DNA from: a virus | Taxonomy: Duplodnaviria > Caudoviricetes | Reading direction: 5' to 3' (one strand) | DNA length: 38,453 nt | Virus record (IMG/VR): IMGVR_UViG_3300044846_002040 | Location: 1 to 38,453 of that record | In this document: piece by piece, positions 1 to 38,453 of the stretch | Numbering within the stretch: position 1 is the first letter of the stretch | Layout of the letters: each line of letters opens with the position of its first letter | Translations under genes and position numbers: made by a program | Notes under the pieces: generated by a model | Told to the model about the DNA's origin: nothing | Database searches by the model: none | What the model saw: the letters and a program-made list of their open reading frames with translations, nothing else

Positions 1-398
1 CCGATATCTCCACCTGATAGGTTTAAAACCTGTCCTGCGTTAGATGCCTTTGATCCAGATAGTTCGTCTGAGTTAAATGCTAGAGCCAAAAGAAGATTCT
101 CAAGGGTAGCCTCAGCAAAAGCAGTTGCAAGATTTACCTGCATGCCTTGCTTGTAAAGTTTAGCAACGTCAAGAATTTGGTCAACCTGTACTTCACCGAA
201 GTCTGGTTGGAACTGTAACTCAAGACCGTTCATGGTGTAACCTACGTTTGTATAACCTGCATCATCAGCAAGGGTTTCCTTGAATGATTCTTCAGTATCA
301 AAACTTTCCAGAGTACCTGGAGTTAGGGTTGTGTCTGCAACAAAAAGTGCTGCAGCGCCAACGATAATGTTGGTCGATGTTCCACGACTGTATGCCAT
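1..398 (-). CDS. Major tail (tube) protein, 3' part truncated by window edge (not in ORF track)
   Basis: Hand translation from ATG 398: MAYSRGTSTNIIVGAAALFVAD...NVGYTMNGLELQFQPDFGEVQVDQILDVAKLYKQGMQVNLATAFAEATLENL; open to base 1; SD GAGGTGA upstream; GYTxxG...DQ...E.T.ENL tail-tube pattern; follows head-tail genes. Confidence 0.8.
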   Translation of the reverse strand, partial: MAYSRGTSTNIIVGAAALFVADTTLTPGTLESFDTEESFKETLADDAGYTNVGYTMNGLELQFQPDFGEVQVDQILDVAKLYKQGMQVNLATAFAEATLENLLLALAFNSDELSGSKASNAGQVLNLSGGDI

Positions 399-459
399 TT
401 ATTCACCTCTTTCTATAGAAATAGATATTAAGTTGTTTGGCGTTTGTTTCCTCATGTTA

Positions 460-468
460 ATTATAACA
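460..468 (-). promoter_or_regulatory. Extended -10 promoter (TGTTATAAT) for major tail gene
   Basis: TGnTATAAT in the intergenic gap between tail-completion and tail-tube genes. Confidence 0.6.
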
Positions 469-473
469 CCGTT

Positions 474-1043
474 TTATGTGTATCTTTCTGATGCCCCGCT
501 TGTATGATAGTCATACTCTATTACAAGTTTGTTGAGTGCAAGGGTTCTGGCAGAGGCTAATTCTAGGATATCCCTACTTTCGTCTGCTTGATAAACCTTT
601 ATATTATGAAAAAATACATTTTTAGGGATAGCATTGCCGCTTTCATCAAGAATGTCATTTTGAGATATCCAGAGGTTTAGGTCTTGAGCAGCGGCATCCT
701 CTCTATCTAAGCATTCAATAATAACCCTAGTAGTATCAATTAGTTTAGAAAGATTTGGACTATAAATAAAATATATCAATTGCTCTCTTTTATGTCTGTA
801 AAATGTCGTTGGTCTAAATCTAATAAGCCTATCAAATATAATAACTGTTGTATCTGGATTATTTCTGATAAATGGAATGTCATTATAAATACCTTCGACA
901 CTATCAGGAACCTGTGCTGGAAAAAATGGCTGAAATGGTTCTGGTCCAGTTGGCATTAAGCCAAACTCTTTTAATTCACTATTAACAAAAGCATTTACAA
1001 AGGTTGGCGGGAAGCCAGTTTGACTTAATACATTTAGTGCCAT
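474..1043 (-). CDS. Putative tail terminator/completion protein
   Basis: 189 aa; position immediately upstream of major tail gene; no diagnostic motif. Confidence 0.5.
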   Translation of the reverse strand: MALNVLSQTGFPPTFVNAFVNSELKEFGLMPTGPEPFQPFFPAQVPDSVEGIYNDIPFIRNNPDTTVIIFDRLIRFRPTTFYRHKREQLIYFIYSPNLSKLIDTTRVIIECLDREDAAAQDLNLWISQNDILDESGNAIPKNVFFHNIKVYQADESRDILELASARTLALNKLVIEYDYHTSGASERYT

Positions 1044-1047
1044 AATA

Positions 1048-1725
1048 CTATTCTACACCAATCTTTGCATTAGCAATCCATTTAAAGCCAGTATCAATAC
1101 CCTTAGATCTGCCCATTCTAGAACCAACTTTAATATTTTTCTTAAATATTGTTGGTTTTTTAATATAGTCATATATTCCACTAGCCCTTAAAAATGATTG
1201 CTTAAAGTATCTTAAAATAAACTCATCCATAATTTTTTCAAACGAACCTCTTGCTTCACTTCCTCCAGGATTAGAAACAACTACTGATTTTTTGGTAAAC
1301 ACTGTTTGTCCACCTTCATTAAATACCAACACTGGAGATCTTGTAGGTTTAATTTTAACTGGAATACCATCTTCCATGATTTTTGCTTTATTATAAAATG
1401 GTACGTTAGAATCTTTTTTAACAGTTTTTGATTGTTTAAATTTTGAATTAATACTTAATCCTAAATTGCTGACGGTGTAATTAATATCAAACAATCTTGC
1501 ACTAGGGCTTCCAACTTGATACCACTCATAAACATGCTGAAGTGCTGCTGGATTTCCTCTTGCTGAAACATCTACATACCTAGCCATTGCCTCTATTGTT
1601 CCTGCACCTAGGTTTTTTAAAAAAACAGTTTTACCTTTTTGAGCACCATCTAAAAATCCAAAAGCGTATTGAACAATGTTGTTCATCTGTTTGTTAAAGC
1701 CTTTGGTATTTGTTGTAATTATCAT
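1048..1725 (-). CDS. Putative neck/tail-completion protein (HK97 gp10-like position)
   Basis: 225 aa basic protein; synteny between head closure and terminator. Confidence 0.45.
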   Translation of the reverse strand: MIITTNTKGFNKQMNNIVQYAFGFLDGAQKGKTVFLKNLGAGTIEAMARYVDVSARGNPAALQHVYEWYQVGSPSARLFDINYTVSNLGLSINSKFKQSKTVKKDSNVPFYNKAKIMEDGIPVKIKPTRSPVLVFNEGGQTVFTKKSVVVSNPGGSEARGSFEKIMDEFILRYFKQSFLRASGIYDYIKKPTIFKKNIKVGSRMGRSKGIDTGFKWIANAKIGVE

Positions 1726-2174
1726 TAGTCTGTTATAGTTTGATTTTCTGTTCTACGCAATAATATTTTAAAGTATTCAACTGATCCAAATGGCCCACTA
1801 AAAGGATCTACTGTTGCTACTTCATAAATAGTTCCACGTCCAGATCTTGGTCCTGCTGTTTCTTTATAAATAATTTCGTCATTAGCATTACGAATGTTTG
1901 TAACTAAAATGTTAGTGATTGCATTATCTGTTTGAGTTGAGGATGTTCTAGGATCTGTTTTTGTTCTTGCTATTAGTTTGTTTTCATGTTGTAAAAATGC
2001 TTCTGGCTTAATTTGTTCAGTACCTGCTCCTCCTATAGAGGTGGCATTGCAGATAATAGTTCTATCATAAAACCATTCTCTAGTTGCTTGTCCATATTGT
2101 GTTTGAGTTATAATGGGATAATATAAATCAGCCTTCATTGGATAAAGAAAGTCTGTTGTTGTACAGTCTTCCAC
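1725..2174 (-). CDS. Putative head-closure (stopper) protein
   Basis: 149 aa, GTG start, beta-rich; coupled to adaptor; synteny. Confidence 0.5.
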   Translation of the reverse strand: MEDCTTTDFLYPMKADLYYPIITQTQYGQATREWFYDRTIICNATSIGGAGTEQIKPEAFLQHENKLIARTKTDPRTSSTQTDNAITNILVTNIRNANDEIIYKETAGPRSGRGTIYEVATVDPFSGPFGSVEYFKILLRRTENQTITD

Positions 2175-3160
2175 TATAATACTCCTGGACGGATAATCGT
2201 TTCTTTGTATTTATCTAGTATTTTGTCTACTAATATATTTCCAGTGCCGTCAATTAGGCGTTCATCATATTGAATTTTAAATTGATCGGTGCTATAGTTT
2301 TTAACATATCTCTTGTAATAATCTAATTTACCACATTTAATATCATCAATGAGCATAAGTGCTGCATCTTGAATATCGTATGGAACAACTTTATATCCTG
2401 TTTCTGCTAATATAATATAATCTGCACCTTCTGAAAATGCTACGCCTGGAACAACGGTTTGGGTGTTTCCACTATCTTCTGTGTCAAATAAACTCATAGA
2501 GTCAGATATGCCTAAAGGTATGCGAGAATATCTTCTTTCTGCACGATTTATAGAGTCAACGTTTTCAAGTGGATCTTTAGTAATTGCTGTCTTATCTTTA
2601 GTTATAAAAAAAGTATAATCTGTTAAGGCTGGACCTTCTTCATTTTCTATATCGTATACTAATTCTGCATTTTCATATATTTTTAAAAGTTTATGTGTTT
2701 TTTTCCAAAGCGGTAAATAATCATTTCCTTGACCAACTACTTCTAAATAAGTTCTGTCATAGTAGAATCCACCAACAATACTGTCAATTATTGCTCTTGC
2801 TAAATTTTCGTAACCTTTATACAAGGCTATATCTGTTGCTGTTCCAGATGTAGCAAGTGGTGTAGGGTCTACGTAAGGTCTCATAATTTCTAAATTATCT
2901 TCTACAACAATGTCGCCACGAACAAGAATTTCTCCAGATGATCCGCCATCTTCGTATATTGTTAATGCATATGATTTGTCATATTTAATAAAGTTACCGT
3001 CTAAAGAATAGGTAATTTGTTTGCTAGCGTTAGACTCTACAGCCTCTTCAATTTCTGTTAACTCTGCAACGTTTTCAATAACGATTATATAATCAGCATT
3101 AGCGTCTGGAACTGTGTAAGTTACAGAAAGTGGATATGGGGGAAGACGTAATATCTGCAT
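2174..3160 (-). CDS. Head-tail adaptor/connector protein
   Basis: 328 aa; 'A..IIDSIVG.F' and 'GYKVVPYDIQDAALML' and 'VDKILDKY' adaptor-like motifs; synteny after capsid. Confidence 0.6.
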   Translation of the reverse strand: MQILRLPPYPLSVTYTVPDANADYIIVIENVAELTEIEEAVESNASKQITYSLDGNFIKYDKSYALTIYEDGGSSGEILVRGDIVVEDNLEIMRPYVDPTPLATSGTATDIALYKGYENLARAIIDSIVGGFYYDRTYLEVVGQGNDYLPLWKKTHKLLKIYENAELVYDIENEEGPALTDYTFFITKDKTAITKDPLENVDSINRAERRYSRIPLGISDSMSLFDTEDSGNTQTVVPGVAFSEGADYIILAETGYKVVPYDIQDAALMLIDDIKCGKLDYYKRYVKNYSTDQFKIQYDERLIDGTGNILVDKILDKYKETIIRPGVL

Positions 3161-3162
3161 TT

Positions 3163-3516
3163 TTATTTACCGTAGTATGCGGCTACCTCTTCAGGTGGTG
3201 CTATTCTTACCAACCTGTGAGTTAACCACTTTTTCGATGCCTCCTTTGAGACTATGTTATAACCTACTTTTAAAGCACCTAAACTATCCATGTGTAGATT
3301 TCTTTGTGAATGTAGGGCTACTTTGTTTGTTAATTTTTCTGCCTTGTTTGCCTCTTCTACTCGTTCTTCTTTATTTACTGGCGGTATCCAACTAGCAAGA
3401 ATTTCTAATATTTCAAGTTTAGTTGTTGCGTCAAATAATTCTATTTTATTTTTTTTTGCGTATGCCTTTAATGCCATTACGGTTTTAGTTGATAACTCTT
3501 CAATTGTTAAGTTCAT
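3163..3516 (-). CDS. Rho-N/HeH-like domain protein
   Basis: N-terminus ELSTKTVMALKAYAKKNKIELFDATTKLEILEIL matches helix-extension-helix pattern; SD AGGAG. Confidence 0.6.
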   Translation of the reverse strand: MNLTIEELSTKTVMALKAYAKKNKIELFDATTKLEILEILASWIPPVNKEERVEEANKAEKLTNKVALHSQRNLHMDSLGALKVGYNIVSKEASKKWLTHRLVRIAPPEEVAAYYGK

Positions 3517-3538
3517 AATTCTCCTATGCTTATTTGTA

Positions 3539-3547
3539 ATTATACCA
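3539..3547 (-). promoter_or_regulatory. Extended -10 promoter (TGGTATAAT) restarting transcription after capsid terminator
   Basis: Perfect TGnTATAAT just downstream of hairpin 3560-3585. Confidence 0.6.
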
Positions 3548-3585
3548 GAATAAGAATAAGGCGGGTAGTTTTTACGCTACCCGCC
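3548..3585 (-). terminator. Intrinsic terminator after major capsid gene
   Basis: GGCGGGTAG (3560-3568)/CTACCCGCC (3577-3585) 9-bp stem, followed on minus strand by TTATTCTTATTC. Confidence 0.75.
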
Positions 3586-3607
3586 CTAATATTTGATCTT
3601 TTAGATC

Positions 3608-4762
3608 TTAGGAATCAGCACTATCTGAGTCGACATAAGCGACTGCATCTAGTTCTTCCCATTGGATACCAAAACGTACGAATACTGTGTATTCGATGGT
3701 GTCTTTCTTTGGCTTGTATTCACGGTTTACAGTGATGTCTCTCTGGAAGCCCCATACACGGTTCTGAGGGAATGTCAAATCGACATAACCTGCAGGGTAG
3801 TAAGGAACTTCAAGAACATCTACACCAAGTACACGAGTAGTACGTGTATTACCTAGTGTCTGTGTTCCACCATCAAGATATTCTTGACGATTTGCTTGAG
3901 TGCTACCAGTGCGGTCTGAGAACGCTGCTGAGATTGCATCTGCAAGTGTACCGTTGTTACGAACAATACCAGCAAAAGCATCAGTACCTGCGTAGAACTT
4001 AAGATTGCTCTTAAGTGCACGGTACTTACGAGGCATTGCTAATAGCAAGCCTTGCATTACTGATGTTGTGTAATTGTCGTCTGCGACTGTTGCAGCATAT
4101 TCGTGAGCATCGTTTCCGACTGTTCCACGAGTTTGCTTTACGAAGCCAGGCATGATTGAAAGGAAGGCATCATTGCCTGATCCTAAACCATTAATAGCAA
4201 GATCTTCAATATCGTTTGCGAAAGCGTTAGTCATCAAGCGAACTAGATGATCTTCAAGTGCTCCACCTTCAATATTGTCTTCAAGTGCTTCTGTTGATAC
4301 TTCCCAATCAAGACGAATCTTTTTGGTAGTTAGTTCAACCTTTGTAAAAGTTGCGCCGATGTTTGTATAATCTGGTGCACCTTGTGCTGCTGCACGGATT
4401 ACACGCTCTCCAACGTTGACCTTTTCGATCTCCATTGTGTTAGCACGCATTGTAACTCTACGACCATCTTTAGCGAGAACTGTTGCATCCCACACATAGT
4501 CGATGAATCTACGAGCCTGTTCAGGTGCTAGAATACCACCTGCTACGCCTGTTGGGTTTACTGCATTTGCTCCAGTTGTTGAACCGAATGCTGCAGTTGC
4601 AGTGTTACCAAGTTGTGATCCTACAGACGCTCCTGCTGAATCTAAACCTGTTGCACCACCAATACCACCAGATACAAATCCACCTTCAGAGTTAATCTCT
4701 GCTGTGGAATTGCTTGCTGCGCCTGGATAGTTTTTTTCTAGGTCTTTATTTTGTTCCGACAT
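3608..4762 (-). CDS. Major capsid protein (HK97 fold)
   Basis: 384 aa; GGIL.PEQA..FID, 'WEVSTEALEDNIEG', 'FANDIEDLAINGLG' capsid motifs; SD GGAGGTG; follows protease. Confidence 0.9.
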   Translation of the reverse strand: MSEQNKDLEKNYPGAASNSTAEINSEGGFVSGGIGGATGLDSAGASVGSQLGNTATAAFGSTTGANAVNPTGVAGGILAPEQARRFIDYVWDATVLAKDGRRVTMRANTMEIEKVNVGERVIRAAAQGAPDYTNIGATFTKVELTTKKIRLDWEVSTEALEDNIEGGALEDHLVRLMTNAFANDIEDLAINGLGSGNDAFLSIMPGFVKQTRGTVGNDAHEYAATVADDNYTTSVMQGLLLAMPRKYRALKSNLKFYAGTDAFAGIVRNNGTLADAISAAFSDRTGSTQANRQEYLDGGTQTLGNTRTTRVLGVDVLEVPYYPAGYVDLTFPQNRVWGFQRDITVNREYKPKKDTIEYTVFVRFGIQWEELDAVAYVDSDSADS

Positions 4763-4791
4763 TATTTTTCACCTCCTAGTGATTTTATTGC

Positions 4792-5364
4792 TTATTTAAA
4801 TAGGTCGGTTGATGTGAGGAAACGACCGCCCCATAGGGATTTCTGAACTTTTGAAGGTTCAAACTGCACGATCTCGCCTAGATCGCCAGACTTGCGGAAA
4901 GCGGTGTCTTGCTCTACAAGATCTACACGCTTACCAAACTCATTAAAAACTCCCTTAACATTGTTTACTTCTGCAGATACGGTTTTAACCTCACCTGATA
5001 CATTGTCAAGAGACTTGCTTAATGCAACTACCTGCTCATGAAGAGACTTAACGGTTGTTGCTAAATCGCCAAAGGCATTTGTAAGAGAGTTCTTAATTTC
5101 TGCAACTGCTTCAACAATTGCTTCGTTAGATTTTTCAACAACAGTTTCTACTGCTGCTACCTCTCCCTCTTCTGTTTTTTCAACGGAAGAATCTGCACTA
5201 CCATCTTCTGATTTAGCAATAGCAAGTTCTTCAACTGCTGGTGCTGCCTCATCGACTGCAGGGGCATTTGTTGCTTCTGCAACAACCTCTGCTGGCTGTG
5301 CCTCTGGAGCGACCTTTACTTCTTCAACTGCAGTTTCAATTACTGCATCTGTTGTTTCAGTCAT
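4792..5364 (-). CDS. Nested in-frame scaffolding protein (internal start)
   Basis: AAGGAGG (5373-5379) 8 nt before in-frame ATG 5364 (MTETTDAVIE...); TTGATA-16-TACAAT upstream; product acidic then heptad coiled coil. Confidence 0.6.
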   Translation of the reverse strand: MTETTDAVIETAVEEVKVAPEAQPAEVVAEATNAPAVDEAAPAVEELAIAKSEDGSADSSVEKTEEGEVAAVETVVEKSNEAIVEAVAEIKNSLTNAFGDLATTVKSLHEQVVALSKSLDNVSGEVKTVSAEVNNVKGVFNEFGKRVDLVEQDTAFRKSGDLGEIVQFEPSKVQKSLWGGRFLTSTDLFK

Positions 5365-6123
5365 AGGACTAACCTCCTTTGTAATCTTAATTGTACTAAT
5401 GCCTTTAGCACTATCAACTAAGAACTTTATTGTTTCTGTGTTATTCTTATCGCCCTTTTCAATAAACCCAATGTTTTGCATTGGCTTCCCAGATGTAGGG
5501 CTTGTTTCGCTATCAGACTCTGAAACCATTACAATACCTGCTTCAGAATCCCAAAATACATTTTCAATTTCTGCCTTTGAAAGATATCCACTAATTACAT
5601 TTTGACCATTAACCTTTTCAATGGACACAATGTTTGCAAATTGATTTGCTGGATTATCAACCAATGACAACTCATATAGATCATATTCTTTAATAATTCT
5701 AATACTTTTCTTTAAATCATCGTTATATGCATCATCCCAATTTTTAATATTACCGCCAATTGAGAAACCTTTATAGGTTCCATCTAATACTTTTTCCCAT
5801 GCATCTTGTGCACCTTTTGAAACATAAGCAGATACATAAACTCCGCTATAAAACTTTTTTACTGATGGATCAAAGTAGCGATCTTCTTTAAATGACACTA
5901 TCTTTCCTACTGCAGATGGTTGGTGCATTTCTCTTAAGTTGCCCCTGAAATTTTTAAATGCTTCAACGCTGGATTCGGTTGTTACAATGTCGCCTTGCTT
6001 ATCAACATTATCAAGAGTTGCAAAGCCAGATACTATTCGGCGCTCAACATCTACTTTGCCAATAGGCATTGATAGACGAACGCTGTCGCCATTAGTTTCC
6101 CAATGTGCTTTATTTATTAACAT
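4792..6123 (-). CDS. Prohead protease with acidic/coiled-coil scaffold C-terminus
   Basis: VSGFATLDNVDKQGD, REMH, GFSIGG, ELSLVDNPAN protease motifs; ATG 6123 preferred because the ATG at 6135 overlaps the -10 box 6134-6142. Confidence 0.88.
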   Translation of the reverse strand: MLINKAHWETNGDSVRLSMPIGKVDVERRIVSGFATLDNVDKQGDIVTTESSVEAFKNFRGNLREMHQPSAVGKIVSFKEDRYFDPSVKKFYSGVYVSAYVSKGAQDAWEKVLDGTYKGFSIGGNIKNWDDAYNDDLKKSIRIIKEYDLYELSLVDNPANQFANIVSIEKVNGQNVISGYLSKAEIENVFWDSEAGIVMVSESDSETSPTSGKPMQNIGFIEKGDKNNTETIKFLVDSAKGISTIKITKEVSPMTETTDAVIETAVEEVKVAPEAQPAEVVAEATNAPAVDEAAPAVEELAIAKSEDGSADSSVEKTEEGEVAAVETVVEKSNEAIVEAVAEIKNSLTNAFGDLATTVKSLHEQVVALSKSLDNVSGEVKTVSAEVNNVKGVFNEFGKRVDLVEQDTAFRKSGDLGEIVQFEPSKVQKSLWGGRFLTSTDLFK

Positions 6124-6164
6124 ATCGTTATCCATTATACCAAACTATTTTACGACTATCTCAT

Positions 6165-7760
6165 TTATTGAGATGATCTACCCTCACCCTGTGCATTACG
6201 ACCAGCAATGGTTGTTGTGGAGTCAGAGTTGTTATTTGTTCGTTCTGCATCTCTTTGACGATTTCCTGCCAGGTTTGCCCTTGAGTCAGTTGTTTGTCTT
6301 GCAGACATTACAAATGGCTCATCGCCATCGGCTCTTTGTGGAAGATCTAACTTTTCACGAGCCTCGTTTGGAGTCATAACCTGTGTCTTTACATACCGCT
6401 CAATGATTTGAGATTGAGCAATTTCATCGGTCAGGGTTAACTCATTAAACTTAAGTTCTAGAATATCAGTCTTTTCTTTAATAACTTTGTTAACAACTTT
6501 TTCAAGATGTTTTTGTGCTGGGCGGGAAACTTGTTCTTTAAAAGTACGATCTTGTGAAAGGGCAGCAGCAATACCTGAGTCTGCACCTCCAAGTTTAGAG
6601 ATAGGCACTTGATGAGCAATAAGAATATCATCTCTATTTTGTTTACGATACTCTTTAAATGATCCTTCTTGAATACCATTTTCAATAGGTTCCATTTTAA
6701 ACTCAACTTTATTATTTTCTGTATCTCCAGGAAGCGGAATGTAAAGGGTTCTGTGTGACTGAGACTTAAGTCCAGTCTGCAAAAATCTAAACATTTTGTC
6801 TTCACCGTCAGATGACAATTTGGCACCTTTTAAGGTTACGATATATCTTGGAACAGCCTTATTTTCAAAGTAATCAATGTTGTATTGTGAGGCAAGTTGA
6901 TCTCCAATTAAAGACGGCATTGCGGCTATAATATCTGGAATACCATAAAATGTATTTAATGGAGAATATTCTTTATAATGAATAATTTCATTTGGACGTG
7001 GATCTGCAGTCATCGGGTTTTTATTTTTTGCCCCAAAATTTCTAAAGTAAACTACAGAATTACCAATGATCTGGACAAAGCCATCATGTAATCTACGCAC
7101 ACGAACTGTAGTTGCTGGGATGTGACCAAGATAGCCAATCTCCCCCGTAACAGTTCTACCTACTTCAAGAAACCCATTGCCAGTAGCCTGGACATCTGTG
7201 TAAAACTTTTCCATTGTTTTTGTAAAAGAATCATCATCGTTAAGATTCTCTAACCAGTCTTTTAATTCAAGTTTCATTCTTTCAATACGATTACGAGCAC
7301 GATCAACTGCTGCTTGATCCTCGTTCATTTCAAACCTTAGCATTGTTCTATCTGCAATGTCAAAGCGGTAGCCAAGACCAACTACATTTTCTACCTTAGC
7401 ATCAATAGCAGCATGATTAGCAAATGATGTGTCATAAAAGTTCGCTAACTCATACATGTTATATGGAGGAGTAATTACGTCAAATAGTCCATATCCATTT
7501 CTGTATACCGTGCCAGGATTAATTGCTTTTGATCCAGCATCTACACCAGATGGTGTTGCGTTAGCAGAATCAAGATATTGATTTGTTGCAAAATTCATTG
7601 CTTTAGTTACGTTCCTTGCAGTTTTTCTGCGGAAGTTTTGATCTAGTCCACCAAAATCTTTAAGTTGATCCCAAGACTTATTAAATGGATCTTGTTGTGT
7701 AAAAGCGTTTTCTTGTTCTGGTTGGGTATTTAAACCAACTCTTACGTATTCTTCACTCAT
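6165..7760 (-). CDS. Portal protein
   Basis: TGNGFLEV, YGIP, YFENKAVP, MTPNEARE portal motifs; start likely ATG 7760 overlapping upstream stop. Confidence 0.9.
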   Translation of the reverse strand: MSEEYVRVGLNTQPEQENAFTQQDPFNKSWDQLKDFGGLDQNFRRKTARNVTKAMNFATNQYLDSANATPSGVDAGSKAINPGTVYRNGYGLFDVITPPYNMYELANFYDTSFANHAAIDAKVENVVGLGYRFDIADRTMLRFEMNEDQAAVDRARNRIERMKLELKDWLENLNDDDSFTKTMEKFYTDVQATGNGFLEVGRTVTGEIGYLGHIPATTVRVRRLHDGFVQIIGNSVVYFRNFGAKNKNPMTADPRPNEIIHYKEYSPLNTFYGIPDIIAAMPSLIGDQLASQYNIDYFENKAVPRYIVTLKGAKLSSDGEDKMFRFLQTGLKSQSHRTLYIPLPGDTENNKVEFKMEPIENGIQEGSFKEYRKQNRDDILIAHQVPISKLGGADSGIAAALSQDRTFKEQVSRPAQKHLEKVVNKVIKEKTDILELKFNELTLTDEIAQSQIIERYVKTQVMTPNEAREKLDLPQRADGDEPFVMSARQTTDSRANLAGNRQRDAERTNNNSDSTTTIAGRNAQGEGRSSQ

Positions 7761-8124
7761 CATTACCATACTTATCATAGGTTTGTCGTGCTGCTACCCA
7801 AGCACCATGATCATTCATGGAAGGAATTAAACCACTTTTCATTCTGTCTAATTGTTCAGAATGTTCTTCCTCGCTAATTCTTGTTAATCCAGGCACAAAA
7901 ACTGCCTTTCCTTCTCCATCATCACCGTAATGTAAAGCAACTTTTCTTAATTCTGCAATCTTAGAAATGTCTCCACGCTCTGCTGGAATGTTTAATATGC
8001 TTCCATTGCCGTCAGTAAACCAGGCACCGCTAGATTTTTTGTACACATACAGGCCCCAGTTATAATCTTTTTCTATTACTTTGCGCCGTACATTGCCAAC
8101 TTTTTTAAGAATCTCATTATCCAT
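7753..8124 (-). CDS. Hypothetical protein upstream of portal (leaderless start)
   Basis: ORF track 7753-8130; TGGTATACT at 8132-8140 places +1 at ATG 8124. Confidence 0.7.
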   Translation of the reverse strand: MDNEILKKVGNVRRKVIEKDYNWGLYVYKKSSGAWFTDGNGSILNIPAERGDISKIAELRKVALHYGDDGEGKAVFVPGLTRISEEEHSEQLDRMKSGLIPSMNDHGAWVAARQTYDKYGNDE

Positions 8125-8142
8125 AACCATCAGTATACCATA

Positions 8143-11100
8143 TTAGAGTGCTGAAGCGGTATTTATTGACCAACTGACATCTTGATATATTTTCATTTTA
8201 TCTGAGTCTAGGCTTAAGCCATTGTTATCGTCAAATATGATTTTATTTGTTCCAAGATAGGTTTTATACACTTCTGATGGGTTTACACCATATAAGTCTG
8301 TTGATCCTATTACTAATACCCTGTTCCATGTAAAGTCATTATTAAAGTAGTAGTCCCACGTAAAATTTGTTATACCGTCTGTTTTAGCCTTTATCCAAGG
8401 TCTTGTTATTGTTTTTTGAACTTGTTGTAAATTGTTTGCTTGATAGTAAGAAACATTATTAAATAATACTGGACCATTAATATTTATTGATCCTAAGAAT
8501 TCGTCAAAGTTAAGGGCAGAGGCAAAAGATATACCTAAAACGCCCCATTCCTTGGATGTTAGAACTGGCTCTCTAACTATAGAACCGTTCCAATAATAAA
8601 CTATATTATCAACCACCTGATTATTTAAAAGGCTTTTTGCAAAAATTCTTGCCCTTAAACCAGTGTCGCTATCTGCTACTATATAAAATTTTATTGTATC
8701 TTCTTTATAAATAATTTCAAATAGTTCTGTAGGAACTGGAGGAAATTCTGTTTCAGAGTATCGAAGCCACATCTGAATAGCACTTATTAAATATTCTGAG
8801 GACAGGGTTTGATTTATAGGTAAAGAAATTCCACGGCTCTCCAAGGATAGTACCTCTCCACGTACCTGAATTCCAGAATCTTTTGTTAAATATAGATATG
8901 GAGTGCTTCCTTTATAAATTGTAAATGGATTTTTAGACTTATAGTCAAAGTAAATTCCTGAACGTTTATATGGAAATAAATCAATACCAAACCTAGTGCC
9001 AACAGGGTTAAATGAGTTATCATTAAACGCTTGAGAAGCAATCTCTAACTTGCTTAATAAAACTGGCTTATTTAATATTCCACGAACATTAAACTCTAAA
9101 TGATAAACAATTGCCAACTCATTAAAATCTACCGTCTTTGTTGGATAGATAAGTGCATTATTAACAACCTCAAATTTTGTAGTTTCCCAATCTGGATACT
9201 CATCAATGTCTATAATTGAATCACGGTAGACTGGTTCAATTGTTGTAAAGTTACTATCAAGTAGATTTGCCCCATCTTGCACATATTGCAAAGTTACATA
9301 ACTTTTAATTACAGAGTTGGTGGTGTCGTAGGTGTATGTTTTTGTAGACCTTTGCTCTACATCTTCATAGTTATTCCAACCAGTTAATAACTGATTATCA
9401 AAATCATAGTATGTTCTTTGAACTGGTTGAAAATAATTTTGATATAAATCTTCATAGGTCCATGAAGAAATTACTTCTTCTTCCGCTAAAGTTGTGGGGG
9501 ATGGAGCGCTAAGGTTAAATTGTAAAAAGTCTAAATCATAAAATTGATTGCCAGCATCGTTAGTTACGTATTGACCAAAATAAGATAGTGGAAGATAGTC
9601 TTGCCAGGATCCAGAAACACCAATATCTAAAAAGTAAGCCCCGTAGGACTCTAATGGCAAAAGGGTGTAACTTGCTAAATGTTCAACTAAAGCAATTGCA
9701 TTTTCTTCTTCTGTTACTCCGCTAATTGATAAGTCGTCAAATGTTGCAATACCGTCGCTATTAAAATAATCAGATATCGACAATGAATTTTTTAATGTTG
9801 AAAAACCAACAGAATATATTCTTCCTAAAAATGTTCCAGACAGAGAACCATCTCCACCAACATATAATTTTAAAGAATTTCTATTTCCAAAAAATGTAGC
9901 AAGGTTTCCTCCGTACGTGTCTACTAAAGAACTTATATTAATACCTACGGAAAAAAGTTGATGCTCCTCAATTGTTTCTGAAGTATATACGGTCTCATTT
10001 ACTCCATTATAATTTAAAATGTAAGAAACTACGTCTTCGTCTTGTTGGATTACAAAATAGTTGCTATTAATTGAATTATATACTTTAAATAGTGTTTGAG
10101 TTGAATCAAGATTATGATTGCTAAACACTCCATAAAAAGTAGCAATCTGAGTATTTAAAATATTAAAACTTGTAAAATTAAAATAACATGCTTTTGCATT
10201 CCAAGAATTATTTGGTCGAAAAGTTATAAAGGTTTCATCATCAATTGGCCCAGAAACGCTATTTTGAATTGACTTATTGTCTTGATATAATTCTGTTAAA
10301 GTTTTGTCTGATAGATATATTTCTGGTAAAACATATTCTGGTGTTCTTAATACTTTAGAGGTTGTTGCTAGATTGTCAAAAGATCCTTGTTGCCATTCAG
10401 CAAAGTCTGGGTAAGAGTAGTTGGCGGTATAGTCTGCAAAAGAATAATCAATAAACGCTGCAGTGCCTCCATATGCTGAGTTTATGCCTTCTGGAGATAT
10501 TACGCCTTGACCATAGACCCACCTTCTTTTTGCAACATTTATAGGAACCTGATACGAATATATAGCGACACAGTCAACATCTATTGGATTAATATCTGAA
10601 TAAGAATAAAACCCTAGCCAATCTTGACTTTTGTCTGACTCATCATACTCTTCTGGTAAAACTAAATTATCTGTTTCTATAGTTAAAGAAGCAACTTCTT
10701 CTCCATTAAGAACCAAGGTAGTAGCATTTCTAATTAATCTTATTTGAATAAGCATTGGTCTGAACCATTCACCAACATAGTGAGAAACAAAGTCATTACC
10801 AATTACCAAAGTTAAAAATCCATTGTCTGCATATAGGCCGTCATTTGATGCTATTGGGCCAAAGATTTTTTTAGATGTTACGGAGTCGGAATTTATTCTT
10901 AACCAAAACTCAACAGTATATTCTTTATGTTGACCGACTTTGTTTAAAAACCCTTTACCTGGAATAATTAAAGAAGGCTCTCCATTTGGATTTGGACTAA
11001 GTGTTGTAACATTTGATGCTCCGTATACAAGAGGGATGCTAGTATTTTTTGCAAGCAATCTTTTGTCTGCAACAACACAATAAGCAGCGTCTCCAGACAA

Positions 11101-11781
11101 TCCGTATGCTGGAGAAGACACAACCTGTGTTGAGTCTAATGCAATTGTTGCTGGCATTGATATTGGTGTAAGGCCAAGGGATGAATGATTAAACTCTTCA
11201 GACCATTGACCAACTGTGACTCCATTTATATAATATAAATAATCTGTTGAAACTGATCCGCCAACAGTAGATGTAATTTTTATAACTGATCTTAGCCCTG
11301 TATTTTCGTTAACAATTTCAGATGTTTGAGAAACAAAAATCCACTTACTTGTAGATGTTATTGGGTATGTTTTTAATTTTTGAACTATAGATGCAGTTGT
11401 TGTGTCTGTATATTCAAATCCAATGGAAATAGAGTCTATATATTGGCTATCAATATATACGTGGGCGCCTATGCAAAAAGTACCCATACTATTATTTAAA
11501 TCTGAAAAATTTATCAAATCTGGACTAATACAAACAATATCCCCTGTGCCAGAAGGTGGGACGCTACCTAATAATTTATTTACTTCTACTGTAGGAAATG
11601 GAGCGTTAACATCTGATAACTCTATAGAAGGAGTTCCACCAGTTACCGTCCAAGAATCCTCTATGTCTTGATAATCTGAATCTATTAAATTAATATAGTC
11701 AATTGCGCCATCTAGTGCCCATAGTGCTAATGGGTGTTCTGCAAATATTTTTTCTGCATACAAATTTGATGGGGTAGACAT
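8143..11781 (-). CDS. Large virion/tail-associated protein with LamG/ConA-like beta-sandwich domains
   Basis: 1212 aa; 'HPLALWALD' start, 'YTVEFWLR', beta-rich aromatic composition; SD AGGAG; promoter TGCTATAAT 11799-11807. Confidence 0.6.
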   Translation of the reverse strand: MSTPSNLYAEKIFAEHPLALWALDGAIDYINLIDSDYQDIEDSWTVTGGTPSIELSDVNAPFPTVEVNKLLGSVPPSGTGDIVCISPDLINFSDLNNSMGTFCIGAHVYIDSQYIDSISIGFEYTDTTTASIVQKLKTYPITSTSKWIFVSQTSEIVNENTGLRSVIKITSTVGGSVSTDYLYYINGVTVGQWSEEFNHSSLGLTPISMPATIALDSTQVVSSPAYGLSGDAAYCVVADKRLLAKNTSIPLVYGASNVTTLSPNPNGEPSLIIPGKGFLNKVGQHKEYTVEFWLRINSDSVTSKKIFGPIASNDGLYADNGFLTLVIGNDFVSHYVGEWFRPMLIQIRLIRNATTLVLNGEEVASLTIETDNLVLPEEYDESDKSQDWLGFYSYSDINPIDVDCVAIYSYQVPINVAKRRWVYGQGVISPEGINSAYGGTAAFIDYSFADYTANYSYPDFAEWQQGSFDNLATTSKVLRTPEYVLPEIYLSDKTLTELYQDNKSIQNSVSGPIDDETFITFRPNNSWNAKACYFNFTSFNILNTQIATFYGVFSNHNLDSTQTLFKVYNSINSNYFVIQQDEDVVSYILNYNGVNETVYTSETIEEHQLFSVGINISSLVDTYGGNLATFFGNRNSLKLYVGGDGSLSGTFLGRIYSVGFSTLKNSLSISDYFNSDGIATFDDLSISGVTEEENAIALVEHLASYTLLPLESYGAYFLDIGVSGSWQDYLPLSYFGQYVTNDAGNQFYDLDFLQFNLSAPSPTTLAEEEVISSWTYEDLYQNYFQPVQRTYYDFDNQLLTGWNNYEDVEQRSTKTYTYDTTNSVIKSYVTLQYVQDGANLLDSNFTTIEPVYRDSIIDIDEYPDWETTKFEVVNNALIYPTKTVDFNELAIVYHLEFNVRGILNKPVLLSKLEIASQAFNDNSFNPVGTRFGIDLFPYKRSGIYFDYKSKNPFTIYKGSTPYLYLTKDSGIQVRGEVLSLESRGISLPINQTLSSEYLISAIQMWLRYSETEFPPVPTELFEIIYKEDTIKFYIVADSDTGLRARIFAKSLLNNQVVDNIVYYWNGSIVREPVLTSKEWGVLGISFASALNFDEFLGSININGPVLFNNVSYYQANNLQQVQKTITRPWIKAKTDGITNFTWDYYFNNDFTWNRVLVIGSTDLYGVNPSEVYKTYLGTNKIIFDDNNGLSLDSDKMKIYQDVSWSINTASAL

Positions 11782-11816
11782 ATTTCTCCTATCCCCTTAT
11801 TATAGCAGGATGAGAA

Positions 11817-13847
11817 CTAATATAACTTAATCTCGCATGCGTCTGTTGAACAGTATTTCTCAGACTCAGCATCAAGATTGTCCTTGCCATCATAAATAGC
11901 AGACCAATCAATTTTGCCAATTGTTCCAACATAGGCATTATATTCTTCTTTTGTTATTTGAGTATATGGCTGTTGAGGATATGTCTTGTTGCCCATTGGT
12001 AAAAATGATACTGCTTTTAATTGACCCTCATACATATGGAGTGCTGGAGCAATATGTTTAGACTCTAATTCTTTATCAAATGAAAGAGTTACAGATACGC
12101 CATTGTCAGACCAATACTTTTGAGCAGTTGCTGCCAAACCAATCTTTTCAAAAAGACTTACATCTTTTTCAGATCTTGGATGTCCAGATGCTACTGGGAA
12201 ATATACCACTGAAGTGTTTGCAGATACTAGGTCTGCTTCAATTTTATACCCTGCCGCTTTAAATAAATGAAGCATTGGGTCTGTATTACCAAACCTAATA
12301 GCACGAAGATAAAATGCTCCTCCAGGACCCCAATGAACTCCAGGAGTTGCACCAGAAAGTAATGATACAGAGCCAGAAGGTTTAACGGTAGTTACACGAA
12401 TTGATTCACGTACACATAACCATTCTGAATATGAGTGATCGTATGCACGAATCTTTTTATACCCTTCGTCCATCCACTCACGAATTACTGGCATACCTTT
12501 TGTGTCTGCAAATGAAGCAATACCAGTTAGAGATGTTCCGATACGACGATTACGTTGCATAATTCCGTTTGTAGTTTGCCAATGTGTTGGCATTAACGTA
12601 ACAGTCTTGCCATATAAATATGCAAACTTTAATGTACGAAGAAAATCTTCTTTATCTTCATGACGGTTTAAATGAACTTCTACAAGAGTGCATAACTCGT
12701 AAGACTCTAGTGGTTGCTCAGCACATGGATTAAATCCCATAACTCTAGAATCTTTATAATCTGGAGCATCTGCTAGTCTTCCATAATCCCTAGCAACATC
12801 TAGCCAAATAAATCCTGGCTCACCATTATCTGCAATTAAATCAACATAGTTTTCATATTTTGTTCCAACCTCTGCAGCAATAGAATTATTAGACATCCAT
12901 GCCCATCCTGGATTTTTTGAATCAAATGAGTTTCTATCTGGAAAAACCTCTGCATTTTTTAAATTAATAAAATCCTTATCTTCTGGTAATCCTAAAGCCA
13001 AGGTAGCAGAACGACGAACATTTCCAGACACAACACATGTACCAATAAGATTAATAATATCTACAATTGCTCTGGAATCAAGTTTTTCTTCTACTCTACC
13101 ACCAATTACTGCGTCTATCTTGTTATGTAGTGCAATAAGTGGTGCTGGACCGCTAGCAACCCCTCCAAAGCCTTTTATGGGGGCACCTAGAGGACGGATA
13201 AGGTCATAGTTAAACTTCTGTATAGCCTGATTAGGTCGCAGGTATGAGTTTAAAAGCATTCTTACAGAATCTACCCATCCTTCACGAGTATCTGGAATAT
13301 CCCATATATTTTGTGGTTCTGTTGGAGCATAAATAGGCATTTCTTTGTCTTGACCAATAGTGTCAAACCCTACACCTATACCTAACATTAAAGCATCCAT
13401 TACCCAAGCAAACAAGGCTCCTGGATCATTACGATCAATATCACGAGTAGATACCATTGCACAATTTTGAAGGGAAGCAGAATTACGTTTTTCCATAGTC
13501 ATGGGGGTTCCAAATGCCCACAAACCACGACCTGGTGGTGTCCATTTTAATTCAAACATTCTTTGAAATGCTTCTTGGGCAGATTTTTGTGCTTTGTTGT
13601 CATTCCAGGGTAGGCGATTATCTTTAGCATGGTTTTTTTGTACTGAGTACATTCCTTCAATTACCCGCTTACAAACCTCATGCCATCTTTCTTTTGTTCC
13701 ATCTTCTTTCATACGGGAGTATGTTCGTATAAAGGTGATCTCCCCCAGTGAGTTAGAGCCTGCGTCTGTAAATCCAAAAGGTGCTGGCACTGTAGAGTAT
13801 TTGTTTACAAACTCATCTGACAAACGAAAAGAAAAGATATCCAACAT
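11817..13847 (-). CDS. nrdJ: Class II (adenosylcobalamin-dependent) ribonucleoside-triphosphate reductase
   Basis: NPCAEQPL catalytic loop, LQNC, GNVRRSA, TTVKPSG, C-terminal CSTDAC redox pair; no intein; ATG 13847 likely start. Confidence 0.93.
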   Translation of the reverse strand: MLDIFSFRLSDEFVNKYSTVPAPFGFTDAGSNSLGEITFIRTYSRMKEDGTKERWHEVCKRVIEGMYSVQKNHAKDNRLPWNDNKAQKSAQEAFQRMFELKWTPPGRGLWAFGTPMTMEKRNSASLQNCAMVSTRDIDRNDPGALFAWVMDALMLGIGVGFDTIGQDKEMPIYAPTEPQNIWDIPDTREGWVDSVRMLLNSYLRPNQAIQKFNYDLIRPLGAPIKGFGGVASGPAPLIALHNKIDAVIGGRVEEKLDSRAIVDIINLIGTCVVSGNVRRSATLALGLPEDKDFINLKNAEVFPDRNSFDSKNPGWAWMSNNSIAAEVGTKYENYVDLIADNGEPGFIWLDVARDYGRLADAPDYKDSRVMGFNPCAEQPLESYELCTLVEVHLNRHEDKEDFLRTLKFAYLYGKTVTLMPTHWQTTNGIMQRNRRIGTSLTGIASFADTKGMPVIREWMDEGYKKIRAYDHSYSEWLCVRESIRVTTVKPSGSVSLLSGATPGVHWGPGGAFYLRAIRFGNTDPMLHLFKAAGYKIEADLVSANTSVVYFPVASGHPRSEKDVSLFEKIGLAATAQKYWSDNGVSVTLSFDKELESKHIAPALHMYEGQLKAVSFLPMGNKTYPQQPYTQITKEEYNAYVGTIGKIDWSAIYDGKDNLDAESEKYCSTDACEIKLY

Positions 13848-13909
13848 TGATTTTTCCAACTTTCTATTAAAAAATTTTATTAGCGCTTTACTAATCGTAA
13901 AGTAATCCT

Positions 13910-13918
13910 AGTATATCA
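13910..13918 (-). promoter_or_regulatory. Extended -10 promoter (TGATATACT) for nrdJ
   Basis: TGnTATACT in AT-rich intergenic region. Confidence 0.5.
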
Positions 13919-14009
13919 CAACATTAAAACAAAAATTTACACGTAAACAATAAAGTAAATGTTTACTTTAGGGTTAAGTACTTATATAAAGTAAAAGTTG
14001 TACTCATTA

Positions 14010-14675
14010 TCAAAACTTACGACTATTTATATTACACATCTCTATTTGATTTATATTTACATGTTTTGGCAGAGATCCAACCCAATAAATTGCGTTTGCT
14101 AAATCTTCTGCAGATAGGGCGTCATCTCTTTTTTGTTCTTGAGTATCGATTGTAGCAGGACAGATTTCAGTTATTTTTATATTATATTCAGGAAATTCTA
14201 ACCTCATCGTGTCCACCAAACCTCTTTGCCCACGTTTAGCATTGGTGTAGTTTCCCCCTCCCCAATAAGGAATCTTTCCACCAAAAGACGTTACAAACAC
14301 AATAGTTGCAGACTCTGACCTTTTTAAACATGGCACAAATAATTGAGATAAATACATTGGCCCTGTTACATTAACATCATATGCCCGTTTAAAATTTTCT
14401 GGAGTTTCATTAATTATTTTTGTAGGACTGACCCCACCTCCAGCATTATTTACTAAAAGATCAATAGTTATATCTTTGTAAGTTTCAAAAAACTTTTCTA
14501 TTTCTGGAAAATCTGTTATATCTAATTTATAAGTTTCAACATTTTCTGAAATTAATTCTGAAATTTTTGATAAGTTTCTGGATACTGCTATAACTTTATA
14601 TCCATTTTCAGATAAAAGTTTTACAGTTGCATATCCAACACCCTTGCTAGCACCAGTTACTATTGCCGTTTTCAC
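14010..14675 (-). CDS. Short-chain dehydrogenase/reductase (YdfG-like)
   Basis: TGASKGVG, NNAG, YTNAK (YxxxK), C-terminal 'EDLANAIYWVGSLPKHVNIN' typical of YdfG clade. Confidence 0.88.
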   Translation of the reverse strand: MKTAIVTGASKGVGYATVKLLSENGYKVIAVSRNLSKISELISENVETYKLDITDFPEIEKFFETYKDITIDLLVNNAGGGVSPTKIINETPENFKRAYDVNVTGPMYLSQLFVPCLKRSESATIVFVTSFGGKIPYWGGGNYTNAKRGQRGLVDTMRLEFPEYNIKITEICPATIDTQEQKRDDALSAEDLANAIYWVGSLPKHVNINQIEMCNINSRKF

Positions 14676-14685
14676 CTATACTGAC

Positions 14686-15303
14686 CTAGTGAATCCAGTG
14701 TTGAGGAACCATTATCTTTTCGCCACTTTTAACTAAGTGTGCTGTATGGTGATACGGTGGTGAAGGAGGAAAAACAATAATACTTCCTGCCTTTGGCTTT
14801 ACATAAAAACTATAATTTCCATTATTTTTTGCTTCTTCAAAATCTGACTCTGGGCTAGGCTGAGTCAATACTCCTTCTGGAGAGGCAATTGTAAAAGAAA
14901 TTTCTCCACCCTCATAATCATCATTTAAGTACATAACAAAAGAAACTTTAAGTCTTTCGTCACCCTCTTGTTGGTCAAAGTGAGCCCCCATGTATGTTCC
15001 AGGCATATATTTTTTAATTGGATACTGAGGGAATAATTTTGGCTCATCTGTAATTCCTTGTGCTTTGGCATAGTCTCTTGCTACATCATCAAATGCTTTT
15101 TGTAATGTTTTATATATATAATCATTTTCTAATGACTCGACAATATTTTTATCTGTTCCATACACATATTCCTGTCCACTACAAGCCATCCACTCACCCC
15201 AAGGATTCTTGTTATCATTTTCAATTGCTTCAACAAGTTTTTTAGGATCTTCTATTACATTTGTGTAATAATAGACTTTTTCTTCAAGTATTTCTTTATC
15301 CAT
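14686..15303 (-). CDS. 2OG-Fe(II) oxygenase, prolyl-4-hydroxylase-like
   Basis: HFD...YLNDDYEGGE...PKAG...H; Lys at 2OG-binding position. Confidence 0.85.
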   Translation of the reverse strand: MDKEILEEKVYYYTNVIEDPKKLVEAIENDNKNPWGEWMACSGQEYVYGTDKNIVESLENDYIYKTLQKAFDDVARDYAKAQGITDEPKLFPQYPIKKYMPGTYMGAHFDQQEGDERLKVSFVMYLNDDYEGGEISFTIASPEGVLTQPSPESDFEEAKNNGNYSFYVKPKAGSIIVFPPSPPYHHTAHLVKSGEKIMVPQHWIH

Positions 15304-15314
15304 GGCATTCTCCT

Positions 15315-15974
15315 TTAGTATTTATTTTTAACATAGTGGTCTACTTCTTTTATAAAGCCAACCAAAACATATCTTATTGGTCCCTCACCAACATGTCTTA
15401 CTCCATGCTCATATTTTTCATTTCCTGGAAAAATTAAAAGTTCTCCTGGTTTTGGCCTTAATTCTAAATTAAGATTTTCAAAAAACAGTTCTCCCTTATT
15501 GTAATCATCATTAAGATATAGTATTGTAGCGTATTTAATTGATGGATCAGTATGTTGGTCTGTATGGTGTTTTAGTTCAATTCCAGGCTGCATTCTTTGA
15601 ATAGTAGCAAAACCGCTTAAATGTGTACTTGGGTCTGATTCTACAACCATGTCATTAAGTCTTTTATAAAAAGGCTTATACTCTTTATAATGTGAAATGT
15701 TTAAATTTTTATCAGCCCAGTTTTGAGTAATTTCAAATTTGCCTTCAGCAACAAGATTTTCAACATCATCTCTACCAAATTTTTCCATACAAAATCTTGG
15801 TAAATTTGATAGATATTCCACTTCCCAATCTGCTTGAGATGCTTCATTAATTTTACTCCATATAAAATCTACTTCTTCTTTTAATGGATAGTTTTTAACT
15901 AATAATAACTCTTCTGTTATTTCTTCAAATTCATAATTATTTTTTGCTAATTGTTGCTTAAGGTTATTAATCAT
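15315..15974 (-). CDS. 2OG-Fe(II) oxygenase, prolyl-4-hydroxylase-like
   Basis: HTD...YLNDDYNKGE...PKPG...HGV...R; start ATG 15974 with SD AGGAGA. Confidence 0.85.
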   Translation of the reverse strand: MINNLKQQLAKNNYEFEEITEELLLVKNYPLKEEVDFIWSKINEASQADWEVEYLSNLPRFCMEKFGRDDVENLVAEGKFEITQNWADKNLNISHYKEYKPFYKRLNDMVVESDPSTHLSGFATIQRMQPGIELKHHTDQHTDPSIKYATILYLNDDYNKGELFFENLNLELRPKPGELLIFPGNEKYEHGVRHVGEGPIRYVLVGFIKEVDHYVKNKY

Positions 15975-15975
15975 C

Positions 15976-16722
15976 CTATATCTCCTCTGGTTTATACTTA
16001 TTTCCATACACGTCTATTTTCCACCCTTGCTTAAGCAATTCTTGCCACTCTGCTCTTTCAATTTCTTGTTTTGCTCTGGTTTCTTTCATTTCTGCTGCCC
16101 AGGCATCTCTTAGTTCTTGTGGATATGCATCTTCTTCACGGTCATCCCAAAAAGAACCTATGGTATATCTAACACCATTAGTAATAAGTGTCACTTCATG
16201 CATATTATTAAATCCACCATCAAATGCGGCAAGCGTTCCAACTCTAGGTTGAATATTTAAATCTTGATTTGGAAATTGTAAAAGGCCTCCATCAAAATTA
16301 TCATTTAAATATAAAAATGCTGCATACCTACTTCTAGTAAACGCTCCAGAATTTCCATGTTCATCTGTATTATCAGAATGAATTCTAGCGTAAGCCCCTG
16401 GCTCCCATTTTTGTGTATGATATCCAATTTGACAAATTATTTTTGGATCAAGATCATGAACACTTGCAACTGCATTTATAATTCCTTGTTTAATTTCTGA
16501 AAAAATATTAGGACTAAGACCTTCATTAATAACATCTTCATCATTATCTTTTGGCAATACAGATGAGTAAGATTCATAAAAAGATATAGGCATCCAAGTA
16601 ATTTTACCAGCATCTGCATGTTTGTCTAAAACTTTTATTAATTTTGCACAAGTATCTTCATCTATAAAATTTTCATAAATTACAATATCTTTGGTTAATC
16701 TTTTTTTATTATTTAAATTCAT
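15976..16722 (-). CDS. 2OG-Fe(II) oxygenase, prolyl-4-hydroxylase-like
   Basis: HSD...YLNDNFDGG...HEV...RYT; ATGA overlap with upstream gene. Confidence 0.85.
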   Translation of the reverse strand: MNLNNKKRLTKDIVIYENFIDEDTCAKLIKVLDKHADAGKITWMPISFYESYSSVLPKDNDEDVINEGLSPNIFSEIKQGIINAVASVHDLDPKIICQIGYHTQKWEPGAYARIHSDNTDEHGNSGAFTRSRYAAFLYLNDNFDGGLLQFPNQDLNIQPRVGTLAAFDGGFNNMHEVTLITNGVRYTIGSFWDDREEDAYPQELRDAWAAEMKETRAKQEIERAEWQELLKQGWKIDVYGNKYKPEEI

Positions 16723-17393
16723 GGTTTTCTATCTCCAGTATGTTCTATAATTTCCCAAAAAAATGGACAGGTGTATCGAATACCACTCTTAATCTCTGTT
16801 ACTCCGTGAACATAATTCATATCCCCTGGGAAAAAATATGCTGCACCCTTTTTTGGTTTAAACTGAACACCTTGCAATGGGAAGTATAACTCTCCACCCT
16901 CATAGTCTTCGTTTAAATAAAATAGGCTTGAAAGATCATAGTTTGGAAAATCATTAGGAAGTCCAGCATCTGGACCTTCATGTAATTCTTTATCTGCATG
17001 AGGATTTTGAAATTGTCCTGGAAGCCATCTAACAATAGTTGTGCCAGTAGGAATAACTTTTACCTTATAAAACTCTTCAACAATTGGTTGTAATCTTTGA
17101 AACAATCCAGCAATAACTGGTGCAATTTTAGGATCATTTTTATCTAATGTTGGAGAGGTTGCAACCCTATCTTTCCAATAATCAGAATCGTATACAACTG
17201 TGCCATTTTCATTAACATGTGTTTCTGTTACATCCCATATAGTTATAGACTTAGCAGCCTTTTCTAAGAAATCTATTTCTTCTTGAGTCATAAAGTTTTC
17301 TAACTCAACAATCATTTCTTTACTATTTCCAAACCACCCAGAAGGTGTCATTGAAGGTTTTCTAACTACTACCGATGCCTGCGTTTTGTCCAT
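16719..17393 (-). CDS. 2OG-Fe(II) oxygenase, prolyl-4-hydroxylase-like (leaderless)
   Basis: HAD...YLNEDYEGGE...PKKG...HGV...RYT; TGATATAAT 17400-17408 ends 6 nt before ATG. Confidence 0.87.
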   Translation of the reverse strand: MDKTQASVVVRKPSMTPSGWFGNSKEMIVELENFMTQEEIDFLEKAAKSITIWDVTETHVNENGTVVYDSDYWKDRVATSPTLDKNDPKIAPVIAGLFQRLQPIVEEFYKVKVIPTGTTIVRWLPGQFQNPHADKELHEGPDAGLPNDFPNYDLSSLFYLNEDYEGGELYFPLQGVQFKPKKGAAYFFPGDMNYVHGVTEIKSGIRYTCPFFWEIIEHTGDRKP

Positions 17394-17424
17394 AATTTTA
17401 TTATATCATAGGGTTTTATATCCC

Positions 17425-17880
17425 CTATAACTCCATCTGTATTTCTAATTGCTTTAAAAATCTATTTGGGTCAAATCTCCAATTATCCTTAGCAAATGAG
17501 GTTACAATTTTAACACATAACTCCTCATAATCTTTTTTATCTAACTTATCTTTAACTGAATGCAACGCCTCGACAGTATCTATATAGTTTTGCCTAACAA
17601 AAGATGGATCTCCAGCATGGTTTCTTCTTAAAATTTTAGTATCAACTTTCCCGTTTGGATAATATAAAGATATTTTTTGATGTTGTTTTGCAAATCCTGC
17701 ATCTTGATACATTTCATATCCCTCTATAGCCTCTTCTAAACTGTAAAAAGATACAATAGACCTTATTGTTTCTTCTTCATCTCTACATACTGTCAATAAA
17801 TAATGATATACTTTTTCATTTTTAATTTTGTTAAGATATTCATTAAGAATATACGTATTTGATGTATTTAATTGACTCAT
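17425..17880 (-). CDS. Hypothetical protein in oxygenase cluster
   Basis: 151 aa; ATGA-coupled to upstream gene; no motif recognised. Confidence 0.7.
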   Translation of the reverse strand: MSQLNTSNTYILNEYLNKIKNEKVYHYLLTVCRDEEETIRSIVSFYSLEEAIEGYEMYQDAGFAKQHQKISLYYPNGKVDTKILRRNHAGDPSFVRQNYIDTVEALHSVKDKLDKKDYEELCVKIVTSFAKDNWRFDPNRFLKQLEIQMEL

Positions 17881-18593
17881 AATGTTGTGTTTGGTAATTT
17901 ATCTTTTACATAAAGTTTTAAAACTTTAACCTCATGATTACCTAAAGACTCTCCCTTTTCATTTATAGCATCCCTATACCAATCAGTCCAACCTCCAGTA
18001 GAATTTATTTTTTGTGCTGCCTCGCCATATGAAATATTTGCATTTGTTCTTAATCTTTCTTCGTCTTTCCATTCTAACATTTCAATTGTAGTATTATTTA
18101 AATTTGTTAAAGATATTGGAATTATAGTTGCTAATGGAGTTCCTGCTTTTATAATTACTCTTTCATTTGCCTTTTTTACTTTAATTGCTAAGGGCAATGG
18201 ATTATCATAAAAAGAAGTACTAATTATATTTGACATTGTTTCAAAATATTCATTAAAATAATTAACTGGATTTATTGTTAAAATACTTATATCGTTATCT
18301 GTTTTAAAAATTAAACTAGTATTGAAACTTATTGATGATTGTCCTCTTCCGCCATAAGCCCCCGAAGGACTAAATATTTCAACATGTTCGCTAGTTTGAT
18401 CATTAATCCCATCCCAAATAAAATCAATATCTTCCAAACAAGAAAGGCTCCAGCCAACAACATTGGCCTGAGTTACTGGGAAACACCTGTATGCATGTTT
18501 TTCTGATGTATTATCCATCCAATCTCTTTTAATTGACATTGGAGTAATAACAAAATTACACCCAGGCATTTTTTCAACTGATATATTTAACAC
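17877..18593 (-). CDS. DUF6065-like protein
   Basis: 'RDWMD...AYRCFPVTQANVVGW' and 'AGTPLATIIPI' motifs. Confidence 0.6.
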   Translation of the reverse strand: MLNISVEKMPGCNFVITPMSIKRDWMDNTSEKHAYRCFPVTQANVVGWSLSCLEDIDFIWDGINDQTSEHVEIFSPSGAYGGRGQSSISFNTSLIFKTDNDISILTINPVNYFNEYFETMSNIISTSFYDNPLPLAIKVKKANERVIIKAGTPLATIIPISLTNLNNTTIEMLEWKDEERLRTNANISYGEAAQKINSTGGWTDWYRDAINEKGESLGNHEVKVLKLYVKDKLPNTTL

Positions 18594-19276
18594 TACTCAT
18601 TGTCCCATTTTGGATCATACATGTCTGGTGTGTGATATTTTTTACTGTAGTCTAACATTGTTACAATAGAATATTTTGTTCCAGAGTGAACGGGCATTGC
18701 CTGATGTGGATACATAAAATTAGAGGGGAATATATAAAGATCTCCAGCCTTTGGTTTAATATTTAAATTCTGCAATCTAAAATACAACTCTCCGCCATCG
18801 TAGTCATCATTAACATATGCAACTAAAGAAACTGTGCAATTATAAGAATACCCATGATCATGATGCTCTTTAAAATGTTGTTTTGGACCATACTTAATAA
18901 AATTAAAAGCCTCCCAATATTTTAATTTCATAATATTGTAGTCTCGTCTATAGTCTTCAACGGCTGCTGCCTGAGCATCGTAAACGTCTTGCCAGAGTTC
19001 CTGTAGTTTTAGTGAATCTTCACTTTTATCTTGTTCTATATCAGTTTTTTTAAATTTAAAATCTACACAATCTCTATAGTCAGGCATTAATTGTTGATAA
19101 CCTACGTATGCTGGCATCCAATGGTATGCTTTTCCTTCTGATGATAACTCTCCATACCCAGCAACAGAACCCAAAGTGCTTTCAAGTCTATTAATTACAT
19201 CAAATTCTTTTTTTATTACTCCACGATAGCAGGTTATTCCCTGTCCAAGACTTTCTTTTTCTGTCCATGTTTGCAT
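18593..19276 (-). CDS. 2OG-Fe(II) oxygenase, prolyl-4-hydroxylase-like
   Basis: HHD...YVNDDYDGGE...PKAG...HQA...KYS; paralogue of 20053-20766 (shared DCVDFK, EAFNF.KY, YNCTVS). Confidence 0.87.
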   Translation of the reverse strand: MQTWTEKESLGQGITCYRGVIKKEFDVINRLESTLGSVAGYGELSSEGKAYHWMPAYVGYQQLMPDYRDCVDFKFKKTDIEQDKSEDSLKLQELWQDVYDAQAAAVEDYRRDYNIMKLKYWEAFNFIKYGPKQHFKEHHDHGYSYNCTVSLVAYVNDDYDGGELYFRLQNLNIKPKAGDLYIFPSNFMYPHQAMPVHSGTKYSIVTMLDYSKKYHTPDMYDPKWDNE

Positions 19277-19285
19277 TTTATCCCC

Positions 19286-20053
19286 CTATTTATATTCTCT
19301 TTTTGTCCATACTTTACTTTTATATACCCCGCCGTCAGGCTGTCTATAAAAACTTGCATTATTTACCATTTTATCATACATTTCTGATTGATTTAAAATA
19401 TCAATTTCATGTTGCCAATCTTCTCTTTTAAATGGAAGAATTTGTAGATAAGGAGTTCCTGCAGGCAGGGTTCCTTCCCAACCATCTGCAATAAAAAATG
19501 GAAAACTACCTAAAAGATGAACTTTATCTGAATCTACAATACCAGTAGTATTTATAAAAGGTAAGTCAAATCTATTCATGGGCGTCATGAATAAAGCGCT
19601 ATAGCCTTCTGGTAGTTCTATTCCCCAATCTGGCATCCAAGCAAAATGGTTTTTATAAAATCCTTTAGGGTGTTCAAATTGTGGCATTGCTGGCCTTGCG
19701 CTACAAAAATCTTTAAACTTTATATCATCTACCTTAACATCAATTGTGCCTTTAGAATTTTTAAAAAATGTTAAGTCACATGGAGTTTTAAAAGTATATC
19801 CCGTCATAAATGCATCTAGAATTGCTGGACAAGCCTTCCAGGTTGGAATCTTGCCGTAATCATCTTTGGTTCCTGGCTTTGGAAAAGGACAAACCTCTTT
19901 TGGTGCTTTATAATATTCTCCATTTGGCATTTTTGCAAATCTATCTGCATCTTTATACCATTGGGGAATTATGTCTTGTGTTGGAACTGGAACAGAAATA
20001 CTTTTTTTATTTAACCAAGGTCTAAATGATCTAAACTTAACAACTAAAGACAC
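19286..20053 (-). CDS. DUF6065-related / degenerate dUTPase-fold-like protein
   Basis: PQWYK, K.CP..D...GY, PEGYSALF..P.NR, GIVDSD, GTPYLQILPFKR. Confidence 0.55.
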   Translation of the reverse strand: MSLVVKFRSFRPWLNKKSISVPVPTQDIIPQWYKDADRFAKMPNGEYYKAPKEVCPFPKPGTKDDYGKIPTWKACPAILDAFMTGYTFKTPCDLTFFKNSKGTIDVKVDDIKFKDFCSARPAMPQFEHPKGFYKNHFAWMPDWGIELPEGYSALFMTPMNRFDLPFINTTGIVDSDKVHLLGSFPFFIADGWEGTLPAGTPYLQILPFKREDWQHEIDILNQSEMYDKMVNNASFYRQPDGGVYKSKVWTKREYK

Positions 20054-20766
20054 TACTTATGTCCTAATTCATTGATGTCCGTCATAACTACAACACAATA
20101 TTTTGCTCCATTTTTCATTGGCAAAGATGCATGTTCGTAAATATAGTTAGATGGACAAAGCAAGATATCCCCTATTTTTGGAGTATGAGTATAGTTATTA
20201 AATCTTGGAAATCTAATCTCTCCACCTTCATAATCATCATTAATATATATTACTGCAGAAACTGTACAATTATATGCTGGTCCATGATCTGCGTGGATAT
20301 TAAAGTGTTTACCTTCACCCTCATATTTTACAAAATTAAACGCTTCATAATATACTATATGTATTCCCCAATATTTTGCATAATCATCAACACAAAACTT
20401 TAATTTTTGATATATTTCTTCATGTAGATCAAGAAGTTCCGCATTATGCTCATTCCTTAAACCTAAATTTTCTTTTTTATATTTAAAATCAACACAATCT
20501 CTTGCTTTTTTTATTGGTTTTTCTGAGTTTGTAACTGTTGCATCTGACCACTTATATTTACCGCCACTATTTAAATTAGATTCAAGTATTTTTATATATC
20601 TTTCAGAATCTTCTTTTGAAAATACATTTCTGTATAAATTTATACCCAATTCTGGATTTTCAACTACAATATTATTTCCTATAGTTTTTACTGGATATCT
20701 ATTTGTTGATGTTTCTGATCTATCTTTAGTAAACCATGGTATTTGATTTTCATCTTCATATATCAT
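20053..20766 (-). CDS. 2OG-Fe(II) oxygenase, prolyl-4-hydroxylase-like
   Basis: HAD...YINDDYEGGE...PKIG...HAS...KY; start likely ATG 20766 with SD GGAGAT. Confidence 0.87.
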   Translation of the reverse strand: MIYEDENQIPWFTKDRSETSTNRYPVKTIGNNIVVENPELGINLYRNVFSKEDSERYIKILESNLNSGGKYKWSDATVTNSEKPIKKARDCVDFKYKKENLGLRNEHNAELLDLHEEIYQKLKFCVDDYAKYWGIHIVYYEAFNFVKYEGEGKHFNIHADHGPAYNCTVSAVIYINDDYEGGEIRFPRFNNYTHTPKIGDILLCPSNYIYEHASLPMKNGAKYCVVVMTDINELGHK

Positions 20767-20826
20767 ATAAATTATCTCCGTCTCTTTATTATATTGTATC
20801 ATAAAAAAATGTTTTATTTATTAAAC

Positions 20827-20878
20827 AATAAAAGTAATAAAAAATATTTAATTTATATTATTTTTTATTACTTTTATT
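20827..20878. repeat. Perfect 20-bp AT-rich inverted repeat, 12-nt spacer
   Basis: AATAAAAGTAATAAAAAATA (20827-20846) / TATTTTTTATTACTTTTATT (20859-20878). Confidence 0.9.
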
Positions 20879-20928
20879 ATTTTTTTATTTGTTTAAAAAA
20901 AGATTAACCAAACATAATGTTACTGTTC

Positions 20929-21732
20929 TTACTGGAATATAATGTTACCGCCACCGAAACCTGGGAAGAACGGGAAGAATGGTGGGAAGAACGGGAAGAA
21001 TGGTGGGAAGAATGGGAAGAACGGTGGGAAGAATGGGAAGAACGGGAAGAATGGTGGGAAGAACGGGAAGAATGGTGGGAAGAACGGGAAGAATGGTGGG
21101 AAGAATGGGAAGAACGGTGGGAAGAATGGTGGAAAAAATGGAGGAGTAGTTACACTACCTGATGCATTTGAGGTTCCTGAGTTACCATTATCGTTAGTTG
21201 CATAAACTGTATAAGTTTGTGAAGTATTTGCTTCTTGAGTAACATTAACACTTGTTGTTCCTGAACCTACTGTAGCGCCTTTTCCATCAGAAGATGCCCA
21301 AGTATATCCAGTAATTGCTTTACCACCATTTGCAGGGGCAGTCCAAGAAACATTATCATTCAATGCTGAAGTTGTTACGCTTGGTGCAGAAGGTGTTGCT
21401 GGTACTGTAGTTGCTGTAATAGAGTTAGAGGCAGATGAATCAAGTGATGAACCTGATAGGTTATTTCCTTTAACGGTAAATGTATAAGATGTATTGGATT
21501 GCAATCCTTCAATTGTTATAGGTGAAGAAGAGCCAGTTGCTGTATAACCACCTGGTGATGATGTAACTGTAAAAGATGTTGCTGGCGCTCCTGCTCCTTC
21601 AGAAAAGGTTACAGTGGCAGCACCGTTGTTAAATGCACGAGATGTTCCCACATCAGTTGCTGTTCCAATTGTTGGGATGCCAGGAGCACCCTTCGCAGAG
21701 GAACTAATGGTGCCCAGAATATCTGTTGCCAT
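20929..21732 (-). CDS. Tandem fibronectin type III protein with Pro/Phe-only C-terminal repeat tail
   Basis: Two FN3-like units (PGIPTIGTA...GLQSNTSYTFTV; PATPSAP..VSWTAPANGG...YTVYATNDNG) then 61 residues of only P/F. Confidence 0.85.
   Translation of the reverse strand: MATDILGTISSSAKGAPGIPTIGTATDVGTSRAFNNGAATVTFSEGAGAPATSFTVTSSPGGYTATGSSSPITIEGLQSNTSYTFTVKGNNLSGSSLDSSASNSITATTVPATPSAPSVTTSALNDNVSWTAPANGGKAITGYTWASSDGKGATVGSGTTSVNVTQEANTSQTYTVYATNDNGNSGTSNASGSVTTPPFFPPFFPPFFPFFPPFFPFFPPFFPFFPPFFPFFPFFPPFFPFFPPFFPFFPPFFPFFPGFGGGNIIFQ
20962..21144 (-). repeat. Coding tandem repeat, mainly 21-nt units encoding PPFFPFF
   Basis: 61 codons: 27 Pro + 34 Phe as 17 FF dipeptides; Pro codons vary synonymously (CCA/CCG/CCT). 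Confidence 0.95.
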
Positions 21733-21761
21733 TAACCTACCCTTTCCGTTCTTTAATTAAA

Positions 21762-23858
21762 CTAACTAATATCTCCTACAACGTACCAAACATCTGAACC
21801 TTCATATACGCATGTTGCTGAAGAATACTGAGCACGAAGTTTTGGAGCAGTAGCGGTTGCACCAGTGCTTCTAATAGTAACTCCAGAGCCTTGTGCAAAA
21901 GTAACTTGGCCTGCACCTTTTTGAAGAACAGTTATCTGTGATCCAGTTGCGTAAGCAACATCACCTGATGGTGGAATAGTAACTGTAATTGCTGAACCAT
22001 TAGAGGCTGTTACAACTTTTCCAGCATCACCTAAAACAAGTGTGTATGTTGTTCCAGTTTGAGCATTAAGTCCTAGATTAATTTTAGGGGCTGTTAAAGT
22101 TTTGTTTGTTAAGGTTTCTGCTACATCTTTTAACAATGTACCGTTTAGATAAAGTGATTTTCCAGATGCTAAATTAATATGCTCGGAAGATGTCCAAGCG
22201 TCTGTAGCGTCAACCCAGTTAAAGGTTTTATCAGTTGCGCCTTTAAGTGTAATACCACCGCCATCTGCTGTTGTGTCAGTTGGTGATGTTACATCTCCAA
22301 GGATTATATTCTTGTCTTCAACAACTAAATTAGTTGAGTTAATGTTTGTTGTAGTTCCACTTACAGTCAAATCTCCACTAAGTGTTAAATTTGCTGCAGA
22401 TACTGTTCCTGTAAATGTTGGATCTGCTAAAGGTGCTTTGGCAGCAAGATCTGTAGTTAATCCAGAAATTTTAGACTGAGCAATTGCTGCAGAGGCATTA
22501 ATATCTCCATCAACAATAGTTCCATCAGTAATCATTGTGCTTGTAACTGTTCCAGTGTCTCCAGTAGTAACAAAGTTAGAATCTGAAAGAGCAGTATTAA
22601 ATTCGGCTGTTGTTCCGCTTACAGTATTTGTTGCTAAAGAAATAGATTTGTTAGAAAATGTATTTGTTGATGTTGCGCTAACTGTAATATCGGTTGTAAA
22701 AGCAATTGTTCCTGAAGCATCTGGAATTGTAATTGTTCTGTCAGCAGTTGGATCTACAACAGTTAATGTGGTTTCAAAATCATTTGGTGTAGAACCTTCA
22801 AGAACAATGCTTCCATCGGTAATTTGTAGATTGCTTACTAGTGGACTTGTTAGTGTTTTGTTGGTAAGGGTTTGTGTAGCAGTATCAACAACAAGTGTTC
22901 CTGCTGCATCAGGGAATGAAATAGTTATATCAGAGGTTGGATCTCCCGCAGCAAGAGTAAGTTCATGATCGTTTGCTGTAGTACCTTCAAAAACAACTGA
23001 TGTACTTAGTACTCCAACAGAAGTAATATCTGAAAGGTTGCCAGTTGTAATTACTGTACCAGTTACGTCTGGAAGTGTAATAGTACGATCTGCTGTTGGG
23101 TCTTGTGCTTGCACAGTAGTTTCAAATTCATTTGGTGTTGCACCCTCAAATATAATTTGACCAGAAAATACTCCAGTATTAGTAATATCGGACATATTTC
23201 CAGTTGTAATTACTGTACCGCTAGCATCTGGGAAAGTAATTACACGATCTTCAGTTGGATCTCCTGCAGAAAGTGTTAATTCAAAATCATTTGGAGTAGT
23301 TCCTTCCATTGTAATGGTTGAACTAAATATTCCAAGGGCTGTAATATCTGAAAGGTTGCCAGTTGTAATTACTGTACCAGTTACGTCAGGGATTGTAACT
23401 GTACGGTCTGCGGTTGGATCTGTAAATTGAAGAGTAGTTTCAAATGCATTTGCTGTCGCACCTTCCACAACAATTGAACTATCTGAAATTATAAGTCCTG
23501 AAATTGATGGACCTTGTAAAGTTTTATTTGTAAGTGTTTCATGTGTATCACGAAGAACAAGTTGTCCACTTGCATTTGGAATTGTAATTGTGCGATCTTC
23601 GGTTGGATCTTCTACTGATAAAGTAGTTTCATAAGAGTCGGCGGTAGCGCCTTCAAAAGTAATGCTTGTACCAAAAGCAGGATTTGCAGTTGAGTTGGCA
23701 TCAATAAAATAGTCTATGTCTGCCCAGTGATTTGTTCCATCACCAATTTTAAATTTATTTGTGTCTGACTCCCACCCCATTTCACCAGCATTTAATACTG
23801 GATTTGCTGATGTCCATTGAGCCGCAGTACCTCTGCGTTGCTGCATTCTGGTTGCCAT
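21762..23858 (-). CDS. Tail fibre protein with Mtd-N-like N-terminus and six internal repeats
   Basis: RMQQRRGTAAQWTSANPVL..GEMGWESDT.KFKIGDG; 6x EG.T...ET.L...DPT.DR.IT.P; C-terminal KLRAQYSSA...WYVVGDI; promoter TGTTATAAT 23885-23893. Confidence 0.8.
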   Translation of the reverse strand: MATRMQQRRGTAAQWTSANPVLNAGEMGWESDTNKFKIGDGTNHWADIDYFIDANSTANPAFGTSITFEGATADSYETTLSVEDPTEDRTITIPNASGQLVLRDTHETLTNKTLQGPSISGLIISDSSIVVEGATANAFETTLQFTDPTADRTVTIPDVTGTVITTGNLSDITALGIFSSTITMEGTTPNDFELTLSAGDPTEDRVITFPDASGTVITTGNMSDITNTGVFSGQIIFEGATPNEFETTVQAQDPTADRTITLPDVTGTVITTGNLSDITSVGVLSTSVVFEGTTANDHELTLAAGDPTSDITISFPDAAGTLVVDTATQTLTNKTLTSPLVSNLQITDGSIVLEGSTPNDFETTLTVVDPTADRTITIPDASGTIAFTTDITVSATSTNTFSNKSISLATNTVSGTTAEFNTALSDSNFVTTGDTGTVTSTMITDGTIVDGDINASAAIAQSKISGLTTDLAAKAPLADPTFTGTVSAANLTLSGDLTVSGTTTNINSTNLVVEDKNIILGDVTSPTDTTADGGGITLKGATDKTFNWVDATDAWTSSEHINLASGKSLYLNGTLLKDVAETLTNKTLTAPKINLGLNAQTGTTYTLVLGDAGKVVTASNGSAITVTIPPSGDVAYATGSQITVLQKGAGQVTFAQGSGVTIRSTGATATAPKLRAQYSSATCVYEGSDVWYVVGDIS
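23023..23387. repeat. Exact 47-bp direct repeat inside tail fibre gene (23023-23069, 23341-23387)
   Basis: GTAATATCTGAAAGGTTGCCAGTTGTAATTACTGTACCAGTTACGTC twice, 318 bp apart. Confidence 0.9.
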
Positions 23859-23898
23859 TTATTACTCCTTTGGTGTATGTATATATTATAACAGATAA

Positions 23899-24351
23899 TT
23901 AATTAAAATTATCAACAGCCGTTCCACCATCATATGTTGCTTCAAATGATGCTGTATTATATAGCCCACCACTTACAAGAACTCCTGGCTCGTTGTATGC
24001 TCCACCACTAATAAAAGTACTTACGATTAAACCATTTCCGTCAATTGCTGTATCATGAATGTGATCTTGAAGTGATTCTGCATCTTCTAATGTTGCAATT
24101 GCAAGCCATTCACCACTGTAGTAAACATGTACACGTTCTGTTAATGTATCAAACCATAAATTTCCATTTGCTGGAGTTGCTGGCTTTGTTGTTCCAATTG
24201 TTGGGGTTCCAACTGCTGTATCTACATATAGTTTTGTTGCTGCATGTGCATTTTGAGTAGGTGTGGCAACTGTAACAGTTCCTCCAAAAGTACCGCCTTC
24301 GGCAACGTTAATGCCGTGCTTTACTCTAAAGTCCTTATTTACGGTTGCCAC
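23899..24351 (-). CDS. Minor tail/fibre-associated protein
   Basis: N-terminus MATVNKDFRVK shared with upstream fibre; AATKLYVD and GNLWFDT fibre motifs; GTG start, SD GAGG. Confidence 0.65.
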   Translation of the reverse strand: MATVNKDFRVKHGINVAEGGTFGGTVTVATPTQNAHAATKLYVDTAVGTPTIGTTKPATPANGNLWFDTLTERVHVYYSGEWLAIATLEDAESLQDHIHDTAIDGNGLIVSTFISGGAYNEPGVLVSGGLYNTASFEATYDGGTAVDNFN

Positions 24352-24370
24352 TTCCGACCTCTATTTCTAT

Positions 24371-26497
24371 TTATGCTTCGATATAAGTTTTGCTTACTTT
24401 AACAGCAGTATCTGCTGATGCACCAGTTACCTGAAGAAGAACGTTTCCACTGCTGTAAACAGCGTTAGTTGTTCCTAGTTCAGCATTGCTGATTACATCT
24501 GCATACTCTGTTAAGTAAACGGAATTGTTTCCATCAACTGTAACAAGTAATTCAATTACTTCAATATCATTACCCTTTTTCATTTGTACGATATATTTAG
24601 CACTTGAGTATGTAGTTGCTGACCATGTATCAATTGTTGTTGCTGAAGTTGAAGCGGTAGCAAGAGCAGATCCAAGAAGAACATCTGGAAGAGCAATACT
24701 TGTAGCAGTTGCTGCACCAAGAGTTGGTGTAGTAAAGGTTGGACTGTTAGTAAATGCTACTGTTCCAGATCCTGCTTCATCAGTTAATGCTGATGCAAGG
24801 TTTGCAGAAGATGGAGTTGCAAGGAATGTTGCCACGCCTTCTCCAAGACCTGAAATACCAGTTGCTACTGGAAGACCAGTTGCATTTGTTAAAGTTGCTG
24901 CTGATGGAGTTCCAAGATCAGGAGTTGTTAATGTTGGTGATGTTAGTGTCTTGTTTGTAAGGGTTTGTGTACCTGTTAATGTTACTACAGTTGAATCAAT
25001 ATCAAGAGTGTTTCCAGTCTTGTCTAATCCTGTACCCGCAACAATTTGTCCTAAACCAGTAAACTGAGTAAAGGTAAGTGCTGTAGTTCCAACTGTGATT
25101 GCACCATTATTGGTTAATGTATAACCTTGATCAGCGTTTACAGTTCCTTGTTCTACGAATACTGCAAAGTTTGCAGTAACTTCTGCACCTGAATCTGCAT
25201 CAGTTGAACGATCTGGGGCACCAGATGCCTTAACAACGTAGATACCGTTTTCTGAACCAGTTGACTGATCTTTAACAAGAACACGATCTCCAGTAGCAAG
25301 AGTTACGCCATCAAGGACATCTCCATTTTCAAGATCAGAAGCAAGTGTTACGTTAGCAGTTGTTGCTGCTCGTACAGATGCTTTCCAGTCAATACCTTGT
25401 GCTGCTGAGTCTACATAAGACTTTGTTGCTGCATCTGTTGCATCTGTAGGAGTTCCAAGACCTGTAATCTTGTTTGTACCCATTGCGATTGCGCCAGACA
25501 TTGTTCCACCAGCAAGTGCTAACTTAGCAGCAAGATCTGTTGTAAGATTTGCAATCTTAGACTGAGCGATTGCAGCAGCAGAATTAATGTCTGCATCTAC
25601 AATTGTGTCATTAGCAATCTTTGCTGAGGTTACTGCACCGTCTGCAATTTTTGCTGTTTCTACAGAGTCTGCAGCAAGTTTACCAGCAGTTACGTTAGCA
25701 TCTGTAATCTTTGCTGTGGTTACTGCGCCATCTGCAAGTTTGCCAGTGGTTACGTTTAGGTCTGTAATCTTTGCTGTGGTTACTGCACTATCTGCAATCT
25801 CTGCTGTATTTACAGCACTATCTGCAATCTTAGCATTTGTAACTGAGTTTGCAGCAAGTTTTGCATCTGTTACGTTAGCATCAAGAATCTTTGCAGTTGT
25901 AACTGAGTCTGCAGCCAACTTTGCTGCTGTTACGTTTGAGTCTGTAATCTTTGCAGTTGTAACTGAGTCTGCAGCAAGTTTTGCTTCTGTTACGTTAGCA
26001 TCTGTAATTTTTGCTGTAGTTACTGAATCTGTAGCAAGTTTTGCTGCAGTTACGTTTGCATCTGTAATTTTTACGGTAGTTACTGAATCTGAAGCAAGCA
26101 TTGTTGCTGTAACTGTACCAGTATCACCAGATGTAACTACGGTACCTGTTACGTTAGGAAGTGTAATTGTACGATCTGCTGTTGGGTCTGCAACTGTAAG
26201 AGTTGTCTCGTAGTCATCTGCTGTTGCGCCTTCAAACACAATGCTTGATTCAAAAACACCAACTGCTGCTGGTGCTTTCCAGGCAATTCCATTTGTTGCA
26301 TTTGAGTCTGCAGTAAGAACATAGTTATCGGTTCCAACGGCGAGACGAGTTACTGCGTCTGCAGCAGATGCTACTAGTAAATCACCTTTTGCGTCTACTA
26401 ATGCTTCTGTTAATATATCGTGAGAGTTAACGGTCGCAGTTGATCCTTCAACTACCAGTCCCGCTTTTACTCTAAAATCTTTTGTTACGGTTGCCAT
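24371..26497 (-). CDS. Long tail fibre/virion protein with decamer repeat shaft
   Basis: 708 aa; AKGDLL module, VTxAK repeats, DAATKSYVD, GDRVLVKDQ...ENGIY module; SD AAGGAG. Confidence 0.8.
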   Translation of the reverse strand: MATVTKDFRVKAGLVVEGSTATVNSHDILTEALVDAKGDLLVASAADAVTRLAVGTDNYVLTADSNATNGIAWKAPAAVGVFESSIVFEGATADDYETTLTVADPTADRTITLPNVTGTVVTSGDTGTVTATMLASDSVTTVKITDANVTAAKLATDSVTTAKITDANVTEAKLAADSVTTAKITDSNVTAAKLAADSVTTAKILDANVTDAKLAANSVTNAKIADSAVNTAEIADSAVTTAKITDLNVTTGKLADGAVTTAKITDANVTAGKLAADSVETAKIADGAVTSAKIANDTIVDADINSAAAIAQSKIANLTTDLAAKLALAGGTMSGAIAMGTNKITGLGTPTDATDAATKSYVDSAAQGIDWKASVRAATTANVTLASDLENGDVLDGVTLATGDRVLVKDQSTGSENGIYVVKASGAPDRSTDADSGAEVTANFAVFVEQGTVNADQGYTLTNNGAITVGTTALTFTQFTGLGQIVAGTGLDKTGNTLDIDSTVVTLTGTQTLTNKTLTSPTLTTPDLGTPSAATLTNATGLPVATGISGLGEGVATFLATPSSANLASALTDEAGSGTVAFTNSPTFTTPTLGAATATSIALPDVLLGSALATASTSATTIDTWSATTYSSAKYIVQMKKGNDIEVIELLVTVDGNNSVYLTEYADVISNAELGTTNAVYSSGNVLLQVTGASADTAVKVSKTYIEA
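25604..26113 (-). repeat. 17 x 30-nt coding repeat (VTTAKITDAN / VTAAKLAADS alternation)
   Basis: Counted in translation and visible in DNA. Confidence 0.88.
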
Positions 26498-26512
26498 CTT
26501 TTATCTCCTTGG

Positions 26513-26959
26513 TTAAGCCTTTAATCCCATACGCATGTAGCGTAGAGTTATAGGGGTTTGTCCTCCCACTGGAACAACAGTTAGTGAAACTGTATCTCCA
26601 GCCCGTGAAACAGAGATGGTGCCAATATTCCCATCGTTGTCTATCGTTGCATATTCTGTAACTGAAACACCTGTTCCATCTACAAGAATATTCATCTCTG
26701 TGGCGTAATATTTATTTGCGCCTCCAGAAGTCTTTTTAATTGAGATTACATATCTCATTGATCTAAATTCGCTTGCTAAAAAGTTGTCAAATACTGTTGA
26801 ATTTTCAATGCCATTAATTGTTGATTCGTTATTTCCAGAACTACCCAAATCTGTTGCTTGTGCTGACAGGGTGTCAATTAAATCAACATAGTTTTCCTGG
26901 GTTGGTCTATCTCCAGTTTGAAATAATGCTTTTACTGCTGAGAGCGATACTTTAGCCAT
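26513..26959 (-). CDS. Virion structural protein (leaderless)
   Basis: FQTGDRPT..Y.DLID N-terminus; C-terminal domain similar to C-terminus of 24371-26497; TGATATAAT 26966-26974 ends 6 nt before ATG. Confidence 0.65.
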   Translation of the reverse strand: MAKVSLSAVKALFQTGDRPTQENYVDLIDTLSAQATDLGSSGNNESTINGIENSTVFDNFLASEFRSMRYVISIKKTSGGANKYYATEMNILVDGTGVSVTEYATIDNDGNIGTISVSRAGDTVSLTVVPVGGQTPITLRYMRMGLKA

Positions 26960-26979
26960 ATAGGAATTATATCATATTA

Positions 26980-27201
26980 TTAAAGAATATAGTTATTAAT
27001 TCCAATAATTTGAAGTCCAATTCCAGGTACTCCAGAATATGGAGAAGGTATTCCAATTGTAGTAAATCTAATTCTAAAAGGTAAAATTTCACTAATTTTT
27101 ATTCCAGTGTTTATTGGAATAATTTTAGCAACTGCGTAATCTACTGACTCAATCTTTTTGGTTCTTTGTGTAGTTTCATCAATAATTATTGCTAAAGCCA
27201 T
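26980..27201 (-). CDS. Small hypothetical (probably structural) protein
   Basis: 73 aa; TAATG coupling. Confidence 0.65.
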   Translation of the reverse strand: MALAIIIDETTQRTKKIESVDYAVAKIIPINTGIKISEILPFRIRFTTIGIPSPYSGVPGIGLQIIGINNYIL

Positions 27202-27611
27202 TACGACTCGCTATTTGTTACATCTTCAATAATTATCATTGTTCCTCTGGCTACCGTCCAAACCCTACTCTCATCACTTAATTCAATATCAAAGATATCG
27301 CCAGTCTCTAGCATTGTTGAATCATTTGCACTTAGTGAAACTGTAAACTCTCCGTCTAAATCTGTTTCTGTTGGAGAAGGTGCTAATTCTACAATTAACT
27401 CTGCATCATCTGTAAACTCTCCTGGTTTAGTATTTGGTCTTTTAATTTCCATTGCAATGTTCCAGTCTTCAATAACTAATGGATCTTTATTGTCGTCTGT
27501 TACATATACTCTAAATGCTGCAGTGTCTCCTCTAACTACCGTCCAAGTTACGGTAGGTGGTGTTAAGCCAACAGAATAAGAACTTTGTTGTTGTGATCTC
27601 AGTATTGCCAT
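27201..27611 (-). CDS. BppU-N-like baseplate/adaptor protein
   Basis: WTVVRGDTAAF motif, paralogous to 32773-33126 and 33977-34378; start ATG 27611 via TAATG overlap. Confidence 0.55.
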   Translation of the reverse strand: MAILRSQQQSSYSVGLTPPTVTWTVVRGDTAAFRVYVTDDNKDPLVIEDWNIAMEIKRPNTKPGEFTDDAELIVELAPSPTETDLDGEFTVSLSANDSTMLETGDIFDIELSDESRVWTVARGTMIIIEDVTNSES

Positions 27612-28132
27612 TATGATAAACCTGCTTTCAGTGATCCCCATGTGCCGTTGCCTTTTGGCTGACCAACAACTAATATTCCAGTTGTTGCGTTAGACTTTCC
27701 TACTATTGCTACCGCACCAGAACCAGTTGCTGGCTGTGTTGCTGTTAGTCCTCCACCATCTGCAACATAAAGAACATTTCCAGCGGTAAAAGAAGTTGTA
27801 TTTGCATCAAGAATTACTCCAGAGATAGTAACAACGCCATCTGAGTTATTTGCAATTGCAGAACTTGTTAATCCTAATACTGGAAATGTACTAATATTAT
27901 CGGAATCACATTTTTCAATTGTTGTTTTTGTATTAAATCCAGTTACATAAACTGGTGTTGCTTTTGCAATTGTTGAACCACTTATATTTCTAACTTCTAT
28001 TGTATGATTTACAAGAATAGGCAAGATAAGTTCGATTTGCTCTGCTAATTCTTGTAAATCTCCATGAATATCTACTGGATCGCTAGAAAGCGGATAAGGA
28101 AGGTCATAGTTTGCAGTTACACCAGTTGCCAT
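27611..28132 (-). CDS. Virion structural protein
   Basis: MATGVTANYDLPYP...D.V.HGD...LA N-terminus and 'GNVLYVADGGGLTATQP' decoration-like domain; TGGTATAAT 28142-28150. Confidence 0.6.
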   Translation of the reverse strand: MATGVTANYDLPYPLSSDPVDIHGDLQELAEQIELILPILVNHTIEVRNISGSTIAKATPVYVTGFNTKTTIEKCDSDNISTFPVLGLTSSAIANNSDGVVTISGVILDANTTSFTAGNVLYVADGGGLTATQPATGSGAVAIVGKSNATTGILVVGQPKGNGTWGSLKAGLS

Positions 28133-28197
28133 AATCTTATTATTATACCACTTCATACTGTAATATTTTTAATAAATGTTCGGGTATATTGATAAAG

Positions 28198-28227
28198 TTG
28201 ACTTAAATCCCTAAATCATGTTATAAT
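28198..28227 (+). promoter_or_regulatory. Sigma70/SigA-type promoter for the lysozyme gene
   Basis: TTGACT (28198-28203)-18 bp-TATAAT (28222-28227) with extended TG. Confidence 0.75.
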
Positions 28228-28233
28228 TAATGT

Positions 28234-28253
28234 ACTACCGAAAGGTAGTTTTT
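28234..28253 (+). promoter_or_regulatory. 5'-UTR GNRA hairpin with T-run
   Basis: ACTACC-GAAA-GGTAGT then TTTT, starting at predicted +1. Confidence 0.6.
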
Positions 28254-28274
28254 GTTTCTAAGGAGGTAACACTA

Positions 28275-28826
28275 ATGAGAAACATTGAAAAAAAGGTTTG
28301 GTTGGGGTTACTATCTATCGTTGGCTTGGTTGCGCCTTTTAGCAATTCTGCTAATGCTTTAGATAATAATTTATTGACTAAACCATCCGTTGAAGCCGTT
28401 CCAGCCCCTACAGGGGCTTTTCTGGTTTCTAAGGAGAGTATATTAAAAAAATATGAAAATGCTCATAAATTAACTGATAGCCAGTTAGTTGACCTATTGA
28501 AGGCTATAGGGTTTAAAGGTGATAAATTAAGAACAGCATGTGCAATTGCAAAGGCTGAATCTAATGGAAGACCTTTTGCTTTTAATGGCAACTCAGAAAC
28601 TGGAGATAGTTCTTATGGAGTATTTCAAATAAACATGATAGGAAAACTGGGTCCTGATCGTAGAGAAAAATTCGATCTTGACTCTAACGTTGAATTATTT
28701 AACCCAGTTACTAATTCACAAATAACATTTCACATGACTAAGGGTGGTAAAGATTGGTCAGCATGGAGTTCTGTGAACGGACCACGGTACCAAGAATGGT
28801 ACAACAAGTATCCATGTAAAGCGTAA
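28275..28826 (+). CDS. Secreted lysozyme-like / SLT lytic transglycosylase
   Basis: SD AAGGAGGT; signal peptide MRNIEKK-VWLGLLSIVGLVAPF-SNSANA; AIAKAESNG and SYGVFQIN motifs; W.AW. Confidence 0.85.
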   Translation: MRNIEKKVWLGLLSIVGLVAPFSNSANALDNNLLTKPSVEAVPAPTGAFLVSKESILKKYENAHKLTDSQLVDLLKAIGFKGDKLRTACAIAKAESNGRPFAFNGNSETGDSSYGVFQINMIGKLGPDRREKFDLDSNVELFNPVTNSQITFHMTKGGKDWSAWSSVNGPRYQEWYNKYPCKA

Positions 28827-28837
28827 AGATTAAATAT

Positions 28838-28875
28838 AAAAATACCCTCCTTGCTTTTGGTTTGGAGGGTTTTTA
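28838..28875. terminator. Bidirectional intrinsic terminator between convergent genes
   Basis: ACCCTCC (28844-28850)/GGAGGGT (28864-28870), A-run before and T-run after. Confidence 0.7.
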
Positions 28876-29829
28876 TTTGTCTCGTCTTGGAGGCATCCCA
28901 AGAGATCTATGTTCTACAAATACGTGCGAAACATAATTTGGAATAAACTCTAAATATTTTGTGTCTATTCCAGACTCTATAAAAAACGCAGAAACTTTTT
29001 CTTTTGGAACGTCTAGTTGTCCAGACATCAACATAGAAAGCCTGTTAGTTGATTCTTCAACATGTTTCCAATAAGGTTCTTTTCTGTCGTCTGCCCAAGG
29101 TCTAAGGATTTCTCTTGTTACCGAACCGTTTGCTTGACGGTGTGACTGATTATGAAAAACATCTCTTGTTCCAATAGAGTATATTTTCCAATTTTTTGCA
29201 TAAGTTCTTAATGATAAAGCAAACTCTTCTGTGTTAAAAGATTCTTCATCATTAATTCCAACTTCGTTAACCCATTTTTTAGGTGCAAAAAGATAACAAC
29301 ATGTTGCCCAATATGAACGCACAACTTGATCTATTTCTAATACACTGTATCCTGGAAATTTAAAGCCTGGAATTAATTCAGCAAAAAAAGAACCGTACAT
29401 GGATGATTTGACTATTGCATCAAGATTAATTGCACCGCTTGGCATTATTTCGTAATCTGCTGGGGCATAACAAATAATAAAATTTTCATCATTAATTTTT
29501 AGTTTTTCATATCTTTCAATAGCCATTACATCCCAACCTGGAGATGCATGTGTGTGTGAATCAAACTGTATAAAATAATCATATTCAATATCTACCTGTG
29601 TTGCTAATTCTCTAGCCCAACAAACTCCACCTCTATATTCTGATAAATCAAAATGTCTATAAAATAATTGTTTGTTTGGTATAAAAGATAAGTTATATTG
29701 TTTATTATCTTCTGACACAATAGAAAAATACAATTCTTTTTTATTTTTTGCTTGACTCCACAAAGAAAATATTGTTGAATAAAACTCTGGATCACAATAA
29801 TTTACAACACTGACTAATAGTTTTTTCAT
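28873..29829 (-). CDS. GT-A glycosyltransferase, Skp1-hydroxyproline GlcNAc-transferase (Gnt1/GT60)-like
   Basis: VSVVNYCDPE, GVCWAR, YFIQFDSH...GWD, EE..LS.R.Y...W.IY...H motifs in the family order. Confidence 0.78.
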   Translation of the reverse strand: MKKLLVSVVNYCDPEFYSTIFSLWSQAKNKKELYFSIVSEDNKQYNLSFIPNKQLFYRHFDLSEYRGGVCWARELATQVDIEYDYFIQFDSHTHASPGWDVMAIERYEKLKINDENFIICYAPADYEIMPSGAINLDAIVKSSMYGSFFAELIPGFKFPGYSVLEIDQVVRSYWATCCYLFAPKKWVNEVGINDEESFNTEEFALSLRTYAKNWKIYSIGTRDVFHNQSHRQANGSVTREILRPWADDRKEPYWKHVEESTNRLSMLMSGQLDVPKEKVSAFFIESGIDTKYLEFIPNYVSHVFVEHRSLGMPPRRDK

Positions 29830-30386
29830 TATTTATTTCTTATTTTTGTATATAAATACTGTGGACCTTCAGTAAAAAACCAATGGTTTGGCTCTACATA
29901 AAAAAAGAAAGCATTTGCAACTAAATTTGTTTCTGGATTAGGAAAATCTAGCCTCCAGTGCTCTTGATCATTTCCATAAGATATTACCATGTCGTTTTCT
30001 TCTGGCTGAAACCTTTTTCCCTCTACATAAAAATCCCAGGGTGTTTTATGAAAAATAGTATAATTCATATGATATGTACAAGCATTATCGTCTTTATGTT
30101 TCCACAGTTTTGCTTTATTGGTTTCATAAATACTTATAAGAGACCATGATGGCAAAAGAGTTTCTGATTCAAACTGTTCTTTTGCTAGTGGTAGCAACAT
30201 TTCATGAAATTTCTTTAATGGTTTTATATTTTCTTTAGGATCCCCTTCCCAGATTGTCCACTGATGTCTTCCAAAACTTTCATCAAAGGTAGTTTTGTCT
30301 GTTGACCACAAATACATAGCAAGATTTTGTAATTCTTTATGCTCTTTTTCTGGAAAAATAGTTTTTAACAAATATGGAGATTTCAT
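29829..30386 (-). CDS. 2OG-Fe(II) oxygenase
   Basis: Y.....LWKHKD...C...Y.G....HWR...F.FY; TAATG-coupled to glycosyltransferase. Confidence 0.75.
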   Translation of the reverse strand: MKSPYLLKTIFPEKEHKELQNLAMYLWSTDKTTFDESFGRHQWTIWEGDPKENIKPLKKFHEMLLPLAKEQFESETLLPSWSLISIYETNKAKLWKHKDDNACTYHMNYTIFHKTPWDFYVEGKRFQPEENDMVISYGNDQEHWRLDFPNPETNLVANAFFFYVEPNHWFFTEGPQYLYTKIRNK

Positions 30387-30387
30387 G

Positions 30388-30621
30388 CTACCAATTACCT
30401 ATTGGACATGCTGCCTTTTCTAACTTTGTTTTTGCTGCCATAAAACACCCACATTTTTTGCACTGTTTTGTTAATTTTATTAATTCTGGACATTCCATAC
30501 ATATTGAATATCTGTTATTAGATATTTCTTCAGAAACATAATCTTTTAAATTAACAAGGTGCCAAGGTCTAGTATCTCCAAGATTTTTTTTATATTTTTT
30601 CCAAGCAGATTCTTTTTCCAT
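30388..30621 (-). CDS. Small Cys-rich protein (DUF6171-like)
   Basis: R..IC..CP...QCKKCGCFM..KT.L....CP.G.W; paralogue at 36409-36606. Confidence 0.7.
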   Translation of the reverse strand: MEKESAWKKYKKNLGDTRPWHLVNLKDYVSEEISNNRYSICMECPELIKLTKQCKKCGCFMAAKTKLEKAACPIGNW

Positions 30622-30628
30622 TAAACAA

Positions 30629-30838
30629 TTACCCTTCTATAAAATTATTACCGTCCCATGTCCAACCTACTTTAACATCTAAGTCTGAAGGTATTTCTAC
30701 TATTTTTGGATCAGACTGAAAACCCGCAATAAGTCTTTCTCCAGCGCTTGAATCTTCATTTGTGCTAAACTCACTATCTATTGTAAGTATTGAAAATATA
30801 TCTCCATCAACAATCCCTGCAAATTTTTTAATTGCCAT
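30629..30838 (-). CDS. Small hypothetical protein (GWTWDG..F C-terminus)
   Basis: 69 aa; SD AAGGAGA; promoter TGATATACT 30860-30868. Confidence 0.7.
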   Translation of the reverse strand: MAIKKFAGIVDGDIFSILTIDSEFSTNEDSSAGERLIAGFQSDPKIVEIPSDLDVKVGWTWDGNNFIEG

Positions 30839-30865
30839 ATACTTCTCCTTTTATGTTTAAGTATA

Positions 30866-31414
30866 TCATGCTATACAAATTCCGTTAACCCAACTTCCAC
30901 CCTGGTTACACTGACAATTAAAGCATGCAGCATTTCCACTACAACCATCGGCACATGGTGGTGGTGTTGGTGCAGGTGGAGTTGGTGTTGGTGCAGGTGG
31001 AGTTGGTGTTGGTGCAGGTGGAGTTGGTGTTGGTGCAGGTGGTGTTGGAGTTGGTGCAGGTGGAGTTGGGAAGGATGGGAAAAATGGTGGTGTTGGTACT
31101 GGGGCAACTGGTGTAACTTGATTACTTGATGATGAAAAGTCAGAATCTAAAACAGTATTACTTAACTTTACTGTAAATGTATATGCAGTTCCATTTGATA
31201 ATCCAGTAACTACAATTGGTGATCCAGATCCAGTTTGTGAAATTGAACTAGGAGATGAAACTACTGTATAAGTTAAAGAAGAATCTGGTTTACCCAAATA
31301 TGTTGGTGCTGTAAATGTTACAGACGCTTGCCCATCACCAGCGGTTGCGGTTCCAATTGTTGGTGTTCCTGGTTTACGACCAGCAGATGATAATACGGGT
31401 CCTAGTCTTGACAT
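30866..31414 (-). CDS. Fibronectin type III protein with Pro/Thr-rich stalk and 6-Cys C-terminal knob
   Basis: Start ATG 31414 (TAATG); PGTPTIGTATAG...GLSNGTAYTFTV FN3; TPPFFPSF-(PTPPAPT)x5-PPP-CADGC...CIA. Confidence 0.85.
   Translation of the reverse strand: MSRLGPVLSSAGRKPGTPTIGTATAGDGQASVTFTAPTYLGKPDSSLTYTVVSSPSSISQTGSGSPIVVTGLSNGTAYTFTVKLSNTVLDSDFSSSSNQVTPVAPVPTPPFFPSFPTPPAPTPTPPAPTPTPPAPTPTPPAPTPTPPAPTPPPCADGCSGNAACFNCQCNQGGSWVNGICIA
30956..31090 (-). repeat. Coding tandem repeat, 21-nt units (PTPPAPT x5) preceded by PPFFPSF
   Basis: Five TGCAGG-anchored 21-nt units on + strand. Confidence 0.93.
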
Positions 31415-32136
31415 TATGCAACTAAGTCTCCAAGAACAACCCAAGAGTCGGTGGCACGTTTAATACATACGGCAGATGACCATTGTGCTCTTAATTTTAA
31501 TCCTGGAGTTCCATTTACCGTCGTTGTTCCACCATCTGTTGCTGCTATTGTTACTTGTCCAGAGGTAGTTTGAAGAATTGTAATTTGTGCACCAACTGCA
31601 AAGGCTTGCGCTGCATTTGTTGGAATTGACAATGTTGATGAAGTTGACATTTCAACCATTTTTCCATTATCAGAAAGCACAAGTGTATAAGAAGATCCTT
31701 GTTGATTTATTGAAATGTTTATAACTGGGGCAGTCAATGTTTTATTAGTTAGTGTTGCGGTGTTAGTAAGAGTAACATCTGGGGCTGTCCAGGCTAAGCC
31801 TGATGCCGTTGCAGAGTTGGCTGTTAAAACCGTTCCATTACTTCCAACAGATAAAATAGAAAGTGTATCATTTGCTGAGGCAGAAAGTAGGTCACCTTTA
31901 GCAGCAAAGTCTGTTGCTTTTAATGTTGATCCAATGTCAATAGCAGTTATTTGACTTTGTAAATTATTAATTGTGTAAGCAATAGATGGGTTTACTAAAG
32001 AACCTTCAGAAGCATTTGCGGGGTTATAATTTTCGTCGCCATAATGATATAGGCGTAAGGCTGCTTGAATATCGGCAGCGTTGGACAATCCTGGAATTTT
32101 AGTTGGTACTAATGTACCTATCGATTCTGCTGCCAT
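31414..32136 (-). CDS. Short tail fibre/adaptor protein
   Basis: AKGDLL module; TLTNKTLT; C-terminal KLRAQWSSA...WVVLGDL homologous to that of 21762-23858; promoter 32153-32161; SD GAGGTG. Confidence 0.72.
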   Translation of the reverse strand: MAAESIGTLVPTKIPGLSNAADIQAALRLYHYGDENYNPANASEGSLVNPSIAYTINNLQSQITAIDIGSTLKATDFAAKGDLLSASANDTLSILSVGSNGTVLTANSATASGLAWTAPDVTLTNTATLTNKTLTAPVINISINQQGSSYTLVLSDNGKMVEMSTSSTLSIPTNAAQAFAVGAQITILQTTSGQVTIAATDGGTTTVNGTPGLKLRAQWSSAVCIKRATDSWVVLGDLVA

Positions 32137-32173
32137 ATATCACCTCTCTAGAATTATATCACAAAGATATAGT

Positions 32174-32773
32174 TTAAGATTCTTCATCCACTCCAATTAT
32201 AGTTATATGTAAGTGTGTCGTTACTTGACCTTCCAGTACCGCCCAATCACCATACGGGCCAGAATCAACATCTGTTCTATGTTCAACTGCCTTAAAGTTT
32301 ATTACTAAATCTTCTCCGTCCCCGACAAGTGCGGGTATGCTCATAGAAGAAGCAACTGGATTATCATTTACAATATTATATTGAACACTAAAATTTTCAG
32401 CAACTAATGGTGTAGCGGTAAGAGTAACGATGTCTGAAATTGGAATAGTTATAGAAGCCTCTCCGCCAGAGTAGGTAGTTAAAAAATTTTTAGAATAAAT
32501 TGTTGGGTTTAATTCTAAAATCTCAATCCAAGTTTCTGCTCCAGGTTGTGAGACATATTGGTATAGATATCCATAATCTGCACCTGGTGATGTATTAATA
32601 TACAAATCATTTAATCTTGGTTCTTGCCCAATCTCAATAACATTTGGATCGCCAACACCAACAAATATTTGACTGCCTCTAGTTCCCGTTGCACCAATAT
32701 CTGTTAAAAGTTCTATAGTTTCTGGGGGGCCTAAAACTGTAATGTCATCGTTATCTAATAAAACATCAGGCAT
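32174..32773 (-). CDS. Acidic minor structural protein
   Basis: G.RGSQIF.G.GDP...DLYIN...YLYQY fibre-type motif; TAATG coupling. Confidence 0.55.
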   Translation of the reverse strand: MPDVLLDNDDITVLGPPETIELLTDIGATGTRGSQIFVGVGDPNVIEIGQEPRLNDLYINTSPGADYGYLYQYVSQPGAETWIEILELNPTIYSKNFLTTYSGGEASITIPISDIVTLTATPLVAENFSVQYNIVNDNPVASSMSIPALVGDGEDLVINFKAVEHRTDVDSGPYGDWAVLEGQVTTHLHITIIGVDEES

Positions 32774-33126
32774 TACGCTGCACCTGTAATATCGTTTGTT
32801 ACTGTAATTGATCCAGTTAACAATGTGTAAACTTGTGTTCCGTTTGTAATCTGAACGTCATAAACATATGTTCCAGCGCTAAGTAAATTACCTCCTGCAG
32901 GAGTTATAGTACAAGTAACAATATCGGTTGTTGCATTTACGACCGCAGTCATTCCTTGAGCGTTTGAATATTGGGTAGCGCCAGGTAGGCGAAAATTTGC
33001 AATTGTAAAAATAGCGGTATAGTTTAATAAATCAAAAGCCTCACCATTTGCCGTCTTAGGGCGAATAACAAATTGAGATGTGTCGCCACGGTAGTAATTA
33101 AAATTATAAGTTCCTGGAAATGCCAT
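32773..33126 (-). CDS. BppU-N-like baseplate/adaptor protein
   Basis: YYRGDT..F, YVYDVQI, TLLTGSITV; SD GGAGG; promoter TGGTATAAT 33142-33150. Confidence 0.6.
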   Translation of the reverse strand: MAFPGTYNFNYYRGDTSQFVIRPKTANGEAFDLLNYTAIFTIANFRLPGATQYSNAQGMTAVVNATTDIVTCTITPAGGNLLSAGTYVYDVQITNGTQVYTLLTGSITVTNDITGAA

Positions 33127-33150
33127 TATTCCTCCTGATCCATTATACCA

Positions 33151-33882
33151 TTATGATACTGCTATATGTATGCCTTTTAAAGTAAAAGACCCCTCATTAT
33201 CTGTTCTTATTTGAGGTATACCACCATAGTTTTTAATTTTGTCACTATTTATAAAAATGGTTTGAGAATAAGAAAGGTCGTATTGATATTGATATTTTAA
33301 CAATCCTACATATCCTATTGGAGATAATTCTTCATCTTTTAAAAGGGTTCTTATCCAGACCTCTGTGTTATTTGAATAGGTCTCTAAACAAAAATCATAT
33401 CTCACTTCCACTTTTGATCCTACTTTAAGTGTTTTTAAGTTAATATTTTTTGCTACTTCATTTAATAAAGAAACTGATTTGTTTGGAAGATATGTTTCAA
33501 TGGTTTGGCTATTATCTATGTCTAAGAAAAAAGAAACCCAGCCATCTTCTCCTCTTTCTGGACCAACTTTAAAAGTTCCTATTTTTTTACTAGCATAATA
33601 TGCCCAACCAGGATATTGTCCAGATGGGCTATCGTAGCCCTCAGCACCTTTGCCAGGATCTCCTTTTTCACCTTTGGGACCAATGGGACCTATATCACCT
33701 TTGGGGCCTTTGGGACCTTCTGGACCTACATCACCCCTATCTCCTTTTTGACCAGTCTCACCCTTTTCTCCCTGTATTCCAGGAACGGCAACATACTGAA
33801 CTCCAGTACTATGAGTTTCTTGTATTGTTTCTGAATATTTTTTCTTTTTTATATTAACTGGAAAATCCATGCTTTTAGCCAT
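33151..33882 (-). CDS. Collagen-like (Gly-X-Y) protein
   Basis: 14 consecutive G-X-Y triplets (33655-33780) then globular domain. Confidence 0.8.
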   Translation of the reverse strand: MAKSMDFPVNIKKKKYSETIQETHSTGVQYVAVPGIQGEKGETGQKGDRGDVGPEGPKGPKGDIGPIGPKGEKGDPGKGAEGYDSPSGQYPGWAYYASKKIGTFKVGPERGEDGWVSFFLDIDNSQTIETYLPNKSVSLLNEVAKNINLKTLKVGSKVEVRYDFCLETYSNNTEVWIRTLLKDEELSPIGYVGLLKYQYQYDLSYSQTIFINSDKIKNYGGIPQIRTDNEGSFTLKGIHIAVS

Positions 33883-33890
33883 GGAAACCT

Positions 33891-33977
33891 CTACTTCTTA
33901 ACTTTAAATACTTTTGCCCCAATTTTTATAACTGGTGCAAGATTATCTTTTTTGGCTGATACTTTTACTATTGGCAT
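33891..33977 (-). CDS. 28-aa basic peptide (not in ORF track)
   Basis: MPIVKVSAKKDNLAPVIKIGAKVFKVKK; TAATG overlap with upstream stop; fills the gap exactly. Confidence 0.6.
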   Translation of the reverse strand: MPIVKVSAKKDNLAPVIKIGAKVFKVKK

Positions 33978-34378
33978 TATAAACCTGGAGTTACATTTCC
34001 TAAAACACAGATAGTTCCAATTACTGGTGTCCAGACTGTATCTGCATCTTCTCCGCTACCGCCTTCAATTACGACCTGTAAGTCAAACTGTAGTTCCGCT
34101 ACAACTGAGCGGTATTTATTAGCACCCCAGTTTGTAGTAATAGATGCTGGAGCAAAAATCTCTACATAGCCATCATCGGCTATAGTTGTTAGTTCATCTA
34201 GGATATCGCCATTAGAGTCATAAGAGGTTGCGCTAAAGGTCCAAGATGAGGTGTCATAAGGAGTGGTCTCGTCATCTTCAAAAAACTCTACTTTAAGGGT
34301 TGCGCTATCTCCACGGACTACTGTCCATTGAATGTTGGCTGGTGTAGCACCGTGTTTTTCAATTGTGGATACGCACAT
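33977..34378 (-). CDS. BppU-N-like baseplate/adaptor protein
   Basis: WTVVRGDSA motif; promoter TGGTATAAT 34387-34395. Confidence 0.55.
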   Translation of the reverse strand: MCVSTIEKHGATPANIQWTVVRGDSATLKVEFFEDDETTPYDTSSWTFSATSYDSNGDILDELTTIADDGYVEIFAPASITTNWGANKYRSVVAELQFDLQVVIEGGSGEDADTVWTPVIGTICVLGNVTPGL

Positions 34379-34395
34379 AATATTTGATTATACCA

Positions 34396-34452
34396 TAAAA
34401 TATGCTAAACACCTAGGCGCAGTGGGGGGGTGGGGGCAACCTAGGTGCTAGC
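34396..34452 (-). ncRNA. Candidate small RNA: 13-bp stem with C-rich loop
   Basis: TGTTATAAT 34459-34467 puts +1 at G34452; GCUAGCACCUAGG-UUGCCCCCACCCCCCCACUGCG-CCUAGGUGUUUAGC-AUAUUUUA. Confidence 0.45.
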
Positions 34453-34503
34453 AATCAAATTATAACATTATATATTATCAAAATAGTACAATTGTAACAA
34501 ATC

Positions 34504-34551
34504 GTTATAAACCAGACATATAAAAAATTGTTATAAAGTTGTTATAAAGTT
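34504..34551. repeat. GTTATAAA direct repeats incl. tandem 11-mers TTGTTATAAAG x2
   Basis: 34504-34511, 34528-34538, 34539-34549 in a very AT-rich intergenic region. Confidence 0.7.
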
Positions 34552-34660
34552 TAGCGGTAAAGTTCGAAAAATCCAGGAGTTATAGTGTATACTTAAAATA
34601 TATAAAGAAAAGAATATACTGTAAATAAGTTTTTAAGATATCTTTATATATAATATATAG

Positions 34661-34885
34661 TTACTTAGAATGATCTTTTAAATGCTCAACCATAAGGTCG
34701 AAAATTTTTTCAGTTTTACTTTCTAATCTGGTAATTTGATCTTTCATCGACGAGCCATTATTGGGTTTAATTTCGTAAATAATATCTTCTACGTATTTTT
34801 TAATAATCCATCTAACTCCGATTGCAACAACTCCGACTATTGATAGTAGCGTTAAAATTAATCCAGCCCAGTCTTGTGGAGTCAT
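34661..34885 (-). CDS. Single-TM membrane protein, holin/lysis-accessory-like (leaderless)
   Basis: TM helix then E.KPN.GSSMKDQITRLE motif of actinophage membrane proteins; TGTTATAAT 34893-34901. Confidence 0.6.
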   Translation of the reverse strand: MTPQDWAGLILTLLSIVGVVAIGVRWIIKKYVEDIIYEIKPNNGSSMKDQITRLESKTEKIFDLMVEHLKDHSK

Positions 34886-35035
34886 GAGTATAATTATAAC
34901 ATTAATTTTTTATATTTCGGCGGGAAACAACAAAGCCGAAAATAGAGATGCCAAACCTCCTACCAACTCTAATGTATGCTACGCATACAAGTATGTTGCA
35001 ATATGTGTATTAACTCTATATGTGGCTACAATGGT

Positions 35036-35064
35036 TTGCAATTTAAAAGTTTTTCTGATATAAT
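35036..35064 (+). promoter_or_regulatory. Sigma70/SigA-type promoter
   Basis: TTGCAA-17 bp-TATAAT with extended TG. Confidence 0.65.
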
Positions 35065-35093
35065 TATATTCAAATACCTAGGGGGTAAAAAAA

Positions 35094-35288
35094 ATGTCAA
35101 CAGACAAGGCTACATTTATTAATTTAATGATCAATAGCATCAATCAGGATAATCGTGATATTTGTCAAAGAGGCGGTATGGCAAATGATGAAATTGAAAA
35201 ATCAATCGAACAAAGTCAACCATCATTAGCATATATGGCTGAAAACCTTTATAATAGACTAGTTGAAGGTAAAATACTAAAAGATTAA
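35094..35288 (+). CDS. Small hypothetical protein
   Basis: 64 aa; own promoter and SD AGGGGG. Confidence 0.7.
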   Translation: MSTDKATFINLMINSINQDNRDICQRGGMANDEIEKSIEQSQPSLAYMAENLYNRLVEGKILKD

Positions 35289-35289
35289 C

Positions 35290-35403
35290 TTATTCTAGTT
35301 CGTCAAGAGCAATTGGTGGGACAGATGAATGTAAAACTTCACAAATACATTTGTCGCAGCACTGCTTTGGCGGGTCATTGCTTGTAACTTGGTCATCGCT
35401 CAT
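35290..35403 (-). CDS. 37-aa acidic Cys-rich peptide (CCxxCxC) (not in ORF track)
   Basis: MSDDQVTSNDPPKQCCDKCICEVLHSSVPPIALDELE; ATGA overlap with JmjC stop. Confidence 0.55.
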   Translation of the reverse strand: MSDDQVTSNDPPKQCCDKCICEVLHSSVPPIALDELE

Positions 35404-36002
35404 AGTATACCTATTTTATCACTTTTTAAATGACCAAGTCCAAATGAAATTCCTGCACGAGGAGATTTAGGCAAAACGCTATGTTTTTTCTTAAATGGGC
35501 AAAAAACCATATCTCCTTCTTCTAAAAGAAAGGTGTATTCTATTTCTTCTGTTTCATTGTTGTACATGCTCCATTCGGCTTTTCCACGTACCTGCCAACA
35601 AAATATGTTTGTAGGGTCATAATGAATGGTGTTACCAAGTAATTTATTTGTAGCAAAAGTAATAAAAGATGGAATAGACTGTATTTCTCCTTCAAACGTA
35701 CATGGATCAAATATGGTTAAAAGAGTATTTTTAATTGTTTCTACCGCCTTGATTCTTTCTGTGTTAAATAATTTAAAACCATATCCTGATTTAGCATATT
35801 TGTGCCAAGGATTATCAGCACGCTTCCATCCCTCATTATATTCAAGATTATTTTCTATAGCATAGTTAAAGTCTTCATCAATTAATGTGAGAAGTTCATC
35901 CCAAGTAACATCAAATGGGATTTTTTCTTCAAGTTTAAAAGGTTTTTGATTTATGTAATTATCTATATATTCTGGTTTTAAAAGAAAATCTAACTCTTTC
36001 AT
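35400..36002 (-). CDS. JmjC/cupin-4 (RoxA/YcfD-like) 2OG-Fe(II) oxygenase
   Basis: HYD...WQVRGKAEW...LEEGDMVFCP...H.V....R..ISFG. Confidence 0.8.
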   Translation of the reverse strand: MKELDFLLKPEYIDNYINQKPFKLEEKIPFDVTWDELLTLIDEDFNYAIENNLEYNEGWKRADNPWHKYAKSGYGFKLFNTERIKAVETIKNTLLTIFDPCTFEGEIQSIPSFITFATNKLLGNTIHYDPTNIFCWQVRGKAEWSMYNNETEEIEYTFLLEEGDMVFCPFKKKHSVLPKSPRAGISFGLGHLKSDKIGIL

Positions 36003-36097
36003 TTTCTATGCCATTTTTTAGAATTTTTAGATTGTAACTTTGCAACTAGCAAAAGTCCCAATATGGCCAAAACAGAAAACATTAGTTCCTTTATCAT
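35999..36097 (-). CDS. 32-aa membrane peptide (not in ORF track)
   Basis: MIKELMFSVLAILGLLLVAKLQSKNSKKWHRK; ATGA overlaps at both ends. Confidence 0.55.
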   Translation of the reverse strand: MIKELMFSVLAILGLLLVAKLQSKNSKKWHRK

Positions 36098-36258
36098 TTC
36101 TTATCATCCTTTACGTATGGTTTTAATATATCCCAGTGTCCTTTGGGATTTCCTTGATATACCTGCCCAGTTTCTCTATCTATTAATAGCCACTTTTCAG
36201 GTCTCTTTGTCTTTACCGTCAAAATTACTGCTTCGTCAAAAACCTTGTATTGGGTCAT
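36094..36258 (-). CDS. 54-aa hypothetical protein (not in ORF track)
   Basis: MTQYKVFDEAVILTVKTKRPEKWLLIDRETGQVYQGNPKGHWDILKPYVKDDKK; ATGA overlaps at both ends. Confidence 0.65.
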   Translation of the reverse strand: MTQYKVFDEAVILTVKTKRPEKWLLIDRETGQVYQGNPKGHWDILKPYVKDDKK

Positions 36259-36374
36259 GAGGATAGCGCCATACTAAAATGTTTTTTGCATACATCAACT
36301 ATCTTATAGTCATATGGCTGTAGGTAAAGACTCTCTTCTTCACAAAAATAGCACTTGTCAAATTTATTGGTCAT
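36255..36374 (-). CDS. 39-aa CxxC...CxxH zinc-finger-like peptide (leaderless; not in ORF track)
   Basis: MTNKFDKCYFCEEESLYLQPYDYKIVDVCKKHFSMALSS; TGGTAAAAT 36381-36389 ends 6 nt before ATG. Confidence 0.65.
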   Translation of the reverse strand: MTNKFDKCYFCEEESLYLQPYDYKIVDVCKKHFSMALSS

Positions 36375-36408
36375 ATCTTTATTTTACCACATCATGTATA
36401 ATCAATGT

Positions 36409-36606
36409 ATGGGTGATGACGCTAGGGTTTGGGATTTATTCAATGGTTCTGCCAGAACACCAGAGGAACTTGCCCAATACCGTCTCGAAATTTGTAGTGG
36501 GTGTGAATTCTATAGAAAACGTACAAACCAGTGTGTTAAGTGCGGATGTTTTATGAAGTTGAAGACTACCCTTGAAAAGGCTAAATGTCCTATTGGGAAG
36601 TGGTAG
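36409..36606 (+). CDS. Small Cys-rich protein (DUF6171-like), leaderless
   Basis: RLEICSGC...QCVKCGCFM..KT.L..AKCPIGKW; TATAAT 36397-36402 ends 6 nt before ATG 36409. Confidence 0.72.
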   Translation: MGDDARVWDLFNGSARTPEELAQYRLEICSGCEFYRKRTNQCVKCGCFMKLKTTLEKAKCPIGKW

Positions 36607-36620
36607 TGTACAATAATTGT

Positions 36621-37340
36621 ATGTCTAAAGATATTAAATTTACTTCACTATATGATAATGTAATGGAAATGTTTTATCCAAAACCTGCATCTGAATATAT
36701 TCCAGATTGGTATAAAAATCAACCATCATATACAAATAATAAAAGAAATATTAACGATAGTGGAAAAGTCAATGCTACAATAAAAAAATGCATTCCAGTT
36801 TTTGATGCAATTACTGCTGGATATATTATTGTTACCTGTATGGATATAGAGATTATAAAAAAGGAAAAATTTTCAGATTATAAGTGGGCATATAAGTTTA
36901 ATAGCCCTTTTGGAAAAGTTGATCCAGTAGTGTTTCATAATCCAGAACAAGCGGATAAACACCCATCATTTAAAGATTTCTCAAGCCCCCCTAAATTTAT
37001 AAATCCATGGTCTATACAAACACCAAAGGGCTATTCTACTTTATTTGTAGCCCCAATGCACAGAGACTCACCTTTTGAAATACTGCCTGGAATTGTAGAT
37101 ACTGATATGCATTTTTCAGAAGTTAACTTTCCATTTTCTTTAAAAGATCCAAATTGGTCAGGAATAATCCCAGCAGGAACACCTATTGCCCAAGTAATAC
37201 CTTTTAAAAGGGATTCTTGGAAAAAAAATATTGGTGGCAAAAAAGAACAAGAAAGAACAGTAAGGTCAAATCAAACAATACTTTTATTTTTTTCAAATGC
37301 ATATAAAAAATTGTTTTGGAGTAAAAAAATTTTTAAATAA
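36621..37340 (+). CDS. DUF6065-related / degenerate dUTPase-fold-like protein (paralogue of 19286-20053)
   Basis: IPDWYK, KKCIPVFDAITAGY, PKGYSTLF..P, GIVDTD, GTPIAQVIPFKR; TACAAT 36609-36614 ends 6 nt before ATG 36621. Confidence 0.6.
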   Translation: MSKDIKFTSLYDNVMEMFYPKPASEYIPDWYKNQPSYTNNKRNINDSGKVNATIKKCIPVFDAITAGYIIVTCMDIEIIKKEKFSDYKWAYKFNSPFGKVDPVVFHNPEQADKHPSFKDFSSPPKFINPWSIQTPKGYSTLFVAPMHRDSPFEILPGIVDTDMHFSEVNFPFSLKDPNWSGIIPAGTPIAQVIPFKRDSWKKNIGGKKEQERTVRSNQTILLFFSNAYKKLFWSKKIFK

Positions 37341-37368
37341 GTATAGAAGTCTTATATCTAAATAATGG

Positions 37369-37494
37369 CTATTTTTTAAAATATTTGGTAATTATTACTA
37401 TACCCGCCACAATTGCAATAATTAACAAACTCCTGCTTAAGTGACTGTAATCTCCCCAACACTCACTAGCCCCTGTATAACAGTTACTCTTCAA
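37369..37494 (-). CDS. Possible 41-aa membrane peptide (TTG start)
   Basis: MKSNCYTGASECWGDYSHLSRSLLIIAIVAGIVIITKYFKK; clean TM plus basic tail, overlaps upstream stop; no clear SD. Confidence 0.3.
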   Translation of the reverse strand: MKSNCYTGASECWGDYSHLSRSLLIIAIVAGIVIITKYFKK

Positions 37495-37690
37495 ATGAGG
37501 TTTGTGTTTCTAGTAGATCGTTTACTGGTTTGCATGAACAATGGTCACAAACCTCTTCTTCAAAAACCTTTAATGCCAAACCATTGTTTATAACTTTTTC
37601 GTTATTAGAATGTGGGTCATAGCCTTTAGGGGTTTGTCTATGCCAAGGTTCTGGATAGGAAGGGTTGTCGATATTATCTAAGATAGCCAT
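37484..37690 (-). CDS. Small hypothetical protein with CxxCxC (leaderless)
   Basis: MAILDNIDN...VCDHCSC; TATAAT 37697-37702 ends 6 nt before ATG. Confidence 0.65.
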   Translation of the reverse strand: MAILDNIDNPSYPEPWHRQTPKGYDPHSNNEKVINNGLALKVFEEEVCDHCSCKPVNDLLETQTSFEE

Positions 37691-37704
37691 GTGATCATTA
37701 TATA

Positions 37705-37863
37705 CTATATTGTCCACCAGAGGTTGGTGTTATAGAAGAAGCCTACCTTTTGTCTATACTGAAAGTAGCCCTTGTTTATGTTATCCCAATTAGGGTCATT
37801 GGTATCCAAACCACAATACCCGCACAAACCAGGACCTGTGTATTTATATACGTGTTGGCACAT
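37705..37863 (-). CDS. Small zinc-ribbon-like protein CxH...CxxC (leaderless)
   Basis: MCQHVYKYTGPGLCGYCG...; TATAAT 37870-37875 ends 6 nt before ATG. Confidence 0.62.
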   Translation of the reverse strand: MCQHVYKYTGPGLCGYCGLDTNDPNWDNINKGYFQYRQKVGFFYNTNLWWTI

Positions 37864-37949
37864 ATTTCTATTATACCCTGCCAAATCTGAAAAAATTTTT
37901 ATTTTCATAAAATCTGAATATTTTTCTCAGATGTATGATACATGTTTAA

Positions 37950-37999
37950 AAAAAATAAAATATAAAAAATTAGTGAGCACACTACTCTGGGTAGTGCGC
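37950..37999 (-). terminator. Terminator-like hairpin overlapping stop codon, followed by long U-rich tract
   Basis: GCGCACUAC-CCAGA-GUAGUGUGC (9 bp incl. one G-U) then UCACUAAUUUUUUAUAUUUUAUUUUUUU. Confidence 0.55.
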
Positions 38000-38077
38000 C
38001 CTGTCATAGTCTGCAAGGCTGCCACCATTGTCTAGGTGCGCCTTGCGTCTTAGTTGTTCAGCAGAATACTCAGCCAC
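37982..38077 (-). CDS. 31-aa peptide (not in ORF track)
   Basis: GTG start, SD AGGAG; MAEYSAEQLRRKAHLDNGGSLADYDRAHYPE. Confidence 0.5.
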   Translation of the reverse strand: MAEYSAEQLRRKAHLDNGGSLADYDRAHYPE

Positions 38078-38215
38078 TTATCTATCTCTCCTAATTAATT
38101 TAACTGAATAGATAAATGCGATAGTGCCAACCAATAACCATGTAGGTATATTGATTTGCAATCCTATGCTGTCAGCATATAGACCGAATGAATTTAAATC
38201 TAGGTATAGTTCCAT
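38078..38215 (-). CDS. 45-aa membrane peptide (not in ORF track)
   Basis: SD GGAGGT; MELYLDLNSFGLYADSIGLQINIPTWLLVGTIAFIYSVKLIRRDR. Confidence 0.6.
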   Translation of the reverse strand: MELYLDLNSFGLYADSIGLQINIPTWLLVGTIAFIYSVKLIRRDR

Positions 38216-38217
38216 AA

Positions 38218-38373
38218 CTACTTAACCTCCTCATCTAAATTGTATTGAGCAGAAAGGTAAGCGTTAGCCTGACTTAATGCGTCAAGCAAGGACTTATCCT
38301 CTCTATCGTAGCGAGCCTGTTGGGCTTTTCTGATATCCGCAATAAGGTTATTGTTAGGGTTATTCTTTATCAT
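38218..38373 (-). CDS. 51-aa hypothetical protein (not in ORF track)
   Basis: SD GAAAGGA; MIKNNPNNNLIADIRKAQQARYDREDKSLLDALSQANAYLSAQYNLDEEVK. Confidence 0.6.
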   Translation of the reverse strand: MIKNNPNNNLIADIRKAQQARYDREDKSLLDALSQANAYLSAQYNLDEEVK

Positions 38374-38415
38374 TTTAGTTTATCCTTTCGTTAGATAACT
38401 TTCTTTATACCTGCA

Positions 38416-38440
38416 ATTCTAGCAGGGGGGTCTGACATTT
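38416..38440 (-). promoter_or_regulatory. Promoter AAATGTCAGACCCCCC-TGCTAGAAT for the micro-ORF operon
   Basis: Extended -10 TGnTAGAAT preceded by a GC-rich TGTCAGACCCCCC element not seen at other promoters here. Confidence 0.5.
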
Positions 38441-38453
38441 TGGGGGCTTTATT

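Follow-up and report, generated by a model that had tools for sequence, protein, structure and literature searches.

Two candidate appendage-tip modules of an uncultured lake phage pair proline-rich tails with different sets of putative tailoring enzymes

Arrays of genes encoding 2-oxoglutarate (2OG)-Fe(II) oxygenases are common in aquatic phages, where they are classed as auxiliary metabolic genes, their function being untested (PMC9602691). The question of what such enzymes act upon is raised by the genome of an uncultured lake phage (IMG/VR record IMGVR_UViG_3300044846_002040; the window referred to below is the whole stretch analysed, 38,453 nucleotides), in which each of two fibre or spike genes precedes a gene for a small protein whose tail is rich in Pro, and a set of enzyme genes. 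This shared layout (fibre gene, FN3 protein with Pro-rich tail, enzyme block) had been described in an earlier note on this DNA and was confirmed here. The genes that the note listed are all present at the positions it gave, on the minus strand (Table 1), but its inventory omitted the 151-aa gene of cassette 1 and the accessory and DUF6171 genes of cassette 2. An assembly artefact was ruled out, since other contigs carry the same genes at 99-100% and contigs from four runs cover 30/30 bins of positions 13500-32500. Among named phage records, tip protein 1 had no match and the DUF6065 and GT60 proteins had matches at 21-24% only, and there is therefore no cultured model. The reading favoured here, with a probability of about 0.6, is that the loci are two swappable appendage-tip modules, the enzymes of which act on the Pro-rich tails of the tip proteins by hydroxylation and O-glycosylation. 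Its basis is the gene layout, the intact metal ligands, the predicted XD-like fold and the match between tail and enzyme set.

Table 1. Features of the two loci, in the order in which they follow one another on the minus strand.
Position	Strand	Feature	Basis
31414..32136	-	Short fibre or spike protein 2, same adaptor domain at end	Alignment to protein 1
30866..31414	-	Tip protein 2 (presumed substrate): single FN3 domain, Pro/Thr tail of 46 aa (31093-30956), six-Cys end	
30629..30838	-	Small accessory protein, 69 aa; possible assembly helper, judging by position	PHROG 14370
30388..30621	-	DUF6171 Cys-motif protein	Pfam match under cut-off
29829..30386	-	Distinct oxygenase-like protein	PHROG 2954; H97, D99, H143, R145
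28873..29829	-	GT60-like glycosyltransferase, D90-x-H92 and H226	PF11397, E 1e-19
21762..23858	-	Fibre or spike protein 1: Mtd_N start, predicted XD-like adaptor end (last ~100 aa)	Pfam PF18454; model
20929..21732	-	Tip protein 1 (presumed substrate): two FN3 domains, Pro/Phe tail of 62 aa (21147-20962)	
20053..20802	-	P4H-like 2OG-Fe(II) oxygenase 1	PF13640, HxD..H..K
19286..20053	-	DUF6065-like protein, predicted dUTPase fold, conserved Cys75	PHROG 7084; predicted structure
18593..19276	-	P4H-like oxygenase 2, closest to B. anthracis P4H among solved structures	PF13640
17877..18593	-	DUF6065 protein	PF19541, E 1e-26
17425..17880	-	151-aa gene, optional (in only some relatives' arrays), without Pfam or PHROG match	
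16719..17393	-	P4H-like oxygenase 3	PF13640, iron ligands
15976..16722	-	P4H-like oxygenase 4	PF13640, iron ligands
15315..16007	-	P4H-like oxygenase 5	PF13640, iron ligands
14686..15303	-	P4H-like oxygenase 6	PF13640, iron ligands
14010..14675	-	Short-chain dehydrogenase/reductase (SDR), optional array end	PF00106

The two fibre or spike proteins had been reported to end in a homologous domain, and alignment of their last 100 aa bears this out (46/98 identities, 47%; E 1e-25). The adaptor domain of protein 1 was modelled with a pLDDT of 95, and its best fold matches were the Pa223 capsid spike (Z 14.0), T4-like gp10 (Z 10.6) and TSP4 (Z 10.0), these three matches aligning 96-103 residues with an rmsd of 2.4-3.3; a PDB sequence search with the adaptor yielded nothing useful. 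The end domain of both fibres is predicted to have the XD docking fold of T4 gp10 and TSP4, through which the fibre or spike would dock the downstream FN3 tip protein, with the tail displayed on the particle. The top-ranking fold belongs to a capsid spike, so the appendage may sit on the head or on the tail. The tails of the two tip proteins share the TPPFFP start noted earlier; tail 1 has 34 Phe and 27 Pro in 62 aa (55% Phe), and tail 2 has 26 Pro, 11 Thr and 5 Ala in 46 aa, with a six-Cys peptide at its end. For the second FN3 gene the most probable start codon is the ATG at 31414, in overlap with the stop codon of the fibre gene.

All six P4H-like oxygenases of cassette 1 score above the Pfam cut-off for PF13640 (37-57 bits versus 27), in agreement with their earlier assignment, and all have the HxD..H ligands together with a Lys or Arg for 2-oxoglutarate about 10 residues past the last His. 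They are mutually 22-41% identical in alignments of at least 76 residues. The nearest solved relatives of the array are B. anthracis P4H (1e-11), P3H1 (1e-10) and a chlorovirus P4H (2.5e-8), and in the PDB ranking for the array profile the top five entries are P4H or P3H enzymes, followed by PKHD, lysyl hydroxylase and Tet-like proteins. The SDR was likewise verified, and an SDR follows 39/100 Pro/Phe tails versus 0/54 Pro/Thr tails. Both DUF6065-like proteins also stood: one matches DUF6065 itself, and the other, which has no Pfam match at E 0.01, shares PHROG 7084, one family member matching DUF6065. The structure model of the family (pLDDT 95.8) has a predicted dUTPase fold (Z 9.2, rmsd 3.5, 120 residues aligned; Foldseek E 6e-4); residues W32, C75, D93 and G85 are invariant, and the consensus apparently retains, of the five catalytic motifs of dUTPases, a GIxDxD stretch alone, with a conserved Cys added. 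A role for DUF6065 as a Pro-specific enzyme dedicated to the adjacent tail was rejected, given that it also follows 12/44 Gly-rich tips, as well as Cys-rich and Pro-poor ones, and that a third copy lies outside both cassettes. It would rather be a general tip-maturation factor.

The oxygenase of cassette 2 is of a family different from the cassette-1 six. Its earlier description as a 2OG oxygenase is supported by an HxD..H triad with a basic residue, the four listed residues being invariant in 21 sequences, but it has no Pfam or PDB sequence match. The GT60-like assignment of its neighbour holds, at 71 bits for PF11397 against a cut-off of 21, with D90, H92 and H226 conserved in the alignment (DxH metal motif); a PDB sequence search with this protein yielded nothing useful. 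Small genes resembling that for the 69-aa protein come after many tips in relatives. Among Pro/Phe tails, DUF6171 accompanies 22/33 with a Cys-rich end versus 1/57 others, and it would assist the folding of that end.

The relation between tail and enzymes was examined in related viral contigs, with tail classes assigned by dipeptide counts (loci L351 and L283 fall in the Pro/Phe class) and the main comparison covering 167 of 170 distinct tails that had a closed slot or at least four genes in view. In raw counts, tail type co-varies with enzyme set, as the earlier note had anticipated. Pro/Phe tails (n=100) are accompanied by an array of at least three P4H-like genes in 77 cases, DUF6065 in 81, a cassette-2 oxygenase in 5 and GT60 in 3. 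Pro/Thr tails (n=54) have no array and are accompanied by the cassette-2 oxygenase in 46 cases, GT60 in 19 and a sugar epimerase in 22, the oxygenase and GT60 fractions being inflated by the retrieval of most of these tails with oxygenase or GT60 queries; among Pro/Thr or mixed tails found by other routes, 8/15 have the oxygenase. Mixed tails (n=13) have no array and the oxygenase in all 13. The same enzymes accompany Pro/Thr tails on different carriers, namely an FN3 protein in 5/54, the adaptor fibre directly in 20/54 and other carriers in the remainder. Where the FN3 domain is at least 80% identical to that of the window, a Thr tail comes with the oxygenase and/or GT60 in 4/4, and a Thr-poor Pro/Phe tail with neither in 5/5 (one contig ends early).

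In a second comparison of 93 distinct loci, in which the slot was set by flanking core genes, at least two P4H-like genes were found in 32/34 slots with Pro/Phe tips, the two exceptions having an array upstream, and in 0/49 empty slots, 0/5 with Pro-poor aromatic tips and 0/4 with other tips; closed-slot counts over-represent short empty slots and are not usable as frequencies. A P4H-like gene follows 1/44 Gly-rich FN3 tips, and an array none. Arrays occurring independently of Pro-rich genes, which would speak against dedicated enzymes, were largely absent: among 12 near-complete genomes an array is present in 5/5 with a Pro/Phe-type tip and in 0/7 without, genomes without such a tip having 0-5 scattered PF13640 genes. 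For six distinct three-gene runs on distant contigs, an upstream walk found no Pro-rich gene. Independent contrasts, based on quick and FastTree trees, gave five pairs for slot 1 (4.7 the same way, 0 opposite, median p 0.0625) and three for slot 2 (two the same way, p 0.5), and this small number of contrasts, together with the tendency of linked genes to travel together, weighs against the favoured reading. The stricter proposal that each block serves its adjacent gene alone was rejected, as some genomes have two Pro/Phe tips and a single array.

If the enzymes do modify the tails, the six-oxygenase array would likely hydroxylate the Pro/Phe tail, at different prolines and possibly also Phe of the PPFF/PFF repeat, acting in trans, inside the cytoplasm, on every tail of this kind that the genome encodes. 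The single oxygenase and GT60 would likely hydroxylate and O-glycosylate the Pro/Thr tail, the former creating hydroxyproline in X-Pro repeats and the latter adding HexNAc, with hydroxyproline a somewhat better than even candidate for the acceptor and threonine a more tentative one. Such modification would likely tune host attachment, or stiffen or shield the tip. This reading does not account for the use of six enzymes on a repeat of two residues, and this counts against it.

The published interpretation of cyanophage arrays (PMC2938197; PMC9602691) would make the enzymes host-directed auxiliary genes, carried in the hypervariable fibre region and exchanged along with the tip gene, with a role in 2-oxoglutarate turnover or in the synthesis of small molecules. 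This is an unlikely alternative, to which the scattered PF13640 genes without Pro/Phe tips and the contrasts below significance lend weight; it leaves unexplained, however, the absence of arrays from all 58 non-Pro slots, the passage of the array with Pro/Phe tips into three different genome slots, the other enzyme set that accompanies Pro/Thr tails on several carriers, and the link of Cys-rich ends to DUF6171. Slightly less likely is that the tail is the target of another chemistry. The array would then hydroxylate Phe or, with DUF6065 and the SDR, build up an adduct in several steps; GT60 would attach its sugar to Thr directly, in mucin fashion, and the cassette-2 oxygenase would have another role. 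The Phe content of tail 1 is in keeping with this, yet the Phe-rich, Pro-poor tails of relatives (FGAFGA, FGFSP) have no array. As for GT60, the earlier note had assumed hydroxyproline as acceptor, which does not follow of necessity, since a mucin branch of the family acts on Thr/Ser (PMC3188802 and PMC8724618) and GT60 here tracks Thr-rich tails: of the 21 GT60 loci in which a tip can be seen, 17 have the Pro/Thr type and three more a mixed tail, and L428 and L399 have GT60 without a cassette-2-type oxygenase. Threonine rather than hydroxyproline may, on these sequence patterns, be the acceptor. Against this, two repeats that lack Thr (L115, L342) likewise have a GT60-like gene behind them, and the oxygenase lies directly before GT60 in 15/19; in 37/42 the next gene after the oxygenase encodes either GT60 or a protein of 343 aa with weak O-FucT likeness.

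A RiPP-like precursor, with the FN3 protein as carrier of a modified tail that, once severed, targets the host or the membrane instead of the particle, is very improbable. Many relatives' tails do end in self-cleaving Hint or S74 domains, and relatives carry radical SAM/SPASM, methyltransferase or sulfotransferase genes; but Hint and S74 lie after the tail, so that cleavage would keep it on the FN3 protein, neither tail of the window has them, the Pro/Thr tail can be part of the fibre itself (the 20/54 above), and the Pfam matches of either cassette include no leader peptidase or transporter (two small genes being unannotated). Least probable is a nucleotide or DNA modification cluster, for which the predicted dUTPase fold of DUF6065, the ribonucleotide reductase (RNR) gene that comes after cassette 1 and matches of Tet-like dioxygenases to the array profile at 7e-5 might be cited. 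Protein hydroxylases score far higher than these, the array is absent from 7/12 near-complete relatives and occupies some slots away from RNR, and the invariant DUF6065 residues presumably do not fit the dUTPase motifs.

A wider scheme, possible but doubtful at present, would assign site-specific hydroxylases to Pro/Phe repeats and DUF6171 to Cys-rich ends, and at X-Pro/Thr repeats a new family of oxygenases would prime interchangeable glycosyltransferases, in a relay like that of PhyA and Gnt1, with swappable hydroxyproline-rich glycopeptides setting host range; orphan phage 2OG-Fe(II) oxygenase arrays would thereby gain a substrate. Should modification of the tails be correct, many such oxygenase genes would serve the maturation of the particle, and phages would join the groups in which sugars are linked to hydroxyproline; the enzymes could also be used as small, soluble reagents for the modification of Pro-rich peptides. 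Since a single genome here offers both candidate substrates and two enzyme sets matched to them, cross-reactions provide a built-in control. A literature search, in which subscription journals were thinly covered, found no paper on these tails or on DUF6065, although the supplement of PMC2938197 may list such neighbourhoods.

The closest counterpart is the tandem dioxygenase array of Synechococcus phage Syn9, read as secondary-metabolite synthesis by Iyer et al. (2010; PMC2938197), who, in the accessible part of the paper, propose co-encoded tail-collar or collagen-like substrates solely for bacterial beta-hydroxylase/sulfotransferase operons. As described there, Syn9 likewise has several distant tandem 2OG-Fe(II) dioxygenases and a dUTPase-fold protein with a conserved Cys, but with tryptophan halogenases and without a substrate gene, whereas here the array is headed by a Pro-rich tip gene, and the enzyme set varies with the type of tail. 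The P4H of chlorovirus PBCV-1 (PDB 5c5t) and that of B. anthracis (3itq/5hv0) share PF13640 and HxD..H..K with the array and are among its best PDB matches. The chlorovirus enzyme is single, in contrast to six divergent paralogues beside a Pro/Phe polymer; it acts on Pro-containing peptides, and the report that hydroxyproline was not found in purified virions (PMC7019647) weighs against the favoured reading. Protist GT60 enzymes comprise the Skp1 hydroxyproline GlcNAc-transferase Gnt1, which works with a P4H, and mucin-type polypeptide alpha-GlcNAc-transferases (PMC3188802, PMC8724618). The phage protein resembles them in its PF11397 score, DxH motif and position directly behind an oxygenase, and differs in being phage-encoded, in adjoining a repeat tail and in having a partner outside PF13640. 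The comparison with plant extensins drawn earlier survives as a works-like analogy only, the window having no SP4 and no Ara/Gal transferase, with GT60 its sole glycosyltransferase. In mycobacteriophages, glycosylation targets capsid or tail proteins; we know of no hydroxylase step or dedicated repeat tail there. The glycosyltransferases encoded by these mycobacteriophages are thought to coat the particle proteins (PMC11256854). The present phage shares with that account a phage-encoded glycosyltransferase and particle proteins as its presumed target.

The adaptor-plus-tip arrangement resembles that of T2 gp38-type tip adhesins. XD docking domains are described for T4 gp10 and CBA120 TSP4 (PMC8825819), which the present phage resembles in having an adaptor of predicted XD fold with an exchangeable gene for the tip behind it; the same carrier as for its Pro-rich tips is also used by Gly-rich ones (PF21722). 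It differs from T4 gp10, TSP4 and the gp38 type in that its tip ends in a Pro-rich polymer with enzymes of its own instead of a folded receptor-binding domain.

The Pro-rich tips, encoded behind fibre genes, and the enzymes encoded after them form a real, recurrent and swappable system. The two-cassette layout claimed in the earlier note was borne out gene by gene, with corrections to details, in a single 38-kb viral record that contains portal, protease, capsid, class II ribonucleotide reductase (RNR) and fibre genes. The capsid protein is ∼43% identical to those of Streptomyces phages, all 24 listed runs containing the window are lake metagenomes, and the phage probably infects an actinobacterial host; its complete relatives have genomes of 100–116 kb. 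Since short homologues of the 151-aa gene of cassette 1 lie within the early-gene region of relatives, this gene is perhaps an unrelated passenger. A JmjC gene and further DUF6171- and DUF6065-like genes lie outside both cassettes, with no adjoining tip gene. The collagen-repeat protein upstream of cassette 2, a possible additional substrate, is found also in relatives without PF13640 genes.

Positions of features in the window and in related IMG/VR loci (L numbers)
Feature	Sequence	Positions
151-aa gene, cassette 1	window	17425-17880
Conserved gene bounding slot 1	window	23899-24351
Collagen-repeat protein	window	33151-33882
Region with JmjC gene and the two genes below	window	35400-37340
DUF6171-like gene 2	window	36355-36606
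DUF6065-like gene 3	window	36585-37340
Pro/Phe tails with Hint or S74 ends	relatives	L016:9998-11320; L015:2603-3910; L002:2850-3707; L014:1449-1736
(FGFSP)n or (FGAFGA)n tails	relatives	L055:9947-16246; L032:7626-10203; L051:9363-11401
Cys-rich-insert tips	relatives	L282:5732-6847; L288:2782-3885; L286:8388-9311
Slots with further enzymes	relatives	L096:10894-14446; L002:4074-5612; L015:4590-5174
Genes replacing GT60	relatives	L481:1487-3545

Relatives were sampled by IMG/VR scans with seven queries (the two FN3 proteins, two flanking core genes, DUF6065, GT60 and the cassette-2 oxygenase), six contributing their best 80 loci each and the GT60 scan 41 loci; genes were labelled with local profiles and cross-checked with Pfam. 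The first tip-gene site, slot 1, was bounded by a conserved gene and the RNR or next core gene, and removal of duplicates reduced 134 closed slots to 93. At least two P4H-like genes were present in 32 of the 34 slots with a Pro/Phe tip, and no P4H-like gene at all in 49 empty slots, five with Pro-poor aromatic tips or four with other tips; in one extra locus the Pro/Phe tail is frameshifted and the array (a run of at least three P4H-like genes) is present. Both exceptions have an array upstream; in genome G001 it lies behind a second Pro/Phe tip, and in G002 the contig stops short of the tip gene in front of it. A single array can thus accompany two tails, implying that the enzymes act in trans. 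One genome, whose slot 1 is empty, encodes seven oxygenases; its Pro/Phe tip and array occupy a third site. Walking upstream from 121 distinct arrays led to a Pro-rich gene in 91 cases, a contig end in 23 and another stop in seven, one being the frameshifted tail and six being oxygenase runs of distant contigs, in which other genes ended the walk.

A second tail class, comprising (PT)n, (PVAPT)n, (PTPTA)n and (VTPP)n, was found via the cassette-2 enzymes. Counts cover 167 of 170 distinct tails, those whose slot was closed or for which at least four genes could be seen. The array accompanies 77 of 100 Pro/Phe tails, DUF6065 81, the cassette-2 oxygenase five and GT60 three, with ten slots empty. 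Among 54 Pro/Thr tails, retrieved mostly with their own enzymes as queries, the array accompanies none, DUF6065 one, the oxygenase 46, GT60 19 and a nucleotide-sugar epimerase 22; all 13 mixed tails have the oxygenase and none the array. Fifteen Pro/Thr or mixed tails were found independently of their enzymes, eight with the oxygenase and none with an array. The Pro/Thr tails are carried by FN3 proteins (5), adaptor fibre fusions (20) and other carriers, including those of a phage group whose neighbouring genes differ (L437-L440). Where FN3 domains share 80% identity or more with those of the window, Thr tails have the oxygenase and/or GT60 (4/4) and Pro/Phe tails have neither (5/5; L087 is truncated, and L086, a longer relative of it, lacks both). 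Within Pro/Phe tails, DUF6171 follows 22 of 33 Cys-rich ends versus 1 of 57 other ends (Fisher p = 7e-12, kinship ignored), a third pairing of tip feature and gene. DUF6065, a dUTPase fold with a conserved Cys, was rejected as a Pro-specific enzyme because it occurs also behind Gly-rich (12/44), Cys-rich and Pro-poor tips.

These raw counts overstate independence. The Pro/Phe state changes 8–10 times on anchor trees, and slot 1 yields only five independent pairs on supported branches (4.7 in the same direction, 0 opposite; median p 0.0625), slot 2 three (p 0.5). Among 12 records at least 90% complete, a non-random set drawn from loci found in the scans, the array lies directly behind the tip in all five with a Pro/Phe-type tip (G040, G041, G042, G048, G049) and is present in none of the seven without (G012, G016, G017, G013, G050, G051, G005). 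The first three of these seven have no PF13640 match; the other four have one to five scattered PF13640 genes each, and Pro/Thr-type tips with a GT60 or oxygenase set.

Other tips were observed also. In many relatives the Pro/Phe tail is capped by a Hint domain or by an S74 chaperone that forms a small gene of its own, and neither is found on the window's two tails. Behind Pro-poor (FGFSP)n tails lies a different oxygenase-like family (HxH..H, without a Pfam match), possibly a third tail–enzyme pairing, and behind (FGAFGA)n tails only DUF6065. Cys-rich-insert tips without FN3 occupy the same slot with DUF6171; of the three tabulated, two have DUF6065, one a thioredoxin-like gene and none an oxygenase. 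Further slots hold radical SAM/SPASM proteins, TylF methyltransferases, a sulfotransferase, a GT32–oxygenase fusion and an Asp/Asn hydroxylase.

Judged from sequence, the proposed mechanism is plausible. On tail 1, the window's Pro/Phe tail, the array would hydroxylate Pro: protein hydroxylases rank first with the array profile, every metal/cosubstrate ligand is intact, and the array is absent where the tail retains Phe but loses Pro-Pro, which together point to Pro hydroxylation as the likeliest chemistry. On tail 2, the Pro/Thr tail, the oxygenase and then the glycosyltransferase would act as a hydroxyproline relay, favoured because of the tight gene order (oxygenase immediately before GT60 in 15 of 19) and because two GT60-like genes adjoin Thr-free repeats. 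Direct glycosylation of Thr is a possible alternative, consistent with the richness of the tails in Thr and with the mucin branch of GT60 (PMC3188802, PMC8724618). The gene after the oxygenase is GT60 in 11 of 42 cases, a 343-aa family in 26 and others in the rest; six of ten scanned members of this family gave weak O-fucosyltransferase matches below the cut-off (E 0.004–0.06). In L481 and relatives, the place of GT60 behind this oxygenase is taken by the 343-aa protein, a GDP-sugar epimerase and a 315-aa unknown.

The end domain common to the two fibres has a confident predicted fold (pLDDT 95), and its model matches the C-terminal domain of the Pa223 capsid spike (Z 14.0, rmsd 2.8, 103 aligned), a T4-like baseplate chain (Z 10.6) and CBA120 TSP4 (Z 10.0). 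Since the XD domains of TSP4 are described in the abstract of PMC8825819 as docking sites for other spikes, the name adaptor is reasonable, and the modelled domain is a candidate for docking the FN3 protein. The appendage bearing it may be located on the head, and the modified tips might serve in attachment, stiffness or shielding.

No published description of these Pro-rich tails was found in the literature searched. Iyer et al. (2010, PMC2938197) attribute metabolite synthesis to a Syn9 array accompanied by a dUTPase-fold Cys protein, and suggest for other operons that the substrates, collagen-like or tail-collar proteins, are encoded alongside; a cyanophage paper (PMC9602691) calls such oxygenase genes untested and host-directed. 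The PBCV-1 P4H is active on peptides, yet virions are without detected hydroxyproline (PMC7019647). The present system would be a novel variation on the modification of phage particle proteins.

Follow-up and report, generated by a model that had tools for sequence, protein, structure and literature searches.

A proline/phenylalanine-only tract in a freshwater phage protein, a likely fibre-borne appendage that may be hydroxylated by two neighbouring oxygenases

Among the unexplained 'auxiliary' genes of aquatic phages, tandem 2OG/Fe oxygenases rank with the most common. The array of Synechococcus phage Syn9 was described by Iyer et al. in 2010 and, in the available part of that paper, was read as metabolite biosynthesis; the same source predicted that tail-collar/collagen-like proteins co-encoded in bacterial dioxygenase operons are hydroxylated and sulfated (PMC2938197). 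The locus presented here is like the Syn9 array in holding tandem, divergent 2OG/Fe oxygenases in a phage, and its X0/DUF6065 proteins with an invariant Cys can be compared, by description, with the conserved-Cys protein reported there as dUTPase-fold. It differs in that, in the available text on Syn9, the proposed substrates are metabolites only, and neither an FN3-aromatic-repeat protein nor alphabet-matched cassettes appear. Chlorovirus PBCV-1 likewise combines a small virus-encoded P4H-type enzyme (PDB 5c5t) with Pro-rich viral sequence, but there a single enzyme of an algal virus has no gene-order link, whereas in the present phages up to six oxygenases form a cassette linked to a single aromatic polymer. 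No hydroxyproline was detected among purified PBCV-1 virion proteins, according to the accessible part of the report (PMC7019647).

The appendage side of the locus is like the branched receptor-binding proteins (T4 gp10, CBA120 TSP4 and Klebsiella KP32/KP34), in which, as far as the available source text goes, the gene behind a gp9/gp10-type fibre end encodes a protein whose short N-peptide is specific to its class (PMC13352976). The proven docking sites are XD2/XD3, whereas here the C-terminal domain is XD1-like, the partner carries FN3 domains and a polymer in place of a depolymerase, and the binding is a prediction. Relatives of the protein end in PF13884 or Hint-like domains, as do S74 tail spikes/fibres and proteins with bacterial intein-like (Hint) domains; the protein itself differs from these in having neither, only a putative decayed S74 peptide, and six related loci encode the chaperone as two separate genes. 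The PPFF tetrapeptide occurs in antamanide (MSDIN) and cyclolinopeptide A (orbitide), whose short precursors are cut by S9 peptidases, whereas an S9 peptidase was encoded in none of the 11 long P/F-type records compared here. By analogy, extensins and the Skp1 Hyp-GlcNAc system also combine Pro-rich rods with a P4H and a glycosyltransferase, as with the PF11397 gene behind the PTPPAPT module described below, but these systems are eukaryotic and lack a P/F polymer.

The window, by which we mean the whole 38,453-nucleotide stretch of IMG/VR record IMGVR_UViG_3300044846_002040 that was analyzed, is a tailed-phage fragment with genes for portal, prohead protease, major head protein, class II ribonucleotide reductase and fibres (Table 1). 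Since WhiB, a marker of actinobacterial hosts, was found in 23 of 26 related records, including one (G021) whose OG0b is 100% identical to that of the window, we infer an actinobacterial host for this phage. A search of the open-access literature, with subscription papers outside its scope, found no description of the FN3-aromatic-repeat family, and none of the listed matches on PPFF-type motifs concerned a phage. The present analysis contributed the fold of the fibre end, the alphabet-by-alphabet gene sets, the decayed S74 peptide and the match between a GNAT-like gene and a Lys residue. In our preferred reading, to which we assign a rough probability of 0.55, the protein is a fibre-borne virion appendage whose tract would be hydroxylated by OG0a and OG0b and which would act as an exchangeable surface module.

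Table 1 Features of the window around the P/F-tract gene, its enzyme cassette and the second appendage module
Feature	Position	Strand	Remarks
FN3-FN3-(P/F tract) protein	20929..21732	-	267 aa
N-terminal peptide, aa 1-14	21691..21732	-	Low confidence in AlphaFold model; putative docking role
FN3 domain 1, about aa 16-110	21403..21687	-	Pfam, model and fold search
FN3 domain 2, about aa 112-196	21145..21399	-	Pfam, model and fold search
P/F-only tract, 61 residues (197-257)	20962..21144	-	17 units P(P)FF, then P
Tip GFGGGNIIFQ, 10 residues	20932..20961	-	Conserved only among identical contigs
Putative decayed N-half of split S74 chaperone	20872..20939	-	Out of frame, running past stop
Tail fibre, 698 aa, Mtd_N start	21762..23858	-	Directly upstream of FN3-P/F gene
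C-terminal XD1-like domain of fibre	21765..22079	-	As in T4 gp9/gp10, TSP4, Pa223 capsid spike
OG0a, P4H-like 2OG/Fe oxygenase	20053..20802	-	PF13640; HxD..H, Lys-type
X0, DUF6065-like	19286..20053	-	Invariant Cys and Trp
OG0b, P4H-like 2OG/Fe oxygenase	18593..19276	-	PF13640; HxD..H, Lys-type
DUF6065 protein	17877..18593	-	
151-aa protein	17425..17880	-	Optional cassette member
OG1, 2OG/Fe oxygenase	16719..17393	-	PF13640
OG2, 2OG/Fe oxygenase	15976..16722	-	PF13640
OG4, 2OG/Fe oxygenase	15315..16007	-	PF13640
OG3, 2OG/Fe oxygenase	14686..15303	-	PF13640
Short-chain dehydrogenase	14010..14675	-	Last gene of cassette
Fibre-type protein	31414..32136	-	Ends in same XD1-like domain (46% identical)
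Second appendage gene	30866..31414	-	One FN3, one PPFF unit, (PTPPAPT)5, six-Cys tip
Second-module helpers	28873..30838	-	69-aa protein, DUF6171, probable oxygenase, PF11397 GlcNAc-type glycosyltransferase

A preliminary description made from the DNA alone had reported two FN3 domains followed by a 61-residue tail of only Pro (27) and Phe (34), with an opening (PPFF)3, every Phe in an FF pair and GFGGGNIIFQ directly before the stop, all of which was confirmed. The tract is built of nine PPFF and eight PFF units and a final P. Pfam PF00041 was matched over two stretches with 34.7 bits (cut-off 25), the AlphaFold model of the 267-aa protein was confident for residues ~11-200 (means of 10-residue blocks, 77-98), and a fold search with this model returned FN3 tandems, while the tract had pLDDT values of 51-63 and no secondary structure. 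Collagen-like Gly at every third residue is absent from the window tract, which contains no Gly, but is present in (GAF)n relatives. By chance, P/F runs grew to no more than 10 residues when the window proteome was shuffled 2000 times, and to no more than 11 when the protein alone was shuffled 20000 times. Two ORFs on the plus strand, at 20917-21162 and 20942-21205, are probably shadows of the repeat. Promoter and terminator scans stayed at chance level (44 vs 46.1 and 3 vs 5.0, respectively), and a search with the tail in Atlas gave only leads below 0.9.

The variation of the tract was compared in six close genes (the window gene and those of L004, L005, L009, L011 and L013) over codons 197-253. 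In all six, PPFF and PFF units come in one common order, without any indel; among these 57 codons, 24 vary only synonymously and one non-synonymously (F to Y), compared with 54 and 26, respectively, among the 196 FN3 codons of the same genes. Between the window and L004, the tract differs by 18 synonymous changes and no non-synonymous one. These counts show the P/F tract to be under purifying selection, and the 24 codons against one bear out the earlier suggestion that the protein sequence is what is selected. Across 73 distinct tracts of 21-181 residues, aromatic runs were FF (1448), YF (85) or a single F (1), with FY and FFF absent, and Pro runs were P (740), PP (730) or PPP (3), giving a unit grammar of P(P)-[F/Y]-F. 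Many related contigs start within the repeat, and for this reason the copy numbers of longer tracts may be mis-assembled. Among the matches listed, 24 lake-water metagenome runs, of which 11 are possibly the source sample, held 85-98% of the words of region 19500-22500, and no RNA run holding this region was listed.

To relate the protein to the virion, we considered the gene directly upstream, which ends in the same 105-residue domain in 94 (93 loci and the window) of the 97 clusters that have an upstream gene. Fold matches to the model of this domain (pLDDT 93.8) were found in the Pa223 capsid spike, at its end (Z 13.9, rmsd 1.8, 96 aligned), in a baseplate chain of gp10 type (Z 11.1), in residues 79-180 of TSP4 (Z 10.2, rmsd 2.7, 92 aligned) and in domains of CpaA (Z 9.1) and StcE (Z 6.8), and domains with 47% identity end minor tail proteins of Gordonia phages. 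In TSP4, residues 80-178 form XD1, a trimeric spacer, and the proven docking sites are XD2 and XD3; in the available part of their text, the authors take XD1 of T4 gp9/gp10 and TSP4 for a spacer, not a proven docking site, arguing that both XD1 termini are occupied (PMC8825819). Here the domain is C-terminal, so that one of its faces would be free, and the FN3-P/F protein may dock on it. Three classes of N-peptide follow three classes of fibre end (24/24, 4/4 and 60/67), a match that may arise by linkage, because the two adjoin and one recombination swaps both. The 267-aa protein is likely a fibre-borne virion appendage, and likely a minor one.

The FN3 part had 1475 homologues at E 1e-10, of which 120 were read individually, and three FN3-based scans together with one oxygenase-based scan gave 302 loci with 192 distinct FN3 cores. 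The family is well represented in freshwater phages of ~100 kb, most of which carry WhiB, and appears to have no cultured member, since a tblastn search with the FN3 part gave no match in 50,697 annotated phage records. An exact-pattern scan of 185,579 prokaryote species genomes, which would miss divergent tracts, found four stretches, all on MAG contigs with the same phage cassette, and we read them as mis-binned phage DNA. The gene order in the family is constant: fibre, FN3 carrier, aromatic repeat, variable tip, helpers, enzyme cassette and then the reductase/portal region. The place of the repeat is taken by several alphabets, namely P(P)FF, GFSPF/FTPY, (GAF)n and (YNF)n. What they have in common is that every second to third residue is Phe or Tyr; Pro is not common to them.

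Covariation of tract alphabet and enzymes was counted in the 137 FN3 cores of the FN3-based scans that had 3 kb or more of downstream sequence, grouped at 90% identity into 100 clusters; this set leaves out second-site copies and short contigs, and the counts are those after L146 and L171 had been relabelled GFSP-type on reading. OG0 genes lay behind 28 of 28 P/F tracts vs 1 of 72 other tails, and X0, DUF6065 and OG1 were each found behind 26 of the 28. Family c30, which is oxygenase-like, followed 46 of 56 GFSPF/FTPY-type tails and both YNF tails, X2 alone followed all 12 GAF tails, and either a DUF6065-type gene or c30 was present in all 100 clusters. The shortest Tyr-rich tracts were accompanied only by OG0, X0 and a gene without Pfam match whose motif we take to be sulfotransferase-like. 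In the reverse search, 74 of 76 new loci picked by OG0a held a P/F/Y run of at least 14 residues, although these are close relatives and not independent; the two misses had fewer than 700 bases upstream. The pairing of tract and OG0 survives turnover of the DNA between them, where Hint, S74 and Cys tips come with their helper genes.

On the FN3 tree, the P/F label needs 8 changes, and the three independent pairs on well-supported branches all agree (p 0.25). When the tree was built from three genes lying 3-5 kb upstream, available for 65 of the 100 clusters, 11 changes were needed, at least 6 of them forced, and 6/6 independent pairs agreed (p 0.03). Further comparison of 25 long records chosen by tail type (11 P/F-type, 14 other) showed both OG0 paralogues in all 11 P/F-type records (E 2e-39 or better), and neither the paralogues nor PPFFPPFF DNA in any of the 14 others. 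All of these 14 hold 2-8 other, more distant P4H-like genes, so P4H-like genes as such are common whatever the tail.

The six oxygenases named in the preliminary description each matched PF13640 over the cut-off. They lie within 6.1 kb, fall into five subgroups at 45% identity and all keep HxD and the distal H. In OG0, H170, D172, H224 and K234, corresponding to the iron triad and the basic 2OG residue, are invariant in 17 aligned members. The best solved relative of the OG0 profile is the Bacillus anthracis P4H (E 2.4e-7), followed by LH3, the chlorovirus P4H (5c5t, E 1.3e-3) and PiuC; these matches are weak, include non-proline hydroxylases (LH3 and PiuC) and do not fix the substrate. The nearest annotated relatives of the oxygenases are those of cyanophages (26-38% identical). 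In L004 (83% identity) and L013 (73%), OG0a is fused to a glycosyltransferase domain that is GT32-like by a match below the Pfam cut-off. Profiles of X0/DUF6065 and of c30 matched nothing significant among PDB sequences, and no halogenase was matched by Pfam in the window.

Given that related phages swap the type of chain together with a proline-hydroxylase-like gene set, we regard the chain as a probable surface appendage of the virion that carries chemical modification. In the mechanism we propose, the 14-residue N-terminal peptide would bind the trimeric XD1-like domain at the C-terminus of the fibre, the FN3 pair would serve as a rigid spacer, and the tract would form an extended aromatic rod, probably within a trimer. 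OG0a and OG0b, together with the DUF6065-type proteins, would modify the tract before display, with hydroxylation on proline, and in some relatives the fused glycosyltransferase would extend the hydroxyl. Tract, tip and enzymes would be exchanged as one module among close phages, like receptor-binding modules, which makes adhesion, either to particles or to the surface of the actinobacterial host, the most likely role of the appendage. The virion-polymer branch of the preliminary description thereby became the best-supported reading, through gene order, the upstream fibre-end fold and tract/enzyme covariation, and it is still a conditional one. Its proposal that all six oxygenases act on the tract fared worse: only the two nearest genes track the tract fully, and short Tyr tracts occur without the other oxygenases.

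An unlikely reading, yet the strongest competitor, is that an unmodified hydrophobic P/F stalk or adhesin sits on the virion and that the cassette acts elsewhere, on a metabolite or on host or other phage proteins, and merely travels along in one exchangeable island. Tract and cassette adjoin, so that one recombination event swaps both and linkage alone could produce the covariation. P4H-like and DUF6065-like genes also occur elsewhere in the same genomes, and since the slot can also be occupied by the Pro-free (GAF)n and (YNF)n tails, its function does not require proline modification. The same reading agrees with the interpretation of the Syn9 array as secondary-metabolite biosynthesis in the available part of Iyer et al. 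(PMC2938197) and with the finding, in the accessible text on PBCV-1, that hydroxyproline was not found in its virions (PMC7019647). Against it, OG0 accompanies the P/F tract in all 28 clusters though the intervening DNA has often been replaced, and the other alphabets have gene sets of their own. In addition, distant second P/F genes are found only in OG0-bearing records (4/11 P/F-type records vs 0/14 others, p 0.026); in three of these four records, no oxygenase lies behind the distant gene. A further argument against mere co-travel comes from a GNAT-like gene, which is present where a Lys stands just before the Ser-type start of a Hint domain in 13/16 vs 0/42 cases; for this count, six rows without the motif were dropped, and the three misses were misplaced by the pattern. 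The GNAT-like assignment rests on weak PF00583 matches in 8 of 17 members, and the family profile matched nothing significant among PDB sequences.

The tips of relatives are short, Cys-rich, Hint-like (directly after the repeat in some cases) or S74 chaperones, whole or split. Among 83 distinct P/F-type tips, 45 are Cys-rich and 20 short, and a small dedicated gene follows 41 of the 45 Cys tips vs none of the 38 others. Whole S74 chaperones end P0032, P0071, P0091 and P0098, with P0032 matching PF13884 over the cut-off (48.7 bits). In all six split loci, an in-frame Ser..Arg-Phe-Lys peptide is followed by a gene with its own start, and 14 of the 120 homologues that were read end in this peptide. 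A programmed frameshift into the second gene was ruled out, as the frames differ among the six loci and the gene has its own start. A GT32-like gene stands behind five of the six split tips and is fused to OG0a in two. According to the available part of the source, S74 domains aid trimer folding of spikes and fibres and then cleave themselves off (PMC6872550). The presence of this trimerisation chaperone, whole or split, at the end of relatives suggests by analogy that the appendage is trimeric.

The window protein appears to have lost such an end. The putative S74 remnant, which reads YSS-KNS in another frame, aligns with the split-S74 peptide of L004 with a local score of 55, reached in 0 of 2000 shuffles, compared with scores of 18-27 for nine other loci, two of which also gave low p values in this AT-rich stretch. 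An in-frame Ser-x-x-Arg-x-Lys start with a chaperone body, present in P0032, P0071, P0091 and P0098, is lacking in the window protein, and the second gene of the split chaperone is absent from the window. The present tip is probably recent, overprinted on the decayed chaperone peptide. Because this tip is vestigial, the tract itself would be the exposed end in the window phage.

These observations bear on a second alternative, that the tract is a mere tether for a functional tip, such as a Cys knot or a Hint-released end, and that the window gene is a tip-less remnant on its way to being lost. The prevalence of Cys-rich tips with a dedicated gene, the overprinted S74 peptide and the missing second gene are as this alternative would have them. 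We nevertheless consider it improbable, as nearly a quarter of the P/F-type tips (20/83) are short, the window tract is evidently maintained by purifying selection relative to L004, and the tip-less form occurs with an intact cassette in three other assemblies.

The preliminary description had also entertained a multi-core RiPP precursor, cut and cyclised to peptides like antamanide or cyclolinopeptide, and this branch has weakened to the point of being very improbable. PPFF units in a strict grammar, numerous tailoring-type enzymes and the self-cleaving Hint or S74 ends of relatives would suit such a precursor, and one window oxygenase resembles the RiPP enzyme YhhC, if weakly (E 4e-4, far below the cut-off). 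However, S9 peptidases (PF00326) were found in 0/11 P/F-type records, seven of them at least 90% complete, while the control matched 13 of 14 genomes; a host enzyme could supply this activity. Pfam matched no RiPP recognition element or leader peptidase among 42 window proteins. The tract runs without interruption, spacer or recognition sequence, its length ranges widely between relatives, the tips are unrelated between close relatives, and PPFF-free alphabets fill the same slot; moreover, a 267-aa protein with two folded FN3 domains behind a fibre gene is not a short precursor. Finally, that the repeat is an artefact of assembly, an objection raised at the outset, or a microsatellite that is neutral and read in frame has a negligible chance of being right. 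Frequent breaks of related contigs within the repeat speak for it, but the identical tract DNA in three IMG/VR contigs (L001, L002 and L003), the synonymous-only variation and a family on the scale of thousands speak against it.

Besides the main locus, the window holds a second appendage module, in which a fibre-type protein, an FN3 protein with a single PPFF unit and a set of helper genes follow each other (Table 1). In records G016 and G025, PASTA-P/F-Cys and (PT)n-P/F-Cys proteins come behind the same type of fibre end or behind a neighbouring gene.

A broader extension of the preferred reading, that of an appendage with a hydroxylated tract, is offered tentatively. Freshwater actinophages might possess a combinatorial 'peptide-coat code', in which a fibre-docked FN3 carrier displays a strict aromatic polymer (P(P)FF, GFSPF, GAF or YNF), each modified by its own oxygenase/transferase set. 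Helpers would act on single residues (the GNAT on a terminal Lys, the hydroxylase-fused glycosyltransferase, the sulfotransferase-like gene with Tyr-rich tracts), Hint or split-S74 caps would cleave themselves off, and the modified polymer would be a ribosomal, RiPP-like ligand on the virion surface. This ligand would determine host range and would be the substrate that has long been sought for the 2OG-oxygenase arrays of phages. If hydroxylation of the tract is true, phages would tailor virion surface peptides as eukaryotes tailor collagen and extensin, the oxygenase genes would not be metabolic auxiliaries, the host range of lake actinophages would depend on post-translational chemistry, and the enzymes would be new tools for Phe-rich, Pro-rich polymers. 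Since a definite substrate and two definite enzymes can be named, and the other alphabets with their enzymes serve as natural negative controls, the proposal is testable in E. coli without phage culture.

The codons of the tract also had drawn attention, since Phe had been seen to be written almost entirely as TTC. This bias is real, with 32 of 34 Phe codons in the window tract vs 46 of 489 in the 47 other window ORFs counted, and it is general, with 785 of 939 in 28 P/F tracts vs 1193 of 6156 in adjoining genes, but its explanation is probably an ordinary one, namely avoidance of T-runs together with the use of a high-expression codon. TTT-TTT is found in only 10 of 417 FF pairs. The Pro codons of the window tract are CCA (19), CCG (7) and CCT (1), and in the capsid gene TTC makes up 10 of 14 Phe codons.

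The present tip of the window FN3 protein, which follows its proline/phenylalanine-only (P/F) tract, is overprinted on an out-of-frame remnant of the split-S74 autocleavage peptide. A two-gene split of the S74 intramolecular chaperone was observed in the related phage loci L004, L012, L013, L014, L131 and L256. In this split form, the FN3 protein retains the catalytic Ser..Lys peptide. A distinct ORF encodes the chaperone body from its own start, and this body would be predicted to work in trans.

The window also carries a second fibre-end/FN3 module, composed of (PTPPAPT)5, a Cys tip, DUF6171, a probable oxygenase and a PF11397 glycosyltransferase, whose genes are a candidate set for hydroxyproline glycosylation. 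A short collagen-like protein is possibly a further hydroxylase substrate. The shaft of a 708-aa fibre is pentapeptide-like and encoded by 60-bp and 30-bp tandem repeats.

Among the relatives, a GNAT-like gene was found in L113 and 15 similar loci, only where Lys precedes a Ser-type Hint start. Tails of (GAF)n, with Gly at each third residue, occur in L105, L113, L118, L143 and others; every such tail has a Hint-like end, and just one DUF6065-type gene goes with it. In L199, two FN3 genes in tandem encode (YNF)n tails and are found with one c30-family oxygenase-like gene. P/F blocks are also present on carriers other than FN3. One kind combines a PASTA-like N-terminus with several P/F blocks and ends in a Cys tip; the other consists of long (PT)n proteins that contain Cys knots.

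Several enzyme cassettes of the relatives contain additional genes. Some of these are putatively sulfotransferase-like, judged by a motif; in L036-type loci they adjoin Tyr-rich tracts. The P4H-like hydroxylase OG0a and a GT32-like glycosyltransferase form one fused gene in two loci. Radical SAM/SPASM and glutathione-peroxidase-like genes are inserted into some cassettes, the latter mostly into those with Cys tips.

Coordinates of features in the window and in related phage loci
Feature	Source	Position	Strand
S74 peptide remnant	window	20872-20939	(-)
Tandem repeats in 708-aa fibre gene	window	25641-26098	(-)
Second fibre-end/FN3 module	window	28873-32136	(-)
Collagen-like protein (PF01391)	window	33151-33882	(-)
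JmjC-type oxygenase, apart from cassette	window	35400-36002	(-)
Third DUF6065-like gene, apart from cassette	window	36585-37340	(+)
Split S74	L004	3640-4015	
OG0a/GT32-like fusion	L004	4074-5612	
OG0a/GT32-like fusion	L013	3212-4750	
GNAT-like gene	L113	11254-11772	
Tandem (YNF)n FN3 genes	L199	7923-9610	
P/F blocks, other carrier	L303	2355-3416	(-)
P/F blocks, other carrier	L304	2558-5112	(-)
Presumed sulfotransferase-like gene	L049	5504-6217	
Presumed sulfotransferase-like gene	L216	2426-3142	
Presumed sulfotransferase-like gene	L162	11707-12507	
Radical SAM/SPASM, glutathione-peroxidase-like insertions	L014	13458-14393	
Radical SAM/SPASM, glutathione-peroxidase-like insertions	L077	14936-15781
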